Source of the DNA: a virus
DNA length: 64,000 nucleotides
Virus record (IMG/VR): IMGVR_UViG_3300032073_000003
Coordinates: 1 to 64,000 of that record
Reading direction: 5' to 3' (one strand)
Below are positions 1 to 64,000 of this stretch, piece by piece. A program made the position numbers and the translations under genes. Positions within the stretch are counted from its first letter, which is position 1. Each line of letters begins with the position of its first letter. The notes beneath the pieces are model-generated. The model was given only the letters and a program-made list of their open reading frames with translations. It had not been told where the DNA came from and did not search any database.

Positions 1-1
1 T

Positions 2-3000
2 TTCTAATAATTCTAAATCTTCTAAGAAACCAGGTTCTGAAAGTAAATCTAAATCTTCTTGTAACTTTGATACATATGCTAACCTAAGTCTTTCAAATTT
101 ATCATATATATCTCTATATAATTCTTTCTTATTATCTTCATCTTTTAAAAGATCATATGCACCACTTGTAGTATTAAAGTCTTGATTATATTGTTCAAAT
201 ATAAGAGCTGCCATACTATCCATAGCATCTACAACTTGCTTAGACTCTTGTATTGAAAAATTATCATTAATCGTCTTAGCTCTATTTAACTCACCAAATA
301 TTACATTATCCATTGAAGGTGTAAGATTTGATAACATATTTGAATTTTCAGATGCTCTATATAATTTATCATATAGTTCTTTAACAGACTCTATATTCAT
401 TAAATCTGTAGTAACTTCATTCTTAGTTGTCTTACCAAATAATCCTTGTAAAAATTTATAAATCTTATCAAATATCTTACCTATAAATCCTTTTACTTTT
501 TTCTTACCTTTTGATTTAGCATATGTTCTAAATCCTTCAGCAAGGTCTTCTTCAACATCAAACCAAGCTTCTTCCTTTGTTTTATAAGATTTACTTGTAT
601 ATTTTGGTAAGGTTAATACTTCTTCATATAAACTTACTTTCTCATCTTTAGTTAAGAATAGTTGTGAGAAACCATGCCATGCTTCATGATAAACATCTAC
701 TGAAGTACCACCGTCTCCTTCAAATAATGTAATACCATAACCAGACCATCTAGCAAATGCATTAGAGTTTGTTATTTCAGTAATTCTTTCTAGGCTAATA
801 TATTTACTTAATGGAGAACTTGCCCACCACTTTTCTGCTGCTTTTCTATCTGCTTTAGATGTAAATACTTTATTAAGATATATATCTTTAGCTCTATCTA
901 ATCCTTTTTTAGTATAATTAGGAGTAAATTTACCTGGTTTTTTAAAAATATCATCAAGCTGAGCTACACGAGTTTGTGGATTATCTTCTATATTTTTCTT
1001 TTTAACTTCAACTTTTTCTTTCTTAGTTGCATTTTTTCTAGCAAATTTAGGTTTAGGTTTAGATTTAGTTGTACGTTTTTTTGGTATAGTCTCTTTATCT
1101 GTTTTTCTTACCCATTTAAATTTTGATTTACTCTTTGCAGAAGTTTTAGGTTTTTCTTCTTTTATAACTTTTTTTCTACCTACTTCTAAATTACTTAAAT
1201 CTTCTTTACTAATTAATCCTTCAGGAATAGTATAGTTTAAATAAGCATTTAAACCTTTCTCAAAGTCTAAAAGATCTTCAGTATATTCTATTTTGATATA
1301 TTTTTTAATAGCATCAAAATGTTTTACATTTTGTGTGTTAATTTTATCACCTTCAATATTATAATCAGTAAAAGTTTTACCTTTTAATGAATTATTATAT
1401 TGTATATCAGCAGGATAATATCCATTAGCTCCTTCTGCTTTTCCTTGTTTTTTTTGTTCTGTAGTTAAGTATTTTGGTTTAGCTTGTAGTAAATGATTTT
1501 TAATAAGTTGCTTATTCTCATCTGTAAATATTTCATCATCAGTAAGTGTAATTCTTTTACCTTCTTTGAGTATAATAATTTGTAAAGATTGTTCTTTTTT
1601 CTTTTTTAATATGTTTACAAGAATATTACTAGAATTTATAGTTTTTCCTTTAGGTATACTATTACTTATATATACTTCAAAAAATGCTTTTCTTTCTTCA
1701 AATGTTAATTCTCTACCTTTAATTTTAGCTTTTGTAGTAAGAACAGAAGATATTTTTTCAGCTAAAACTTCATCAACATCACCTTGTTGTAGTTGGAGTT
1801 TAAATGGTTCAGTATTTTCAGTTCCAGGTATTTTTCTTTGTACAATAATATATTGATATCCTTTTTTAGCACCTACTGTTTCTGCTATATAATTTTTAAC
1901 TTCTTCTTCAGTTACATTTGATTCTTGTAAAGTTTGAGTAATTTTTTTAATTTTAGTTTGACCTAATGTTCCAGACACTATTGGTAAGGTAATTTTAAGA
2001 GTTGAGTCATCCTCAAGCATTTGTCTTAATGTATAAAGAGTGTTTAACTCTAGCTTTTGACGTTCTGCAATATCTTTTGTTAATTTATTTAATTGTTTTT
2101 TAGTAACCTTACCACCATTATTTTCAATTTCTTCTTTTTGTCTTTCTGCAAGTATTTCAGGTTCAACAAGATTATAGTTATACTTACGTGAATTAGACAA
2201 TAATAATTTACCCTTAACATCATTAACTCTTCTTAAGTATTGATATACTATTCTACCATCTTCTGGATTATCTGTTAAACTTCCATCTTCTTTAAAATAA
2301 AGAGTGTTACCTTGTTTATCAGTTATAATACCACTAATTCCATTATCATCAGGATGATCTTCTAAATATTTTCTATCACTTGTAGTTAGTAAATCTTTAT
2401 CAATTGTTTTACTCATTACTGCAGTTAAAGCAATTTCAACATCCTCATACATGATTGGATCTGAACTACTCTCTCTGTTCCTTGCAATAAGTGCTATTGA
2501 TTTTACTACATCAGAAAATAATTTTTTCTCTGGATCTATTATATTTTTTTCTTCTTCTGTAGCAGTTTCTGGATTTACAGCAATAGCAACTTGGTATGAA
2601 GTAGTCCATGCACTAGATACTCTTGCTCCATTAAATTGATTATATGACCATAAAAGTAAATCATCAATAGGAGCATCTGGGTTTACAGAAGTATCTTTTC
2701 CTGTCTTATTAGCATTTTTAATCTCAGCTTCTATTTCTTCCTTAGATTTTTTTTTAGTTGCTAATGCTTTACCTACTTCAGTAAGATCTTCAAATTTTCT
2801 TATTTGTTTTTTAAGCTCTGTAAAATCAAAATCGTTATCTAATAAATAATCACTAACTTCTTTATCTAAAGTTACTAAATTAAAAATTTCTGGAGAAGCT
2901 TGAGCATAATACAAAGCTTTTACTTCATCTTCTGAAGCTTCTTTAACTGCATTATAGATCTCTTTTATAGTTTGATCTAAATCAAACTTAGGTAGTCTGT

Positions 3001-3082
3001 TATCATTAATTCTATCTATTATTTCTCCATATAGAATTTTATATACATCTCCTACTTGTTTTTTATTTAAACTACAAGCCAT
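2..3082 (-). CDS. N-terminal ~1027 aa (3'-truncated by window edge) of a giant virion cargo protein with a zincin metallopeptidase domain; probable virion RNA polymerase-bearing protein
   Basis: Not in the ORF track. ATG at 3082, 2 nt after the previous stop; I translated it as open to base 2 (MACSLNKKQVGDVY...). Contains DVYHEAWHGFSQLF followed by EEDLAEGFRTY (HExxH plus downstream E). Zincin domains are known in crAss-like giant cargo/RNAP proteins. The RNAP DxDxD motif is not in the visible part. Confidence 0.75.
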   Translation of the reverse strand, partial: MACSLNKKQVGDVYKILYGEIIDRINDNRLPKFDLDQTIKEIYNAVKEASEDEVKALYYAQASPEIFNLVTLDKEVSDYLLDNDFDFTELKKQIRKFEDLTEVGKALATKKKSKEEIEAEIKNANKTGKDTSVNPDAPIDDLLLWSYNQFNGARVSSAWTTSYQVAIAVNPETATEEEKNIIDPEKKLFSDVVKSIALIARNRESSSDPIMYEDVEIALTAVMSKTIDKDLLTTSDRKYLEDHPDDNGISGIITDKQGNTLYFKEDGSLTDNPEDGRIVYQYLRRVNDVKGKLLLSNSRKYNYNLVEPEILAERQKEEIENNGGKVTKKQLNKLTKDIAERQKLELNTLYTLRQMLEDDSTLKITLPIVSGTLGQTKIKKITQTLQESNVTEEEVKNYIAETVGAKKGYQYIIVQRKIPGTENTEPFKLQLQQGDVDEVLAEKISSVLTTKAKIKGRELTFEERKAFFEVYISNSIPKGKTINSSNILVNILKKKKEQSLQIIILKEGKRITLTDDEIFTDENKQLIKNHLLQAKPKYLTTEQKKQGKAEGANGYYPADIQYNNSLKGKTFTDYNIEGDKINTQNVKHFDAIKKYIKIEYTEDLLDFEKGLNAYLNYTIPEGLISKEDLSNLEVGRKKVIKEEKPKTSAKSKSKFKWVRKTDKETIPKKRTTKSKPKPKFARKNATKKEKVEVKKKNIEDNPQTRVAQLDDIFKKPGKFTPNYTKKGLDRAKDIYLNKVFTSKADRKAAEKWWASSPLSKYISLERITEITNSNAFARWSGYGITLFEGDGGTSVDVYHEAWHGFSQLFLTKDEKVSLYEEVLTLPKYTSKSYKTKEEAWFDVEEDLAEGFRTYAKSKGKKKVKGFIGKIFDKIYKFLQGLFGKTTKNEVTTDLMNIESVKELYDKLYRASENSNMLSNLTPSMDNVIFGELNRAKTINDNFSIQESKQVVDAMDSMAALIFEQYNQDFNTTSGAYDLLKDEDNKKELYRDIYDKFERLRLAYVSKLQEDLDLLSEPGFLEDLELLE

Positions 3083-3083
3083 T

Positions 3084-6000
3084 TTAACATTCTTTAGAGT
3101 TATTTTTTAAATTATCGAATCTAGAATTAACATCAGAGTTTCTAGAGTCCTCTTTAAATTTACTAGTTGATTTAGTATCATTAGCTAAATCTTTTACAAT
3201 ATCCTGTGACTCATTTGAACCTTCTATATCTACTGGATTTATTGGTGTTTCTGATACTGGTTTTGTTGCTTCCATAGTTATTTTTTCTAAATTTGCCAAT
3301 TTCTCTTGACTAATTGTATCTTTAACTTTAGATACTATATTTTCTAAACGTACACTACTTTTATTAATTCTAACAATTTTATATATACTTTCCGCAGCAT
3401 CTTCAAAGATAGGGTTTTTACTAATAAGATACTCACCTATATTTATAGTATCTAAAGATACTAAAGTATTTAATTCAGTAAGTCTAGTATTATAAGCTTC
3501 CTGAAGAGAACTGATTGCTTTTGCTTCTCCATTTTCAAGTGCTTTTAAAACAGCTGCTTCATATACTTCTTGTATATTATTTAATTTAGCATTAGATATT
3601 TTTTGTAGTAATTCATCTATGTTACTTTTAGTACTATCTGTTTGAGTTGGTTTCTCTGCTCCAGGTGTGAATTCAAAATCTGAAGTTTCTCTAGATCGTT
3701 TAATTATTTCTTGGAATGACGTTCCTGAAGATTGTCCAGGAACACTCTCTGATTGTCCACTGACAGTCCCTTCATTCTTAGGTACACTAGTCCTTTTCTG
3801 TACTTTCCTTTTTCCTGTAAATTCTTTTTCGATTTGCTTGTAGTTGTAGATTTTGCCATCTTTTGTTAATTTAATTAATCTTAAGTCATTTTGTAATTGT
3901 AATAAAGCATGAATTTGATTTTCAATATCATCAATCAAATCACCTCTATTTAAAACAGTATATCCTAATTCATATAGTTGCTCTACTGTATCTTCTATCC
4001 ATAATTGAATATTAAGTAAATCCTTTGAATTTAATGATTTACTTTTTCCATCTAATAATCTATTTAGTGCTTCTGGATATTGTTCAGCTAATATTTCAGT
4101 AATAGCTATAGATATATTAGTTGACAAAGATAACCTATCTATTTCTTTTAGATCTTGTATTTCATCCAATTTATTAACCTTACTAGTTAACCTTTGAAAA
4201 TTGTTAGGTAGTCTATTTAATGCAAAAATATAGTTATCAGCATTAACTCCATATACAAATGTTTTTTGATTTGAGTCATACAAAGACTCTCTTCTAGAAC
4301 TTAAATCCTGTATTTCAAATCTTAAATCAGATATTCTAGTAAGTATCAAATTTCTTTTAACTTCATCGGTTTCCGTTTCAAAATTGTTTTTTAATAATCC
4401 AATTTTATTACCTATCTCACCAATTTTTTTATCTATTTTTCCAATTTCTGCATCATTAGACATATAAGATAACGATATAATTTCACCTGATTGAGATCTA
4501 TTAATATCATATCTTACTCCATTTATACTAGCTACAGTTTCATTTTGATTAGAAAATGAAGCGTTAATAACTTCACCCTGAATTATTGATACTTGACCAA
4601 TAGATTCCACTGGAGCTATTACTTGTAAACCTACATCTTCTAATGTAAGTTTTTCATTAACTATATCTGAGGTAGAGTCAAGTCTTCTTATTGGAAAAAC
4701 TTCAATTAAGTTTTGTTGAGAACTGATGGATTCTTCTAATTTTTCTATTTGATCATTTATCTCATTTAAACCTCCTACTACATAAGTACCTTCTTGTGTT
4801 CCTTTTATTAAAAGAGCCCTATTAGCTTTTGCAGTATCTAAACTAATTTGTAATGCTGTTAAATCAGTATTTGTAGATACCTCAATTGCAAACTCTCCAT
4901 TTTTTGTTCTAATAAGTTTACCCTCTTTACCTTTATATATTACAAACTTACCTATATTATCTTCTAATGTAATTTTAGATGGTTCAGTAGCTTGATATCC
5001 AGGTTTAGATGTAGGCTCTGTAGTTGTTCTAACTGTAACGTTTTCAGGTTCAATTTTAATTATTCCAAAATCTTCTATTTCGGGTAAATATTCTAAATCA
5101 ATTGTATCCTGTGCATCAGGAACTATCCCTGCTAAATCTACATCTTCTATATAACCTACTTTAACATTACGATCTTTACTTAATGTAAGACTTAAAGGCA
5201 TTAGTTTTAATTCTGGTAAAATTCCAGTACTATTATAAAACATATATCCATATATAGATTGCTGTGCTCTAAAGTATGTAGACTTCTCATAACCTTTTTC
5301 AGTACCAAACTTTTTCCATTTTGCTTCACTACTAGTCTTAATATCTACAATAGCAACAGACCCATCTTCTTTAATAAGTAATAAATCAAGTTCCCCCGTT
5401 ACACCATTATCTCTAAGATTTTTATCAAACACTTTTACATCTTCAGAAAAAATTGTATAACTACCGTCAACTACACCAAGTCTAAATTTAGTTACAAGAC
5501 CTCCAGAACTATTTACTGTTATGGGTGCAAATAATTTATCAAATGCTTTTTTAGACATTAGATCTGATATCTTAGACATTCTACCTTTTATCTCTACTTC
5601 TGAGTCATACGTAAATTCAGTAAATTTAGATTTAGTAGCTGCATTAGGAGTTAAAAACATTCTTATTAAATCATCAACAACATTACCTGAATCAGATGAT
5701 TCTCTAAAAGCTTCTCTGCTAATTACTTTTTCTAATGCTTCATAACTACCATCAGTTTCTAATGAGTTTCTTACAGCATTCATTTTTTCAACATACTTAA
5801 ATGCAGGAAATCCTGGATTTTCTCTAGTACCTTTATTTTCAACTTTTTGTTTAAAAGCTTCCATAAATTTTTCTACCCTATCTACTGCAGCAACATCTGG
5901 ATTTCCATATGTAAGATCATATAATTCTCTAATAGGAGCTTTTGTAGGTTCACCAGTAACTTTATTAACTCCTGGAGCTAACCCTTGATAAATAAAAGCT

Positions 6001-9000
6001 TTACTTCCTTTAATTTTATTTTCAACTTGTTCTGCTACTTTAGTTGTTCTTTCAGGTACTGTTTCTGAATCTTTAAACTTTCTACCTATTTTATTTCCGT
6101 CTTCATCATATATATCCTCTAACTCATCTTGTTTATTTATAACATTATCTATTATAATATTAACAGTTTCTTCTGCAACAGTTTTAGGTGTTGACGATTC
6201 TACTCTTGCATTTAAGTATCCTTTTAAAGCTACTAAATCATCATTAATATCTTTAATATTTTGATCAGTTAACGGAATAGTTTTTTTAGCATCTCTACTA
6301 GGATACCCTCCTTCTTTTAAAAATTTTTCAAATCTTTTAATAACTTGACCTATTTCATATGTGCTATTATTAATTCCAATTTGCTTATTAATAAATTTTA
6401 ATTTAGGAGGTTCAGCTAATTTTTTTGCTTTTTCTTCTGCGTTTAATTGTGATTTAGTATTAAAATTATTTATTAAATCTGATTGACTTTCTAACCAATT
6501 TTTTCTTAGGTTTTCATATTTTACAGGATCATTAACTTTTAAGTCTATTGATTCTTCTATAGTGTTTACTAAAAAATCATCAAACAGTTTTGTAATTTCA
6601 TTTTGAAATTCTTGATCAAAATTATCAAATTCAGTTTTAGTTGTATAAACTTTAGGAGTATTTTCATTTACACCCTGCTTATCAAATTCAGCTTTTATTT
6701 CAGCAATAAGGACATCATATTTTGCTATTATAGCATCAACTGCTTCTTGAAATTTCTTATACTCATTAGTGTCTTCAACATTAATTTGTGCAGTAGCTGG
6801 TTCTTTACTTAATTCTTCATTAATTTCTTTTAGCTTATTTGTAGACCATTCTCCAAAAACTGTTGTAAGCATGGTTGAATTAGCCATTTGATCTCTATCT
6901 TCAGATTGAAATTTATTAGATAACTCTTGAAATGCTTTTACTTTTTGAGGATCATTACTAATAATTTGTTCTTGTTCAGCTAGATATTTTCTACCATCTA
7001 TATTATCTTTTTTCATTACATCCTCTACAACAACTGATGCAGCGGCTTGTATTTCAACATTATCTATAGACTCTTCAAAAACTTTTATAGCATCTTCTAA
7101 TTTTTTCTTGTCTGCTTCTAATTCTGCTTTCCTATCTTCAGTAAGAGTTTCTCCTGCAACACGTTGTGCCTCTTCAGATTCATACTGACTAGGAGTCATT
7201 CCATACTTATCTTCAAATGCTTTATTATACTTATCTCTTTCTTTTTGTATTAATCCATCTCTTTCTGCTTCTAACTCAGCTATTTTGTTATCAAGTTGTT
7301 CTTTTAATCCTACTGTTTCTCCAGCAGGTTTTTCTTCATCTAATTTAGCAGCACGATTTAAAATATCTACATAGTCCATATATATAAGACTACCTTTGTT
7401 AATCATTCTATTAGTCTTGACATCTATAAAAAATTCAGGTTTATAATTATGATCTTCAACCCATTTATTAAATTCTTCTAAGTCAAGAAATACTCCTTGA
7501 TTAGCTAAAGTATTTAAAAGAGTATTTCTTTCTATAGCTGTTATTTCTTGATTAACAATATCTTTCACAATATTTTCTCTATTGTTATAGAGTTTTCTCA
7601 TGAACTCAAAGTTTTTTACAACATGTTCATAAAAGCCATTTGGACTTGATAATAAATTAGCATATTGATTTAAAATACCATTTTCATTATTTAATGTTAA
7701 TATATCTAATACACCATCAACTAAACTATCAATACCTCCTTGATTATTAATTTCTTTTTCTATTTTAAATCTATCTTCATTTGTATTACCTAATCCTATT
7801 AATAAGTCATTAAAAGTTTTCTTAAAAGATTCTGATCCAGTACTTAAAGTTTTTTCAAAATCTTTTAAAATACTATTTAACATTTCTAGATCTTCTTGTT
7901 CATCTTCAGATAATTCTAATTTATTAATCTCATTAATTTTACTTTCAAGTTTTATTTTATCAATAAATAAATTAAAAGTCTTATCTAAATTAACTTCATA
8001 CCTAGAATATAATTCTAATAATTCTCTTTTTGTAGAAAGTTCAATCTTAGCTTCTTGAGTTGATACAGACTCTAAAGTTTCTATATCAGTTTTTAACATT
8101 TCTATCTGTCTAAATAACTGATTAGGATCTGTTAAAGCACTTATATTATTCATTGGTGTTTTTGAAAGAGATGTTATTTTATTAAATTTATCATATAAAC
8201 CATCTATTCTTTTCAAATTATTATCAAATGAACTACTTAAAAAAGTATATGAATTAAGAGCTAAACTAAATGCTTTATTATATACTTGAGCCATTCTATA
8301 CTCTTCAGTATCTTTTTCATAATCATTAAGATCAAGTCTAAATTCTTTCATTTTATCTTTAGCCTTGTTGTATCTAAAAGCAACTTTTTCCGCATCTTCT
8401 AATGATGTTTCAAATCTTTCTAATGCTTTTTGTCCTTGACCTGGTTCAAGATTCCATGCTTCTTCTATATCTTTTGCTGAAGCTTGCTGATACTTTTTAA
8501 GATGAGTTAAAAACATATCAAAAGTACCTCTTTCTAATGATGCATATAATGCAGATTGAAATGCAGCAAACTTTGTATCTTGTATTTCTTTAGTAGTATG
8601 CTCTTCTGGGTTATCAATTACTTTAGACATTAATCCTTGTTGAGCATGATTACTAACTCTAGGATCAAAAAAGTAATTTGCATCTTTATATAGTGTATTT
8701 AATTCCTTAACTATATCATCTGCCATTTCTTTTCTACCACTTATGTACTCTTCAAACTTTGGACCTTTTTTAAAGTAATCATTATAACCTATAGTAGCAT
8801 AAGTTTTAATTTTACCAGGTGCTTGTAATATAGTACCCATTAAAAATCCTGACATAAATGTCTCTAAACCTTGAGAGCTCCATTGTTTAGCAATAGCATC
8901 ACTTACAATACCTGCACCATATCTAATATTTCTAGCATCGGGGTTTTTAAAAGTTTCTAAATAATAATCTTGAGTAGATTCTTGTAATATATCTTGTGAA

Positions 9001-10484
9001 ACTTCTTGAAAACCTTCCATTACATTTGCTTTAAAGTAGTTTAAACCTACTTTACCATATGATTTAGGTTTTCCTAATGACTTTAATGCATTTATAAGAT
9101 TAATTTTTTCTTTTACAAATTCACCTTGCAATCCTTTTTGACCCGGTTTAAATAAAACTTGATATTCTTTACCAACATTAGTAACTGTTTTTCCAAATGC
9201 AAACTTTGGAACTCCTTTTAAAAAACTTGCTTTTGTTATAGAAGGAAATACTAACTTATTAGTATAATATATTAGCATTGTATTATTATGAGTATTCCAC
9301 CAAGATCCCTTAGAGGCTTCCATCATTAATTCTTCTTGTTGTTCTAAAGTTGGAGATTTACCATTATTTTTAGGATCATTTAAAAATTGATTATATAGTT
9401 TATCATAAAGTTCATTTTTAGTAAAACCACCTTCTAATTTACCTTCTGATAATGCCATATTCATAGCCATAACATCATGCCAAAATGCACCAGCAGTAGT
9501 TGTACTTCTTGCCGCATTAGTTAAATTACTAGTATTTTTTAAAGCAGTAGCTGTATTTTGTAAAGGATTAACAAAATTACCAAAGTTTGTTCCTGCTTTT
9601 TTCCAATATTCTTTTGCTTTAGATAAGTTAGAATAACTATTTACATCATCTAATAGTTTACCTGTACCTTTAGCAAGATTTTTAAATGCTCTTGGTAAGT
9701 TAGATAATTTTCTTAAACCTGTAAGTGCTCCTCCTGCTGCTCCACCAGGACCTCCAAATAAACCTCCAATTAAAGCACCTTCTATTGCACCTTCTGTTAA
9801 GATACCCATAGAATAAGATGCTGAGTTTAATAAGTTTACTGTAAATCCACCTAGTCCACCTTTAGTAGATTGACCTAATGAATTATAATATTGATAGTCT
9901 CTTGCTCCTTCAGGATCTGCGTAAAACAATCCATCACCGTCTACTATACTTTTGTAAGATTTAATAGGATCCATTATACCTTTAGTAAACATTGGCCAAG
10001 CAGAATGTGTTGCCCATCTTTTTAAATCATCACCAAAAGTAGTATTCTGATTATACCAAGTCTCATTATCTATTAAAGGATCAAATCCAAGTTTATTAAA
10101 TGTTTCTTGTCCATATGCTTTATACCTATCTCTAAAGGTACCACTAGGTGTAGCATCATAAGCATAAGGTGTTGCATAATCACTATAGTCAGTAAGACTA
10201 TTAAGTTCTTGATTTAATTTATTAACTACAGCTATACCAGGACTTATTACACCTTTTTGTGCTAATTGATTAATTGCAGAAGGTGGTACATTAGGTGATA
10301 TACCAGCAGTATTATCTTTAATAAAATTAGTAGGATTAACAAAATTATCTTCCCATCTTAAAGTAGGATCAATAGGTTGATCTATTCTAGCAGGATTTAA
10401 AAAATCACTTTGTGCAGCTAATTGATCTAAATCTGCATTTTGATTACTTAAATTTTCAGCATTATTTATTGTTTCTTCTGCCAT
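3084..10484 (-). CDS. 2466-aa ejected cargo protein with glycine-zipper N-terminal region, long coiled coils and a PD-(D/E)XK nuclease domain
   Basis: GALIGGLFGGPGGAAGGALTG hydrophobic stretch. Nuclease motifs SGNVVDD...GELDLLLIKEDGSVAIVDIKT...QQSIYGYM at ~5250-5700. Located in the cargo cluster. Confidence 0.75.
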   Translation of the reverse strand: MAEETINNAENLSNQNADLDQLAAQSDFLNPARIDQPIDPTLRWEDNFVNPTNFIKDNTAGISPNVPPSAINQLAQKGVISPGIAVVNKLNQELNSLTDYSDYATPYAYDATPSGTFRDRYKAYGQETFNKLGFDPLIDNETWYNQNTTFGDDLKRWATHSAWPMFTKGIMDPIKSYKSIVDGDGLFYADPEGARDYQYYNSLGQSTKGGLGGFTVNLLNSASYSMGILTEGAIEGALIGGLFGGPGGAAGGALTGLRKLSNLPRAFKNLAKGTGKLLDDVNSYSNLSKAKEYWKKAGTNFGNFVNPLQNTATALKNTSNLTNAARSTTTAGAFWHDVMAMNMALSEGKLEGGFTKNELYDKLYNQFLNDPKNNGKSPTLEQQEELMMEASKGSWWNTHNNTMLIYYTNKLVFPSITKASFLKGVPKFAFGKTVTNVGKEYQVLFKPGQKGLQGEFVKEKINLINALKSLGKPKSYGKVGLNYFKANVMEGFQEVSQDILQESTQDYYLETFKNPDARNIRYGAGIVSDAIAKQWSSQGLETFMSGFLMGTILQAPGKIKTYATIGYNDYFKKGPKFEEYISGRKEMADDIVKELNTLYKDANYFFDPRVSNHAQQGLMSKVIDNPEEHTTKEIQDTKFAAFQSALYASLERGTFDMFLTHLKKYQQASAKDIEEAWNLEPGQGQKALERFETSLEDAEKVAFRYNKAKDKMKEFRLDLNDYEKDTEEYRMAQVYNKAFSLALNSYTFLSSSFDNNLKRIDGLYDKFNKITSLSKTPMNNISALTDPNQLFRQIEMLKTDIETLESVSTQEAKIELSTKRELLELYSRYEVNLDKTFNLFIDKIKLESKINEINKLELSEDEQEDLEMLNSILKDFEKTLSTGSESFKKTFNDLLIGLGNTNEDRFKIEKEINNQGGIDSLVDGVLDILTLNNENGILNQYANLLSSPNGFYEHVVKNFEFMRKLYNNRENIVKDIVNQEITAIERNTLLNTLANQGVFLDLEEFNKWVEDHNYKPEFFIDVKTNRMINKGSLIYMDYVDILNRAAKLDEEKPAGETVGLKEQLDNKIAELEAERDGLIQKERDKYNKAFEDKYGMTPSQYESEEAQRVAGETLTEDRKAELEADKKKLEDAIKVFEESIDNVEIQAAASVVVEDVMKKDNIDGRKYLAEQEQIISNDPQKVKAFQELSNKFQSEDRDQMANSTMLTTVFGEWSTNKLKEINEELSKEPATAQINVEDTNEYKKFQEAVDAIIAKYDVLIAEIKAEFDKQGVNENTPKVYTTKTEFDNFDQEFQNEITKLFDDFLVNTIEESIDLKVNDPVKYENLRKNWLESQSDLINNFNTKSQLNAEEKAKKLAEPPKLKFINKQIGINNSTYEIGQVIKRFEKFLKEGGYPSRDAKKTIPLTDQNIKDINDDLVALKGYLNARVESSTPKTVAEETVNIIIDNVINKQDELEDIYDEDGNKIGRKFKDSETVPERTTKVAEQVENKIKGSKAFIYQGLAPGVNKVTGEPTKAPIRELYDLTYGNPDVAAVDRVEKFMEAFKQKVENKGTRENPGFPAFKYVEKMNAVRNSLETDGSYEALEKVISREAFRESSDSGNVVDDLIRMFLTPNAATKSKFTEFTYDSEVEIKGRMSKISDLMSKKAFDKLFAPITVNSSGGLVTKFRLGVVDGSYTIFSEDVKVFDKNLRDNGVTGELDLLLIKEDGSVAIVDIKTSSEAKWKKFGTEKGYEKSTYFRAQQSIYGYMFYNSTGILPELKLMPLSLTLSKDRNVKVGYIEDVDLAGIVPDAQDTIDLEYLPEIEDFGIIKIEPENVTVRTTTEPTSKPGYQATEPSKITLEDNIGKFVIYKGKEGKLIRTKNGEFAIEVSTNTDLTALQISLDTAKANRALLIKGTQEGTYVVGGLNEINDQIEKLEESISSQQNLIEVFPIRRLDSTSDIVNEKLTLEDVGLQVIAPVESIGQVSIIQGEVINASFSNQNETVASINGVRYDINRSQSGEIISLSYMSNDAEIGKIDKKIGEIGNKIGLLKNNFETETDEVKRNLILTRISDLRFEIQDLSSRRESLYDSNQKTFVYGVNADNYIFALNRLPNNFQRLTSKVNKLDEIQDLKEIDRLSLSTNISIAITEILAEQYPEALNRLLDGKSKSLNSKDLLNIQLWIEDTVEQLYELGYTVLNRGDLIDDIENQIHALLQLQNDLRLIKLTKDGKIYNYKQIEKEFTGKRKVQKRTSVPKNEGTVSGQSESVPGQSSGTSFQEIIKRSRETSDFEFTPGAEKPTQTDSTKSNIDELLQKISNAKLNNIQEVYEAAVLKALENGEAKAISSLQEAYNTRLTELNTLVSLDTINIGEYLISKNPIFEDAAESIYKIVRINKSSVRLENIVSKVKDTISQEKLANLEKITMEATKPVSETPINPVDIEGSNESQDIVKDLANDTKSTSKFKEDSRNSDVNSRFDNLKNNSKEC

Positions 10485-10491
10485 TTTAATA

Positions 10492-13400
10492 TTAATTATT
10501 TACAGTCCAAAATGAATTACTTACTGAAGAAAAATTATTTATAGCTTTTTGCACAGCTTCTTCATTACCACTATTTACAATAGCTCTAAACGTTTCAAAA
10601 TTTATTGTTCTTATTTTATTAAATGCGTCAAATATTCTTAATTCTTTTTCGTCAATTAGTTTTCCTGATCTACTATCTATATCATCATTAATTTCCTGAA
10701 TTGTTATACTTCCATCTGGATTTAATATATTATATTCACCATTAATTATATAATCTCCAGAACCTCTAGATTTTTCTATGTTATAAAAACCAGAACCTCC
10801 AGGATCTTCAAACTTTATTGGACCACTATTTAAAACTATTTCTGTAGGTGTTAAGAATTGTTTTGAAAATAAAGGATTAGAACTCCAAGTTTCTTTTGGT
10901 GCAATAAAAGTTATACCATTCATTGCTATATCAGTTTGAACAGCTTTTACAACTTCTGATTTTAAAACTTCTCCACTTTCATTTGTCATACCTTTTAAAA
11001 TATCTTCAAGTAATTCTAGTGGTGGATTAATAGTCATAGAACCAAGGTTGCTATTTCCCATTGATACCGAACTACTTTCTATATTAAATGGCATTATATC
11101 TCCTTTATTAATTCGATTTCCTAACTGTTCAATAAAATATAATGCTTGCTTTTGACTAATTCCAGGATTATCTTCTAAATTACTAGGTTTTATATTACCT
11201 TTTGTTGTAATTCTATAATCAGTAATGTTTCTATTCCAGTTAGTTCTATTTATAATATCCATCATACTTCTCACAGCAATGTTTCCAGGATCCATCCGTA
11301 TAGATGGCGCAACTTTCATAACAGCTGTTTTACTTGCATAATTAAATTTATCTGCATCTATATCTCCAGGTTGACTTTGATTTATTGTATTTACAAAATA
11401 TGATTTTAATGAGCCTTTTTTATTTGGAGTACGTATTAAGCTTTCATATGACATATCAAAAATGTCTTTTGTCCAAGATGCTGTTCCTGTTTTTTGATCT
11501 CTATCATCACCAAAAATTAAATCTGCTGTACCAATTATTGGAAAAACATAATTATACCAACTTCTTTCTTTTGGAATATCTTTTTTCATACCAATATCAA
11601 ATCCAAGAATATTATGAATTTGATTATCTATTTCAGGAGCCATTGCTTCAAAATCTTGTTGCATTCCATTAGCCTTAACTGTATAATAATACATTAATAC
11701 ATCTACAGCTTTATTAATTCTATCTTGACTATAATCAACATTAGGATTATTTTTTGAAACTATTGTGCTAAACTCTTGAATATCTTTAGTTAATTTATTT
11801 TTAATTAAATTATAATTTTCATTTTTAATTTGATCCAAAGACTTATTCATACGATCCCATTGATTAAGAACCATAATTGATTTATCATTAGAGTATTTTA
11901 ATGCAAGATCATCTTTATTATCTTTAGACCATATTTCCATTTGTTTATTAATATTACTAATTCCTTTATTATTAATATTATTTAAAGTAAATTCTTCAGG
12001 ATTATTAGTATAATTTCCCATTATACTTTTCCATGCATCTACAAGTTCGTCCTTACTAACTGTATTTTTATTTTTTTGTATTAATACGTCACGAGCCAAC
12101 TCATTAGTCGGGTCTATATTATTAATAAAAACTGCTAATTGAGCTTTTCTAAATTTTCCTCTATCTACACCTTCATTTACTATTTTCATTATGTGTTCTA
12201 CACTGCTAGATGTTTTCATTAGAATTGCCTTATCTAATGTATTTTTATTCATCTCTTCAAAAGATGTAGTATTCTCACTAGTTTGACCAGCATCACTATT
12301 TCCTTTAGTACTAATTACATTAAAACCATTTACTTGAGGATCTGTGATTAATTTTCCAGTTTGGAGATCATAACTCCAATAACCTTGTTCTACAAGATAA
12401 TCTGTAGCTTTTTGCGAAGCCTTATTATTTTTAATAAGTTCAATTTCTTTTTTCTTATACGCATGTTTTAAATTAGCTAATCCTACTTGATTTACTTTAA
12501 ATGTAGATGATGAATTTATTTCTGCATATTGTTTTGCTGCTGCTAATATATCCTGTTGTGCATAAATACTAGCAAAACCAGCATCTACTTTCATCCTATC
12601 TAAATCTAAATTAGAACCATCATCAATATACCCTTGCTGTGTAGCAGTAGATTGATCATCATTAAGTTGATTATTTAATTTACTAGTATTATCTGCAATA
12701 GTAGATTCTATACGGAGTAAATCCTCTAAAGAATTACCATAGCTACTTTGATATGGATTTAAATTATTATTTTTAACATTCTTTTCTAAGTCACCTTGAA
12801 GATTTTGAGTAGTTTCTAAATCATCTTGTGCTTTATTATTTTCTTTAAAAGCATTTGTTTTTAACCAATCCATTTTACCACGGATGTATTCTTTTTCAGC
12901 TTCTTTAGAATTTCCAAATTTTTCTGCATTTTCATATGCATAACTCATTCTTTCAACAAATGCTCTTTCTCTATACATATCTTGTATATCAGGTCTACCT
13001 GCATACTCAGATTTAAATAATTGCTGGAGAGTTGGTAAAATAACATCTCCATTTTTCTTTCTAATATTATATACTGAATTATAAGGAATATCTACTGTCT
13101 TACTAATATTTAATTTTCTAGCTAAGTCCCCGTATTCTTTTTGAGCTTGTACATAAGGAGTATATTTAGCATTTCTAATATTTAATGTTTCTTCAAGAGT
13201 AGAATCTCTAAACATTTGTTTTCTTAATTCTAATCCTTTTATACCTGTAGGCCAATACTGACTTCTTTGTTTTTCATCTTGAGATTTTGTTAAAGCATTT
13301 GCACTATTAAACTCATTAGCCCAATTTTTAGTCCAAGCCATATCTTTCATAAGATACTTATCTTCATAAAAAGGTCTAAAAACTTGCATAGCTTGATTAA

Positions 13401-13665
13401 CATTTTGTTCTAATGATAAATCTAAACCAGAGACTCTCTTAAGATTAAAATCAATTTGTTTTAATAACTCATCTTTCTTTTCAATATTTTGACCATGAGT
13501 TAAATCTGCACCATATAATTGACCATATAGATTATTTAATTGTTTCCAATTACTATCATATTGTGTTTGCTTTGTTTGTAGAGCATTAGCATAGAAATTA
13601 TAATCAGGTTGAAAAGGCTGATAATCTGGTATAAAATCTGTTACTCCTTGTAAATACGTTGCCAT
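10492..13665 (-). CDS. 1057-aa putative ejected/internal virion protein
   Basis: Long ORF with N-terminus MATYLQGVTDFIPDYQPFQPDY, helical/coiled-coil character, and position between the muzzle gene and the giant cargo genes. Confidence 0.65.
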   Translation of the reverse strand: MATYLQGVTDFIPDYQPFQPDYNFYANALQTKQTQYDSNWKQLNNLYGQLYGADLTHGQNIEKKDELLKQIDFNLKRVSGLDLSLEQNVNQAMQVFRPFYEDKYLMKDMAWTKNWANEFNSANALTKSQDEKQRSQYWPTGIKGLELRKQMFRDSTLEETLNIRNAKYTPYVQAQKEYGDLARKLNISKTVDIPYNSVYNIRKKNGDVILPTLQQLFKSEYAGRPDIQDMYRERAFVERMSYAYENAEKFGNSKEAEKEYIRGKMDWLKTNAFKENNKAQDDLETTQNLQGDLEKNVKNNNLNPYQSSYGNSLEDLLRIESTIADNTSKLNNQLNDDQSTATQQGYIDDGSNLDLDRMKVDAGFASIYAQQDILAAAKQYAEINSSSTFKVNQVGLANLKHAYKKKEIELIKNNKASQKATDYLVEQGYWSYDLQTGKLITDPQVNGFNVISTKGNSDAGQTSENTTSFEEMNKNTLDKAILMKTSSSVEHIMKIVNEGVDRGKFRKAQLAVFINNIDPTNELARDVLIQKNKNTVSKDELVDAWKSIMGNYTNNPEEFTLNNINNKGISNINKQMEIWSKDNKDDLALKYSNDKSIMVLNQWDRMNKSLDQIKNENYNLIKNKLTKDIQEFSTIVSKNNPNVDYSQDRINKAVDVLMYYYTVKANGMQQDFEAMAPEIDNQIHNILGFDIGMKKDIPKERSWYNYVFPIIGTADLIFGDDRDQKTGTASWTKDIFDMSYESLIRTPNKKGSLKSYFVNTINQSQPGDIDADKFNYASKTAVMKVAPSIRMDPGNIAVRSMMDIINRTNWNRNITDYRITTKGNIKPSNLEDNPGISQKQALYFIEQLGNRINKGDIMPFNIESSSVSMGNSNLGSMTINPPLELLEDILKGMTNESGEVLKSEVVKAVQTDIAMNGITFIAPKETWSSNPLFSKQFLTPTEIVLNSGPIKFEDPGGSGFYNIEKSRGSGDYIINGEYNILNPDGSITIQEINDDIDSRSGKLIDEKELRIFDAFNKIRTINFETFRAIVNSGNEEAVQKAINNFSSVSNSFWTVNN

Positions 13666-13720
13666 AATATTGTTTCTGTAAAAATATTAAAATTTTTTAA
13701 GTTTAGTAAACTTACTAAGT

Positions 13721-16693
13721 TTATATGCCGTCATCAAACCATGGGTTAAAATATACATAACCTCCTGTATTAAATTCAGGATACATATTTGGAGGTGATG
13801 CTGGTTGAGAGTTATTTTTTAATGTACTCCATTCATACCTGGCATTCTTAGCAGCTTGTTCTGCTGATAGTCCTTCACCTATCCACTTATCATAAAGTGA
13901 TTCATAAGTAGCAGAATTAGTTGGACTAGGGTTTCTTGAATTAGGTATATGTTCCATCGGCCCACCTCTTCCAGGAAATACTTTATAATCTGGATACATC
14001 TGATTCATAGCATCTGTTTGCCATCTATTAGTAATAGCATTAGTATATTGATTTCTTAAGTTATTTCTCATAGCTAATTTAGAGTTATCATACTGTTGAT
14101 TAGCCATTGTAGTTTGATCATATACTCTTTGATTAGTTGCTTGTCTTAACATGCTTTCCTGATTTCTAACATCAGTTGCTTTAAGTTCAAATTGATTTGC
14201 TATGTTAACATTAGAATTATTATACTTAGCTAATATATCTGCAGCATTTTTAGCAGCTTGTCCTTGAATACCTGATGATCTTGCAGACAATGCTTGAGGT
14301 CCAGCAAACTGTGCCATACCTTGTGTTTGTATATTTGCTTGTTCTGCATTAGCTGCCAGTTCTCTAGTAGGATCTAAAAATGTAGGTCTTGGTTCTTCTA
14401 AATCTACACCAGGTGCCCATGGCATATATTTTTTAATACCCATTAAATCTCCAAATGCACCTGCAGTTTTAATTGTATCTTGCAACCACCACTCTGCATT
14501 TCCACCAGGTACTGATACATTTACATCTTCTTGACAAGGAGGACATTCTCCAGATGGAAGACGTGTTGTAGGTATTTCACTTCCATCTGGACGCATGCAT
14601 AAACATTCTTCTAGTGGTTCTCCTGCTTCTTCTTCTATATCTTCAAAACTTAATCCGTGAATATATTCAATTTGTCCTGCATCTGTATTACCTCTATGTC
14701 CATCAATAGGGGTAATGTTTTTTACACCGGCAACTGCTTCATCTTCAAATCCTTGTGATCTACCATATGGTTTAAACCCTTCTATTGGTGAAAAATTTAA
14801 TAATGCTTGTCTTTCTGTTTCAGTAAAATCATTATCCTCTGAATCAAGTTGTTTCATTAAACTATTCATTCCAAGAAATGCTGCTTGTTCAATTTTTACT
14901 TGATTTTGTACACTTGCATCTGTAGGATCATAGTTTATACCTAAATCCTTAAAAGATTTTTGTAAACTTGTATATCCATTAGCTTTAATTTTATCGTACA
15001 TTGCCTGAATCTCAGAGTCAGATAAATCACGTCCCCTAGTAGTACCTTTAACTACATCATAAAATCCTTTATCATCACCTTCTCCTGATCCCGTACTTTC
15101 ATAATCTCTTAACTTATCTCCATTATTAGTAAACATATAAGAACCAAACACTGGAATCTTTAGACGATCTTTAGCAGTTGTTAATTTAAGATTTCTTTTT
15201 TGTTGATCTAAATGAGCTTTAACAACATCATCTTCTGTTAAACTATTAATAACAGAATCTGTAACCATTGGCCAATATCCCGGTTTTCTTGATTTTTTAT
15301 AATTTTCTTTCTCTCTAAGTTGAACTATAGTTTCCTCAAAAAGTTTCTTTCTTGCTATAGGATCTTGTAAACCTTGTTCAATTGATTGATATGTTGCTGC
15401 AGCTACAGCATTATCATTCCAATCAGTTGCTAAATCAGATCCTTCATATTTGTCAAAGCTAGTAGCACTAACTTTTTGTAAATATCTTTTACCATCATGA
15501 ATAACATATATTTTTCCACCACGACCTACTTTAGCATATGCATTCCTTAATGCTTGTTGAAATTTTTCTGGTGTATCATACTCATCTTTATTAATTTCTA
15601 CAGTACCTCCATCTTGCATTACTGATAATTCATCAGGTTGTTGTGCTGCAGCCATAGATTGTTGTATTAAACTAATTACATCTTGTTCAGGCATACCTAA
15701 CTCAATAAATATTTGTGCTATACTTTCAGGTGGAATTTGATCATATAATAAAGCTTGTACAACTTGTTCTGGAGCAGCACCTTGTTCTAATGCAGATTGC
15801 ACTTGTTGCATAAGCTGCATCATTTGTTGTTGAGCTCCTTCTTGCTCTTGCATTTGTTGTCTATATATATCAGAATAACCACCTTGCTGCATCATAGGTT
15901 GTGGTGCAGATTGAAGTTGTTGAGGTGGTTCCTGCATAGGTTGAGGTTGAGCTACTGGTCTTCCCTCATTCATACCCATAGCCTCATTTAAAAAGTTTTC
16001 ATTACCTCCTTGTTCTTCTTTTTCTTTTTGACTTTCAAGTTGAGATTTTAATTGTGCTAATTCTTTACTAGGTAGTATTTGTTCTTCTGTAATTCCTTTA
16101 GCTTCCATACAAGGTCTTGCTACTACAGGTATACCTTGTGGGAATCCTTTCATAGATTCTTGTTTTAAAGCAAGACATCCTAGCTTAACTACGTAATTTT
16201 TAATCATTAACTCAGCAGTTTTCTTTTCTATTGCATTTGAGTTAGGATCTTCTAGCAACACTCTATACTTTTGTATATCATATTGTTTAGCAAGGTTAGC
16301 AGGAGTATATGATTTTTTACCACACGGTTTACCAAACATAGTTAAGATTTCACAATCTTTTATTTTCATTGATCTTGTATCACTAAAAATAAAAGTATCT
16401 TCAGGAAGATTTAAAGGCACACCTCCAGCATTATGTCTAGGTCCTTTAATAATTTGTGTTTCAGGAAAAAAGTCACCATTAACATCTCCATATACAAGTT
16501 CCCCACCTTCAGCTTCTACATTAGATTCTTCTCTAGGATCGGCAGTTATATATCTACTTTCCTTAAGTTTAGGTTTTCTCATTTCTCTATTGTAGTCTCC
16601 ACCACCCATTGGGGCAATATCATTAACTAAGCTACCATCTACTTGGTATCCTGTTTTAGCTTTGGCTTGTTTTTTAATTCTTACTTTTATCAT
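13721..16693 (-). CDS. ~990-aa putative internal virion (cargo) protein with Q/M-rich linkers and xxGG motifs
   Basis: ORF track start 16732 overlaps the upstream gene. ATG at 16693 (MIKVRIKKQAKAKTG) follows the upstream stop at 16698 and matches the N-termini of neighbouring genes. N-terminal EAEGGEL...KGPRHNAGGVP domain. Confidence 0.7.
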   Translation of the reverse strand: MIKVRIKKQAKAKTGYQVDGSLVNDIAPMGGGDYNREMRKPKLKESRYITADPREESNVEAEGGELVYGDVNGDFFPETQIIKGPRHNAGGVPLNLPEDTFIFSDTRSMKIKDCEILTMFGKPCGKKSYTPANLAKQYDIQKYRVLLEDPNSNAIEKKTAELMIKNYVVKLGCLALKQESMKGFPQGIPVVARPCMEAKGITEEQILPSKELAQLKSQLESQKEKEEQGGNENFLNEAMGMNEGRPVAQPQPMQEPPQQLQSAPQPMMQQGGYSDIYRQQMQEQEGAQQQMMQLMQQVQSALEQGAAPEQVVQALLYDQIPPESIAQIFIELGMPEQDVISLIQQSMAAAQQPDELSVMQDGGTVEINKDEYDTPEKFQQALRNAYAKVGRGGKIYVIHDGKRYLQKVSATSFDKYEGSDLATDWNDNAVAAATYQSIEQGLQDPIARKKLFEETIVQLREKENYKKSRKPGYWPMVTDSVINSLTEDDVVKAHLDQQKRNLKLTTAKDRLKIPVFGSYMFTNNGDKLRDYESTGSGEGDDKGFYDVVKGTTRGRDLSDSEIQAMYDKIKANGYTSLQKSFKDLGINYDPTDASVQNQVKIEQAAFLGMNSLMKQLDSEDNDFTETERQALLNFSPIEGFKPYGRSQGFEDEAVAGVKNITPIDGHRGNTDAGQIEYIHGLSFEDIEEEAGEPLEECLCMRPDGSEIPTTRLPSGECPPCQEDVNVSVPGGNAEWWLQDTIKTAGAFGDLMGIKKYMPWAPGVDLEEPRPTFLDPTRELAANAEQANIQTQGMAQFAGPQALSARSSGIQGQAAKNAADILAKYNNSNVNIANQFELKATDVRNQESMLRQATNQRVYDQTTMANQQYDNSKLAMRNNLRNQYTNAITNRWQTDAMNQMYPDYKVFPGRGGPMEHIPNSRNPSPTNSATYESLYDKWIGEGLSAEQAAKNARYEWSTLKNNSQPASPPNMYPEFNTGGYVYFNPWFDDGI

Positions 16694-16697
16694 TGGT

Positions 16698-19600
16698 TTA
16701 GTATAAGTATTCAACTTGTCCTCCTGATGCAAGGTAATTATTTAATTGGTCTTGAGTCATAAAAACTTCTTGACCTTCATCATAATATGGTGAATTAGTT
16801 CCTCCTTGTTCCATTTGATTATCTGGCATTATCATTCCATTTGGCATCATATGGTATCCAGGAGGTACATTTTCATTTTGCATATATCCTCCATCTTCCA
16901 TGTATCTTCCATATTTAGCCATAGTTGATGCCATTCCATAATTATCCTGACCCATTTGATCATATCTAAACATTCCCAAATTTTGTCCAGTAGTTGAACC
17001 ATAATTACCTCTATTTTGAAAATTAGCACTTGCATAATTATTTTCAGGTGCTACAAGATCTAAAGTATTATTATATTCTCTTTTATTACTACCAGCATTT
17101 TCAAAAATATTTGCAACTCCTCTTGCTCCTGCATTAAATAGATTTACATTAGCTTCATAATCTCTTGGAAATTTTTTCATATTAAAATCTGCAGAACCTT
17201 GACCACCATTTTCATCTGGAAATAATAAATCAGCATTTTCTCCAATATTCCCTGCTATCTCATAAGTAGGGTAAGAATCATTTGGATTATACATATTATC
17301 TTCAACACTAGTTTGAAAAGGATTTATCATAGTATTTTCACCAACACCGAAACCTGTAAATTCACTAACACCACCATTCCTATAAGTAGGAATATATCCT
17401 CCATATTCTTGGTTTTTAATAATTTTTGCTGCTGCCCTATCATCTCTTCTCTCAGCTCTCCTAGTCTGTCTTGCTGCTTGTCTAGCATCTTGAAACCTTT
17501 GTCTATCTTCTGATTTATATGATTTATTTAATTGCTTTTGAGATTTTTTTCCTACTACCATATCTCTCATAGAATCTGTATTATAAGCATAAGCATTTTC
17601 ATAAGGATTTGTCACACCTTCATTACCAATTGCATTAATATCTGCTCCAGCCATTCTATTTGGATCTTCCCAGTAATCTTCTCCAAAATTACCTTCACCT
17701 AAATATTTAGAATATCTTCTATTTTTTCTTCCTTGTCCTATATCATCTTTAACACCATTAACACTATTCATTAAATTTTGATATATTCCCTCATCATATC
17801 TAGTATTTTTAATTACATCTTCAGATAAGTTATTATTTCCTCCACCAAAATAAACTGTTCCTTCTTTAGGTCTTCCTAACCAATTATTTTTAAACTCTAC
17901 TCTACTTACAGGTCCTGCTGTATTACCTGTAAAATTTGACATTTGCATGTATCTATTGTTTCTTCTTCTGTTCCATGGTAGTAATGCTCCTAAAACTCCT
18001 CTTGATGTTCCAGGTCCTTGTATATAGTTAGTATTATATTGTACCATTGGCACACATCTTTGTAAACGTTCATTCCACATTTGCCCATATCCACATTGTT
18101 TATTTACTTGCATTCCATCATCTGCTTGAGGCATATCATATGGTTCATAGTATTCTGATTCCATACCACCTGAGATAAACTTAGTAAGAGGATTTTCAGC
18201 ATCCATATCTGTAAACCCTCCTAATTCCATCATTGCTGGTGCTTGCATTTGTTGTTGCTGCATAGCCATCATTTCTTCTTCAGATGGTCCCATACCTTGA
18301 GGTTGTTGCTGACCTTGAGACATTATTTGCTGCATAACTTGAACTACTTGTTCTTCAGGCATTCCTAACTGAACAAATATCTGAGCTACAGCTTCAGGTT
18401 CTAACCCACCTTGTAATAACTGCATCATTACTTCTTCTGGTTGAGCACCACTTTCAAGAGCTCCTTGTACTTGTCCTATAATTTCTTCCATTTGATTTCC
18501 ATTATTTTGCAATCCTCCTCCTTCTTGAGAATATTGCATTTCAGTAGGATTAGCTAAATCTTCTTGTTTTCCATTAGACATTAATGTTTGCATAATTTCA
18601 GGATTTCCCTTTGCTAAATCATATATGTCACTTGTCGTAGCTTTATTTGAACTATTTTTTAAATTACTAATAAACCCATCTTTTATTTTTTGAACATCAC
18701 CTATATTAGTATCTGTTCTATCTCCTCTACCAAAAGCATTAGAATCATTTGTATTTGCACCACCATTTTTATAAAATGCTAAAAGATTTTTAGTAAATTT
18801 CTTTTTACTAATAGTACCACCTTGTTTTTTTGGTTCCGGTAAAGTATCCCAATCTAAATTATACATATCACTTATTGGAGTAACATTAGGTGTAGAATCA
18901 ATAAAAGGAATATAATTAGAAGGATCTATAATATTTTTTCCATCTCCAATTTGAAGTTCTCTTTTGAAACCAGGTATTATAACATCCTCTTCACTTGGAC
19001 GTGTCATATAATATCCTAAACCACCAGCAATTAAACCTGCTCCAATATTAAAATTCCTACCTTTTCTACGAAAGTAATCAGTATAGTTTTTAATATCTTC
19101 TGCTGTATTTACATCATCTAATGGCATTCCACTTTTTTCCTTAGCACCATAATTATAAATATCTTGACTTACATCTATAATATTTTTACCTCTAGTTCTA
19201 ATTGGATTATATCCAAACATTTGAGGAAGCCACTGACCAGTATAAAGACTTTCTCCTACCCTACCTATTTTATTTCCTGTTGATATTTCAGCAAATGTTT
19301 TTGGTGGTGTAGCTGTAAATTCTTTACGGCTTATTAAACTTTTAAGTGGATTTCTATTTAGAGGTAAAAATTTAACATCACCTCTAGTACTTCCCATTAT
19401 ACTTTTATATAATGAAGGTACTAAAGGTCTAGTAACTTCAAACATTGTATTAGTACCATTTTCTATTAAATTTAAATTTTCATCATAAACATTAAATGCT
19501 TTTGTTTCTTCATTAGGTTCATAATAAAATCTATTTCTAAAAGTTGTTTTAGAAGCATTACTAGGAATTCCAAAATAAGGACCCTGATCTCCAGGTTTAT

Positions 19601-20873
19601 ATGTATATGAAATATCAAAAAACTTAAGTCCCGCATCATCTTCACCTAAACTAATTTTAGAATTACCTGGATAAACACCACCTATTGTTTCTCGACCTAC
19701 TGGTATTACCTCTTCTAAAAGAAAAGATGATCTTCCTTCAGTATTACCTTTAACTAAAATATCTTGTATAGCTTTTGAAGGCATTGTTAACCTATCTACA
19801 CTTAAGTCATCTGTAATTTTATTTTTACTAAATGCTGATGAAGCATCAATAACTTTTTCTTTATTGTTTAAAATACTTTGTAGTTCATTAACATTTTGAG
19901 TAAAATAAGATTCTAACTTAGGATCTTTTACTAGCCCTTTACCTTTCCAAGATGATCTAAAAGGTGGACGTGGAATTTTACTTAAACCATATCCTACTGC
20001 AGTATTTATAGGTAATAATTTACCAAAAGCAGATGCTCCTTGCATTTGAGGAACTTTATTATACCAATCATAACCTTTTTTAATACCTGTAGTAATATCT
20101 TTAATAAATTTACCATCTTTAGCTTTAGGTAGTTCTTGTGACATTTCTCCTTCGTTTAACCAATTTTGATTTTCCCAACCATTACTTACAGGACTATAAT
20201 CAGGAAGATAATCACTTATCATACTTGATTGTGGATTTACAAATTGAACACCAGCTTGTTGCTGAACTAAATCTTCTATAGAAAAAGGTTTTTGATTACT
20301 ATTATTAGATTGATTTAAATTTGGATCTTGTTGTGCATATCCTCCTTCATTAAAATAACCACCGTATTTAAAAGCTTGTTGCTGCATTTGTTGTTCATCA
20401 AAACTATCTTCTGTAGCATAATCACTAATATGAGAATTGTCTTCTTCAGATTCAGACATCATAAGCTGTTCTTCTTCTTGTTGTTCAGCCATATCTTCAT
20501 CATTAGATCCTGTTGAATCTGACTGTTCTGAAGTTTCTCCCTGTTGTTGTTCTTCTCCAACTGGTTCAGGATTTATATATCCTTCTTCCATAAGTTGTTT
20601 AATTGCAGATTGTATGACCAACTGAGACATATTTCCGTCAGCTCCATAGTTATTAATTAATTCATAATATACTATATCAGCAGGAGTATCTGCTATTAAA
20701 CTGTTATATGCACTAGTATACATTTGCTGAAACATTTGCTGGTCTTGACCTGAGTTACCTACAGACATTCCTTTTTGTGCTTTTGTTAAAAACTGTTTTG
20801 TTTTATTAAGATAACCTGGAGTTTCTCCTTCTTTTGCTTTTCTTATCCTTACTGTTTTTTTCATAAAATACAT
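16698..20873 (-). CDS. 1391-aa putative cargo protein, low-complexity, many xxGG motifs and one ELPKAKDG-delimited module
   Basis: ORF track; alternative start 20864 (MKKTVRIRK). Motifs KYGG, KQGG, QEGG, MELGG, MEDGG, MEQGG. C-terminal QEVFMTQDQLNNYLASGGQVEYLY tag. Confidence 0.75.
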   Translation of the reverse strand: MYFMKKTVRIRKAKEGETPGYLNKTKQFLTKAQKGMSVGNSGQDQQMFQQMYTSAYNSLIADTPADIVYYELINNYGADGNMSQLVIQSAIKQLMEEGYINPEPVGEEQQQGETSEQSDSTGSNDEDMAEQQEEEQLMMSESEEDNSHISDYATEDSFDEQQMQQQAFKYGGYFNEGGYAQQDPNLNQSNNSNQKPFSIEDLVQQQAGVQFVNPQSSMISDYLPDYSPVSNGWENQNWLNEGEMSQELPKAKDGKFIKDITTGIKKGYDWYNKVPQMQGASAFGKLLPINTAVGYGLSKIPRPPFRSSWKGKGLVKDPKLESYFTQNVNELQSILNNKEKVIDASSAFSKNKITDDLSVDRLTMPSKAIQDILVKGNTEGRSSFLLEEVIPVGRETIGGVYPGNSKISLGEDDAGLKFFDISYTYKPGDQGPYFGIPSNASKTTFRNRFYYEPNEETKAFNVYDENLNLIENGTNTMFEVTRPLVPSLYKSIMGSTRGDVKFLPLNRNPLKSLISRKEFTATPPKTFAEISTGNKIGRVGESLYTGQWLPQMFGYNPIRTRGKNIIDVSQDIYNYGAKEKSGMPLDDVNTAEDIKNYTDYFRRKGRNFNIGAGLIAGGLGYYMTRPSEEDVIIPGFKRELQIGDGKNIIDPSNYIPFIDSTPNVTPISDMYNLDWDTLPEPKKQGGTISKKKFTKNLLAFYKNGGANTNDSNAFGRGDRTDTNIGDVQKIKDGFISNLKNSSNKATTSDIYDLAKGNPEIMQTLMSNGKQEDLANPTEMQYSQEGGGLQNNGNQMEEIIGQVQGALESGAQPEEVMMQLLQGGLEPEAVAQIFVQLGMPEEQVVQVMQQIMSQGQQQPQGMGPSEEEMMAMQQQQMQAPAMMELGGFTDMDAENPLTKFISGGMESEYYEPYDMPQADDGMQVNKQCGYGQMWNERLQRCVPMVQYNTNYIQGPGTSRGVLGALLPWNRRRNNRYMQMSNFTGNTAGPVSRVEFKNNWLGRPKEGTVYFGGGNNNLSEDVIKNTRYDEGIYQNLMNSVNGVKDDIGQGRKNRRYSKYLGEGNFGEDYWEDPNRMAGADINAIGNEGVTNPYENAYAYNTDSMRDMVVGKKSQKQLNKSYKSEDRQRFQDARQAARQTRRAERRDDRAAAKIIKNQEYGGYIPTYRNGGVSEFTGFGVGENTMINPFQTSVEDNMYNPNDSYPTYEIAGNIGENADLLFPDENGGQGSADFNMKKFPRDYEANVNLFNAGARGVANIFENAGSNKREYNNTLDLVAPENNYASANFQNRGNYGSTTGQNLGMFRYDQMGQDNYGMASTMAKYGRYMEDGGYMQNENVPPGYHMMPNGMIMPDNQMEQGGTNSPYYDEGQEVFMTQDQLNNYLASGGQVEYLY

Positions 20874-20879
20874 TGTATA

Positions 20880-20894
20880 TATTAATATACTAAA
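20880..20894 (-). promoter_or_regulatory. Conserved intergenic motif TTTAGTATATT (putative phage late promoter core)
   Basis: Same core at 49878-49892, 54289-54303 and 62014-62024, with variants at 39532-39542 and 43177-43187; always a short distance upstream of a start codon. Confidence 0.6.
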
Positions 20895-20923
20895 TTTAAA
20901 TTTAATCTATAAACTTATATAGT

Positions 20924-23900
20924 TTAAACATCTTCTATTATCCAACCTTCTTTGGCATATTGGTCTATTTCTTTTTGACTTAAGTTTACCACCATACCAC
21001 CATCTTTTTCTTTTTTAATTGGTTTATCAAAAAGACCTTTAAGTTTTATATAGTTTTCTTTTATAGGATTATTTACATACTCGTCTAAATATTCTTGAGG
21101 TATATTTATACCTGCTAATCCCAAACCTCCTGCTATTCCTGCAGCATAACCATATCTTTCAAGTAAACTTTGTAAATTACCTCCCATTGTTGCAGGGTCA
21201 AATTTATCCCCTCTAAGTTTGTCCATATTAACATCAACATATTTATTAGAAAAAGGAAGTCTTCTATGTATTTTTACACCAGGATCCATTATAGAATTAT
21301 ATGGAACAGTTCCTGTAAAATTATTACCTTCTCTAACTAACACCCCATTTCTATTCAGTTCTCTTCCATTAGTTATATTTATATTAGTACCTGGTACATT
21401 TGTATCAAAACTTGCTGCAAAAACTCCTGGATATTTTTCATTAATATTACCCATCTCAGCCCAATTACCTTCACCTTGTACTTGTTTTTTACCCATTCTA
21501 AATTTTCCACCATGAGCAGGACTTATTATTCCTGTATTTTTAACATAATCTAAATTATCTCCAAATTTTCTATATGCTACACCTGGATTTATATTTTTTG
21601 AAGAAGGTAGTGTTTTTCCATAAAAAGGTATAAAATTTAAAGGACTTCCTGTAAATGGACCAAATTCTTCTACTGAAAGTCCAAATGTTAATGGGTTTAT
21701 CATTACAGGAGCTATAGTTTTTGCTATTGCATTTGCAGTACCTAAAGTACTTGTATTTATATCTCTAAGTATATTTTTTGTAAAATTTGGAGTATACTTA
21801 TAAACATCTTTTCCTAAGTTAAATTTAGAATAATTTTTACCTCCAGTTTTAATTAATTTAGCTAATGATGATAACCCTCTTTGAGCTTCTGGTAATTCAC
21901 CACCTTCTTGATTCATAATCAATGGGTCTCTTAAGTTAATATCTTTACCTGAAAATTTGTCCCATTTATCAAAATGATGATGCTTTTTTCTAGGAAAATT
22001 TTTTATCTTATCTTGTAGACTTAACATGCCAGGTTTATTTGGATCAATTCCCATTTTTATATAACGGTTATATTGATTAACTAATTCATTTAATCTATAG
22101 TTATATTTTAATATAGGAGAACTATCATCTAAGACACCTAGTAAATTAGCACCAATTTCATTTCTTGTAAGAGGTTTAAATTTTCCATAATATCCTTGAG
22201 GTCCTAATCTACGATTTTCTTCCAAGTTATTAACAGCATACTTAAGAACTTTATCTGACCCAAACTTTTTTATCATTCCTTTTCTAATTAAATCCCGCAT
22301 TTCTCCTGAAGGTGCTGAATTATATTGATGAAAAAGTCTTTTATGCTCATCATTCATTGGTGAAGGAAAATCTATAGAACGAGCAAATTTAGGTCCTTTA
22401 ACATCAGCTGCAAGTAACTTAGCTTTTTGCATTTCAATTGCTCCAGGACTCATAGGTTTAAAATCAAAATCATCAATACCATGACCTTTAAATTTAGTAA
22501 GAGAATTTGTGAGCAAAGGTCCTTTTTCTAGATTAAATGTTTTAGCTAACATTTTATCAAGTTCATCTAAATTTTTAATACCTTTTTGATTAATGAGATT
22601 TTGTATTGTTTCTTGTGCAGGACCAAATTCAAATCCTCCTATATCTGACATCTGATTTCTTTTTGTCCATTTAAGATCATCTGCTATTTTTATAGTTCTA
22701 GGTTTTTTTTCTATTTGTGAAATATTTAGTTCATCTTTTGGATTAAGCTTAAGCATAGCTTTATCAACTAAAGCTTTCTTTTCTATATCTGAAAGCTCAT
22801 TATATCGTCTACCTCCAAATTCAGGTATAGGTTTTCCTTTAATAAAATTTTTAAGATAATTTTTTGATTTCCCCAAATATTTTATGAACTTTCCCCATTG
22901 AGCTTCTGGTAATTCACCACCAAATTTATAACCAAGAGGATCTATTTTTTTCCTAAAATCTATTCCAAGACCTGTTTTATCAAATATTTTATCTCTTGTT
23001 TTAGGGAAATAAGATTTACTAAATCCTTTTTCTAAAGATGCGGGATTACCATAAAAGAATCCTTTACCTGTAGATGGATTTGCAGCTGTAAAAGAATAGT
23101 TAATCTTTGGATTAATAGTTGCTAATTTTCCATGTTTAAGACTTTGTCCAACACCTTTAGCAATTGGTAAAGCATTTTTAACATATTTTCCTACAATAGG
23201 TGCGGCAAAAGAAGCACTAAGATAGTCACCTTTAGCTAAATGACCATCAGGTTTAAATGATTCATATGCATAAAAAGGTGCTGCATATTTCCATTCATTA
23301 GCTAACCAATTTTTTCCATACTTACCTAAGCCTCCTTGTCCTCCGCTATATAATGTAGCATATGCAGCAGCAGCATCCATACCTAATTCTGAAGTTCTAT
23401 CTAAACTAAAATCTCTAGATAGTTCATCTCCCCAATGTAAAGGATTAAGTTTATTATATAAACTTGCCATTATAGCCGGTGCATTTCCAGAAAGATCTTT
23501 ATCTCTAAGTCCTTCATTCATTATAATTTCACCTTGTTCATTTTCAAATCCTGAATTTCTTGCTTGTTCTTGTAACTCATTAAAACTTTGAGTTTGACCT
23601 GGTTTCCACATAGTTGCATTTGGTCTTAAGTCCATTGCATAACCAATAGCTTGACCTGGATTAGTTATAACATCCCAAGCTTTAGTTCCAAATCCAATTT
23701 CTTCACCCGCAGGACCTGCTTTAAGTGTATTACGATCAAGATCATATCTATGTTGTCTTAAGTTATATAGATTATTTATTTTATCCATATAAGTTACTGG
23801 AAGAGTTTCTAAATTCTTTGCAATTTTTTTATCTACAAAATCTTCTAAACTTTTTCCTTTTTCTATTATTCCAGTTTGTTTTTTTGCAACTTCTTTTTGT

Positions 23901-25417
23901 TTTAATAAATCTTCATATTCTTTTTCAAGAGATTCTTTTCTAGGTGCATAAAAATCAAAAACACTTTTACCATCTTTAGTAACATTACTATTTAATATGC
24001 TAATTTTATCTTCTAAAGATAAGGCTGGATTACTATAAGCTTGTTCTATTAATTCTCTTTCTTGTCTTGGAATGTCCATATTATCCCTCATATAACTATT
24101 TTCTGCTATATCTTCTCCTGTTAACTTTTGTAAATCTTCAGCAAATTTTCTTTCTACATTTTCATTTCTTACTCCTTCAATACCAGGTAAATTACTATAA
24201 ATTCTATTATAATCCATATTAGAAAATGCATCATAACCTACATTTTGAGCATTTTCTTGTCCTTCACGATATGTTTTTTCACCAAGCTTTCTTTGGTTAA
24301 TAGCTGCATCTAATGCCATTCCATCTGACATTTCATTCTCTTTAGATGGTGTGTAAATTCCTTCTAATACTCTATTTAATTTTTCTCTTCTTATTTTCTT
24401 TTCTGTAGGAGTCTTACCTTGATCTACCCACCAATCTTGATATTTCTTATCTGCATCAACAGCAATTTTCCATATTTCTTTACCATCTATATTTTCAGTT
24501 CCACTAACTCTTCCAAAATCAAAATCTTTTTCTCTATCCCATTTTACTCTATCTTCTTCTATTTTATCATAACTACTTAATATTTCATTTGTATTATAAT
24601 CATAGTCATCTTCAATAGCTTTTGATACTAACTCCTTAAAATGTGATTGCATGTTTTCAGTAACACCATCTTTTGGTGATAACTCATTAATCACTTGTTC
24701 AGGAGTTTTATTCTCTTCTAGTGCAGTACTATATATTTTATTCAGCATTGAATTATCATAGGATTCTTCTCTATAATCTATGAGTTCACCCATTTGTTCT
24801 CGTACCTGTTTACCATCTAATCCCCACTTATTTACAAAATCTCGATCTTTAAAACCATTATTAATTATTTTATGTTGCAATATTTCATATGGCCAAATTG
24901 AATATGCACCATTATTATTTTTTTGTATATAATAGTCACCTTCATTTTTTAGTTCATCAACTTGTTCTTGTGTTAATGTCTTATTTTCAAAAAGAGGTTT
25001 AATTTTATCTGATTTTTTAGACTTAGTAAAATCAGTATAATAATTATTTCTACGTTCTTCTTCTTGTTGTAGCCATTCTTGATATGCTTGTTGTTCTATG
25101 TCATTTAATCTAAGATTTGTCAACCTTCTCATCCTCCCATAAGTATCAAATTTGTCAAAGTTTGGATACGGATTTTCATCATTATCCACTCCAAATATAT
25201 TATTACGAAATGCATCAGCAAAGTTATACTCTAGATTACCACCTTTATAATCAGTCTTTCCATAGTTTGGATCTAAGTCTTTTTGTTTAGATCCAAACTT
25301 CTGCCTCTTCATTTTTAATTTCTTCTGCATTTTTAATCTATTTCTATCATCTATAGACTCACCTGTTTGGGCTTTAGGTAATAATTGAGGGATGCTTGTA
25401 ATTTTATATTTTTTCAT
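20924..25417 (-). CDS. 1497-aa putative cargo polyprotein with GGELPEAQxG-delimited modules
   Basis: LLPKAQTG at N-terminus, KFGGELPEAQWG and QEGGELPEAQRG internally, C-terminal KDGGMVVNLSQKEIDQYAKEGWIIEDV. Confidence 0.8.
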   Translation of the reverse strand: MKKYKITSIPQLLPKAQTGESIDDRNRLKMQKKLKMKRQKFGSKQKDLDPNYGKTDYKGGNLEYNFADAFRNNIFGVDNDENPYPNFDKFDTYGRMRRLTNLRLNDIEQQAYQEWLQQEEERRNNYYTDFTKSKKSDKIKPLFENKTLTQEQVDELKNEGDYYIQKNNNGAYSIWPYEILQHKIINNGFKDRDFVNKWGLDGKQVREQMGELIDYREESYDNSMLNKIYSTALEENKTPEQVINELSPKDGVTENMQSHFKELVSKAIEDDYDYNTNEILSSYDKIEEDRVKWDREKDFDFGRVSGTENIDGKEIWKIAVDADKKYQDWWVDQGKTPTEKKIRREKLNRVLEGIYTPSKENEMSDGMALDAAINQRKLGEKTYREGQENAQNVGYDAFSNMDYNRIYSNLPGIEGVRNENVERKFAEDLQKLTGEDIAENSYMRDNMDIPRQERELIEQAYSNPALSLEDKISILNSNVTKDGKSVFDFYAPRKESLEKEYEDLLKQKEVAKKQTGIIEKGKSLEDFVDKKIAKNLETLPVTYMDKINNLYNLRQHRYDLDRNTLKAGPAGEEIGFGTKAWDVITNPGQAIGYAMDLRPNATMWKPGQTQSFNELQEQARNSGFENEQGEIIMNEGLRDKDLSGNAPAIMASLYNKLNPLHWGDELSRDFSLDRTSELGMDAAAAYATLYSGGQGGLGKYGKNWLANEWKYAAPFYAYESFKPDGHLAKGDYLSASFAAPIVGKYVKNALPIAKGVGQSLKHGKLATINPKINYSFTAANPSTGKGFFYGNPASLEKGFSKSYFPKTRDKIFDKTGLGIDFRKKIDPLGYKFGGELPEAQWGKFIKYLGKSKNYLKNFIKGKPIPEFGGRRYNELSDIEKKALVDKAMLKLNPKDELNISQIEKKPRTIKIADDLKWTKRNQMSDIGGFEFGPAQETIQNLINQKGIKNLDELDKMLAKTFNLEKGPLLTNSLTKFKGHGIDDFDFKPMSPGAIEMQKAKLLAADVKGPKFARSIDFPSPMNDEHKRLFHQYNSAPSGEMRDLIRKGMIKKFGSDKVLKYAVNNLEENRRLGPQGYYGKFKPLTRNEIGANLLGVLDDSSPILKYNYRLNELVNQYNRYIKMGIDPNKPGMLSLQDKIKNFPRKKHHHFDKWDKFSGKDINLRDPLIMNQEGGELPEAQRGLSSLAKLIKTGGKNYSKFNLGKDVYKYTPNFTKNILRDINTSTLGTANAIAKTIAPVMINPLTFGLSVEEFGPFTGSPLNFIPFYGKTLPSSKNINPGVAYRKFGDNLDYVKNTGIISPAHGGKFRMGKKQVQGEGNWAEMGNINEKYPGVFAASFDTNVPGTNINITNGRELNRNGVLVREGNNFTGTVPYNSIMDPGVKIHRRLPFSNKYVDVNMDKLRGDKFDPATMGGNLQSLLERYGYAAGIAGGLGLAGINIPQEYLDEYVNNPIKENYIKLKGLFDKPIKKEKDGGMVVNLSQKEIDQYAKEGWIIEDV
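21881..22921. repeat. Identical 24-bp direct repeat (TTGAGCTTCTGGTAATTCACCACC) at 21881-21904 and 22898-22921
   Basis: Both copies read directly; each encodes GGELPEAQ and they flank a 1017-bp module. Confidence 0.9.
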
Positions 25418-25419
25418 AA

Positions 25420-28400
25420 CTATATTTCTTCAAATGTATAACCTTGTGCTTTTAATCTTTTCATAGTAGCTTCATCTACTATATCTCCTAACTCTACACT
25501 ACCACCTTCTTTCCATCTTCCATCTCCCCATTTTTCCATATTTTTGTCTTTTACACCAGTTCCTGGAACTAACATTTCTCTAATTTCTCTTACTAATTCT
25601 TTTGATCCTAATTTATTATTAGTCACGTCAGGTAAAAAGACATCTGGATTAATGTTAAAAACACTATTTCTTTCTCCGGGTTTTCCTATATAAGATAAGT
25701 CTACTAAGCCAAGTTTATCTCCAACTGATCCAATATTATCTAGACCCATATAATCAAGTCCTACACCTAAGTCATTAAGTTCTTTAACAGTATTATATAT
25801 AACATCTGAATCTACTGATAGACCACTAGAATAATCTAATTTAGGCATAAATTGTACAAATCTTTTACTATTTTGCAAATTATCTTCTCCAACCCTAAAA
25901 GCTTCTGTAGGAAAGGCTGCTTCAGCATAAGAACTATTAAATTTTTTACCGGCATTTATAAGATTTTGCATATCATTCTCATCTCCAAAAAACTTTCCAA
26001 ATTTTATATATTCTTTATCATTTAATAAATTATTAAATAGTCTCCCTTGACCACCCGCTAATTGATCTCCATGTTTACCTCGTGCTTGTGTAATAGGTAA
26101 CCCTGAATAATCTAATCTAAATTTACTATATTCATCTTGAATATTAAATAACTTTTTTTGCACCTCATTTTGTGCTTTTACAAGTTCATCAATTTTAGCT
26201 TCTTTAGCAGATTCACTTAATCTTTTATCATATGTTACTCTATCTATTGCCTTATCAAATTGTTTTACTTTATTTGCAAATTTAGCATGATCATATCTAC
26301 TAGTTAATTGTTTTCCAAAATCTCTTAATCCAGATATTTCAGCAGCTCCTCTTCCTAACGAATAATAATTGTTATTCCGCATCATGTTCCAAGCAGCTTC
26401 TGTACGTAATAATTCTTCAGGAGGTGTGAATAAAAATTTTTTACTAGTAGTTATAGAATTAGGTGGGTTTAAATATTTCATCCATTTACCATATTTTGCT
26501 TTAGGTAAATCTCCTCCTTGTTCATATTTACCTTTCCATCCTGTATCAAAATCTAACTTATTTTGTTTTATATATTTGACAAAGTCTAGTTTTTGTTGAG
26601 GATTTAAATTAACCAAATCAGCAAAAGGATAAGTTTCATCAATATCAAACATTTTACTACCTTTAAGACCTACCACAGAACCATCAGATTTGGACGCACT
26701 AAAATGTAAAGGCATATCATAATTGTTACTAGGCATATAGTCATGTACATAATAACCATCCTTTACTCCACCATCAGTTTTCCAAGTCTTATTTGGTTTA
26801 TAATATTTACTGAACCAATCATTATAACTTCCTTCACTGAAGTCTCTTGGTGACTTCATTTTAAATTGATAATTACCATACCGACCGGACATATCTGGAT
26901 AATGTGTTGCAAATAAAGCATCAACATTATGCATAAGATGCATACCCGATCTATAACCATATGTATCCATTGGAACATGAGCAACTTGATATTTTGCTAT
27001 TGATAAAGGATCATTAAAATCAACACCTGCATTTTTCATGTTTTCAAATTCTGAAATACTATTAGGATAATTAGGTACTGACATATCAAATTTATGTCTT
27101 GTATGTTCCTGCATACCTTTACCATCATGAGGAACTTTACCAGTTACAGCTCTATATCTAGTTGCATTGTGATCTAATGCTAATTTAGTTAATTCTTCAG
27201 TTCTTTTAGTTGAACGTGCAGCATAATTTAAATCATTAAAATTCTCACCAATAAGTCCTTCTTTTTGTAGGTTTTTAATAAATTGTCTTCTTCGTAAGAA
27301 TCCTTGTGCTTCTTTAATTTGCTCTTTAGTTATTTTTTTTATATAGTCTGTAGATTTTGGAATTATACTATTTTCAAGTTTTAATGCATAAGGTAATACG
27401 CTGTTACCTGTAACTATTTTATTATAAGTATCAACTGGTTTTATATATTTACTTAAAATTTTACTTCCCTGTTTTATAACCCTACCATCCCATGCCTTTG
27501 GTAATTCTCCTCCTAATTTCTTTTCTTCCAATGTACTTCCCGCAGCTCCTGCTGCTCCTAATCCTAAACCTACTGTAGGTAATCTATTAAGAAGCCATGA
27601 TAAGTTTTGATACATTTCAGGAGATTCTTCCATAAAATCTAATATTCTAGTATTGCTTAAATAGGATTTACTATTATTAGATTTTACTACCCCCATAGGA
27701 TTTCTTTTAAAAAACGTTGAAGCTACTTGTAATTTTTCTGGAGTAATGTTTTCATACCTATGTTTAATTAATCCTTTTAATAACATAGCTTCTCTAAGTT
27801 CATTTAAATAAGCAGAAGGTTCTTTACCTGATTTTTTAAAATAGTCATATGCCTTTTGTTGATTTTCATTAAGTTCTTTTTTTGGTCTAATCATTTTAAG
27901 AGCATCTCTATCAATTTGAAGTTTCCTACCTCTTTGTAAACCATGACCTCTTATTTCATGAGCAAGTATAGGTGTATTAAATGGAGAACTATAATCTACC
28001 CCCATTCTAATAAAACCAGGTAAAGCTTTTTCACCAAGTTGAGTCTTATTTAAATTAAAAAAATCATAATTATTAATATCACCAGCCCATGCATCCAAAT
28101 ATATATTATTAGGGTTTGTATAAGAAGCGTTAGAATATAAATATTTACTATTAAAAAAATCTTTTTCTGGTAATCTATTTTGGTCTAAAAACTTACTTGC
28201 TACAGAAGCACTATTCCTTACATTACCCATTAACTCTAATTCCTGCAATCTTGCTTTATAATTTAATTCAGCTTGTTTGTCAATAAAATTTTTAGGATAT
28301 CCAATATGTTCTAAGTGTTCAGATTCTTGTTTAAGCAATCTTTTTTTTCCTTCAGGACTTTTTAATTCATATAACATGTCACCTACATAATTCTGAATAG

Positions 28401-31400
28401 GTTCTATTCCTGTAGCTAAATGTTTAAGCATCTCTTGTTGTAATAGCGGATCTTTTAAAACATTTGTTTTGAAAAAAGGATGGGAATTTACTACTACATC
28501 ATCAAATTTAGTAGCAAATGGTAATGTTTTTTTAAGAGCTTTAGATATGGTACCTACTTGTGCTTTAGGTAGTTGTCCTCCTTTTTTAAGATCAAAATGA
28601 AGAGGATTAGTTTGTGTTAATATAAAAGGTTTGCCAAATTTGTTAAGTAACCTAGGAGCTAAATCTTTAAAATAAGAATCATCTTGAGCTCCTATTTCAC
28701 TTTTTCCTTCTATCCATTTATCGACATAATCTTTTGGATGAAATCCCCAAACATCTCTTGTTGTAAAATCAAACTTTTTAGGAGTTATTCTTCTAACAAA
28801 TGTCATATGACCCCCTATGTCATCTATAGGTTCAATTGGATTTCCCCATAAACCAAAGTTAGGAAGATATCCATCTTTAAACGAACTTTCAAATGGAAGT
28901 ATTTCTCCAAATTCATCAAATAGTGTATTATATGCTCCTATAAGTCCATCAGGATTTTTTGACTTAACAGCTTGTTCTATAATTTCATCTTTCCATCTAG
29001 TAAACTCATCATATGTTCTATGTGATTTTATTTGAGGATCTGCTACATCCATCCGACCAAAAAGTTTTTTACCACTAAGAGGTTCTTTATTAGCGAAATT
29101 AGAAAGTAATTCATAAGACTTTAAAGGACCGTGATAATCAGTATATTTTTTTAATGCATCTTTACTTTCTAGTTCTGATAACCAACGTGATTCTTTAAAC
29201 TTTGAATCATCTCCAAAGTAAAGATCTACTAAACTTCTATCTTGATGACCTGGAAACCCTGTTTCTTTTCCAGAATAAGTTTCTAATAATTTCTTTTTTG
29301 AATCAAGATCTTCTAAAAATTTAGACACATTATAATGTTCATTTCCTGAACTTAAACCCATAGCATGCTTTGCATACTTCTTCATAATCTCTGGAGCAAG
29401 AATAGCTGAAATATCTATACCCTTATCTATAATACCTCTTGACAATCCTTGTATAATCTTATTACTACTACCTGCTCCTGTTATTAAAGGTTTAGCAAGA
29501 CTAATTAAACCCAATTTAGCTTTAGGCAATTCTTCTACTACATATCCACCCTTTACATATTTATCTATTTCTTCAGGAGTTAATTCAAGTTGAAAACCAC
29601 CTTCTTGTTTATCTTGTAAATGTTCTGGCAATTGATCTTTCCAAGAACCTCTTCCAAATGCTAATGCAGCTTCTTTGTCTTCACCAAAATCATATACCTC
29701 TCCTCTTTTTAAAGCTTCTTGATATATTGGCCACCATCCATTTTCTCCAGATACTTCCTTCCAGTTTTCTTGATCATCAGCATAAGGTTTAGAATCTTGA
29801 AATAAAGTTGGAAATGCTACCCAACCTCTACCATCAACGTATTCTGCAGCCATTAAATGAGATGATACACTTGTAGGAAACTGAAGTCCTGAAGGAGTCC
29901 ATGCTTTATAATCATAATTATCTCTTACACCTCTTCTTTGTTTTACACTATGACCATCTTGAGCTTTAGGAACATCTTTACGTGTAAAATCAGAAGATCT
30001 TTCCATATTTGGAATTTTACTATCATCATAATTAGATAATAATTCTTCTCCAGGTTGTATGTCTCTTATAGCTATTAAAGATATGTGATCTCCATTATCT
30101 ACTTCAGTAACATTAGGTTCTTCGCTATGATTATATCCACCAATCTGTTTAGAAGGAAATGGTGCTTGATACATTTCACCATTTTTTTCAAATTCTTTTC
30201 TTATATGAGATACTCCAATTGATTGTCCTTTAGATATAGGTTCTTTAGAAAACACACCGGTTCCATGAATTGGAGATTCTTTTTCTTCTACTTGTATATA
30301 TACAGGAGTATCTACACCATGTTCTTTTGAATTAACAAAAGTACCTTCAATATTATCTTCTCTTTGAGCTTTAGGTAACTCTTCTTCTACTATATACCCT
30401 CCTTTTACATATTCTTCTATCTCAGCATCAGTAAGTTCTTTTGTTTCATATTCTCCTCCAAATTTATTTTCAGGTAAACCTAGACCAGCTACCCCTAATA
30501 AAGGAATTAAAGCTTTATAAATATTAGGATTAGTCATATCAAACATTCCGTTATTTCCTCTTAGAGATTTAGCATAATTACCAGGCACTTGATTTGCAAT
30601 AGTCACATCTCCAAAAATACCATCTAATACATCATCTATCTGAATGTTTGATAAACCTTGTTTTTCCATATAGGTTGCTAAATCATCAGTTGAAGTAAAC
30701 TCACCTAATTTATCACGAACTGTTTGCAACTCTTTTTCAGTAGTATAGTTGTTACTCTTTATGTTTTGCAATTCATCTTCTAAATCTGCTACACGTTTTT
30801 GATATCTTTCTATTGCCTTTTTTGAATTTGATTTCTTAGCTCTAGTTAGCATATCTTTATAAGCTTTAATATTATACTCCATTTTAGATATTACATCACC
30901 AGGTCCTGTTAAAGGTATTTCTGTCCAATGTTGTTTATTTGCATTAATCTTTAAAGAATTTGAAGATTTAGGTATAGCTAATTCATATAATCCATTAAAA
31001 CGAAGATCTTCAGGTGTATTAGAATTAAAGTAAAAATCATCTGTATAATTTAAAGACCCGTTATAATTCCTTGCTAACTCTTTGTTTCCTGTAAATACTC
31101 CAGTATAACCCTTATCTTTTTTATCTATCAATGTAGGGTTATATTTAGTAGTACCTCTATAAACTGTACTATAACCTTCAGGAAAAGCTTTCTTAAAGTC
31201 TTTACTATTAACTTGCACAAATTGCTCTGGTAATCCAGGAGAACCATCTGGTAATGTAAACGGTGATCCGTCTGCATTTTTCATCCATGTACTATTAGTT
31301 TTAGCAAATTTTTCTATATCTGCATACTCATCCATTAAAGCTTTATTCTTAGGAATATCTTTATTCCAATTACTCCAGTTTATTTCTGATTTAAACTTAT

Positions 31401-31695
31401 TAGATTTATTTATAATTTTACTAGGTACTGTAAAATTTGGTTTAAGATATTTTAAAAATTTACTTAAACCCGTTTGCGCTTTAGGTAGCTCTCCTCCTTG
31501 TTTTAACATAGGATATTCATCCACATAAGATGCTCCTGGAAAAGTATAGCTTTGACCAGGTTGCATCAATACAGGTTCTCCTACATCAGGTACTGCCCAT
31601 ACAGGATAGTCAACTCCTTCCATAGTAATTTGATTACCAGGAATTCTAGTGTTCTTACCGGGGTGAGCCCATTGCCCTCTAGGATCTTCTATCAT
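25420..31695 (-). CDS. 2091-aa modular (polyvalent) cargo polyprotein: ART-PolyVal-like, SET, two unknown, zincin-like, ART-like and kinase-like modules
   Basis: Seven PKA(Q/K/W) delimiters. SET motifs IHGTGVF / YNHSEEPN / GEELLSNY. ART-like VYRGT...KSLRGNNGMFDMTNPNI. Zincin-like LAHEIRGH...EPSAY. Kinase-like AGGQGRLF / LDYMGLDN / LVDL. Confidence 0.8.
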   Translation of the reverse strand: MIEDPRGQWAHPGKNTRIPGNQITMEGVDYPVWAVPDVGEPVLMQPGQSYTFPGASYVDEYPMLKQGGELPKAQTGLSKFLKYLKPNFTVPSKIINKSNKFKSEINWSNWNKDIPKNKALMDEYADIEKFAKTNSTWMKNADGSPFTLPDGSPGLPEQFVQVNSKDFKKAFPEGYSTVYRGTTKYNPTLIDKKDKGYTGVFTGNKELARNYNGSLNYTDDFYFNSNTPEDLRFNGLYELAIPKSSNSLKINANKQHWTEIPLTGPGDVISKMEYNIKAYKDMLTRAKKSNSKKAIERYQKRVADLEDELQNIKSNNYTTEKELQTVRDKLGEFTSTDDLATYMEKQGLSNIQIDDVLDGIFGDVTIANQVPGNYAKSLRGNNGMFDMTNPNIYKALIPLLGVAGLGLPENKFGGEYETKELTDAEIEEYVKGGYIVEEELPKAQREDNIEGTFVNSKEHGVDTPVYIQVEEKESPIHGTGVFSKEPISKGQSIGVSHIRKEFEKNGEMYQAPFPSKQIGGYNHSEEPNVTEVDNGDHISLIAIRDIQPGEELLSNYDDSKIPNMERSSDFTRKDVPKAQDGHSVKQRRGVRDNYDYKAWTPSGLQFPTSVSSHLMAAEYVDGRGWVAFPTLFQDSKPYADDQENWKEVSGENGWWPIYQEALKRGEVYDFGEDKEAALAFGRGSWKDQLPEHLQDKQEGGFQLELTPEEIDKYVKGGYVVEELPKAKLGLISLAKPLITGAGSSNKIIQGLSRGIIDKGIDISAILAPEIMKKYAKHAMGLSSGNEHYNVSKFLEDLDSKKKLLETYSGKETGFPGHQDRSLVDLYFGDDSKFKESRWLSELESKDALKKYTDYHGPLKSYELLSNFANKEPLSGKKLFGRMDVADPQIKSHRTYDEFTRWKDEIIEQAVKSKNPDGLIGAYNTLFDEFGEILPFESSFKDGYLPNFGLWGNPIEPIDDIGGHMTFVRRITPKKFDFTTRDVWGFHPKDYVDKWIEGKSEIGAQDDSYFKDLAPRLLNKFGKPFILTQTNPLHFDLKKGGQLPKAQVGTISKALKKTLPFATKFDDVVVNSHPFFKTNVLKDPLLQQEMLKHLATGIEPIQNYVGDMLYELKSPEGKKRLLKQESEHLEHIGYPKNFIDKQAELNYKARLQELELMGNVRNSASVASKFLDQNRLPEKDFFNSKYLYSNASYTNPNNIYLDAWAGDINNYDFFNLNKTQLGEKALPGFIRMGVDYSSPFNTPILAHEIRGHGLQRGRKLQIDRDALKMIRPKKELNENQQKAYDYFKKSGKEPSAYLNELREAMLLKGLIKHRYENITPEKLQVASTFFKRNPMGVVKSNNSKSYLSNTRILDFMEESPEMYQNLSWLLNRLPTVGLGLGAAGAAGSTLEEKKLGGELPKAWDGRVIKQGSKILSKYIKPVDTYNKIVTGNSVLPYALKLENSIIPKSTDYIKKITKEQIKEAQGFLRRRQFIKNLQKEGLIGENFNDLNYAARSTKRTEELTKLALDHNATRYRAVTGKVPHDGKGMQEHTRHKFDMSVPNYPNSISEFENMKNAGVDFNDPLSIAKYQVAHVPMDTYGYRSGMHLMHNVDALFATHYPDMSGRYGNYQFKMKSPRDFSEGSYNDWFSKYYKPNKTWKTDGGVKDGYYVHDYMPSNNYDMPLHFSASKSDGSVVGLKGSKMFDIDETYPFADLVNLNPQQKLDFVKYIKQNKLDFDTGWKGKYEQGGDLPKAKYGKWMKYLNPPNSITTSKKFLFTPPEELLRTEAAWNMMRNNNYYSLGRGAAEISGLRDFGKQLTSRYDHAKFANKVKQFDKAIDRVTYDKRLSESAKEAKIDELVKAQNEVQKKLFNIQDEYSKFRLDYSGLPITQARGKHGDQLAGGQGRLFNNLLNDKEYIKFGKFFGDENDMQNLINAGKKFNSSYAEAAFPTEAFRVGEDNLQNSKRFVQFMPKLDYSSGLSVDSDVIYNTVKELNDLGVGLDYMGLDNIGSVGDKLGLVDLSYIGKPGERNSVFNINPDVFLPDVTNNKLGSKELVREIREMLVPGTGVKDKNMEKWGDGRWKEGGSVELGDIVDEATMKRLKAQGYTFEEI

Positions 31696-34600
31696 CTTAT
31701 AGAGATTTGATTTTTACTATTGCTTAATTTAATAATCATATTTACATCATCACATTGTTCCCTCTTTAAAGTTAAGAAATTTAAGTAATGTCTGAACTTT
31801 TTTCTTTCAAGTTCAGATTTATTATAATTTAAATTATCTGGATTAAGAACTCTTGTGTGACCATCTTGAGATGTTACCCAAGTATTTTCCGAAGCATAAT
31901 TACCTTGTAGTATAGTTGTACCTGGAACTAAAGGTCCTGTTGGAGGATAATTAGAACCTTTAGGAAATTCAGCTCTATCTTTAGTTATATCCCAAAATTG
32001 ATTAAATCTATATTTTTGTTCTTCTTTAGAATATAAGATGTCATAAGAATTTAAATTCCCATTTAATTTAGGGTATTGTAAAGAAAGATTAATATCATTT
32101 TTAGGATATATATTTAAATTTAAATATCCTGATACTTGCTCTGAGTTATACACTATAGCTTGATCAAAATTATAATCTAAAACATGATGTTGATCTACAC
32201 AGTTACCACTTTGTCTTCTATAACACTCTAAAATATACTCCATTGACCTAGTAGTCATTACATTTTGACCACTAACTATTGGGAATTCTAATTCAACACC
32301 AAACTGCTCATCATAAAAATTACAAAAACTATCACATAAAAAATTATGTTTCCACAGTCCGTTGTTTTTACTACTTAAGAAAATATCTTTTGTAGGCAAT
32401 AGTAAATCTGGATGCCATTCATGAAAACTAATCCAAAACTTAAATTTAGGATCATAACTAATTGTCCATGAAGCATCTTCAAAAATATATGAATCACCTA
32501 AATTATATATAAGATTTTTATTATCATCTAATAGAAAATAATCACCAGTTCCATCAGAATTTACAGGAATATATTTTACTCTTCCTTTAAATTCATCTTT
32601 TAAATAATAATCTTTCTTACAAAAGTAAAGTACAGAATTAGAGCTGTCATAGGTTGATTGACATCCTATACCTGCAACAGGATTATCTAAATAAGGATAA
32701 TCAGGAAAATCTTTTATTAATCTGTATGGTAGATAAAGTAAAAACCACCACTTCATTCCTGCTTGTGATATTTCTTGAAGACCACTATTATAAGAAAATA
32801 TCCTACCCTGATCTTGAGACATATAAAATACACCTGCTGGTGAAGATATTACAGATAATCTATTTTGAGAAGAACCATATTCATATGATTTATCTGCATT
32901 AGAAACATTTTGAGGAGTAGATGCAAATAACCCTCCATCTCCTATAGTAGCTTTAACACCTAGATAACTTTCTCTTTCATCTACACCACTCATAAGTAAT
33001 GGACTAGAATTTTTAAATGTTATAAACATTCCAGTTTTACCTATTGGTTTAACCCCGCTTATTTGATTTTGAAATTCTTTATAATTATTTACTAAATAAA
33101 TAAACCAACTATCTTTAACAACTTCTATTTGTTGAGGTAAAGAATATATTACTCTATCAGGGTAATAAGTATAACACAACTCTGCTACTTGCGGATCATA
33201 ATATCTACTTTGAGTATTCCCAACAGAAAAATATTGATTAAGAAGTTTAGACACACTTAATGAATAATCATAAAGATATGCACTAAGTCTTCCCATTATA
33301 TTAGGATCCATATTAAACATACTAGGATAATCTGTATAATTATATGGATTATAATATTTTGCACCAAGAGTATCACTTTGTTTTCTAAAATCTATAAGAA
33401 CATCTGACTCAACAAAAAAGTCTCTAATACTAGAATTAGCTAAATAAAAATATGATTCTTTTACACCAAAAGTCCCAGGATAACCTCCAGTTCCTTCTAC
33501 AGTATCATCTGTATAATTATATTTTTGACTAAAATCTTTGAAATAATCCATATTATAAAACGATCTTGGAAAATTACCTGTACCAGGAATTGATGGTATA
33601 GATGTAAAACTAAAATCAATGTCATCTACTAATTTTGCTATATCATATTTTATACTATTAGCTTTGAATCTAGTTTGAGGAATCATACTATGTAAATAAT
33701 AATTATATTCAAAACCATCTGGCTCATCAAATAACCAATTATCAAAGAACATCATATTATTCTTTTCAGTATATCTATTTATATAAGTATCTCCTCCAAA
33801 AATTACAGGGCTTCTAGAAATTTTTGTAAGATCATATTGAGTATTATTTATAGGGCAGTTATAAGTAATTGTCGCAATAGAATTTATTCTACTTAATTGT
33901 TGTTCACATGGGGTTACAGAAACTTGAAATTCACTACCTATTTGACCATATTGATTTCTAGCTTTTTCTTTTAATGCACCATAATGACTTGCTATTGGTA
34001 AGTTAAAAGGAATATCTTTATCGTCTTCATTAAATTTAGGAATAGTACCATTTGTATAAACTTGAGCAATGAGATTTTGATTTAATGTTCCTAATGTTAC
34101 TAAAGATTTATCTTGAACGCCTGATTCAATTAAATTTGGACCTATGTTAACTCCATCAGGATATGAAGCATTAAAATATGGACCTGATTTACTTCTTATA
34201 ACAACTGTATCTGATCTTTTTAAATTATTTATTTTATAACTGTTATAATTTCCTAAGTTAGTTTGATATTTTTTTACATTTTGTATATTATCTCTTATAT
34301 AAAAACTATCATCTACATTAAATCTTTTTAATTCACTATTAGAAATTTTAGACATGTTACTATAATATCCATGTGCTATAGACTGTAATGTATATTGTCT
34401 AAATGGTATTATTGCATAAAATAAATTTACTATAACATCTGCACCTTCTGAAAAATAAAATGCTAATTGATTTGTAGCACCTAAAATTCTAAGAGGAGCT
34501 GGAAGATATGCATAATTAGGAAATTCTATTGTTCCATTTAAAGTTGAAGGAACAGTAATACCTGTTAAACTAGCAGCATTAATAGCAGTTTCTAAACCTT

Positions 34601-37148
34601 TATCTAATAATCCAATTGAGGTTGCGGGATATCCTCCAATTATAGCCAGACCTGCATCTGCAATAGTTGCTCCACCAGAACTATAATAAGTAGTAACTGC
34701 AGTATTATAAGGAGTAGAAACAGCATTTAAAGCAGCCATTGCTGTAATCTGTGCTGCTAATGCGGCATCAGAAGGACCTGGGGTAGCAGCACTAGTGAAC
34801 GCACCTGATAATGCTTTAGGTTGATTAATAGTTCTTTTACCAATTGCAGATACTATAGCTTCAGCTAAACCTCCAAGAACCATAACTAGAGCTACAGTAT
34901 CAGATAAAAATTTAAATTTAGGATGATCACTAGGTTCTTGAAAATTTAAATCAGCATTTCCTTCTAACGTACCATAAAGTTTAAATTCTGTAGTAGATAG
35001 ATAGGGAATTCTGAACATAGTATCCGGAGAATGAAATGTAAATATATCATTTGGCATACTCTGATTAATAACATCACCATTTTCATCGTCATTTTTAATA
35101 TAAGGGTCATTATATTTATAATTATGATCATTAGGATTTGCAGTAGCACCTATAGGGTTAATTGTGTTAAATGGATAGTTAGGATAAAGTCCTGTAAAAT
35201 CTACATTTGAAGATCCTCTTAGTTTATATGTACGCATATTATTAACCATACCTTTGGCAAGTATAGTTTTGTTACCTTCTCTAGAACCTCTAAGTATTTC
35301 ATAACCTACTATACCTGGTATATCATTACCTTCTTGATCTTTTGGTGTAGTTATATTTTCAAACATAACTCCCATAAGTCTAATAAAATCTCCTGAATTA
35401 TTAGCATTAGGTCTAAAATGTACTAGATCATTAGTATTACTATTATTTATATAATTTTCTGGAAATTTATGATGTCTAATTTTTTTTCCACATAAATCAT
35501 ATAAACCACTTTCACCTCCACTAGGTATTTGTGCTTCTGACCCTGTCCAGCAATATGAACTAGGATTCCAAATATCAGGTCTATCATCTGGGTATTGTTC
35601 AGTTGATTCCCAATATCCCATTTCTCCAACAGCTAATAAAACACCTCCATCATCCATTACCCAAGAACCAGAAGAATTTAAAGTTGCCCCATCTAAATAT
35701 GTAGGATAACTTAACTGTCTAGCAGTATTATATATTTCAAATACTTTGTCATTAGTTCTTAATGAATCATCATCATTAACTTGAGAAGTTTCAAAAACAG
35801 TTGATCCACCAGGTATATTAAAATCTTTAGGACTTCTTCCCGGAATATGATAAGAAGATGATTTATCACCTGTATTATATACCCACCTTATATAAAAAGT
35901 ATAAACCTCATCTCTAAGATAATTAGTTTTATTTCCTCCATTTACATAATAGTCTGCAGGATATTCTACTGAAGCCCACTTAGTTTGAATAAGATTTGCT
36001 AAAGGTTGATAATTAAAGTCAAATTTTGATCTTGGACCAACCCGTAATAAATAACCATTTACATCTGTAACTTGATCAGATGTTTCAAATACAGGTGTTT
36101 GTAATGGTAAGTTTTCAATAGGTACTTTAACTAATCTACTATCTATTACATCAATTTCAACAGTAGTCGTTCTTGTAGAATAATATCCAAATTGTGTTGC
36201 TACAGTTTGTTCATTAGTTGAAGATACTATTACTAATTGATATTCATCAAAATTTTCAGAATCTAATTCTAGATTAAGAGTTAATGAACCTTGTAAATCA
36301 TTTGGACTATAAACAAATTGATAATTACTTTGAGAAAAATAATCTGTTACTTTTTGTCCATCAATGCTATAAGCTATTAATGCAAAATAAGTTCCATTAG
36401 CTAACGTTCCTCCAGATTGACCTAAAGATAAAGTAAGACAAGGTGTGTCCACTAATCTTGCTAATCTAGTATCTTCACAATTTAATGAACTAAGTTCTTC
36501 TACAAAAGAACAATCATTAATAATAATTTCTGTTTCATTCCATTGTACATTAGGCCAAAGTATTTTATCCGTTCCATTAAAATAATAATTTAAATCAGGC
36601 TGACCTAACCAAGTATATTCTTTAGCTGGCCATGTTTTAGGGTCTCCTATATTTAAATATCTATCAGGATTAAATCCATCTGACCAATATACTATCCAAC
36701 TACAATCTTGTGCTTCTCTAGAGGCTCCTGATATTAATTGACGTTTATCAAAATTTAAACAAGCATCTTGAACAATCTCTCTATAGCTACAAATATCTTC
36801 TTCTAGTAATCCTATTTCAGAAGAAATCCTTTCTCCAACGTTATTATGACCTGCAGTAAATACAATCCATTTATCAGAATAAAGATATATGGCACCAATT
36901 ATATATTTTTGAGTAACAGTAGTGGGCATTGTTTTACCCGCAGTTATACAAAGAAAATTAGATGATTCATTAGACAATGTACTTACATCACCTTCTCTTG
37001 TATTATTTACAATATTTATAGCATGTGTCCACATACCTGGAGACACAAAAGAAGGATCAGAATCTTTATTTAACCCTTTATTAAAAGAATTACTAATTAT
37101 ATCAGATGTATTTTGAAGTCCTTGATTAACTTTTTTTTTCTTTGCCAT
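31692..37148 (-). CDS. Tail stabilisation / muzzle protein (P22 gp10-like, crAss-type)
   Basis: 1818 aa with N-terminal SFNKGLNKDSDPSF...WTHAINI motif typical of crAss muzzle proteins, beta-rich body, and position between ring proteins and cargo genes. Confidence 0.75.
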   Translation of the reverse strand: MAKKKKVNQGLQNTSDIISNSFNKGLNKDSDPSFVSPGMWTHAINIVNNTREGDVSTLSNESSNFLCITAGKTMPTTVTQKYIIGAIYLYSDKWIVFTAGHNNVGERISSEIGLLEEDICSYREIVQDACLNFDKRQLISGASREAQDCSWIVYWSDGFNPDRYLNIGDPKTWPAKEYTWLGQPDLNYYFNGTDKILWPNVQWNETEIIINDCSFVEELSSLNCEDTRLARLVDTPCLTLSLGQSGGTLANGTYFALIAYSIDGQKVTDYFSQSNYQFVYSPNDLQGSLTLNLELDSENFDEYQLVIVSSTNEQTVATQFGYYSTRTTTVEIDVIDSRLVKVPIENLPLQTPVFETSDQVTDVNGYLLRVGPRSKFDFNYQPLANLIQTKWASVEYPADYYVNGGNKTNYLRDEVYTFYIRWVYNTGDKSSSYHIPGRSPKDFNIPGGSTVFETSQVNDDDSLRTNDKVFEIYNTARQLSYPTYLDGATLNSSGSWVMDDGGVLLAVGEMGYWESTEQYPDDRPDIWNPSSYCWTGSEAQIPSGGESGLYDLCGKKIRHHKFPENYINNSNTNDLVHFRPNANNSGDFIRLMGVMFENITTPKDQEGNDIPGIVGYEILRGSREGNKTILAKGMVNNMRTYKLRGSSNVDFTGLYPNYPFNTINPIGATANPNDHNYKYNDPYIKNDDENGDVINQSMPNDIFTFHSPDTMFRIPYLSTTEFKLYGTLEGNADLNFQEPSDHPKFKFLSDTVALVMVLGGLAEAIVSAIGKRTINQPKALSGAFTSAATPGPSDAALAAQITAMAALNAVSTPYNTAVTTYYSSGGATIADAGLAIIGGYPATSIGLLDKGLETAINAASLTGITVPSTLNGTIEFPNYAYLPAPLRILGATNQLAFYFSEGADVIVNLFYAIIPFRQYTLQSIAHGYYSNMSKISNSELKRFNVDDSFYIRDNIQNVKKYQTNLGNYNSYKINNLKRSDTVVIRSKSGPYFNASYPDGVNIGPNLIESGVQDKSLVTLGTLNQNLIAQVYTNGTIPKFNEDDKDIPFNLPIASHYGALKEKARNQYGQIGSEFQVSVTPCEQQLSRINSIATITYNCPINNTQYDLTKISRSPVIFGGDTYINRYTEKNNMMFFDNWLFDEPDGFEYNYYLHSMIPQTRFKANSIKYDIAKLVDDIDFSFTSIPSIPGTGNFPRSFYNMDYFKDFSQKYNYTDDTVEGTGGYPGTFGVKESYFYLANSSIRDFFVESDVLIDFRKQSDTLGAKYYNPYNYTDYPSMFNMDPNIMGRLSAYLYDYSLSVSKLLNQYFSVGNTQSRYYDPQVAELCYTYYPDRVIYSLPQQIEVVKDSWFIYLVNNYKEFQNQISGVKPIGKTGMFITFKNSSPLLMSGVDERESYLGVKATIGDGGLFASTPQNVSNADKSYEYGSSQNRLSVISSPAGVFYMSQDQGRIFSYNSGLQEISQAGMKWWFLLYLPYRLIKDFPDYPYLDNPVAGIGCQSTYDSSNSVLYFCKKDYYLKDEFKGRVKYIPVNSDGTGDYFLLDDNKNLIYNLGDSYIFEDASWTISYDPKFKFWISFHEWHPDLLLPTKDIFLSSKNNGLWKHNFLCDSFCNFYDEQFGVELEFPIVSGQNVMTTRSMEYILECYRRQSGNCVDQHHVLDYNFDQAIVYNSEQVSGYLNLNIYPKNDINLSLQYPKLNGNLNSYDILYSKEEQKYRFNQFWDITKDRAEFPKGSNYPPTGPLVPGTTILQGNYASENTWVTSQDGHTRVLNPDNLNYNKSELERKKFRHYLNFLTLKREQCDDVNMIIKLSNSKNQISIR

Positions 37149-37149
37149 C

Positions 37150-38142
37150 TTAGAGTACCCTATTATTACTATTTCTTCTACCTAAATTTGGTGAATAACT
37201 CATAAACATGTTATAATATTTACCATACATTGCTTTACGATTTGCTAACCACATATCTTTTAACTCAGCAAAGTTTGGAGTATTTACAAGACTTAATGCA
37301 TTGTTACGAGCTCCTCTTAATCTTTGTTCAACAAGCTGCATTCTTTGTGATACATTTTCTCCATTTAAAAATAAGTTTTCAAATATTCTTGACTTTAATG
37401 CATATTCATAATATTCATTAAGGAGTTCATGATCAGGTACTAATAAATTACCATCATTATCAGATAGGTCACCTTGATAATTTAAATAAACTTTTCCAGT
37501 ATTAAATGATGTAAAAAGAAATCCGTTTTTAATCCATCCCTCATCAGGAGTATTGTAATATAAATTAGGACAATCACAATCTATAGTCTGACTAGTTTTC
37601 ATCTTTAATGGTTTTGTATAACCAGCTTTTCTTACTGTACTAGAGTTAACTACTTGAATGAGTTCATAAGGTTCATTTTTACAATTTAAAAATACCCGAG
37701 GTTTTTGAGAACTATCTCCATAAGGTTGGTCAGGATTGTGTGTAATACATATACCTTCTTTTCCATCTAAACAGCATGTGTTATCTGGAGGACATCCACA
37801 ATGAGTAGGTTGATTTGGCCAATCTGTATAAGGTACTTCTTGAATATTTGTACCACTTGCATAACCATCATATCCAACTACTTCATTAAAATCTCCGCAA
37901 ATCAACCCGTAATTAAATGTATAAAAATCATCTGGTAATTTCACTTTACCATGAGTCACATCTAAAATAATTTCTTTTTGCTGGTTTATTCTTAACCCTA
38001 AATCATAATTAAGTTTCCTTACTAGTTTAATTAACTGTTGAGGCTCAATCATATTTTCTAAAGCAAATGTATGTAGATCTACAGTTACATCTTCTAAAAG
38101 TTGATCAAAAGTTCTGTATTTAAGTGTATAATTAAAATCCAT
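37150..38142 (-). CDS. Tail tubular / ring protein (P22 gp4-like, crAss ring family)
   Basis: 330 aa with N-terminal helix (TFDQLLEDV), central beta domain (GFLFTSFNTGKVYLNY) and C-terminal helix (LLNEYYEYALK). Directly upstream of the muzzle gene. Confidence 0.6.
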   Translation of the reverse strand: MDFNYTLKYRTFDQLLEDVTVDLHTFALENMIEPQQLIKLVRKLNYDLGLRINQQKEIILDVTHGKVKLPDDFYTFNYGLICGDFNEVVGYDGYASGTNIQEVPYTDWPNQPTHCGCPPDNTCCLDGKEGICITHNPDQPYGDSSQKPRVFLNCKNEPYELIQVVNSSTVRKAGYTKPLKMKTSQTIDCDCPNLYYNTPDEGWIKNGFLFTSFNTGKVYLNYQGDLSDNDGNLLVPDHELLNEYYEYALKSRIFENLFLNGENVSQRMQLVEQRLRGARNNALSLVNTPNFAELKDMWLANRKAMYGKYYNMFMSYSPNLGRRNSNNRVL

Positions 38143-38279
38143 TATTTTTTCTTTTTTCTTTTAGGTACACAATTGTTAACCATTTTTACCTTTCCACCTT
38201 TAGTTTTTTTACCACTAGGAGATTTTTTTTTACCTTTAGCTACATAGCCTTTCCAACAAGTATTTTTTTTAACTGCCAT
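38142..38279 (-). CDS. 45-aa basic micro-protein of the phage CWKGY...NCVP motif type
   Basis: Not in the ORF track. Translates MAVKKNTCWKGYVAKGKKKSPSGKKTKGGKVKMVNNCVPKRKKKK; TAATG overlaps with both neighbours. Confidence 0.8.
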   Translation of the reverse strand: MAVKKNTCWKGYVAKGKKKSPSGKKTKGGKVKMVNNCVPKRKKKK

Positions 38280-38950
38280 TATCTTAAAACATTTTGACTA
38301 TCATCTGGACCATCTGCTGGTACTTTCATAGACATTGTTAATTCTTGTACAACAAATTGTTCTATTTCAGAAAATAAATATTCTGGAAACGGTAAAGGAT
38401 CTTGTTGTCTAACTAAACATTTATCTTCAGTGTCACATGTAAATTCAGAAGTATCTCCTTCAAATATTGCTTCAACTCTAATTGCATCCCAATCTACATT
38501 TGGAATATAAAGGTATCCATTTAAATACCAAAAATAAGGTCTTTTATTATACTTAAAAGTTGTTGATTTAGTCATAGAAACCCAAGTACCAGGATCTGTT
38601 CTAAACATTTCTATACTACCATCAATAGAAGAAACTGTTCTAATTACAGGTCCTAATGCTCCATCAAATATAGTAGGAAGTTTTTCTTTTGTTCTTTTAA
38701 AATAACATCCTGAATAAACACCTACACAATCAGCTTCTACTTTATCAACATCTATTAATTCTACATAAGGAAGTGTTCTAAATATAGAACTTATTTTCAT
38801 TAATCTAAATTGATTATCTTCTCTCTTTAACAGAGATTGTCCATACTTAATTAAAGAATAATAGATTGTTCTATCCGTTAAGAAAGGGTCTTCTTTAACA
38901 GCTTTAAGTGTGTTTCTTACTCTTGATACGGCTTCTCCAATTGTTGTCAT
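38279..38950 (-). CDS. Tail ring / tubular protein (crAss ring family)
   Basis: 223 aa; MTTIGEAVSRVR N-terminal helix, YFWYLNGYLYI beta motif, D..PFPEYL C-terminus resemble crAss ring proteins; positional support. Confidence 0.6.
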   Translation of the reverse strand: MTTIGEAVSRVRNTLKAVKEDPFLTDRTIYYSLIKYGQSLLKREDNQFRLMKISSIFRTLPYVELIDVDKVEADCVGVYSGCYFKRTKEKLPTIFDGALGPVIRTVSSIDGSIEMFRTDPGTWVSMTKSTTFKYNKRPYFWYLNGYLYIPNVDWDAIRVEAIFEGDTSEFTCDTEDKCLVRQQDPLPFPEYLFSEIEQFVVQELTMSMKVPADGPDDSQNVLR

Positions 38951-39528
38951 ATATCAAATTCATTATAATTTTTTAAAGCCTTTTTTTCAGACTTTTTAAG
39001 AAAATTTTTATACATAGCACTATTATAAACTTTATCTATTTTAGCTCCTGGTAATACTTCAACATACATATTCCAATTTTCAGAATATGCTTTTGAAACT
39101 GCTCTTTTAAATTCTCTACATGCAGTAAATCCCCAAAACTCTCTATTTTTCATTTTAAGTTTTGGAGCATAATTTGATAAAAAAATCTTAGCTAGTTTAC
39201 CATCAGTTTCCCAATTTTTATTGCTTACACTTACTCCATATTTATGAGACTTACCGTAATCAATATTTTGTTTTTTGCTTTTTTGACAAGTTCCTATAAA
39301 TACCCAACCTAGCTGTTCAGGTAATTGTACACCGTCTCTTGTGTCAATTACAGCTTGATATAAAATTTGATTAAACCTTTTAATCATTTTTCTAATTATT
39401 TTGTTATCTAAGTCTTTATACCTAGGGTATGCTTGTTTAAAGTTTTCAAAGAACTCTCTATCTAAGATAGTTTTAACTTGAGGTCTATACCTCGAAGCTT
39501 TTACATTTGGTTTGTTAAATTCCTTCAT
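38947..39528 (-). CDS. IHF/HU-like DNA-binding protein (crAss-type)
   Basis: Two helices followed by GVQLPEQLGWVFIG, matching the IHF/HU L-x2-LG-x-F turn; basic composition; conserved position in crAss-like tail modules. Confidence 0.6.
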   Translation of the reverse strand: MKEFNKPNVKASRYRPQVKTILDREFFENFKQAYPRYKDLDNKIIRKMIKRFNQILYQAVIDTRDGVQLPEQLGWVFIGTCQKSKKQNIDYGKSHKYGVSVSNKNWETDGKLAKIFLSNYAPKLKMKNREFWGFTACREFKRAVSKAYSENWNMYVEVLPGAKIDKVYNSAMYKNFLKKSEKKALKNYNEFDI

Positions 39529-39583
39529 AATAATATAGTAAAAATTTGTGACTTAAACAAATATACAAAAAAACAAAATACCT

Positions 39584-39614
39584 AAAAAAACAAAACCCCC
39601 ACTAGTGTGAGGGT
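39584..39614 (-). terminator. Rho-independent terminator
   Basis: Minus strand ACCCTCAC-ACTA-GTGGGGGT hairpin followed by TTTGTTTTTTT, downstream of the 602-aa gene. Confidence 0.75.
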
Positions 39615-39654
39615 CTCGTCTGTCTGTCACAGAAACCAACAAACCTGTAACATA

Positions 39655-41463
39655 TTATCCTATTACAGTAACTCTAACATTTCCAAGTCCAGCACCAGTA
39701 AGGTCTGTAATATCAACATCATTAGCAGTTGGACTTGATACACTATAATCTACTCCGTGTACAAGATGTGCATATGGAGCTACAGCATCAGTAACTGTTA
39801 CACTAAGACTATTAGTATTTAAAAGATGATTAAATGTTACAGTTGCACTTACACCAATAGCAGTACCTCCAGATTCATATTTAGCAACATCAGCTACAAT
39901 TGAAACAGTATTAGCAACAGTTGCGTCAGTACTAATACCTTTGCCACCTATAATATCTAATGTATCTGTAAGACTACTTGCAGTAGTTGAGCCTGTGTCA
40001 GCTCTAAATGTCTCATATATATTAGCAGTATTGATTAATGGATCTGCAGGAAGACCGGTTCCTGATAAACCTGCGCCAACTGCAACACCTGCCCAATCAA
40101 TTTCTAATGTTGCAACACCAGGAGCACCTGAAATTGCTGTTGAAATTGCAGAACCTGCTGCACCAACAATTTCTAAACTATCAGTAACTGAACCTGCGGC
40201 AACATTACCTGCATCACCAGCTACATTAGAAAAGATTGAAGTAATATCACAATCAACTACTATTGTATTTGGGGAAGGAACACTTACAGAAATTTCAGCA
40301 CCTCCAACTAAAGTTAGAGTGTCTGTATTAGTAGTTGCAACAGCTGTTCCTACAGATGGACCACCATCATTATTACAATCAATAGTTCCAAAGATTAATT
40401 GAGCTGTACCTGGGTCAGTATTAAGTAAGTCATATTGTGCTGCTGTACCTGTACCACTAAGTATTGCACTAATACCACTTCCACCTGCGCCAACATCTGC
40501 TGGATCAGCAAGTATACTTAAACTAGCAGTACCTGTAGTAGGTATAATACTAGTTGCTGCAAAATCAATTAATTCAAACCATCTTTCAGGATCAGAAAAT
40601 AAGTTTTCAATTTGAAGTTGATATGTTGCTGGATTATAATTTAATGCAATACCAGGTCCTTCAATTAAACCTGGACCTACATTTCCTGGAGCGTATATAA
40701 CACTCTCCATAATCCAGTTAGTCATTTCAGTTTCATCAATAGTGATGTCAAATGTTCTAAGGAAGTTAGCTCCTGATCCACCTGGAGATGTTAAAGTTGA
40801 AATCAACCTTACATCTGTTGCATCTACAGTAACTTGATCAACATCTAGTTGCCATGTAGTATCACCTGCATTTGGAGTATTTGGAATTTCTAAAATAGAA
40901 ATATATCCAAATAATGAGTTAAGTTCTGTTTCAGGTAAAAGTGTAGCATCAATACCAATTGTATAAGTAGTCTCATATGGACCTGGTGTTGATGGATCAA
41001 CAATTAAAGTTAAAGCAGAAGCTGCGTCTACAGCTACTATACTTTCATTAGCATTTACTACATAAGGAGTTAATGCAGTACCGTCACCAGTTACAACAAC
41101 ATTATCACCTGCAGTTACCTGAGATGCTGAAGGTAATTCAGCTGGATCTAAGCTTAAGCTATAAGTTGTTACAGAACCTACTACAATAGTATCTACTAAA
41201 ATAGCAGCATCTGTTGATTCTACTACAGTAGTTGGAATAATTAATGAGTCAAATTTACTACAAAAATAATTTATAATTTTAGTGACTATAGTGTCCATAT
41301 AATCATATCGACTAATTACTGTATCATCACCACATGAGATGTCTGTTCCCGTATATACAATGCATTGAGCATTGAAAACCTCCGTACAGGAAGGAGGACA
41401 TGGTGCTGTAACAGTATAACTGTTGCTACATCCACAATTTTGATTACAATTTGAAGTTGCCAT
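39655..41463 (-). CDS. Tail fibre / spike protein with Cys-rich N-terminal anchor and internal repeats
   Basis: N-terminal CTEVFNAQCIVYTGTDISC shared with the 553-aa neighbour. G/A/T/V-rich repeats of type F-x2-(A/G)DxG-x3-A-x4-D(T/S)L-x-IxGG. Confidence 0.7.
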   Translation of the reverse strand: MATSNCNQNCGCSNSYTVTAPCPPSCTEVFNAQCIVYTGTDISCGDDTVISRYDYMDTIVTKIINYFCSKFDSLIIPTTVVESTDAAILVDTIVVGSVTTYSLSLDPAELPSASQVTAGDNVVVTGDGTALTPYVVNANESIVAVDAASALTLIVDPSTPGPYETTYTIGIDATLLPETELNSLFGYISILEIPNTPNAGDTTWQLDVDQVTVDATDVRLISTLTSPGGSGANFLRTFDITIDETEMTNWIMESVIYAPGNVGPGLIEGPGIALNYNPATYQLQIENLFSDPERWFELIDFAATSIIPTTGTASLSILADPADVGAGGSGISAILSGTGTAAQYDLLNTDPGTAQLIFGTIDCNNDGGPSVGTAVATTNTDTLTLVGGAEISVSVPSPNTIVVDCDITSIFSNVAGDAGNVAAGSVTDSLEIVGAAGSAISTAISGAPGVATLEIDWAGVAVGAGLSGTGLPADPLINTANIYETFRADTGSTTASSLTDTLDIIGGKGISTDATVANTVSIVADVAKYESGGTAIGVSATVTFNHLLNTNSLSVTVTDAVAPYAHLVHGVDYSVSSPTANDVDITDLTGAGLGNVRVTVIG

Positions 41464-41498
41464 TTTTATTTTATTTTAATTTATATATATATACATTT

Positions 41499-43160
41499 TT
41501 ATTCACAGTTAAAAGATTCAATTTCTGTACAAGGATCTAAATAAGCAATAAATCCTTCTAATCTTATATTAAACCCTCCTATTTGATCAGGTTCACCAGC
41601 ATCACAATTAAAAGTGTATTCATCAGTTGTAAATTCTACCTGTAAAGGAGTACTACCAGATGTACCATTATTATGAATATTTGTGCTTGCAGATGTATAA
41701 TAAGGAGCTTTATCACCAGTCCTAACATCACTTATAATATATCTTAAATGAGATTGACCAAAACCAGTACCTACTCCCCCATCTCCTTCTTCTACATCTC
41801 TAATTGTTTGTATTGTTAATACTCCAGTAGTATCTAAATTTGGTCTCAAAACTGTAGATAATGTTAAACTGGTGCTTCCACCTGTAACATCATTTCCAGC
41901 AATCTGTCTTGGGGTAACTATCCAATCAGCAATAAGACTTCCATCTAAAGTAGTTGGTGCAGGTAAAACAGAAGTTGGAATAATAGAATTACTATTATTA
42001 AATTTAATTGCACCAGCTGGAAGTACAGTACAACCTCCTGGACCCGTAAAAACTTGACTACTTTCTGTAGCTACATAATTAGGTTGACTATAATCTACAA
42101 CACCACCTAAACCATCAGCAATAGGAATCATAGCATTTCCTCTAAAATGAATTTGATTACCCATTCTTCTACATTGAGGTTTCTGTACTCCCGGAAGAAA
42201 AAAATCAAAACCTAATAAATCTACCCAACCAGTATCTTGAACTTGTGCTGAAACTTCATATGTAGTTGTATCACCTACTACAGTAGATGTAACATCAATG
42301 CCATCTCCTGCTGTAACAACTGTTATTGGAGTATCTAAAGCACTTAAATAATTATAAGTATCACATATAACTAACCATATATTAGTAATTGCATCTGCTA
42401 CTGTTGATTGTGAATCTACCCAACCTGCTAATGATGAAAATGCTACTCCTCCATTTAATGTTAATTGATCACCAGCTATACATTGTGTAGCAACTGCACT
42501 TAACAAATCAGCAGGTAAACCTGTAGCACCTAACAATGCACAATATCCATAAGTATCATCATTAACTAATGCATCTAATACGGTATCAATAGTATAAGCA
42601 CTACCACCAACTATTAATCCATCTGCTAATGTACAGTTTACTAATATAGAGGGAAGAGTATATATATCTTTTGGTGCATTTTCTAATGCTGTAATTCTAA
42701 TATCTAAATTTGTAATTTGTAATTGTAATTCTGCAATTTCATCTATAATGGCACATACTTTTTCTGCAATTAAATGAACATATTCAATAAGTTGCATTGT
42801 TGTTGTACCATCTTCTTGAAAACATTCTGCTATAGTTACAACACAATCAGGACATCCTGATTCAGATTCTGTATCTTTAGTAGGTATGTTTTGAAGTTCA
42901 CATATTTTTTCAATTAATAATTGAATTAGTGCTTTAAAATCAACAGGTCCACAATCAGCAATATTTAAACAAGAAAGGTCGTAATTACTAACATTTGTTT
43001 GTTCTAAAATTAAACATAAATCAGTAGCAAGTTTTGCTATTACATCAGATACAGTATCACCTGTACATAATTCAATACATTCAATTGTAGGTCCTTGCCA
43101 TACCACACAATTAGATGATACTGGTGAACACGGTTTATTATCTAAATTTAAAGGTTTCAT
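41499..43160 (-). CDS. Tail fibre / receptor-binding protein
   Basis: N-terminal CSPVSSNCVVWQGPTIEC anchor, coiled coil (IAELQLQITNLDIRITALE), and C-terminal DTGWVDL...RRMGNQIHFRG domain typical of fibre tips. Confidence 0.7.
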   Translation of the reverse strand: MKPLNLDNKPCSPVSSNCVVWQGPTIECIELCTGDTVSDVIAKLATDLCLILEQTNVSNYDLSCLNIADCGPVDFKALIQLLIEKICELQNIPTKDTESESGCPDCVVTIAECFQEDGTTTMQLIEYVHLIAEKVCAIIDEIAELQLQITNLDIRITALENAPKDIYTLPSILVNCTLADGLIVGGSAYTIDTVLDALVNDDTYGYCALLGATGLPADLLSAVATQCIAGDQLTLNGGVAFSSLAGWVDSQSTVADAITNIWLVICDTYNYLSALDTPITVVTAGDGIDVTSTVVGDTTTYEVSAQVQDTGWVDLLGFDFFLPGVQKPQCRRMGNQIHFRGNAMIPIADGLGGVVDYSQPNYVATESSQVFTGPGGCTVLPAGAIKFNNSNSIIPTSVLPAPTTLDGSLIADWIVTPRQIAGNDVTGGSTSLTLSTVLRPNLDTTGVLTIQTIRDVEEGDGGVGTGFGQSHLRYIISDVRTGDKAPYYTSASTNIHNNGTSGSTPLQVEFTTDEYTFNCDAGEPDQIGGFNIRLEGFIAYLDPCTEIESFNCE

Positions 43161-43187
43161 ATGTTTTCTCTATTTATAATATACAAA

Positions 43188-46160
43188 TTAATTTTTAGAT
43201 TTGCAAGTTGTACAGTCATTTGTAGAGTTAGAATTACAATTACATTCTGAACATTTGTAATCTGGATCTTTTAAAGCTTGTAAATCAATTAATTCTTTCT
43301 TAACCATCCATTTATGAACTTCTTCTGGACAACAGTTTGTAATACCATATCTTTTTTCTAAAACAATATTATACATTACATCAGCAAAGTTGCATGTAAT
43401 CATATCATATTTTTCTGGTGTACAGATAGGTGTATTGTAACCTGGTGTTATTACTCTTTTGTTAGGGAAAGTTCTGGGAGGACATACTCCATGTTTACAT
43501 TCTCCAAATGTTTCAAAGAAATCTGTATCAATTGTAGGTACAGGATCTAAGCATTCTTCTGTTATTATATTTTCATTGCCATCCCAAGTTCCTATTGGAC
43601 ATTCAGAAGAAGATACTACACCATCTAATTGATAATCTTCATCATTAAAAATAAATTGCCAAACCTTACCATTCCAATATATTTGAACTTCTGTTCCTTC
43701 ATTTCCATATATTGGAATTCCATTTTCATCATAACCAACTATAATAAATATATACGTTATAGGAACTCTTTCTATTTCAACAGTTAATGTAATACATTCA
43801 CACAATCCTGGAAGCCATTCAAGAATACATATTCTACCACTTGACTCACCTGGTCCTAAAGTTATAGTTACTAATTCGTTATCACAATTTAAATACTGAT
43901 AAGGTTTTGTTATAGTTTCTGAATGATTAGTTACCTGTGAACAAGTACAAACAAGATCTCCTTCACATGCTATACAATCAGCATAAGTTTCAGTAACAAC
44001 AACCTCTCCTGCTTCCTGATATATTAGCTCTGAGTTTTCTACTATATTAACTGTCCAACATTCAGTACAGTTTTCAATTTTAATTACATTACCAACTACC
44101 GAGGAAAGCTCGGTATATGTATAAATATTATTAGCCTCACCTTTACAATCTACTAATTCATAATATTTTCTAGTACAATCAATACACTCTTCAAATAAAC
44201 CGCTTATTTGTATTAACTGTGTATTAGGAGGTTTAAAATCAATAAGTTCTACATCATAGCAACCACAATCAGTTTTAATAACTTTTCCTACAAATAATTC
44301 AAGATTAAGTTCTGTATATATTACAGTAGTGTCAGTACATGATGTTAATTTATAATAAACAAATTTTATGCAATCTTCACATTCAACATAAGATCTTACT
44401 ACAACTATATCTATTAAACACTCACAAGCAGGTGATACAGGATCATCTTCTAAATTAACTTCCCAACATCCCTCTTTACCTAAAATTTCTATTACAGTAT
44501 CAGTACCAAATGCATATTGATATAATACATCTGAATTACTATATATTATTTCATCTGACTCACATGATTTTAATTCAAAACATAAATCTGGACAAAATCC
44601 ATCAACACAATCTCCAACAGGAACCGCTTTAAAATTATCTATATTTGACCCTTCTTCAGGAATTGGTGGTATTTTACTACATATTCTTATATAAGGACTT
44701 GCTTCAATACTAGATATGCTAAGAAAATCATTATTTTCATTAACATAAAAGAATCCAGCATTTCCTTGAACAAAGTAACATTTTAAATCACAATCACAAG
44801 ATGCTTCTGGTATAGGAACTGTTGTTGTTGTTGTATCACTACAAAATTCTGTATCTGTAGTAGTTATATATGCACATCCTGAATATTCTGGACCATCTAC
44901 TTGATTAAATGTACCTACATAATCTGCATATAAAGGATCAATTGATATAAAAGATTCTACAGTATCATCACACGGTATAATTAAATAACAATCACATTCT
45001 AATGGTAAAGTTTCAGTTAACTTACATACAGGAATTCCTTGACATATATCTAATACTGAATCACCAGGACAACTATAAATACCTGGGTTATTAGGATCTG
45101 GTACAAATTGTCCAACATAATTTTTTGTACTAAATATAATATAAGGATCTAGTTGAGCTTCTGTACTTCCGCAATTTCCTAAACCTACTGCAGGATATAA
45201 TAAATTTGCTTGAAATTCAGAAAGTGTTATATCATATATCTCTGCGGCAAATGCTGCTGGATTTACACCAGATGAAGGTTTATTTAATCCTGATAATTTT
45301 ATAATATGATTTCCGGGTGATAATGTTAATGGAAAAGTGTGCCAACGTCTAAATGGAGTAGTTTCACCAGCTGGAGAATCTAAAAATACAGCAAGAACAC
45401 CATCAATATAAAACTTAACATAATTATCTCCAGCAATACCAATCATATATTGCTTATCTTCAGTACCGTCTATATCTATACAAAATTCAAAAGATAATTC
45501 TTCATCAACATCAAATCCTGTTGCCCATACACCAGCTATATTTAATCTACCTCCTGTATTTCCACTAATACAACCAGCTACACGAGAACCAAAAACTTCA
45601 TTTTCAACATTATTTGTTGGGTTTACAGGAAGTCCTAATCCGTTATTTTGTTTAACTATATATGTAGTATCATTTTCACCATATAGCGGCCATGTTAAAG
45701 ATGTAATATCAGGATATACTCTTACACCAAAATCACAATAAAATTGAGATTTACTACCTGTTGTTACTGGTAATAATACTCCACTATATTCAGCAACAGT
45801 TTCTGTTTCTCTAACACAATTTTCTCCTATAGGATCGTAAGTAAATCCTTCAGGGCAATTACAAAGAGGTTCTGGATTACAATCAGCACATTGAGTTGAT
45901 GCACAACCGTTTTCAGAAATCCCATCAAATTCACTAGATGTTGGTGATGTTGGATAAGTTATAAGAGAATCTACAACTTCTCTAAAATAAGTATAACAAT
46001 AATTTGGAAGTAGTTGTCCACCAAAACCAGTAGCTGGAGCAGCACCAATGTATTGATATATTTCACCATCTGATAAGGCTATAGAACCTGAAAATAATAT
46101 TTCTGTACCATCACAGCAACTTACAAATTTTGCAATTATATTTGGATCCTCCTTACTCAT
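43188..46160 (-). CDS. 990-aa cysteine-rich virion protein with a PA14-like domain and tandem Cys repeats
   Basis: EGF-like CNCPEGFTYDPIGENCV; PA14-like GIAGDNYVKFYIDG...LSPGNHIIKL; repeats (Y/F)xLxxC...IY(T/S)...GC(W/Y)xV...CxxC. Confidence 0.7.
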   Translation of the reverse strand: MSKEDPNIIAKFVSCCDGTEILFSGSIALSDGEIYQYIGAAPATGFGGQLLPNYCYTYFREVVDSLITYPTSPTSSEFDGISENGCASTQCADCNPEPLCNCPEGFTYDPIGENCVRETETVAEYSGVLLPVTTGSKSQFYCDFGVRVYPDITSLTWPLYGENDTTYIVKQNNGLGLPVNPTNNVENEVFGSRVAGCISGNTGGRLNIAGVWATGFDVDEELSFEFCIDIDGTEDKQYMIGIAGDNYVKFYIDGVLAVFLDSPAGETTPFRRWHTFPLTLSPGNHIIKLSGLNKPSSGVNPAAFAAEIYDITLSEFQANLLYPAVGLGNCGSTEAQLDPYIIFSTKNYVGQFVPDPNNPGIYSCPGDSVLDICQGIPVCKLTETLPLECDCYLIIPCDDTVESFISIDPLYADYVGTFNQVDGPEYSGCAYITTTDTEFCSDTTTTTVPIPEASCDCDLKCYFVQGNAGFFYVNENNDFLSISSIEASPYIRICSKIPPIPEEGSNIDNFKAVPVGDCVDGFCPDLCFELKSCESDEIIYSNSDVLYQYAFGTDTVIEILGKEGCWEVNLEDDPVSPACECLIDIVVVRSYVECEDCIKFVYYKLTSCTDTTVIYTELNLELFVGKVIKTDCGCYDVELIDFKPPNTQLIQISGLFEECIDCTRKYYELVDCKGEANNIYTYTELSSVVGNVIKIENCTECWTVNIVENSELIYQEAGEVVVTETYADCIACEGDLVCTCSQVTNHSETITKPYQYLNCDNELVTITLGPGESSGRICILEWLPGLCECITLTVEIERVPITYIFIIVGYDENGIPIYGNEGTEVQIYWNGKVWQFIFNDEDYQLDGVVSSSECPIGTWDGNENIITEECLDPVPTIDTDFFETFGECKHGVCPPRTFPNKRVITPGYNTPICTPEKYDMITCNFADVMYNIVLEKRYGITNCCPEEVHKWMVKKELIDLQALKDPDYKCSECNCNSNSTNDCTTCKSKN

Positions 46161-46173
46161 TATTCAGTAGAGT

Positions 46174-46332
46174 TTATAAATTTTTAATATTTGAAGTTGA
46201 ATTAATAGTATTAGCTTTTAATGATTTTTCATAACTGCCTTTACAACTTTTACATACAACTGTACCATTTGATGCTTTTGTTCTTTGACATCCGCAACTT
46301 AATTTTTTTTTACAATTAGGACATGCGCTCAT
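46174..46332 (-). CDS. 52-aa Cys-rich micro-protein (CxxC-CxC-CxxC, probable Zn binder)
   Basis: Not in the ORF track. Translates MSACPNCKKKLSCGCQRTKASNGTVVCKSCKGSYEKSLKANTINSTSNIKNL; preceded by the AAACCAACAAAATG leader. Confidence 0.75.
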   Translation of the reverse strand: MSACPNCKKKLSCGCQRTKASNGTVVCKSCKGSYEKSLKANTINSTSNIKNL

Positions 46333-46350
46333 TTTGTTGGTTTTTTATGA

Positions 46351-46893
46351 TTAGCAATATTTACAATCTAATTTATTTAATAGTTTAACTGCATAATTAA
46401 ATAAAGACATACCAGCTTGATTTTCATGACATGTTTCTACTTTAGCTTTAGCAGCTTCTAAATACATTTTAATTAAATGTAACTCTTTTAATTTATCTTT
46501 TACTTGAGCTGGTGGATCACAATCTGCTGCATCTATATTACAAAGTATTTTTTCATATTGATTTAATGCACAAGTTATTCTTAAATGATTATAAGAAGCA
46601 TAAACTTTACATTCTGGATCTACTATATATTTAATACCATATATACCATCTGGTAAATTAACAAATGAAGAGTCACAATTTTCAATCTGTAAATCTAAGT
46701 CACATGCTGTTAATGTAGGAGATGATTGTGGTACAAATGGTAATTCAGCTGTATTGGTGTATCCAGGAACTACAATTTCTAATCTAGGATTATGAAGTCC
46801 AACTAAAGCTGAATATACAGATGTATCAACAATTTTAAAAATACAGGGATTTGATACTGTTGGAATTTCTAAACTTAATACGTGATTTGCCAT
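46351..46893 (-). CDS. Virion structural protein (beta-sandwich plus C-terminal helices; tail hub-like)
   Basis: 180 aa; LPDGIYGIKY Ig-like strand and helical C-terminus; located in the tail module. Confidence 0.5.
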   Translation of the reverse strand: MANHVLSLEIPTVSNPCIFKIVDTSVYSALVGLHNPRLEIVVPGYTNTAELPFVPQSSPTLTACDLDLQIENCDSSFVNLPDGIYGIKYIVDPECKVYASYNHLRITCALNQYEKILCNIDAADCDPPAQVKDKLKELHLIKMYLEAAKAKVETCHENQAGMSLFNYAVKLLNKLDCKYC

Positions 46894-46905
46894 AGTTGTT
46901 ATAAT

Positions 46906-46945
46906 AAAAAAAGGAGAGAAGAGTATACACTCAACCCTCCTTTTT
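46906..46945 (-). terminator. Rho-independent (bidirectional-type) terminator
   Basis: Minus strand AAAAAGGAGGG-TT-GAG-TGTATA-CTC-TT-CTCTCCTTTTTTT hairpin after the 447-aa gene. Confidence 0.75.
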
Positions 46946-46966
46946 ATGAATTTATAGTTTATTTAA

Positions 46967-48310
46967 TTAAGATAAATCTGGCAGAACTATAATTGGATCT
47001 GCTGGATCACATTCTGTTGCATCACCTAAATTTTCAATTAAACAATCTGAAGCACATGATGTTACCCAAGCAGATAATGCATCAAATACAGTAGTATCAC
47101 CTGCAGGAACAACAATCTCTAATAAATATTGATCATTATCAAATGTTCCAGTTGGATTATACAAACGTGGAATATTATGTTGTAAATAAACTCTATCATA
47201 GATATCGTTTCTATCAATTCCAGCTGCATTTACTAAAGAATCTCCTTGAGTAATCTCACGAATTCTTAAATCAGTTGCAAGGAAGTTTTGTCTGTAAGCC
47301 TCTGACATAATTACATCACGTACTACAGTTTCTCCAACTCCATTTGCTTGAATCCCGTAACATTGTACACCAACACAAAGACCTTCAAACTCACAAGGAG
47401 AACCTGTTAGGTCTACCTCAGAAGCATAAACTCTTACTGGCTCTAATTCATAGAAATCAGAAGGTTGGAAAGTACAGTTATTAAACTTAGTCTCATAGTA
47501 TGCACCTGTAAGTACTAAACCTGCACAAAGACCAGTTCCGTCAGCAGCAGGAGTAAAATTTGAATAGTTATCAAAAGTTACATCAGCTACAGGAACTCCT
47601 CCATTAAGAGTAGCAGTATCTACATTATCTGGATACCAGTAAGTCCAAGTTGCACCATCATCATCAGTTGTTGTTACAACTGGATATACAAATGGATTGA
47701 TAAGAGTATCTTCCAAAATTTGTTGTGCCCAAGCAACCATTACAATTGCTGGATCAACAGAAGTTGGAGCTACATCTTCATCAGGACAACATCCTGTGTA
47801 AGCCTCAAGTGTCAAGTATGAGTTACGATCTAAGTATCTCATTGCAGGAGAACCTTTAACATCTAAACGAAGATAGTAAGTCTCACCACAAAGGAAACTT
47901 TTACAACATTCACCTGCAGTTTCTCCTGGTTTACTTGAGTCAGGTGCATTAGCACTTGTCCAAGGAGTAAATCCTACATGTGTTACATAATTTGAAGGTA
48001 AGTTACCTGGAGCAAGATATAATCTGCTTACATACTTACTCTTAATTGTTTTAGACTTGTTAGACTCAGTGTACCCTCCGTGGAAAGGTCCAATTTTGTC
48101 ATTAGGCATAAAAGCCCCACCTGCAAGAATAAACTCACAACAAGTTGTATCAGGTGTTGTTGCCACTTGAAATGTTTTAGGATCGATGAATGAAATCTCT
48201 CCTGGAGCTAAAACATTTGTTGGTGATGTACCTAGTTGTACACCTGTTAATGCAGAAATACCATTTGTGGCTACAAAGGTTTTCTTAAAAGCATGATTAA
48301 AATAAGCCAT
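46967..48310 (-). CDS. Conserved crAss-like structural protein (auxiliary capsid / head-associated, uncertain)
   Basis: 447 aa, acidic and beta-rich, followed by a strong terminator; position downstream of MCP and ring gene. Confidence 0.5.
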   Translation of the reverse strand: MAYFNHAFKKTFVATNGISALTGVQLGTSPTNVLAPGEISFIDPKTFQVATTPDTTCCEFILAGGAFMPNDKIGPFHGGYTESNKSKTIKSKYVSRLYLAPGNLPSNYVTHVGFTPWTSANAPDSSKPGETAGECCKSFLCGETYYLRLDVKGSPAMRYLDRNSYLTLEAYTGCCPDEDVAPTSVDPAIVMVAWAQQILEDTLINPFVYPVVTTTDDDGATWTYWYPDNVDTATLNGGVPVADVTFDNYSNFTPAADGTGLCAGLVLTGAYYETKFNNCTFQPSDFYELEPVRVYASEVDLTGSPCEFEGLCVGVQCYGIQANGVGETVVRDVIMSEAYRQNFLATDLRIREITQGDSLVNAAGIDRNDIYDRVYLQHNIPRLYNPTGTFDNDQYLLEIVVPAGDTTVFDALSAWVTSCASDCLIENLGDATECDPADPIIVLPDLS

Positions 48311-48375
48311 TTTGTTTTGTTTTGATTAATATATAAATATAATATAATATAATGAAAAGATTTTAAATAACAAAG

Positions 48376-48882
48376 TTATTTTAAGAAAAGTAATTTATAT
48401 TTAGTTGAGTTAACTACATCTTTTATTAAATCTAAGTTATTGACAATTTCAGAATACGGAAGCATTGCTTGAAGTTTACATATCATAGCGCACATATCTC
48501 TAAGATAATTTAAACCATCTGATACATCATCTAAAGTTCTACAACCTACTTCTTTGTATGTAAGTAGTTTTTCTGTAGCTCCTTGATATCCTTCTGCTAA
48601 TACATCAGCATGTCCAGGAAGTGCATCATATATATCATTTAAAGCTTTATGAGCTGCATATGAACCTTCACCTGTTACTTTTAAATGTAATTTATGGAAA
48701 CTAGTTGCAGCATTCATAAGCTCTGATACACAAGAAGATACCATATTATCTAAAGAACTACCACCTACTCCTTTATCTTCTGTAGGTTTAGCTGTAGGAG
48801 TTTTATATTCAACAACTGATTTTGGCTTAACAATAGTTTTTGCCATTGTTGTTTTTTTAAGTAATCTAGGTTTTGTTTTCAT
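48376..48882 (-). CDS. Ferritin/Dps-like four-helix-bundle protein with basic N-terminal extension
   Basis: FHKLHLKVTG...AAHKALNDIYDAL...ADVLAEGYQG matches the Dps/phage ferritin-like pattern H-x-x-H...H-x2-L-x3-Y...D-x-x-AE. Confidence 0.8.
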   Translation of the reverse strand: MKTKPRLLKKTTMAKTIVKPKSVVEYKTPTAKPTEDKGVGGSSLDNMVSSCVSELMNAATSFHKLHLKVTGEGSYAAHKALNDIYDALPGHADVLAEGYQGATEKLLTYKEVGCRTLDDVSDGLNYLRDMCAMICKLQAMLPYSEIVNNLDLIKDVVNSTKYKLLFLK

Positions 48883-48887
48883 TTTAA

Positions 48888-49586
48888 TTAATTACTACGT
48901 TCGGCAGCTTGTTGTGTTCTAGTAAATTGATTTCCTGATTCTATATCACCAGCTAAAATACTTACTGCTTCATCAATTATTAATTCTACAATATCATCTT
49001 TAAATTCTGATTCTACTTCTTGATTAGACGTTACTCCCGTGTACGGATTTGTACAGTTAGTAATTTGTATTTGAATGGGTTGTCTATAATATGTAAGAGA
49101 AGCTTCTTCTATATCAAACTTATTGTTTGTATATAAATGAACAGTGTCATCTATTAAAGTAGCAAAAGTTTCTCCCCACTCAAAACTAGGTTGTTTAGAC
49201 TTATCTCTTAAAAGTTGATTAAGATTACCTTCTTCTGCAAGATAAACCGTCATTCTTCTACTATCACAACAATCTTTATTTGCATCAATATCTACACGTT
49301 TCCATTGTAGATAATCTTTAGGTATATTACCTTCATAATAAAGATCTTTCTTATTAATCATTAAAGGTTCATTAATTAACAACTTTTGAAGATCATCTTT
49401 TCTTCTTGTAGATTGTTCATCACCTTCCTTAACAATATTTAGTCCGTGAAGCTGTCTTCTAGTCCATTCAACTTGTGCTTTATTAAATGATTCTACAATT
49501 TGCCAACAAGTTACATTGTCATAATCTTGACTATCTAACTTATTAAGACGTTGTTTTACTTTTATAGTAATAGTGCTATTAAGCAT
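48888..49586 (-). CDS. Head-tail connector / ring protein
   Basis: KQRLNKLDSQDYD...IVESFNKAQ N-terminus, LTYYRQP and ELIIDEAVSIL C-terminus resemble crAss-like ring proteins. Confidence 0.65.
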   Translation of the reverse strand: MLNSTITIKVKQRLNKLDSQDYDNVTCWQIVESFNKAQVEWTRRQLHGLNIVKEGDEQSTRRKDDLQKLLINEPLMINKKDLYYEGNIPKDYLQWKRVDIDANKDCCDSRRMTVYLAEEGNLNQLLRDKSKQPSFEWGETFATLIDDTVHLYTNNKFDIEEASLTYYRQPIQIQITNCTNPYTGVTSNQEVESEFKDDIVELIIDEAVSILAGDIESGNQFTRTQQAAERSN

Positions 49587-49588
49587 GA

Positions 49589-49876
49589 TTATTTATTTTT
49601 TTTTAATACACTATAATCACCTTTTATAGTTTTTTTAGGAAACTCTTTTTTTACCCATCTACCCGTGTTTCCATTCATTCTAACAAAATCATAACCGGGT
49701 CTCTTAATAGGATCATCTAGACTTCCTAAATGCTTTGTTGTTTTTGTTGTTTGTTTTGGAGGGTCAATTTCTCCACCTCGTCTTGCTTCTCTTGCTTCTC
49801 TAAAAAATTTTAATACTTTAGTAGCATCTGTCTTATTATTTTTCATAGTACGCTTCTTTTGTAAATTTTTGTTCAT
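49589..49876 (-). CDS. Small basic hypothetical protein (start may be 49846)
   Basis: ORF track; K/R-rich, contains RRGG; preceded by the TTTAGTATATT motif. Confidence 0.6.
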   Translation of the reverse strand: MNKNLQKKRTMKNNKTDATKVLKFFREAREARRGGEIDPPKQTTKTTKHLGSLDDPIKRPGYDFVRMNGNTGRWVKKEFPKKTIKGDYSVLKKNK

Positions 49877-49877
49877 A

Positions 49878-49892
49878 TATTAATATACTAAA
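49878..49892 (-). promoter_or_regulatory. TTTAGTATATTAATA motif copy
   Basis: Identical 15-mer to 20880-20894. Confidence 0.55.
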
Positions 49893-49898
49893 AAATCA

Positions 49899-49976
49899 TT
49901 AGCATTTCCATCTTCTCCTTGCTTTTCTCAAACGGCTGTTTGGATAAATACCTTTATTTATCTTTTTCTTAAGGAT
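49899..49976 (-). pseudogene. Start-less C-terminal remnant of a DUF6321-like small basic protein
   Basis: Frame reads ...KKINKGIYPNSRLRKARRRWKC-stop, matching the PNSR(L/I)RxARRRWKC end of this phage family. Bounded upstream by an in-frame TAA with no ATG; lies in the -1 frame relative to the 49958-50107 ORF. Confidence 0.5.
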
Positions 49977-50107
49977 TTAGCAGAAATAACTTTTTTTACA
50001 GGCCCATCACATCTACAACTATGTTTGCGAATAGCACCACCACTTATATATTTAGCACCACCACATTTCATCTTATTAGCACCTCCGTATTTCATATATG
50101 TTTTCAT
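49958..50107 (-). CDS. 49-aa basic micro-protein with three xxGGA repeats
   Basis: Not in the ORF track. Translates MKTYMKYGGANKMKCGGAKYISGGAIRKHSCRCDGPVKKVISAKSLRKR; A-rich leader. Confidence 0.7.
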   Translation of the reverse strand: MKTYMKYGGANKMKCGGAKYISGGAIRKHSCRCDGPVKKVISAKSLRKR

Positions 50108-50128
50108 AACTATTTATTTTTTAAATTT

Positions 50129-50161
50129 AAATAAAGACCCCCATTTTTTGGGAGCCTTTTT
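50129..50161 (-). terminator. Probable intrinsic terminator
   Basis: Minus strand GGCTCCCA-AAAAA-TGGGGGTC hairpin then TTTATTT, flanked by A/T tracts, downstream of the 338-aa gene. Confidence 0.55.
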
Positions 50162-50236
50162 AGTTGGTTTAACACATTCTTTTTTTAAACAGTTAATAGA
50201 TAAATATATTAAACTGTTACTTAAATTTTCTATCAT

Positions 50237-51253
50237 TTATAAATTCCAATATTTTTCACAAGCTTCAGTAAGATCATTTAAAACATCTTCATGAAGTGGA
50301 TTTTTTAAATGTTCAATGACATCAGATACATTTCTTCCAAGTAAATTTTGCGTTTTCATATGATAGATATAACCATCAGATTTAGGAGCAATATATTTAA
50401 AGAAACTAGAATCTCTAACTATTGATTTAATTTTTAAAGTTTCCATGTCAAGTTTAGTTGCTTCAATAAAAGATTTTGCAGCTCTTTCCTTATTAGACTC
50501 CGCACCATCTCCTGAAATATGTCTATCCATATTTTCATATATAACATCTCTAGGAGTAGATTTTTTATATTGAGCACTTTGAGTATCAACAACTTTAGCA
50601 ATATAAAATAACTTAGTACTATTTTTATCATATAATTTTTGTAATTCAGAGTAAGCTTTATTTCTAAGTTTTTTATACTCAGTTCTTACCATTACAGTTT
50701 CTTCTTCTTTATCTAAATAAAATTTTGGAGGAGTAGCTTGAGATCTTGCATCATCATAACTTTTTGCTATCATAGCAAATCCACCTGCTTCTATTGCATG
50801 TAGTTTAATCCTATCAAATGGTTTTTTAGGATTTAAATACAATGGTTCATTACCGCAAGAAATATCTATTTTATTCCAAAATTCTTTATTATCAGGTTTT
50901 AGTAAAGTAACTTTATTCCAAAAATCTTTATCTTCAGCATCAATAATATTTGATGCTAATTCTTTTTCTAATTCAGCAACTGATTCTCTAATCTGTCTCA
51001 CTCTAGCTTCCTTATCTTCAGAATTCATTGTTTTTATTTCTGGAGCAAATTCATTAAGTCCTGTTACATACCTAATTACTCCATTAATATCTAAACAAGC
51101 TAATTGTTCATTATGAGTTACCCCATCAAATAAACTCATACCATAGTCTTCTAATCCCATGTTTGTAGCTTGTTGATCAAAATACGGTCTTACTGCAATA
51201 GAAGTTTTTCTATTACTAGCCGTTTCTACCATTGTAAAGTGTTCTGTTTCCAT
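50237..51253 (-). CDS. Conserved crAss-like protein immediately downstream of MCP (function uncertain)
   Basis: 338-aa helical protein in the conserved slot after the major capsid gene. Confidence 0.6.
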   Translation of the reverse strand: METEHFTMVETASNRKTSIAVRPYFDQQATNMGLEDYGMSLFDGVTHNEQLACLDINGVIRYVTGLNEFAPEIKTMNSEDKEARVRQIRESVAELEKELASNIIDAEDKDFWNKVTLLKPDNKEFWNKIDISCGNEPLYLNPKKPFDRIKLHAIEAGGFAMIAKSYDDARSQATPPKFYLDKEEETVMVRTEYKKLRNKAYSELQKLYDKNSTKLFYIAKVVDTQSAQYKKSTPRDVIYENMDRHISGDGAESNKERAAKSFIEATKLDMETLKIKSIVRDSSFFKYIAPKSDGYIYHMKTQNLLGRNVSDVIEHLKNPLHEDVLNDLTEACEKYWNL

Positions 51254-51283
51254 TTTGTTGGTTTTTTATTATTTTTATTTATT

Positions 51284-51318
51284 AAAAAAAAAGGAGGAGT
51301 ACTTTACCCCTCCTTTTT
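51284..51318 (-). terminator. Rho-independent terminator after the major capsid gene
   Basis: Minus strand AAAAAGGAGGGGTA-AAG-TACTCCTCCTTTTTTTTT. Confidence 0.85.
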
Positions 51319-51339
51319 AGATTGTGCTATATTCTATTA

Positions 51340-52956
51340 TTAGAATGAACCTCCCGTTACTGGGTTTCTCATTACAATTTTAAGAACCTTAGTTGGATCT
51401 TTTACCCATATTGCAGGCATTGTTTGAGACATCATTACTCTGTATCCATTAAATTGTCCTGAAGACTGGAATCCTTGAGAACGTCCCATATAATCCATTG
51501 TACCATTTTGATACCACCATTTTAATTGATTATCCCAAGATAGTTTCAATAAGAAAATGTTATCATTAGTATTATCAGTAATATCAAAGATAATAAATGA
51601 ATAAGATGATAATGGGAATCCGTCAATAATAGGATTTTCAATATCATTTGTATGAACATTATCAAATGCTGGGTTTAATACAAACTTAACATTAGCTAAA
51701 AAAGGAATTACATATGAAGTGTAAGAGAATCCAAAGTTTAAATCCATTCCTTTACCAGTAATAGCACCGATATCAGCAGCTTGGATTACAAGACCTGAAG
51801 CAACAGCTTCTCTCTTAATAGCTTCATTTACCATTCTCATTCCTCCCATACCAGTTTGTACAATTAATGATCTGTTTGGATCTGGACCTTGAAATTCAAC
51901 TTTACCATTAAAGAAGTTATAAATTTCTCCACGGAATAATTCAAGAGTAAAGTTATTTTTGTTATATACTCTTTTAAATGAATTGTCTAATTGTCTCCAA
52001 AGACCAACTGATAATCTCATATCATCTGGACCATCTTGACGTAGTCTACCACCTTGACCCCACATTAAGTAAGATTCAATATCAGATGCAACTTTTGACA
52101 AGTGAGCTGATTCCATTGCAGTTAAAAAAGTTCTAGAAAGATCTCCATTATCAAAAGCTTTCTTTACTTTATCTTTACCCATTACCTTAACCATATCTTC
52201 TAAAGAAGAAACAGAAGGATCCATAGTTTCACCAAAATTTCTCCAGATTTCAGTTACAGGAACTGTACCATCTGCATTCATTCCTCCTTTGATCATAAGA
52301 TCAGCTCTAGAAGAAACAGAATAATGAACATGAGCTTCAGCACCACCTACATAGTTGTAGAATTCACGGAAACCAGTTCTTGTTGTAATATCAGAGAATC
52401 TTTCTCCATATTCACCTCTAGCAGAACCTTTACGGAATATTTTTGTACCGTTTTCAAGAAATTTAGCATCTAAAAATCTAAAGTTATCATTGTTTACTAG
52501 TTGAACAGTATAGATAAATCCATCTCCTACTGGAAGGATATCTTCATCTGTTACGTACATTTCAACTCCGTTATATTTGTCATAAGTGATAATATCACCA
52601 TGTCCAAACTCACGTCTGCTTAATTTAATACGAAATGTTGAACCATCTGTACCAAGTACAGCTGTAGGATCTTCAATATTTTCAATAATATAAGGAAGAT
52701 CATTGGTAGTTGGTGTTTGCCATTTATACTCTCCACGAGCATTATCTACCATAATTACGTTCTTTCCACCAAAGCTAGACATTTGATAAAGAGGCATTTC
52801 TACTTTCTGAGCCATTGCCCATAAGTCTACTGGACCTAAGTCCATTGGTTCTGCATCTTTTAACATGTTAACCAAGTGATAAGAATCTACGTGTGAACTT
52901 GCATTGTAAGCTGTATCCCGTAGAAAGATACCATTGTTTAAAACTGGAGTTGCCAT
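51340..52956 (-). CDS. Major capsid protein (HK97 fold, crAss-type)
   Basis: 538 aa after portal and scaffold; EYKWQ E-loop region, ESYLMWGQG and GLWRQL motifs; strong terminator downstream. Confidence 0.85.
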   Translation of the reverse strand: MATPVLNNGIFLRDTAYNASSHVDSYHLVNMLKDAEPMDLGPVDLWAMAQKVEMPLYQMSSFGGKNVIMVDNARGEYKWQTPTTNDLPYIIENIEDPTAVLGTDGSTFRIKLSRREFGHGDIITYDKYNGVEMYVTDEDILPVGDGFIYTVQLVNNDNFRFLDAKFLENGTKIFRKGSARGEYGERFSDITTRTGFREFYNYVGGAEAHVHYSVSSRADLMIKGGMNADGTVPVTEIWRNFGETMDPSVSSLEDMVKVMGKDKVKKAFDNGDLSRTFLTAMESAHLSKVASDIESYLMWGQGGRLRQDGPDDMRLSVGLWRQLDNSFKRVYNKNNFTLELFRGEIYNFFNGKVEFQGPDPNRSLIVQTGMGGMRMVNEAIKREAVASGLVIQAADIGAITGKGMDLNFGFSYTSYVIPFLANVKFVLNPAFDNVHTNDIENPIIDGFPLSSYSFIIFDITDNTNDNIFLLKLSWDNQLKWWYQNGTMDYMGRSQGFQSSGQFNGYRVMMSQTMPAIWVKDPTKVLKIVMRNPVTGGSF

Positions 52957-52984
52957 TGTTTATTTTGTTTTTATTTGTTACTAA

Positions 52985-54268
52985 TTAAAATCTCTTAAAC
53001 ATATTATTTTTAGAGATTGTTCTTTTATTTGTTTTACTAGATTTTCTAGTAGGAGTTGTTTTCTCATATTCATTACTTATAGAAGAAGAAGTTCTTTTTC
53101 TAGACTGTTCAGTTTTTAATTGTCTTACAGTTTTTTCTACAGCCTGTTTTCCTCCTTGATTTCTTACTTTAGTTTTATATCCATTTGGATCTGCTAATAA
53201 CCAAAGTGCTTCTGCAATAAGATCGTGTCTAGGTTCTACAAATTGATACTTTTCTAATAAATGACCTAACAAGTTTGTATTTTTACCAGATATAGAAGGA
53301 TAATTAGGTTGAACTAATCCTGAAAATAATAATCCTTGAACTTTTTTATCAAGTTTTAAACCTCCAATTGTACCATTAGCTAAAGTACTATAAACATTTT
53401 CTTGATATACTTTTGCTTGCTCTGCTTGTTGTTCTTTTTTATACTCTTGCTCTGCTAATTGTTTACCAATAATTTGCTCTTGCATAGCATCTAATTTAGG
53501 TTTAAATTGATTAGCTTTTTGCTCAAGTCTATCTAAATCTTTCCAATCAACAATTTCTTGTTCAACTTCTTCAGGAGTACCAAATCCTGTTGCATTTAAA
53601 TATTGTCTTGCAATTTCTGCTTGATCATATTCATTAGTTACATCAAGTTGTCTCATTTCTTCAACTTGTGCTAATGTTCTAAATAATCCTTTAAGATCAT
53701 TACCACCATCAGCAACATATTTAGCGGCTACTTGAAGTTCTTCTGGTAATGATTGAAAAAACTCTTGAGGTAAACTTTGTGCTACTTTGTTTTCTCTTTC
53801 TTGAAAATTTGCCTCAAACAACTCTCTAAAGTCTTTAGCAGAATATTCATCAATAGGTTTATCATCATCAAATGCAAACAAAGTACCTTCTTCAATCATT
53901 TTATAAGCTAGATCTACTAAGCCACTTTTATCAGTCTTACGTCTACCAGATTTAGATTCTTCATCTTCTTGTGAAGTAATTGCATCATCTAGTTCATCAA
54001 TAGTATCTTGAACTTCAGATTCAGTAATCACTGGTTTTACTTCTTCTTCCATTTCTGCTGTAGTAGTTTTTACTTCTTCAGCAGGATTGTCAATGAACGT
54101 AGTATCAACAGGCTTTTCAGTATCAAAGACTGTTTTCTTTTCTTCTTCTGGAAGCATTACACTTTCTGCACCTGGCATTCCAAAAATCTCATCAATATTT
54201 ACATCTACTTGTTCTACCGTTGTAGAATCTTGTATTGCCTCTTCTGACATTGTTTCGTTTTCATTCAT
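52985..54268 (-). CDS. Scaffolding-like acidic protein between portal and MCP
   Basis: Very acidic disordered N-terminus, helical core, basic C-terminal tail; conserved position in crAss-like phages. Confidence 0.65.
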   Translation of the reverse strand: MNENETMSEEAIQDSTTVEQVDVNIDEIFGMPGAESVMLPEEEKKTVFDTEKPVDTTFIDNPAEEVKTTTAEMEEEVKPVITESEVQDTIDELDDAITSQEDEESKSGRRKTDKSGLVDLAYKMIEEGTLFAFDDDKPIDEYSAKDFRELFEANFQERENKVAQSLPQEFFQSLPEELQVAAKYVADGGNDLKGLFRTLAQVEEMRQLDVTNEYDQAEIARQYLNATGFGTPEEVEQEIVDWKDLDRLEQKANQFKPKLDAMQEQIIGKQLAEQEYKKEQQAEQAKVYQENVYSTLANGTIGGLKLDKKVQGLLFSGLVQPNYPSISGKNTNLLGHLLEKYQFVEPRHDLIAEALWLLADPNGYKTKVRNQGGKQAVEKTVRQLKTEQSRKRTSSSISNEYEKTTPTRKSSKTNKRTISKNNMFKRF

Positions 54269-54288
54269 GTTGTTGGTTTTATATTATA

Positions 54289-54303
54289 CATTAATATACT
54301 AAA
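54289..54303 (-). promoter_or_regulatory. TTTAGTATATTAATG motif upstream of the scaffold-MCP genes
   Basis: Motif about 20 nt upstream of ATG 54268. Confidence 0.6.
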
Positions 54304-54380
54304 TAAATATTTATCTAGTACTACAATAAACTTCAAAAATTTAAAATATTTTAAAAAAAAACCGCAATATATAGCTAAGT

Positions 54381-57125
54381 CTAATTATTGTTTTTTGGTT
54401 TGACATCATATTTATTTTTATTCTCTTGTGCAATTTGTAATTGTTTATCTGCAATTTCTTTTTGAGTTTGTAGTTTTTCTCTTTCAAGTTGGTTTTTTTG
54501 AGATTGAATAACCATTCTATTAGACTCTTTATCTCTTTGAAGATTTGCCTGGTCTTCATATTGTTCACTATTTCTAATATCTTGCATAGCATCTTTAAAG
54601 TCAGATTCCATATTTTGATTAATATCTGATGCAGAACCATAACCAGCAGCTCTGATTTCTGCAACTAAGATATCTCTTTGTCTATCTTTTTCATTTTCAG
54701 CCATTTCACTATCAATCTTCATTTGTTCTATCTGCTGTTGTTGCTGTTGTTCTTGCTGCTGCATTTGCTGTTGTTGTTGCATTTGCTGCTGTTGTTGTTG
54801 CTGTTGTTTTTGTTCTGAATCTTTAAGTGCAAGGTTTAAAGAAGCTAATGAATCTGACTGAACAACTTTACCAAGATCATATATACTAGCACCTGTAGTA
54901 TTATTTTGAAGAGCCATTTGTTTTAGTTGCTCTAATACAGCTCTATGATTTGCATTTGTACTAATAGATATATTTAAATCTCTTAGTAAAAGATCTGTAC
55001 CATTTATTTCAAAATTTACTTTTTCATCTGCTGATGTTATATATGTAAGTCTTGCAGATGGTTTTGTAGAATTATAATATTGAGCTAAGTTAGTTCTCAT
55101 TTCGTGAACTCTAGGCATAAGATAATCACAATGTTGTATAAAGAACATTTCTGTTTGAGCATATGATGCTTGCATTGCTTGTTCTACACCAGTAGCTGTT
55201 GTTTGAGATAATTGTTGACCCATTCTTTGTGGATTAACCCCTATTACTTCATATGCTTGACCTTTAAAATAATTAGCTAATTGTATTCTACCCATTAATC
55301 TATTAGTCTGTTCTAAATCTAATTTTTGAAAATGATTAAAGTTTAATGCATTTTCTGTATTTGTAATAGAAGTATCTAAAGGAAGCATTTGAAAATTTTT
55401 CATTGCAACATATGCTTTAGCATAATTACCTTTACCCCAATCTTCTCCTAAAGAATGTCTTGGTAAACTATTTTGATCAAGCATAATTACTGTACCTAAT
55501 TCATCTACTAATATATCTGCAATTTGATTATTTACAATATTGTATCCAATTTGATATGGTTTCATTAAATCAATTAAAGCTGTAGACTTTGTATTTCTAT
55601 CTGAAAATACTGAACCTTCTATAGGTATTTTACATCCATATAAACTACTTTCACCTTTAAATTGAAATTTTAAAGGTCCCATATTATTTTTATTTATACC
55701 AATATAAATTGGAGCAAATCCTCCTGGATTATTCATACCCCAAAAAGATGGAATATTTGGTCCAATTTTTACACCACCCCAAGTTTCATTAATCCAAATC
55801 CAATCTATATGTTCACCAAATAATAAATTATTTTTATCTTTGTTTTTAAATAATCTATTATCATATATTGGTTTATCTGTTATTTTATAATCTTCAGATA
55901 TAATTTCATTTGTTACTTCTCCTTCTTCAGTAATTTTAGTTAAATGTCCTACTTTTCTTTGAGATTTCCAATATGTAGTTGTAACTCTTAATAAATATGC
56001 AGTACCTTCATCTTGATAATCTTCACTTTCACCTAAGATTTGAGTTACTATATCAGAACCATCTAATATATTACCACTCATAAAAGATGTATATTGTCTA
56101 TATGCAAGTGATGGCATATTAGTATTCCATTCATGAGATTTTGTAGCATCATAAAAAGAACCATCATTTTGCTGACCTCCAATGTTATATCCAGCAGATC
56201 TTATTGGATATACTGCCTCTAATGCTTCATGTTGTTCTTCTGTAAGTATATGACCATATTTATCTATTACATCTGATACTGTAAGCATATCAGTTTTACC
56301 AGCCCAATTAGAATCAGATATATATCTAATATCCGGAGACTTATGGTAAAATGTAAGTACTGGGTTCCATAATTCAACATCATAATCATCTTCCATCATG
56401 TGAAAGTGCCAAAATTCTCTATCTGTAATAAGCATGTCACGGAAAGCTCTTTCTTCCAATTCATCCATACGGAATCTTTCTACATCTACTTTATGTTGAT
56501 GATCGGCCCATTGTTCTATCATTGACCTATAATCTTTTTTAAAGAATTGTTCAATTTCAGGTAATGATTTTAAACTTTCAGGTTGTAATTGTTGTTGAGC
56601 TTCTTCTGAATTAGGGTCTAATCCTTGTTCAAGCATTGCCGCTAACATTTTAGTTGCAGCATCTGCCATTAAAGTTTGTTCTACTTGACCTTTTTTTTGC
56701 TCAAGCATTTCATTATAAGAATAATCATCAACAGCTCTGTAACTTAATCTAGAAGATCTTTTAGCAAATTCAGCAGTAAGTACATTAACAACATTAGGAA
56801 TAATTGGATAAAATTTTAGCTCTAATGCAGATTCATCTTCTTTAGTTAAAAGTTCTACTACATCTCTATATTCATTATCTTCTTCAATTATATAATCAGA
56901 TCTATCTATAATACCTTTTGCAAGTTTGTAGTTTTTCATTAACCTTCTTGCATTTCTTCTGATTTGTTTTAATCCTTGCCATTCTAACCAATCCATGTTC
57001 CATGCCGCCCATTCTTCATCTTTACTTTTTTTTGGTAAAAACTGTAAAGGTTGAGTAATACTACCCATTCTATTTTGCTTTACTTTAGCACCTTTTTTAA
57101 GTTGCATTGCATTAAGTACTTGCAT
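54381..57125 (-). CDS. Portal protein
   Basis: 914 aa directly after terminase; YPIIPNVVNVLTAE, IPIEG and LMKPYQIGYN motifs; C-terminal Q-rich coiled coil as in podovirus portals. Confidence 0.85.
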   Translation of the reverse strand: MQVLNAMQLKKGAKVKQNRMGSITQPLQFLPKKSKDEEWAAWNMDWLEWQGLKQIRRNARRLMKNYKLAKGIIDRSDYIIEEDNEYRDVVELLTKEDESALELKFYPIIPNVVNVLTAEFAKRSSRLSYRAVDDYSYNEMLEQKKGQVEQTLMADAATKMLAAMLEQGLDPNSEEAQQQLQPESLKSLPEIEQFFKKDYRSMIEQWADHQHKVDVERFRMDELEERAFRDMLITDREFWHFHMMEDDYDVELWNPVLTFYHKSPDIRYISDSNWAGKTDMLTVSDVIDKYGHILTEEQHEALEAVYPIRSAGYNIGGQQNDGSFYDATKSHEWNTNMPSLAYRQYTSFMSGNILDGSDIVTQILGESEDYQDEGTAYLLRVTTTYWKSQRKVGHLTKITEEGEVTNEIISEDYKITDKPIYDNRLFKNKDKNNLLFGEHIDWIWINETWGGVKIGPNIPSFWGMNNPGGFAPIYIGINKNNMGPLKFQFKGESSLYGCKIPIEGSVFSDRNTKSTALIDLMKPYQIGYNIVNNQIADILVDELGTVIMLDQNSLPRHSLGEDWGKGNYAKAYVAMKNFQMLPLDTSITNTENALNFNHFQKLDLEQTNRLMGRIQLANYFKGQAYEVIGVNPQRMGQQLSQTTATGVEQAMQASYAQTEMFFIQHCDYLMPRVHEMRTNLAQYYNSTKPSARLTYITSADEKVNFEINGTDLLLRDLNISISTNANHRAVLEQLKQMALQNNTTGASIYDLGKVVQSDSLASLNLALKDSEQKQQQQQQQQMQQQQQMQQQEQQQQQQIEQMKIDSEMAENEKDRQRDILVAEIRAAGYGSASDINQNMESDFKDAMQDIRNSEQYEDQANLQRDKESNRMVIQSQKNQLEREKLQTQKEIADKQLQIAQENKNKYDVKPKNNN
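54732..54813 (-). repeat. (CAA/CAG)n poly-glutamine tract in the portal C-terminus
   Basis: Encodes EQKQQQQQQQQMQQQQQMQQQEQQQQQQ. Confidence 0.9.
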
Positions 57126-57130
57126 AATTT

Positions 57131-59338
57131 TTATTTAATATTTTTAAATGCAGATCTTTTAGAAGACCTTCTTTTTATACTTCCTTTACCACCCATATGT
57201 CTAAAAGGACTCTTAGTTAATTTAAACAAATTTTCTGACTTTTGCAAGTTTTTAGCAGCCTCGTCTCTAACTGTTCTTTTGTTATACCCTCTATTAGAGT
57301 GTTGAATTTTCATAAAACCTACTAAAGCTGCAAATGATACTAATCTATCAGTGTTAACTCCTTCTGCATACTCTCTCATTTCTTTGATTAACATTGGATC
57401 AGGTATTCTTTCAATTCCATAAGTAGTTTTTACTACAGTACCATCAGGTTTAGTTTCTTGATCTAATTCTTCTTTAGTATATTCTATAGCATAACTAAGA
57501 AGGTGTCCTTTAAATAGTATTCCTGTATTTTTCCATCCATACTCCTGGAAAACGTTAGCATTAGAACCAAGATCTTTTAAAAACATAATCTGACCTTTTG
57601 GAACAAGATATCTTTGTTTTTTTCTATGTATCATGTATTGTATAAATAATGATATATTATTTTCAACTAATGCCCATGCATTATACCATTCTATAATTAA
57701 TTCTAATCGTTTATGTGTTTGATTTATATCATCATACCTACCACACCAAGCTGCAACAATCTTATCTTGTTCTATATATGTTTCAGTTTCTGTACCATTT
57801 ACATTAGTTACTTCAACAGGTGCTTTCATTATGTAAATAGAACATAAAGATTCTGAAGTAGTTGTTTTTCCTTCTGATACAGGGTCAATAGAAGCATAAT
57901 AAGTTTTAGCAAATACTGGATTTTTTATAGGTCTTTCCCATACTACAAGACACCCTGTTTTATCTTCTGTTTTTTTCTTAATTGGAAATTCTGTTATAGG
58001 ACGTTTATTACTTTTTTTTACGGCAGGTTTTCCATCAGCATCAGCAAAAATATCTAAAAACTCATAACCATATTCTTTTTCTTCTATTCTTCTTTCTTGT
58101 GCAGTAAGTAAATGAGGAGGGAATACAGATACAGTTCTATGTGCAAATGCTTCTTTAATATTTCTTGGATGTTGAGATATTCTTAATTGATAATCTTCTG
58201 GTGCTAATTCTTTTTTCCAATCTTCAAATTGTTTGTTTAATGCTTCAAATGCATCTTTAACTTTAGAATTACCATGATCATCAATATGAGGAGGCATTGA
58301 CCATTGTTCTGGAATAAAAAGTCCTGACAAACCTTCAGTACCTTTATCATCTATTAAATCTGTTTCTATTGCATATATGTCAGATGCTATAGGATTTTGA
58401 ATCATTTCTTTTAACGGATTACATTGAGACAAATCACCTACTGATCCAGCAGCTATAAACATACCAGTTGTAGTAAGACCCGATCTCATTGCAGGTCTCA
58501 TATACTCATATGTTTTATTCATTTTAGGTGCAATACCTGCTTCTTCATGAAAGAAGTATTTTACTGGACCACCTACACCATTTGTTGGATCTTTCTCAAA
58601 TGACATACCTTGTATAGTTCCTTTAAGACCAACTTCAGTTTTACGATCACCCTTTCTAACTTCAATTTTTTGTTGCCACATCATAACTTTATCTGGTGAC
58701 ATTGGTCTATACCAAGCAGTATGTTCATTTAAAAATGCAGAATATTCTTGTAAAAATTTCCAAGATCCTTTTTCATTTATATAATCTTTTAAACTAGCTC
58801 CTATTTTTAATGTAACACCTGGTTCAAACCATTGCTGATTTATTAATTTAGCCATATGATAATAGGATGATGCTATCTGACGTTTCTTTAATATAGCAAC
58901 ATGTTTATAATTTAATTCTGCTAATAATTCATATAATGCCATATGATATTGGGCATCTCTAATATCAGCAAAACCAAATTTTTGTATTTCTTTATTAAAA
59001 ATTGGTAAAAAATTTAACCACATGTAATATTCTCTTGCAAGAAACCAAATGTTATCTTTATCTTTTATAATAACACCTTTTCTACATTTAGCTTTTTCAT
59101 TGTCCCAATATTTTATAAAGTCACTGGATTTAAAGGGAGCTGTACAATATACTCCATCAGTTTCAAATTTTTTAGATTGTTCAATAAATATGTTACTTGT
59201 AAGTTCGTTGAATAAATATTCTCCAGGTTGTTTAAATATATTTTTGATAAACTCAGCGAAGTCTTCTCTGGATTCAAAACTGGTAACTGTCCATTTTTCG
59301 TTTTCATAAGTTGGTATGTTTTGATAAATTTCACTCAT
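57131..59338 (-). CDS. terL: Terminase large subunit
   Basis: Walker A-like KKRQIASSY, Walker B FFHEEAG, coupling motif AAGSVGD, RNase H-like SIDPVSEG / VENN / NTDRLVS. Confidence 0.92.
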   Translation of the reverse strand: MSEIYQNIPTYENEKWTVTSFESREDFAEFIKNIFKQPGEYLFNELTSNIFIEQSKKFETDGVYCTAPFKSSDFIKYWDNEKAKCRKGVIIKDKDNIWFLAREYYMWLNFLPIFNKEIQKFGFADIRDAQYHMALYELLAELNYKHVAILKKRQIASSYYHMAKLINQQWFEPGVTLKIGASLKDYINEKGSWKFLQEYSAFLNEHTAWYRPMSPDKVMMWQQKIEVRKGDRKTEVGLKGTIQGMSFEKDPTNGVGGPVKYFFHEEAGIAPKMNKTYEYMRPAMRSGLTTTGMFIAAGSVGDLSQCNPLKEMIQNPIASDIYAIETDLIDDKGTEGLSGLFIPEQWSMPPHIDDHGNSKVKDAFEALNKQFEDWKKELAPEDYQLRISQHPRNIKEAFAHRTVSVFPPHLLTAQERRIEEKEYGYEFLDIFADADGKPAVKKSNKRPITEFPIKKKTEDKTGCLVVWERPIKNPVFAKTYYASIDPVSEGKTTTSESLCSIYIMKAPVEVTNVNGTETETYIEQDKIVAAWCGRYDDINQTHKRLELIIEWYNAWALVENNISLFIQYMIHRKKQRYLVPKGQIMFLKDLGSNANVFQEYGWKNTGILFKGHLLSYAIEYTKEELDQETKPDGTVVKTTYGIERIPDPMLIKEMREYAEGVNTDRLVSFAALVGFMKIQHSNRGYNKRTVRDEAAKNLQKSENLFKLTKSPFRHMGGKGSIKRRSSKRSAFKNIK

Positions 59339-59856
59339 TATGAGTCATATGCTAATCCTAAACCTCCACGTACTCTTGATGATTGCTCATCTTGAAGATC
59401 TTTATAAGCTCCTTTAAATGACGATCTAATTGCTTCAAAGTCTTTTGCAACTGCACGTATTTGAGATATATTACCATCTCTACCATCTGTAATTTGAGTA
59501 TTTTCCATATACTTTGCTAATCTATCTAGCATAGTTGATATACCTTTATATGCTCTTGATGTTGGTGTCTCATACATTCTTTGACAAAATTGTAATGCTG
59601 TAAATATATCTTCATCTTCAGTAGAGAACTCTACATTAAGTTGATCTAATATTAAACTCTCTTTATCCATTTCTGGAGTAAAGAAAAAAGGATTAAGATC
59701 AGGATTTGGACAACACATGTAAAATAAATACTGATATATTTTTAAATATTCTTCAGGATAATTATCCATTATATCTTTTAAAGCTTTTAAAGTAAAGCAA
59801 TGTTCTGTAGGTATTACAGTTCCGTTTTTCACATCAAATAGTCTAGTTAAAATCAT
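59338..59856 (-). CDS. Conserved helical protein upstream of terminase (possible small terminase subunit)
   Basis: 172 aa, abuts terL, C-terminal coiled coil and VRGG tail. Assignment is positional only. Confidence 0.45.
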   Translation of the reverse strand: MILTRLFDVKNGTVIPTEHCFTLKALKDIMDNYPEEYLKIYQYLFYMCCPNPDLNPFFFTPEMDKESLILDQLNVEFSTEDEDIFTALQFCQRMYETPTSRAYKGISTMLDRLAKYMENTQITDGRDGNISQIRAVAKDFEAIRSSFKGAYKDLQDEQSSRVRGGLGLAYDS

Positions 59857-60683
59857 TTCTTTTTTATTTTATTTTTATTATCATTTAAAAAATAAAAAAT
59901 GGATAAAACTTCATCTATTAAATATGGGACAGGTATTATGTCTACAGCTTTAACAATAGGATCTCCATTTTCATCTTTTTTACTTATTGGATAACCCCAT
60001 TTATCTTCACCTTCAACTTCAAAGGAAATATGGTTTAAAAAAATCTTACCAGGTTTTAGTTTAGGATTATGCTTTAATATAATATACATATAAATACTCA
60101 GTTGTAAGGCATAATGATTAAAATTACAATCATCTAAATTTGAAATTGGAGCTAACATTTTTTCAGAAACACCTTCCCAATTTACATATGATTTCATTTT
60201 AATTTGCTTATTAGTCTTATAGTCAATTATATTAACCTTACCATTAACTACTTCAACTAAATCAGATTGACCACAAATTCCTTTTGATCTTAAATAAACC
60301 ATATGTTCAGGATATACACCTGATTCTAATTTTTGTGAAGGTGCAAACTTTGTCCCTTTTTTTGTTTCTATAGGTTTAAATACTGGAACAGTTACCCCTT
60401 CTCTTTCTATTGACGCAAAAGAACATAAATCAGCTTCTCTTTGGTCATGATAAAATGACCCTAAATCAGTAGCACGTTTTGATTCATTATTCCATATTTC
60501 TTTTATAAGCTTTGGTTCAATACCAAACCATTTTGATTTTTTATTTTTACTAACTTTTTTTGCAACAGCATTTGCATCAAATGGGTTTTTAAAATAAGAA
60601 ATTAATGTAGTTACACTTACCCAATCTATTTTATCATCATCAATACTTTTATAACTATGGTCATCTGCATTAAATACTATCAT
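59853..60683 (-). CDS. PD-(D/E)XK (RecB/Cas4-like fold) nuclease
   Basis: WVSVTTLI, RATDLGSFYH, ICGQSDLV, IIDYKT, YALQLSIY motifs. Confidence 0.85.
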   Translation of the reverse strand: MIVFNADDHSYKSIDDDKIDWVSVTTLISYFKNPFDANAVAKKVSKNKKSKWFGIEPKLIKEIWNNESKRATDLGSFYHDQREADLCSFASIEREGVTVPVFKPIETKKGTKFAPSQKLESGVYPEHMVYLRSKGICGQSDLVEVVNGKVNIIDYKTNKQIKMKSYVNWEGVSEKMLAPISNLDDCNFNHYALQLSIYMYIILKHNPKLKPGKIFLNHISFEVEGEDKWGYPISKKDENGDPIVKAVDIIPVPYLIDEVLSIFYFLNDNKNKIKKK

Positions 60684-60973
60684 AATTCTTCTAATTTATC
60701 TTCTTCTTCAACTGTAACAATAGCCTTCCATTTATATAAAGGACAATCTGATGCAAGTGATCTTGTTTTAAATCCTAAAGAACATCCGCATTCATTACAA
60801 CATGGACCTGTACCTTTTACAGCACATTCATCACCCTTACTGGGACAATCATTACATATATTATATCTTAGTGTAGCAATTTCTTCTATTGTTTCATCTC
60901 TTATGACTGAATTAGTCATCCCCTCTAGAATTGCTTTTCTGTTTTGCCAAATTAATTTTAGAGTATTTTTCAT
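60680..60973 (-). CDS. Small Cys-rich Zn-finger-like protein
   Basis: R-x3-CxxC...CxxCGC...K...CPxxKW pattern. Confidence 0.7.
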   Translation of the reverse strand: MKNTLKLIWQNRKAILEGMTNSVIRDETIEEIATLRYNICNDCPSKGDECAVKGTGPCCNECGCSLGFKTRSLASDCPLYKWKAIVTVEEEDKLEEL

Positions 60974-61328
60974 TTTTAAATTCTTGTCTACTTTTTAACT
61001 CTTTTTCTATTTTTACGTTTACCTTTTTTAATCGTTTTAATTTTTCCTCAATACTCTTTTTATTATGATAAGCACCAAATGTAGAAGTATCATGGTTATC
61101 TAAAACTTTTTCATAATGGGGAATTGCATTTTTAACTTTTTTCATTTTAAGTACAAAATGACCAAGACCTTCAACATTTAGTCTTAAATCTTCTATACTT
61201 GACATTCTTTTTTTTAATGTCTTATAATAAAAATGCACTAAATCATCTACAAGTTTTTCTGAACATTCAAACTCATCTGTTATTTCTCTATATAAACTAC
61301 TTGCTTTTTTCGGTATCATTTGAAACAA
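60912..61328 (-). CDS. HU/IHF-like DNA-binding protein
   Basis: Two helices then LNVEGLGHFVLK, matching the HU signature; start may be 61319 (MIPKK). Confidence 0.6.
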   Translation of the reverse strand: MFQMIPKKASSLYREITDEFECSEKLVDDLVHFYYKTLKKRMSSIEDLRLNVEGLGHFVLKMKKVKNAIPHYEKVLDNHDTSTFGAYHNKKSIEEKLKRLKKVNVKIEKELKSRQEFKNEKYSKINLAKQKSNSRGDD

Positions 61329-61677
61329 GTTTATAGTCTAATAAAATTATACCTTTAGTCTGAATTTTTAAATTTGGATTAAGTGTAATAATTTTTTTAT
61401 TAGATTTATCTTTAATAACTAATTTATTTTTCTCAGCTTTGTTTATACTATTTCTTACAGTTTGAGGTGATTTGAAAATCCAATCCTCTTCTGAAGATGC
61501 GTCTAAACAAAAATTACTAAGTTCTATAGGTTCATTAAAACTTAAAAGAGTTAGGCAATTTAAATCAGATTCACTCATTGTTATACGATTTATATAACAA
61601 TGAGTTAGAATCTGAAATTTTACAATTTCCCATTTAGGCAACTTTACTTTTTTTTGTACTTGATTTACAAGTGCCAT
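61297..61677 (-). CDS. Putative winged-helix DNA-binding protein
   Basis: SPQTVRNSINKAEKNKLVIK recognition-helix/wing pattern followed by TLNP. Confidence 0.5.
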   Translation of the reverse strand: MALVNQVQKKVKLPKWEIVKFQILTHCYINRITMSESDLNCLTLLSFNEPIELSNFCLDASSEEDWIFKSPQTVRNSINKAEKNKLVIKDKSNKKIITLNPNLKIQTKGIILLDYKLVSNDTEKSK

Positions 61678-61988
61678 TACTCTTTTCTTAATTTTTTACT
61701 TTTACCAGTTGGTGCTTTAGTTTCTGGTTTAGTTTCGGGTTTAGGGTGTGACGGAGTTAATTGTTCATCAGACTCTTCTGGTCCTTGTACTGCAGCCATC
61801 ATATTTGCATATTGTATCTGCATATTAGCTCTTTTAAATCTTGATTCTTCTACTTCAGTGAGTAATTTTTCATACTCAGCTTGTGACTTTAAATAAGGAA
61901 GAGATTTTTCATAAAATTCTTTCATTTCATCTCTTCTTGACTCTAACTCTTCTGGAGTTAATTGATCTTCTAGTTGTTGGTTATCCAT
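61677..61988 (-). CDS. Hypothetical coiled-coil protein
   Basis: ORF track; first gene after the TTTAGTATATTTG motif. Confidence 0.65.
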   Translation of the reverse strand: MDNQQLEDQLTPEELESRRDEMKEFYEKSLPYLKSQAEYEKLLTEVEESRFKRANMQIQYANMMAAVQGPEESDEQLTPSHPKPETKPETKAPTGKSKKLRKE

Positions 61989-62010
61989 AATATGTTATTT
62001 TATATTTAAC

Positions 62011-62024
62011 ACAAATATACTAAA
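62011..62024 (-). promoter_or_regulatory. TTTAGTATATTTG motif, including a Bacteroidota -7 box (TAnnTTTG)
   Basis: Located just after terminator 62051-62081 and about 25 nt upstream of ATG 61988. Confidence 0.6.
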
Positions 62025-62050
62025 ATAGTTTAAATATCTAATGTTTAAAC

Positions 62051-62081
62051 AAAAAAAATCTAGATATACAATATACCTAGA
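62051..62081 (-). terminator. Rho-independent terminator ending the lysis cassette
   Basis: Minus strand TCTAGGTATA-TTG-TATATCTAGA followed by TTTTTTT. Confidence 0.7.
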
Positions 62082-62104
62082 CTTTATTATGAGTTAATAT
62101 TTAA

Positions 62105-62263
62105 TTATCTATTTTTTACAGTAAAATTTAAAATAGTTAATGCATAAAAATCTCTTTGATGGTCAATTTCAATTGATAAAATATCTAATAAAGATATTTT
62201 AATTCTTAAAATAAATGTTTTATAATTTGGTTTATATTTCTTCCAACCATTTCTAAATTTCAT
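62105..62263 (-). CDS. 52-aa hypothetical protein
   Basis: Not in the ORF track. Translates MKFRNGWKKYKPNYKTFILRIKISLLDILSIEIDHQRDFYALTILNFTVKNR; starts 2 nt after the amidase stop. Confidence 0.7.
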   Translation of the reverse strand: MKFRNGWKKYKPNYKTFILRIKISLLDILSIEIDHQRDFYALTILNFTVKNR

Positions 62264-62265
62264 AA

Positions 62266-62979
62266 TTAAACACTTTTAGTTTTTTCTATTTCTAGTATCA
62301 TCTCAAAATGAATTTTTGCTATTCTATCTCTACCATCTTCTGAAAGTAAATATTTATGACAGTTATCAGAGTTAGTCATAAAGAAGTTTTCAGATAGTAT
62401 TGCAGGCATTACTGTTTTTCTTAATACCCAAAAATTAGATTCCTTATCTGCATCACCATCACGAGTATCTTTTCTCATTTTTTCATCTGGAAATTCAGCT
62501 GCTGCATTCTTTGCTAAAACAGATGCTATTAGGTCTGATTTTGTTTCACCTTCTGATGTATAAACAGACCAACCATTTGCTGATTCGTCACTAAATCCAT
62601 TAGCATGAACAGAAACATAAATACAAGGTTTACCACCCTTATCATATTCTTTTCTCCAAATATCATTAGCTTTATCAGTACGTTCAGATAAAGGTACGTC
62701 TTCTTGTGTATCAACTAAATTAACACACTCAATTCCTGCATCAGTACATAATTTCATTAATCTATCCACAATACCTCTATTAAATTCACCTTCATATAGG
62801 ATTTCTCCATCAGGCCATAAAGGTGATCTTTTACCTGCTGTTTGATATACACCATCTATAATACCACCATGACCATTATCAAATAACCAAATATAGTTTG
62901 ATTCAGATGTAGAAGGTTTAGGGGTTACATTAACCTCATACTTAGCTCCACAATTAGGACATTTTATATCTTTACTCAT
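62266..62979 (-). CDS. Endolysin, N-acetylmuramoyl-L-alanine amidase (Amidase_3) with N-terminal CxxC ribbon
   Basis: LFDNGHGG, EGEFNR, VSVHANG, LSENFFMTN catalytic motifs. Confidence 0.9.
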   Translation of the reverse strand: MSKDIKCPNCGAKYEVNVTPKPSTSESNYIWLFDNGHGGIIDGVYQTAGKRSPLWPDGEILYEGEFNRGIVDRLMKLCTDAGIECVNLVDTQEDVPLSERTDKANDIWRKEYDKGGKPCIYVSVHANGFSDESANGWSVYTSEGETKSDLIASVLAKNAAAEFPDEKMRKDTRDGDADKESNFWVLRKTVMPAILSENFFMTNSDNCHKYLLSEDGRDRIAKIHFEMILEIEKTKSV

Positions 62980-62988
62980 TATTTTTTT

Positions 62989-63435
62989 TTAAAACGGTAA
63001 GATTTTTTTTATATAAAATCCTACACCTATACCACACATTAATACTAACCACCACATTCTACCAACAAATCTTAAAAAAGGACTAGATTTATTTTCAGCT
63101 TTTGTTTGTTTAGTTTCTTCTTTTTCTATTCTAACCTTAGCTTTTTCTTTTATTCTTATAGTATCTCTAATAAACTTATTTTCTATTCTAATTTCTCTAA
63201 TAGTTTTTGGAATATACACATCCTTATAAAAAACTATAGTATCTTTAGATGTAAAGAATTTTTCATAAACTATAGTATCATGTCTTATTACTGGAATAGA
63301 GTCAATTGTAGTTACTTGAATTGTATCTGATTTAACTGTTTCTTTAAGACCTTTTTTTAATGCTTTAGTGTAATGCCATTTAGCAGAGCAATTAGATAGT
63401 AATATTGATATAATTATTAAATATACTAATTTCAT
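62989..63435 (-). CDS. Spanin candidate: N-terminal lipoprotein signal plus C-terminal TM segment
   Basis: MKLVYLIIISILLSN-C signal; beta-rich DT(I/V) repeats; C-terminal WWLVLMCGIGVGFYI followed by KK. Confidence 0.6.
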   Translation of the reverse strand: MKLVYLIIISILLSNCSAKWHYTKALKKGLKETVKSDTIQVTTIDSIPVIRHDTIVYEKFFTSKDTIVFYKDVYIPKTIREIRIENKFIRDTIRIKEKAKVRIEKEETKQTKAENKSSPFLRFVGRMWWLVLMCGIGVGFYIKKILPF

Positions 63436-63611
63436 TTTTTTGGATTAATACCAATCAATGAATCTTTTGAACGTAAAAAAGTTAACCCCCATCCAAACAT
63501 AATAACAACTTCTTCCATTGGTTTTTCCATGAAATAAAGTACACAAGCACCAATACATATTAATGCGCCTAATATAGTAGTTACGAGACCACTTTTAAAT
63601 AATCTTTCCAT
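63432..63611 (-). CDS. Putative holin (59 aa, two TM segments)
   Basis: Not in the ORF track. Translates MERLFKSGLVTTILGALICIGACVLYFMEKPMEEVVIMFGWGLTFLRSKDSLIGINPKK; ATGA overlap with the next gene. Confidence 0.65.
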   Translation of the reverse strand: MERLFKSGLVTTILGALICIGACVLYFMEKPMEEVVIMFGWGLTFLRSKDSLIGINPKK

Positions 63612-63612
63612 T

Positions 63613-63942
63613 TTATTTATTTATTAATATATCTAATTTACCGTTTATTGTACTAATGCCAAGTTTTACTTCTGTTATTTCTGCATTAATAGCATCAAGT
63701 TCTGTTTTATTTTTTTCTTCAGTTTTTTCTGTTCGAGTATGAATTGCTGTAAATTTTTTAAACATAATACTTTCATTTTTTTCTAGATCTTTTTTCATCT
63801 GTCTAATCTTTGCATCCATTTCTTTATCATGTACTATCATCTTCCAATAAAAACCAACAGCAGCTCCAACTCCGGTAACAATATATATAACATCTTTTAA
63901 TGCAAATGTTGCATCCATTGCTGTAATCTGTAGTAAATCCAT
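63613..63942 (-). CDS. Single-TM coiled-coil membrane protein (holin/antiholin or i-spanin-like)
   Basis: VIYIVTGVGAAVGFYW TM followed by a heptad coiled coil; first visible gene of the lysis cassette. Confidence 0.55.
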   Translation of the reverse strand: MDLLQITAMDATFALKDVIYIVTGVGAAVGFYWKMIVHDKEMDAKIRQMKKDLEKNESIMFKKFTAIHTRTEKTEEKNKTELDAINAEITEVKLGISTINGKLDILINK

Positions 63943-64000
63943 CCCTTCTGTTTTTTATATTTTTAAAATTGATAACCGTTTAATACAAATTCTCTTACTA

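What the first reader, a model, noticed from the sequence alone, without database searches (positions are those of the whole stretch)
13721..31695. Candidate new system: virion cargo polyproteins built from tagged, swappable effector cassettes (xxGG-ELPKAQxG grammar)
Seen: four adjacent cargo genes share one peptide syntax. The delimiter (K/Q/L)xGG-(E/Q/D)LP(K/E)A(Q/K/W)xG or a close variant occurs 7 times in the 2091-aa gene (near 31478, 30368, 29963, 29519, 28562, 27494, 26498), 3 times in the 1497-aa gene (25371, 22901, 21884) and once in the 1391-aa gene (20121). In most cases it is followed by a short basic amphipathic helix (LSKFLKYL, KFIKYLGK, LSSLAKLIK, KWMKYL), then an unrelated domain, often closed by a Gly-rich hydrophobic helix (LIPLLGVAGLGL, VGLGLGAAGAAG, AAGIAGGLGLAGI). 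Established: crAss-like phages package and eject giant cargo proteins, and viral polyprotein cleavage after Gly-Gly is known (ASFV pS273R, adenovirus protease (M/L/I)xGG). Inference: the delimiters are cleavage and/or capsid-loading signals, and the phage injects a shuffled cocktail of enzymes.
Basis: partly seen in the sequence, partly recalled or inferred. Interest (0 to 1): 0.92.

Follow-up and report, generated by a model that had tools for sequence, protein, structure and literature searches.

The report
Junction tag on phage cargo polyproteins
Three giant proteins that this uncultured crAss-like phage probably packs into its particle are strings of exchangeable modules joined by one conserved short peptide (Gly-Gly-x-LPKAQ-x-Gly), which I found in no searched paper; whether it is a docking tag or a cutting site is still open.

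Summary
The motif [GG][E/Q/D]LP[K/E]A[Q/K/W]xG occurs 11 times in three adjacent genes (7, 3, 1) against 0.02-0.03 expected. The fourth gene has only a degenerate N-terminal copy. A profile of the motif finds about 80 giant proteins (2-6 copies each) in a library of 1.84 billion; the motif is phage-specific. A relative with 93-96% DNA identity differs from the 2091-aa gene only by whole cassettes, and 4 of 5 breakpoints lie in or next to the motif's codons. One cassette is 72-78% identical in phages whose muzzle protein is 38% identical. So "swappable cassettes with a delimiter" is supported. New here: the motif is half of a two-tag grammar. Cargo proteins ending in a C-terminal tag (...GYxVEE[ILV]) are always followed by a gene starting M-basic-strand-LPKAQxG (14 junctions, including the cultured cyanophage Lbo-JY46), and fused junctions are exact concatenations. 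Cleavage and capsid loading are not shown: no protease was found, and the invariant residues lie downstream of GG. Only the SET domain is confirmed as an enzyme. This scan already reported the same tag in two other genomes (e1-5348088, e1-5949403). It is a new variant of known polyvalent/crAss cargo proteins.

The parts
31692..37148 (-). Muzzle protein gene (1818 aa), anchor for the cargo block
   Evidence: Pfam PF25731 crAss_MUZ, E 4.7e-22; 89% identical in L110
25420..31695 (-). Gene F, a 2091-aa polyvalent cargo protein with 7 delimiters and 8 modules
20924..25417 (-). Gene E, 1497 aa, with an N-terminal tag and 2 internal delimiters
   Evidence: P0020 is 80% identical over aa 1-1169, third module replaced
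16698..20873 (-). Gene D, 1391 aa, with a degenerate N-terminal tag, one internal delimiter and a C-terminal tag
13721..16693 (-). Gene C (about 990 aa from ATG 16693), counterpart by position and N-terminus of crAss001 C1/gp45; degenerate N-terminal tag only
   Evidence: orthologues in L016, L017, L009, L111, L112
31504..31695 (-). F aa 1-64: small beta-rich N-terminal domain that ends just before the first delimiter
   Evidence: AF2 pLDDT 76-85 for aa 1-60, below 50 from aa 65; recurs at N- or C-termini of more than 25 other giant proteins
31468..31497 (-). Delimiter 1, F aa 67-76, GGELPKAQTG
   Evidence: breakpoint with L110 at F nt 223
30358..30387 (-). Delimiter 2, F aa 437-446, EEELPKAQRE, fused directly to a C-tag
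   Evidence: L110 carries a 1.5-kb insertion right after it
30379..30459 (-). Internal C-terminal-type tag, F aa 413-439 (GGEYETKELTDAEIEEYVKGGYIVEEE)
   Evidence: the same residues form the free C-terminus of P0053, P0078 and P0083
30028..30264 (-). SET domain, F aa 478-556, inside module 3
   Evidence: Pfam PF00856, E 2.6e-9, 37.9 bits against a cut-off of 22.4
29953..29982 (-). Delimiter 3, F aa 572-581, RKDVPKAQDG
29509..29538 (-). Delimiter 4, F aa 720-729, VEELPKAKLG, fused to the C-tag at aa 699-722 (29530-29601)
28552..28581 (-). Delimiter 5, F aa 1039-1048, GGQLPKAQVG
27484..27513 (-). Delimiter 6, F aa 1395-1404, GGELPKAWDG
   Evidence: crossover point with L110
26518..27471 (-). Module 7 (F aa 1409-1726): present here, absent from the 93-96% identical relative L110
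   Evidence: 52-53% identical copies at other positions in L016 and L017
26488..26517 (-). Delimiter 7, F aa 1727-1736, GGDLPKAKYG
   Evidence: the L110 junction is the hybrid LGG|DLPKAKYG
25423..25506 (-). C-terminal tag of F (GGSVELGDIVDEATMKRLKAQGYTFEEI)
25361..25390 (-). N-terminal tag of E (aa 10-19 of MKKYKITSIPQLLPKAQTG)
22892..22921 (-). Delimiter, E aa 833-842, GGELPEAQWG
   Evidence: shares 24 identical nt with the next copy
21875..21904 (-). Delimiter, E aa 1172-1181, GGELPEAQRG
20927..21001 (-). C-terminal tag of E (GGMVVNLSQKEIDQYAKEGWIIEDV)
20769..20798 (-). Degenerate N-terminal tag of D (FLTKAQKG, after MKKTVRIRKAKEG)
20112..20141 (-). Delimiter, D aa 245-254, SQELPKAKDG
16701..16763 (-). 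C-terminal tag of D (FMTQDQLNNYLASGGQVEYLY)
16649..16693 (-). Degenerate N-terminal tag of C (MIKVRIKKQAKAKTG)

Best explanation
F, E and D are accessory 'polyvalent' virion cargo proteins inserted between the muzzle gene and the conserved cargo genes. They are built from independently folding cassettes.

Shown:
- Each cassette border carries a glycine hinge ([K/F/Y][K/Q/R]xGG) followed by the peptide x-LPKAQ-x-G.
- The same peptide sits 8-27 residues from the N-terminus of stand-alone cargo proteins.
- A second tag (GG-x-[LM][ST]xxE[IL]xx[YL]xxxG[YW]x[IV]E[ED][ILV]) sits at their C-termini. The C-tag of one gene is always followed by the N-tag of the next gene.
- In fused proteins the junction is the exact concatenation C-tag+LPKAQxG, or the short form GG-x-LPKAQxG.
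- Cassettes are gained, lost and exchanged by recombination inside the tag's codons.

Inferred: the tag is a position-independent recognition peptide displayed between glycine hinges. I think it most likely docks each cassette, or each protein end, to a conserved virion component or to the neighbouring cargo protein. That would govern incorporation and the order of ejection, as short segments of crAss001 cargo C1 dock on portal, tail rings and muzzle. Obligatory cleavage is not required. Because every cassette travels with its tag, any new domain is at once addressable.
For: Motif enrichment: 11 observed against 0.03 expected.

Distribution: the profile search gave 86 proteins at E<=1e-3, mostly 1000-3300 aa with 2-6 copies. 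A cellular-genome scan was at chance level (83 hits against about 70 expected, my estimate from the pattern's degeneracy); the only real hits lie on one 120-kb contig of phage-like size and composition (GC 0.33).

Logo of 180 internal copies: L89 P K94 A Q95 x G, with GG 76% at -3/-2 and flanks below 0.6 bit.

Close relative L110: muzzle 89%, E 85%, shared F DNA 93-96% identical. It has 3 cassette differences, and breakpoints at F nt 223, 1336/1337, 4203 and 5178 all lie in or next to motifs. Module 7 was lost or gained through 'GGAGGAGAxTTACC' microhomology.

Cassette transfer: F module 4 is 78% and 72% identical, and E module 2 60% identical, inside the F-like genes of phages whose muzzle is 38% identical. 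Module 4 also exists as a complete stand-alone 134-aa gene.

Homology ends are 5-fold enriched at motifs.

Gene-boundary rule: 14 junctions in 10 phages, including cultured Leptolyngbya phage Lbo-JY46 (...ELGYDFEVV-COOH followed by MKIRIIGLPKAQIG).

P0053, P0078 and P0083 end ...GYIVEEE-COOH, the residues that precede LPKAQ at F aa 440.

Tag-like units occur at N-termini, internally and at C-termini (...VKIKSLPKNWKTK-COOH).

AF2: the folded N-terminal domain ends at aa 64, three residues before the first delimiter.

Precedent: short cargo segments dock in the crAss001 tail and portal (PMC10172136).
Against: No receptor is identified and nothing here shows binding. A single tag should be enough to load a fused protein, so keeping 7 tags in one protein needs another reason (avidity, ordering, cleavage, or hitch-hiking with cassettes). 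Some lineages weaken or lose delimiters at the same border (LPTAQ, LPMAQ and IPTAQ in L111; YQDGG-PKVKQRRG in L112). The exact C-terminus+LPKAQ concatenation fits cleavage just as well. Packaging of F, E and D in virions rests on gene position only.
Confidence: 0.45

Rival explanations
1. The tags are processing sites. A phage (or host) protease cuts the polyproteins at or next to GG-x-LPKAQxG, before or after ejection, and releases single effectors whose ends equal those of the stand-alone proteins. The N-terminal leaders and C-tags may be propeptides that also target the capsid, as in T4 CTS/gp21 or the phiKZ and SPN3US ejection proteins.
For: Fused junctions are exact concatenations of a natural C-terminus (...GGYIVEEE) and LPKAQ. 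N-terminal copies follow a short conserved basic leader, as with a propeptide. GG precedes 76% of copies. Autoproteolytic processing of polyvalent proteins has been proposed (PMC5512222). Prohead-protease processing of ejection proteins is known in giant phages (PMC5694885 and PMC7411985, listed).
Against: No protease domain was found in any giant protein or structural gene by Pfam or PHROGs. The residue before Leu is not fixed (S 31%, E 29%, D 11%, Q 9%). The seven near-invariant positions lie on the prime side of a GG|x cut, which is unusual for a protease site. 24% of copies lack GG. Tag-like units at extreme C-termini would yield useless 15-aa peptides. Delimiters can decay without replacement.
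Confidence: 0.27
2. The C-tag of one cargo protein binds the N-tag of the next, like docking domains of modular synthases. This chains F-E-D-C head to tail so that they leave the tail in gene order. Fused junctions are the covalent version of the same link.
For: The C-tag to N-tag adjacency holds at all 14 gene junctions examined, across phages whose muzzle proteins are 24-38% identical to the window's. The tags have complementary charge: an acidic strand ...IVEEE against a basic strand KYKITS / KVKIK. Bayfield et al. expect ejection order to depend on interactions between cargo proteins.
Against: Fused junctions lack the N-terminal basic strand, so they are not a simple covalent copy of the proposed pair. 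The short GG-x-LPKAQ junctions have no C-tag at all. Several other C-terminal tag types exist.
Confidence: 0.13
3. The motif has no present protein function. It is a flexible linker or a fossil of gene fusions, kept because its nearly fixed codons serve as recombination joints.
For: Breakpoints between close relatives lie inside the motif's codons. There is a 24-nt identical repeat in E. Some lineages have lost delimiters.
Against: About 4 bits per position are kept at five positions in 180 copies from proteins clustered at 50% identity or less, while flanks are near random. Synonymous codons vary freely, so selection acts on the peptide and not on the DNA. A linker needs no invariant L-P-K-A-Q.
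Confidence: 0.1

Closest known systems
Polyvalent proteins of phages and conjugative elements (Iyer, Burroughs, Anand, de Souza, Aravind 2017, PMC5512222)
   Same: Giant phage proteins that string together many unrelated domains, are highly mosaic between relatives, are thought to enter the host with the DNA, and for which processing has been suggested. The nearest named clusters for two modules are Kinase-PolyVal and LPD23.
   Different: A text search of that paper found no 'linker' and no delimiter, and its passages on processing name no junction motif. Here the borders carry a fixed N-tag/C-tag grammar that also marks gene ends. Pfam sees none of the PolyVal families here.
Cargo proteins C1 (gp45) and C2 (gp46) of Bacteroides phage crAss001 (Bayfield et al. 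2023, PMC10172136)
   Same: Genes directly after the muzzle gene. Short cargo segments dock on portal, tail rings and muzzle. The gp45 N-terminus MAKKKIKRRGKMPP resembles the basic N-terminus of gene C and its orthologues.
   Different: crAss001 has no F/E/D-like genes between muzzle and C1, and no LPKAQ or C-tag in gp45-gp50. There is no detectable sequence similarity.
T4 capsid targeting sequence with gp21 protease; prohead-protease-processed ejection proteins of phiKZ and SPN3US (own knowledge; PMC9026906 and PMC5694885 listed)
   Same: A short N-terminal peptide addresses internal or ejected proteins to the head. It could combine targeting and cleavage.
   Different: Those sites are LxE| or (S/A/G)xE| and need a gp21-type protease. 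Here the residue before Leu is variable, no such protease was found, and the tag is also internal and multiple.
Encapsulin cargo-loading peptides (own knowledge, not tested here)
   Same: A short conserved peptide behind a flexible Gly-rich linker addresses unrelated enzymes to the inside of an HK97-fold shell.
   Different: Unrelated sequence. Binding to the capsid protein is not shown here.
GG|X polyprotein processing by adenovirus protease or ASFV pS273R
   Same: A Gly-Gly pair lies upstream of the junction.
   Different: No CE-clan protease was detected. The conserved residues are after GG, not before it, and 24% of copies lack GG.

Membership tests
Polyvalent proteins (Iyer et al. 2017) | Many unrelated domains in one phage-encoded polypeptide, with mosaic architecture between relatives | tested here: met
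   8, 4 and 2 segments with unrelated homologues; cassette differences at 89-94% background identity
Polyvalent proteins (Iyer et al. 2017) | Domains from the characteristic pool (MPTase, ART-PolyVal, Kinase-PolyVal, LPD families) | tested here: inconclusive
   Pfam finds only SET. Atlas feature search puts Kinase-PolyVal at 0.87 and LPD23 at 0.82, which are leads only.
Polyvalent proteins (Iyer et al. 2017) | Delivered into the host together with the DNA | not testable with these tools
   Only gene position after the muzzle gene supports it
Crassvirales cargo proteins (crAss001 gp45/gp46 type) | Encoded directly downstream of the muzzle gene in the virion module | tested here: met
Crassvirales cargo proteins (crAss001 gp45/gp46 type) | Sequence or profile similarity to gp45/gp46 | tested here: inconclusive
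   No Pfam hit for F, E, D or C. No PDB sequence hit for C. Only the basic N-terminus of C resembles gp45.
Crassvirales cargo proteins (crAss001 gp45/gp46 type) | Detected in purified virions | not testable with these tools
   Uncultured phage (IMG/VR record)
T4-type CTS plus prohead protease | Short N-terminal targeting peptide on internal proteins | tested here: inconclusive
   N-terminal copies at aa 8-27 on 14 proteins have the right form; targeting is untested
T4-type CTS plus prohead protease | Cleavage consensus with Glu at P1 (LxE| or S/A/G-x-E|) | tested here: not met
   The residue before Leu is S 31%, E 29%, D 11%, Q 9%
T4-type CTS plus prohead protease | gp21/assemblin-type protease gene in the head module | tested here: inconclusive
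   None found by Pfam or PHROGs in the structural genes scanned; a divergent one cannot be excluded
GG|X viral polyprotein processing (adenain, pS273R) | Specificity residues at P4-P1 ending in GG, with a CE-clan cysteine protease encoded | tested here: inconclusive
   GG is present in 76% of copies, but the invariant residues lie after it. No protease domain was found.

The most novel reading that the evidence does not exclude
GG-x-LPKAQxG together with the C-terminal tag is a dedicated addressing-and-processing code of a crAss-like phage clade. An as yet unrecognised phage factor would read the tag to load any tagged domain into the head and then cut it free, so the phage can plug new effectors into its injected arsenal by a single recombination at the tag.
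Probability: 0.2. Interest if true: 0.85.

Novelty: new variant of a known kind. Interest (0 to 1): 0.62.

Why it matters
How podoviruses choose, order and deliver megadaltons of internal proteins is poorly understood. For crassviruses only a few docked cargo segments have been seen. A conserved, position-independent tag that travels with every cassette would give a direct handle on that question through mutagenesis, tag-reporter loading and cryo-EM. It would also explain how injected arsenals diversify so quickly: the breakpoints lie in the tag's codons. And it could serve as a tool for loading foreign proteins into phage heads. The same tags occur in the cultured Leptolyngbya phage Lbo-JY46, so the idea can be tested at the bench now.

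Tried and rejected
- Literature: no relevant paper contains 'LPKAQ'. No paper links Crassvirales with polyvalent proteins. No paper mentions Lbo-JY46.
- AF2 of F aa 430-770 (alignment A4) gave mean pLDDT 33, which is unusable. In F aa 1-470 (A3) only aa 1-64 are confident. A first alignment (A2) was misaligned and was dropped.
- Fold searches with the F 1-470 model: BFVD returned only uncharacterised homologues of the N-terminal domain. The wide VIA search returned only generic helical hairpins, Z 7.2 or less.
- Complex prediction of the F C-tag with the E N-tag: no verdict (score 0.18, mark 0.32). I do not use it either way.
- The search for related loci with E found nothing.
- tblastn of C and B against cultured phages: no match.
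- PDB sequence search of C and of two head-module proteins: nothing.
- Cellulophaga phage phi4:1, Flavobacterium phage FPSV-S29 and crAss001 lack the motif in their cargo regions.
- Rejected readings: internal repeat protein (flanks are unrelated and codons differ); a cellular sorting signal (the cellular-genome scan is at chance); a P1-Glu protease site.
- Weak within-protein 'dialects' at positions -4 and -1 (p about 0.001) could reflect a co-evolving reader or simply paralogy. This is not decisive.
Full report
**Context.** The window is the first 64 kb of a complete 119,466-bp virus record with direct terminal repeats. GC is about 0.30, and all genes in the region lie on the minus strand. 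The gene at 31692-37148 is a crassvirus muzzle protein (PF25731, E 4.7e-22). A ring-2 protein and a major capsid protein lie upstream. Downstream follow F (2091 aa), E (1497), D (1391), C (1003), B (1057), A (2466) and three further giant genes that run over the record's ends. In crAss001 the genes after the muzzle are cargo C1 and C2 and the virion RNA-polymerase proteins, all found in virions (PMC10172136). The nearest named phages by muzzle similarity infect Flavobacterium, Cellulophaga and Leptolyngbya.

**Observation.** The motif is present at all 11 places named: F aa 70, 440, 575, 723, 1042, 1398 and 1730; E aa 13, 836 and 1175; D aa 248. The expected count in the seven giant proteins is 0.02-0.03. 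Codons differ between copies. Gene C has only a degenerate N-terminal version, and D has a second degenerate N-terminal one. A, B, the muzzle and the other giant proteins have none.

**Breadth.**
- A degenerate DNA pattern for GGELPKAQ hit 15 IMG/VR contigs. On 13 of them the match lies in frame in an ORF that carries the LPKAQxG motif, mostly giant ORFs with further copies; these include N-terminal ones.
- In 596 Gb of cellular genomes the same pattern hit at chance level: 83 hits against about 70 expected (my estimate from the pattern's degeneracy). The only convincing hits lie on one 120-kb contig with GC 0.33, which is phage-like in size and composition.
- A 36-column profile of 39 copies (A1) searched against 1.84 billion representatives gave 86 proteins at E<=1e-3. 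Most are 1000-3300 aa with 2-6 copies; about seven are false hits on the basic stretch alone.
- The logo from 180 internal copies is [K/F/Y][K/Q/R]x-G-G-[S/E/D/Q]-L-P-K-A-Q-x-G. Flanks are nearly random and there is only a weak K/L bias after the motif. The regex fixes P, A and G, so the logo is informative mainly for L, K and Q.
- Median spacing between copies is 332 aa.
- crAss001, Cellulophaga phi4:1 and Flavobacterium FPSV-S29 lack the motif.
- No searched paper describes it.
- This scan had already noted the same tag in two other genomes, with the same open question.

**Delimiters are cassette borders.** The metagenome contig L110 is a close relative: muzzle 89%, E 85%, shared F segments 89-94% identical in protein and 93-96% in DNA. 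F differs from it by three whole cassettes.
- F aa 83-403 stands against a 70-aa segment in L110.
- L110 has an extra 513 aa inserted right after LPKAQ at F aa 445.
- F module 7 (aa 1409-1726) is missing in L110.

Breakpoints at F nt 223, 1336/1337, 4203 and 5178 lie in or next to motif codons. The L110 junction LGG|DLPKAKYG is a hybrid of F delimiters 6 and 7, joined through the shared GGAGGAGAxTTACC.

P0020 is 80% identical to E aa 1-1169 and then carries a different third module. In L111 and L112 the muzzle is 38% identical, yet F module 4 is 78% and 72% identical. E module 2 is 60% identical and sits inside L111's F-like gene. Module 4 also occurs as a complete stand-alone 134-aa gene (P0094) on a 69.6-kb contig; P0096 (124 aa) looks like a second one. 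Across 82 motif proteins, 18.6% of internal homology ends fall within 10 aa of a motif, against 3.5% at random. AF2 places the end of the confident N-terminal domain at aa 64, just before delimiter 1.

**A two-tag grammar.** F, E and D end in a related tag: GG-x-[LM][ST]xxE[IL]xx[YL]xxxG[YW]x[IVF]E[ED][ILV]-COOH. The genes that follow start with M, a basic strand ((K/R)(V/Y)(K/R)I...) and LPKAQxG or a degenerate form. This adjacency holds at 14 gene junctions in the window, L110, L013, L016, L017, L111, L112, L009, L099 and the cultured Leptolyngbya phage Lbo-JY46. Inside F, at aa 440 and 723, the C-tag is fused directly to LPKAQ. The residues before it (GGYIVEEE) are the very C-terminus of the stand-alone proteins P0053, P0078 and P0083. 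After a module's 'KxGG' there comes either the C-tag and a stop, or x-LPKAQxG and the next module (E aa 1171-1476 against P0028 607-884). Related units also occur at extreme C-termini (GG-x-VKRVKIKSLPKNWKTK-COOH) and in longer internal forms (GGDISIPDLRRVKIHSLPKAQ).

**Mechanism.** What is shown is the grammar and the recombination at it. What the tag does is inference. I favour a non-cleaved recognition or docking peptide (0.45), for four reasons.
- The conserved part is a 7-residue core between glycines.
- It is independent of position (N-terminal, internal, C-terminal variants).
- It is confined to the variable accessory cargo.
- crAss001 already shows short cargo segments docked on portal, rings and muzzle.

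Processing (0.27) fits the exact concatenations and the N-terminal leaders. It lacks a protease and a protease-like specificity pattern. Head-to-tail docking of C-tag to N-tag (0.13) fits the adjacency rule. A passive linker or recombination joint (0.10) does not explain invariant LPKAQ with free codon choice. Lineage variants (LPTAQ, LPMAQ, a lost delimiter) and weak within-protein dialects show that the tag can drift.

**Module functions.** SET is confirmed. The last F module has kinase families, including Kinase-PolyVal, as its nearest named clusters at 0.87-0.88, which is a lead only. Module 6 has LPD23 at 0.82. No Pfam support exists for ART-PolyVal or a zincin. Other giant proteins of the same genome carry NADAR and LysM.

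**Verdict.** This is a real, widespread junction and terminus tag that I found in no searched paper. It sits on polyvalent cargo proteins of a crAss-like clade, and its function is open. It is a new variant of a known kind, with interest about 0.6.

Noticed in passing
L113 (Leptolyngbya phage Lbo-JY46, PP438436.1) 37867-41357: A cultured cyanophage with a crAss-type muzzle has the same gene-boundary grammar. Its 674-aa protein ends ...DLSPEEVAKLIELGYDFEVV and the next gene starts MKIRIIGLPKAQIG. It is a possible bench model.
   Followed up: partly
window 29596-29955 (F aa 581-700); P0094, P0096; L111, L112: Module 4 (RRGVRxNxDGSxSSHLM...GWVxFPxLFQ...AFGRGSWKDQLP) is a highly mobile cassette of unknown function. 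It is 72-78% identical in phages whose muzzle is 38% identical, and it also occurs as a complete stand-alone 134-aa gene (P0094; P0096, 124 aa, looks the same).
   Followed up: partly
window 31504-31695 (F aa 1-64): A small beta-rich domain (AF2 pLDDT about 80) recurs at the N-terminus or the extreme C-terminus of more than 25 other giant proteins, for example at the C-terminal end of the F-like gene in L017. It may be an anchor domain.
   Followed up: partly
G000:C1:91520-92200 (+), outside the window: A 226-aa protein among the replication genes, with an acidic tail like that of a single-strand DNA-binding protein, carries WLPKAQGG. This is the only copy outside the cargo block. About 0.001 such copies are expected in the proteome (my estimate from residue frequencies).
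   Followed up: no
L109 (G000:C1:104238-119127, minus strand): Two further giant proteins of the cargo block carry a NADAR domain (2488-aa protein, aa 2141-2259, E 1e-14) and a LysM domain (2473-aa protein, aa 2149-2188).
   Followed up: no
window 15065-15406 (C aa 443-556): A weak OprF membrane-domain match (E 0.003, below the Pfam cut-off).
   Followed up: no
window 16693-16732: The listed TTG start of gene C overlaps gene D. The real start is probably ATG at 16693 (MIKVRIKK...), 4 nt after D's stop, as in the orthologues.
   Followed up: yes
window 21881-21904 and 22898-22921: The two LPEAQ delimiters of E share 24 identical nucleotides (GGTGGTGAATTACCAGAAGCTCAA). Given codon usage the chance is about 1%, which suggests recent duplication or conversion.
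   Followed up: partly
L114 (crAss001) gp45 and gp46 N-termini: gp45 starts MAKKKIKRRGKMPP and gp46 starts MANFSFVSGAKFRPFSYQ. These resemble the N-termini of gene C (MIKVRIKK...) and gene B (MATYLQGVTDFIPDYQPF...), so C and B are probably the C1 and C2 counterparts.
   Followed up: partly

Follow-up and report, generated by a model that had tools for sequence, protein, structure and literature searches.

Locus and module architecture of P0001

The window, that is, the whole stretch of 64,000 nucleotides analysed here, derives from a 119-kb crAss-like phage whose host probably belongs to the Bacteroidota. Its minus strand carries P0001 (25420..31695), an open reading frame of 2091 residues lying directly downstream of a muzzle homologue. 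P0001 is a multi-module giant in which eight modules are joined by seven [LV]PKA[QKW] linkers with the consensus (GG)xLPKAQxG. A single Lys is invariant in every linker (LPKAQ), and P0001 and its giant relatives are rich in lysine. The synonymous codons of the seven copies differed from one another (CTA/TTA/TTG/GTT, CCT/CCA and GCG/GCT/GCA). The linkers are thus conserved at the peptide level, and the idea that they are recombination sites at the DNA level was rejected for the same reason.

The first module, M0 (31471..31695, minus strand; aa 1-75), is a conserved N-terminal domain that ends in GG-ELPKAQ. The protein terminates in ...ELGDIVDEATMKRLKAQGYTFEEI (25423..25509, minus strand), a GYTFExI tag that forms the end of 59 of 142 related giants. 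A peptide related to this tag precedes two of the LPKA linkers within P0001. Overall, P0001 comprises a SET module, a zincin-like module, a possible ADP-ribosyltransferase (ART)-like module and five uncharacterised modules.

The SET module

The sequence-only reading had recognised SET motifs I, III and IV at 30022-30290. All three were located on the minus strand within P0001, with IHGTGVF at aa 476-482 (window 30250-30270), NHSEEPN at aa 522-528 (window 30112-30132) and GEELLSNY at aa 549-556 (window 30028-30051). A plus-strand reading of 30022-30290 was rejected, as its translation was full of stops. The motifs fall within a cassette of about 130 residues (29974..30363, minus strand; aa 445-574), which is bounded upstream by an LPKAQ linker (30364..30378, minus strand; aa 440-444) with the tag-like peptide LTDAEIEEYVKGGYIVEEE just before it, and downstream by a VPKAQ linker (29959..29973, minus strand; aa 575-579).

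The Pfam profile search proposed along with that reading supported it. The SET family (PF00856) matched aa 478-556 (30028..30264, minus strand), a region that includes the GxG motif (G478 and G480), the NHSxxPN motif (N522, H523, S524, P527 and N528) and the EELxxxY motif (E551, Y556; catalytic position). In this family, SAM is bound by GxG in SET-N and by NH(S)xxPN in SET-C. The score was 37.9 bits (E 2.6e-9) with the whole of P0001 and 45.3 bits (E 1.3e-11) with the SET module alone, against a curated gathering cut-off of 22.4 bits. By this sequence measure the match is far beyond chance. When the whole genome was searched in all six frames, one SET only came up, at 30028-30264 on the minus strand (40.2 bits). 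When a SET-family profile was compared with the PDB sequences, it matched the MLL1 SET domain (6e-19), vSET (2.6e-14) and LegAS4 (2.8e-11). The Y556 residue of GEELLSNY aligned with the last Tyr of GEELTYDY in MLL1. The module has neither pre-SET nor post-SET zinc domains and is similar in size to vSET. A PHROGs search of the SET piece returned only phrog_28741, to which no function is assigned there.

The structural comparison agreed with the assignment. The AF2 model of the cassette had a pLDDT of 80.9, with both ends below 50, which suggests that the ends are disordered linkers. Foldseek gave 221 matches of the model against the PDB with E<=1e-3, and the best of them were all SET/PR domains (SET lysine methyltransferases) with a probability of 1.0. 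The TM-scores to the solved SET structures ranged from 0.4 to 0.63, vSET (3kma) giving a TMt of 0.63. Residues 445-574 of P0001 are therefore described here as an apparently intact SET-type protein-lysine methyltransferase whose catalysis is predicted from sequence and model.

Conservation and spread of the SET cassette

We aligned 29 SET-bearing giants, which were 18-35% identical overall except for one close relative, P0002, at 74%. All 29 matched the Pfam SET family, and S474, G478, G480, F482, H497, N522, H523, N528, E551 and Y556 were invariant among them. In a larger set of 90 giant-embedded SET domains, G480, N522 and E551 were retained in every copy, and H523 and Y556 in 85. Judged from these alignments, the SET active site is under purifying selection. 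The C-terminal flank of the domain showed a lineage-specific pattern, with Leu at the position of M564 in 79 of the 90 giants and F570 kept in 75.

SET was found in at least 49 clusters at 50% identity (E<=1e-10), nearly all of them proteins of 900-2200 aa. The P0001 SET fell into a set of 47 rows with 96% support, almost all of which were giants. On this sequence evidence, SET is a recurrent cassette of these phage giants, and the earlier statement that phage structural regions rarely contain SET domains was too strong. The cassette appears to be optional. It was carried by 9 of the 58 relatives retrieved with the whole of P0001 and by 8 of the 42 that bear linkers.

Among 50,697 deposited phage records, the only matches to the SET piece were small SET genes standing on their own in cyanophages and Stenotrophomonas phages; such genes, for example those of cyanophages P-RSM6 and P-SSM7, lie outside the structural modules. 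Against the 50,697 genomes there was no match for the whole gene by megablast, nor for whole P0001 or its residues 1-445 by tblastn. A search of viral contigs with the single SET module found no related locus, and the related-locus search of GTDB species genomes with the SET alignment found no relative.

The predicted zincin-like and possible ART-like modules

Module M5 (27487..28554, minus strand; aa 1048-1403) contains the motifs HEIRGH (aa 1246-1251; window 27943-27960) and NELRE (aa 1298-1302). Together these make up an HExxxH...E signature, and H1246, E1247, H1251 and E1299 were invariant in 17 sequences of 33-86% identity. One relative carries HEIGH. In the VIA-align comparison of the M5 AF2 model, the top matches were all gluzincin peptidases, the best of them with a Z of 7.5, a value in the range where a match can reflect a common arrangement. 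Foldseek of the model against the PDB gave no match, and neither did Pfam on M5, including its MPTase model. Because of the VIA-align matches and the HExxxH...E motif, we assign M5 with moderate confidence as a predicted zincin-like metallopeptidase. Many linker-bearing relatives do not have M5, and therefore any cleavage would often have to occur in trans.

The M1 module (30361..31470, minus strand; aa 76-445) is the most widespread cassette of the family and is possibly a divergent ADP-ribosyltransferase of the ART-PolyVal type. The M1 HMM spans the ART-PolyVal regions of the relatives P0032 and P0053, and the protein atlas lead for M1 as an ART stood at 0.86. Pfam gave no match on M1 itself and no ART-PolyVal match on six M1-bearing relatives. 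On each of the seven non-SET modules, Pfam searches at E<=10 returned coiled-coil noise only. With the five neighbouring giants, Pfam yielded nothing usable.

Module shuffling among relatives

In metagenomic relatives, cassettes of the P0001 type were shuffled at the linkers or occurred as separate genes. The modules found in these relatives included ART-PolyVal, Pkinase, SLT, LysM, YkuD, amidase and lysozyme, and in some of them kinase, ART-PolyVal or cell-wall hydrolase modules took the place of those in P0001. The gene context was examined at three IMG/VR loci (L002-L004), where SET was the first module of the gene following the muzzle homologue. At one of these loci the SET gene encodes no more than 459 aa, and the tag that is internal to P0001 stands at the end of the following gene. 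The linkers of P0001 coincide with gene boundaries in its relatives.

Proteolytic processing of P0001 is plausible, because the predicted disordered linkers correspond to gene boundaries in relatives and because the protein has a zincin-like module. Alternatively, the linkers could serve as flexible tethers, or represent fossil junctions between genes, instead of being cleavage sites. In its composition, P0001 resembles the polyvalent proteins and may be regarded as a polymorphic multi-effector protein. The combination of an N-terminal domain, linkers, a C-terminal tag and a zincin module suggests a general system with which these phages build up and exchange the enzymes that they would inject.

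Genome setting and the case for virion cargo

The P0001 gene is on the same strand as, and tightly packed with, the late/structural genes for the terminase, portal, major capsid protein (MCP), tail and muzzle. The MCP gave a weak match to ΦcrAss001 gp32 (E 2.7e-4). The gene upstream of P0001 (31692..37148, minus strand) encodes 1818 aa and matches csAssE-Sib WOZ57294, annotated as 'Muzzle protein', with E 2e-23; it is also a homologue of phi4:1 gp042. The order of muzzle homologue followed by the SET-bearing gene was repeated at L002-L004.

The genes that follow the muzzle gene in ΦcrAss001 encode cargo proteins that were detected by mass spectrometry (MS) and are expected to be ejected via the tail in a partly unfolded state (Bayfield et al. 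2023, PMC10172136). The cargo proteins gp45 (C1) and gp46 (C2) resemble P0001 in being large and poorly annotated, and in lying directly downstream of the muzzle gene with giants adjacent to one another. However, no enzymatic module is known in either gp45 or gp46, for which a channel-forming role has been proposed, whereas P0001 had no convincing transmembrane helix like that of gp45 (best 19-residue Kyte-Doolittle mean, 1.11). A phmmer search of whole P0001 against all PDB chains gave SET matches only; this search covers only the solved fragments of gp45 and is insensitive to remote homology.

The Cellulophaga phage phi4:1 (Lightbulbvirus) offered a further comparison. Its gp040 and gp041 are syntenic with P0001, being downstream of the muzzle homologue gp042. 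The gp040 and gp042 proteins are annotated as virion proteins by MS/MS, as are all the large genes after gp042. The M0 module matched the N-terminus of gp040 (aa 15-85) with an HMM score of 45.3 bits (E 3.9e-13 at Z=1000) and a pairwise E of 7e-6. The common stretch is about 70 residues long, and in both proteins the domain ends at a GG boundary. In addition, gp041 shares modules with other giants of the P0001 family. A search of the phi4:1 proteins for SET, LPKAQ linkers and the GYTFExI tag found none of them.

From the muzzle-adjacent cargo slot and the M0 domain shared with the MS-proven gp040, we infer, with good support, that P0001 is packaged in the virion; the basis is synteny together with one common domain of 70 residues. 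The description of P0001 as a virion polyprotein in the sequence-only reading therefore stands as far as a large protein of the virion module is concerned, while its proteolytic processing is only plausible.

Comparison with known systems

The nearest structural counterpart of the P0001 SET is vSET (A612L, 119 aa; PDB 1n3j and 3kma) of chlorovirus PBCV-1, which was its best size-normalised match. Both domains are minimal and virus-encoded, and the zinc modules are absent from both. They differ in that vSET, which belongs to a eukaryotic virus, stands alone as a protein and has histone H3 (H3K27) as its methylation substrate, whereas the P0001 SET is an internal, linker-flanked part of a bacteriophage protein. 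The PBCV-1 virion packages vSET, which has been implicated in the shutdown of host transcription right after entry (PMC7019647). The effectors LegAS4/RomA of Legionella and NUE of Chlamydia are likewise SET lysine methyltransferases that are delivered between organisms, as proposed here for the P0001 SET. However, LegAS4 and NUE reach eukaryotic cells by type III or IV secretion and methylate histones there, whereas for the P0001 SET the route would be from a phage virion into a bacterium. Bacteria have no histones.

The architecture of P0001 recalls the polyvalent proteins, for which the survey by Iyer et al. (2017, J Bacteriol, PMC5512222) describes HEXXXH metallopeptidases as a processing hub. 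As portrayed there, the polyvalent proteins, like P0001, are giants with several unrelated effector domains and lie among late/virion genes. They contain a zincin-like metallopeptidase, with an HEXXXH variant among its forms, that is proposed to divide them into units, a role for which M5 is the candidate in P0001. They also share with the P0001 family the ART-PolyVal, kinase and lysozyme modules (found in relatives of P0001) and a cassette-like recombinational variability. In contrast, this 131-domain survey contains no mention of SET, and we found in it no description of the (GG)xLPKAQxG linker or the C-terminal GYTFExI tag (PMC5512222). The Pfam LPD, MPTase and MuF models of polyvalent proteins had no match in P0001. 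The literature searched here contained no description of SET as part of a polyvalent or cargo protein of a phage.

Proposed mechanism and alternatives

We propose that the cassette is a minimal SET methyltransferase carried by a packaged and injected polyvalent cargo protein, and that it would methylate lysines of host proteins early in infection. This reading is given a probability of roughly 0.55. The giant would be produced late, packed into the cargo space of the capsid and tail, and extruded into the host before or with the DNA. Cleavage at the disordered (GG)xLPKAQxG linkers might follow, with the HExxxH zincin-like module of the giant itself as the protease. The SET domain, whether freed or tethered, would use host SAM to methylate lysines of host proteins at the start of infection. 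Passage through the tail would require the folded SET domain to unfold and then refold. An injected SET cassette that targets host proteins is a reasonable interpretation, for which vSET of PBCV-1 provides a viral precedent.

An active SET could instead work on the cargo, capsid or tail proteins of the phage itself during assembly or in the capsid, for example to shield them from host proteases or from tagging directed at lysines, or to adjust packing. In favour of this, the gene shares its orientation with the late structural genes and lies close among them, the giants are lysine-rich with an invariant Lys in each linker, and confinement of enzyme and substrates in the capsid would make targeting unnecessary. 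Yet we consider such self-modification unlikely. Only 9 of the 58 relatives, and 8 of the 42 with linkers, carry SET, so methylation of linkers or cargo cannot be a general requirement. Moreover, SET trades places with host-directed ART-PolyVal, kinase and cell-wall hydrolase modules, as an optional effector would, and SAM is unlikely to be present in a packed capsid. There is also a small chance that P0001 is a late cytoplasmic protein, packaged partly or not at all, whose SET acts late on host or phage proteins. The search against PDB chains, which include only the solved fragments of gp45, detected no similarity to gp45 or gp46 of ΦcrAss001, the virion status of P0001 is read from sequence, and the free-standing SET genes of P-RSM6, P-SSM7 and the Stenotrophomonas phages lie outside structural modules. 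Against this, the gene occupies the cargo slot straight after the muzzle gene and has its N-terminal domain in common with gp040 of phi4:1, and the peptidoglycan-degrading modules of its relatives make sense only for proteins that exit the virion at entry.

The SET domain might also lack catalytic activity and serve for scaffolding or binding, for instance as a structural or docking piece of the cargo protein that binds lysine or a peptide. Pseudo-enzymes are common among polymorphic effector proteins. The SET-I insert was strongly shortened relative to MLL1 in the alignment, and the TM-scores to solved SET domains were only 0.4-0.6. However, the GxG and NH residues, E551 and Y556 were invariant or nearly so over 90 divergent copies, which would be unexpected for a non-catalytic scaffold, and the 119-aa vSET demonstrates that SET domains this small can be active. 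A silent domain therefore seems improbable.

A bolder extension of our preferred reading, the injected methyltransferase, is that crAss-like/Lightbulbvirus phages use it as a weapon of takeover or anti-defence in the first minute of infection, with the cassette freed by self-processing. We regard this extension as possible but rather doubtful. The putative target would be a specific host protein, for example a nucleoid-associated protein, RNA polymerase, a translation factor or a defence protein whose function relies on a reactive lysine.

Significance

In eukaryotes, the methylation of protein lysines by SET enzymes serves as a central regulatory mark. To our knowledge, protein lysine methylation has almost no known role in conflicts between phages and bacteria. 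If the P0001 SET is both injected and active, it would represent a new class of effectors that a very abundant group of phages delivers with the virion, and a compact lysine methyltransferase of 130 residues with a presumably bacterial substrate. The cassette architecture makes the idea testable, as the module is delimited by linkers and can be expressed alone, and natural SET-less relatives can serve as controls. If the first-minute weapon reading is true, the P0001 SET would be the bacterial counterpart of the chlorovirus vSET that silences host chromatin, and protein lysine methylation would be a new currency of phage-host conflict.

Identification and predicted fold of the SET domain

The source genome, an IMG/VR virus record of which the window covers bases 1-64000 (119,466 bp, 29% G+C), carries direct terminal repeats and is estimated to be complete. 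The sequence-only reading had placed SET motifs at 30022-30290 of the window. The peptides it quoted are real, but the plus strand of this interval runs into stop codons, and they are encoded on the minus strand. There they lie in an uninterrupted ORF (25420..31695, minus strand) for P0001, a multi-module giant protein of 2091 aa, with IHGTGVF at aa 476-482, NHSEEPN at aa 522-528 and GEELLSNY at aa 549-556. Pfam PF00856 (SET) covered aa 478-556 end to end; its scores, 37.9 bits with the whole protein and 45.3 bits with the module by itself, exceed the 22.4-bit cut-off. This Pfam search confirmed at the sequence level that the proposed SET match is not due to chance, and the predicted fold also agreed with it. 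The genome contains only this one SET domain.

Among PDB sequences, phmmer matched the module to SMYD3, MLL1, SET8, EZH2 and chlorovirus vSET. A profile built from the module and 69 relatives matched the solved structures of MLL1 SET (6e-19), vSET (2.6e-14) and Legionella LegAS4 (2.8e-11), and in this alignment SPIHGxGxF, NHSxxPN and GEELxxxY fell on the MLL1 motifs. The AlphaFold2 model, built with the 69-relative alignment, had a mean pLDDT of 80.9, with the core above 90 and both ends, which are the linkers, below 50. Foldseek returned 221 PDB matches at E<=1e-3. The top matches were all SET or PR domains (SET8, EZH2, vSET and MLL1), and the 119-aa vSET was the best after size normalisation (TMt 0.63). 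The pre-SET and post-SET cysteine clusters are absent and the SET-I insert is strongly shortened, so the P0001 domain is a minimal SET like vSET.

Conservation of the active site

Twelve residues (S474, G478, G480, F482, G494, H497, N522, H523, N528, I546, E551 and Y556) were invariant in 29 SET-bearing giants, which share 18-35% overall identity, except for the close relative P0002 at 74%. Across giant-embedded SET domains, G480, N522 and E551 were each retained in 90 of 90, and H523 and Y556 each in 85 of 90. The position two before the catalytic Tyr corresponds to the site that holds the Phe/Tyr switch in DIM-5 and MLL1. The equivalent residue is small, being S554 in P0001 and S, T, A or G across the giants; speculatively, this would leave room for multiple methylation. 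The C-terminal flank is conserved in the giants (Leu at the M564 position in 79 of 90, F570 kept in 75 of 90) and mostly missing from free-standing SETs; it may replace the post-SET element. Taken together, the sequence matches, the predicted fold and the conservation argue for a catalytically competent SET enzyme.

Linkers and modular architecture

The motif [LV]PKA[QKW] occurs seven times in P0001 (aa 70, 440, 575, 723, 1042, 1398 and 1730), usually in the form GG-[EDQ]-LPKA-[QK]-x-G. These linkers split the protein into eight modules, with SET as the third (aa 445-574). The next two giants have one copy each, and none was found in the plus-strand frames. The copies in P0001 use different synonymous codons, indicating that the linker is conserved at the peptide level. 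In the set of related giants, (GG)x[LVI]PKA[QK]xG was seen 118 times in 63 proteins. P0001 and 59 of 142 related giants end in a tag of about 25 aa, ...ELGDxVDEATMxxLKxxGYTFExI. This tag can also be written ...ELGDEVDEATMxxLKxxGYTFExI, and the peptide grammar as a whole spans 16698-31695 (minus strand). A tag-related peptide, LTxxEIxxYVKGGYxVEE, precedes two internal linkers of P0001, and in relatives it is the sequence with which genes terminate. Internal junctions of P0001 match gene ends in relatives, implying that gene fusion and fission take place precisely there.

The conserved N-terminal domain M0 (aa 1-75) is present in 45 relatives. The next module, M1 (aa 76-445; 30361-31470, minus strand), is the most widespread cassette, occurring in 29 relatives, and has a conserved R180-G181. 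A protein-atlas search pointed to ART-PolyVal (0.86), and an HMM from 30 M1 copies spanned the ART-PolyVal regions of two related proteins, P0032 and P0053. M1 may therefore be a divergent ADP-ribosyltransferase, a reading that is only a lead because Pfam gave no match on M1 or on six of its relatives.

Module M5 (aa 1048-1403; 27487-28554, minus strand) carries HEIRGH. H1246, E1247, H1251 and the downstream E1299 (NELRE) were invariant in 17 homologues of 33-86% identity, and one relative has the classical HEIGH. The AF2 model had a pLDDT of 76.5 with disordered ends. Foldseek found nothing with it, and an exhaustive VIA-align search placed only gluzincin metallopeptidases at the top, with PepO best (Z 7.5) and neprilysin, ECE-1, Zmp1, thermolysin and anthrax lethal factor also among them. 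Since this Z is moderate, we regard M5 as zincin-like with moderate confidence; it is a candidate for the protease by which the giant would process itself.

Glycine-rich hydrophobic ends lie just N-terminal to the linkers in both modules: LIPLLGVAGLGL in M1 (aa 396-407; 30475-30510) and LPTVGLGLGAAGAAG in M5 (aa 1372-1386; 27538-27582). Both stretches are conserved in relatives and gave no strong transmembrane prediction; they could be membrane-active or glycine-zipper segments.

The architecture of P0001, giant and multi-module with a zincin-like M5, fits that of polyvalent proteins, the giant multi-effector proteins that phages and conjugative elements encode among their virion genes (Iyer et al. 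2017, PMC5512222). Processing of these proteins into units has been proposed to rely on a zincin-like peptidase, with an HEXXXH variant named explicitly, and the same paper makes no mention of a SET domain (PMC5512222).

Distribution of the SET cassette

A word-indexed search of 5.8 billion proteins retrieved 58 relatives of P0001, all metagenomic and 1150-3300 aa long. BLAST mapping showed that they share single modules in varying order and position, with breakpoints at the linkers. Only nine of these relatives contain SET; others have ART-PolyVal, protein kinase, SLT, LysM, YkuD, amidase, chitinase/lysozyme or peptidoglycan-binding modules. When the SET module itself was searched with full HMMER against 1.84 billion representatives, 382 matches were obtained, 49 of them at E<=1e-10. 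Nearly all of the 49 are proteins of 900-2200 aa, usually with SET at aa ~40-160 after a short leader, and the weaker matches, 100-130 aa long, are free-standing SETs. In a tree of 178 SET domains, that of P0001 fell into a set of 47 rows with 96% support. Of these rows, 40 are giants, six are fragments truncated on tiny contigs and one is a protein of intermediate length. Some relatives carry a tandem pair (aa ~7-100 and ~114-232 in P0097-P0100). From the module shuffling, the strong matches, the supported tree set and the tandem domains, we conclude that SET is no one-off and recurs as a mobile cassette within one giant-protein family. The earlier suggestion that SET domains are rare in phage structural regions was overstated, as dozens of protein clusters contain the cassette.

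The virion-gene locus and probable packaging

P0001 lies in a tightly packed minus-strand gene run leading from terminase (57131..59338) through portal and MCP (51340..52956; phrog_11589) to the giants. The MCP weakly matched ΦcrAss001 gp32 (PDB 7qof, E 2.7e-4); it also matched proteins of Cellulophaga phi4:1/phi17:2 and Leptolyngbya phage. The 1818-aa gene directly upstream of P0001 (31692-37148) is homologous to the csAssE-Sib 'Muzzle protein' (depositor annotation; E 2e-23), phi4:1 gp042 and Flavobacterium phage structural proteins. The gp32 and muzzle matches place the phage in a distant crAss-like/Lightbulbvirus-like radiation. Judging from its Cellulophaga- and Flavobacterium-infecting relatives, crAss-like structural genes and low G+C, the host is probably in Bacteroidota.

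Three IMG/VR relative loci share the gene order of 196-, 221- and 330-aa genes, muzzle homologue and SET protein. In all three, SET comes first among the modules of the protein encoded after the muzzle homologue, and one of these SET genes spans just 459 aa. In the crAss-like relative csAssE-Sib, a 'Ro sixty-related protein' gene and tRNAs directly follow the muzzle gene (OR575929.1 73091-74725). The giant block itself comprises about 10 minus-strand genes of 1000-2600 aa, most of them without a Pfam or PHROG match. It runs uninterrupted around the record ends (window 1-37148 and genome 104241-119466), covering ~52 kb or ~44% of the 119-kb genome. A crude pattern scan revealed no DxDGD-type RNA-polymerase motif.

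In ΦcrAss001, the genes that follow the muzzle gene encode cargo proteins, which were detected in virions and are expected to enter the host by extrusion in a partly unfolded state (PMC10172136). For phi4:1, MS/MS proteomics underlies the virion-protein annotation of each large gene downstream of gp042. The M0 family HMM matched phi4:1 gp040 at aa 15-85 (45.3 bits, E 3.9e-13 at Z=1000), the pairwise comparison with P0001 M0 gave E 7e-6, and a GG boundary closes both domains; gp041 was matched by modules from other members of the family. On the basis of synteny and this one shared 70-residue domain, P0001 is very probably a virion cargo protein.

Proposed function and alternatives

We propose that the giant would be packed in the virion and extruded on infection, possibly being cut at its linkers by M5 or another protease, and that SET would then methylate a host protein with host SAM. 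We give this composite reading a probability of about 0.55. The nearest known parallel is vSET of PBCV-1, a virion-packaged protein implicated in host transcription shut-off (PMC7019647). The conserved minimal SET with its intact active site, the cassette with its disordered linkers, gene fission and fusion at the linkers, the zincin-like signature of M5, the cargo slot and the N-terminal domain shared with a proven virion protein are directly supported.

There are three alternatives to this reading. The enzyme might modify the phage's own proteins, which would keep the catalysis and change the target; we consider this unlikely. It is equally doubtful that the giant is a late protein that stays out of the virion, and the cargo slot and the domain shared with gp040 speak against it. 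Still less probable is a SET domain that serves as a silent scaffold; its catalytic residues are conserved across the giants.

SET enzymes and polyvalent proteins are already known, as are crassvirus cargo and the packaging of vSET in virions. In the literature searched, we found no phage cargo or polyvalent protein with a SET lysine methyltransferase cassette; the sole mention was of a Stenotrophomonas phage product annotated in passing as 'SET domain protein'. The SET identification is solid, and the hypothesis that a cargo-borne SET would methylate a host protein is clearly testable.
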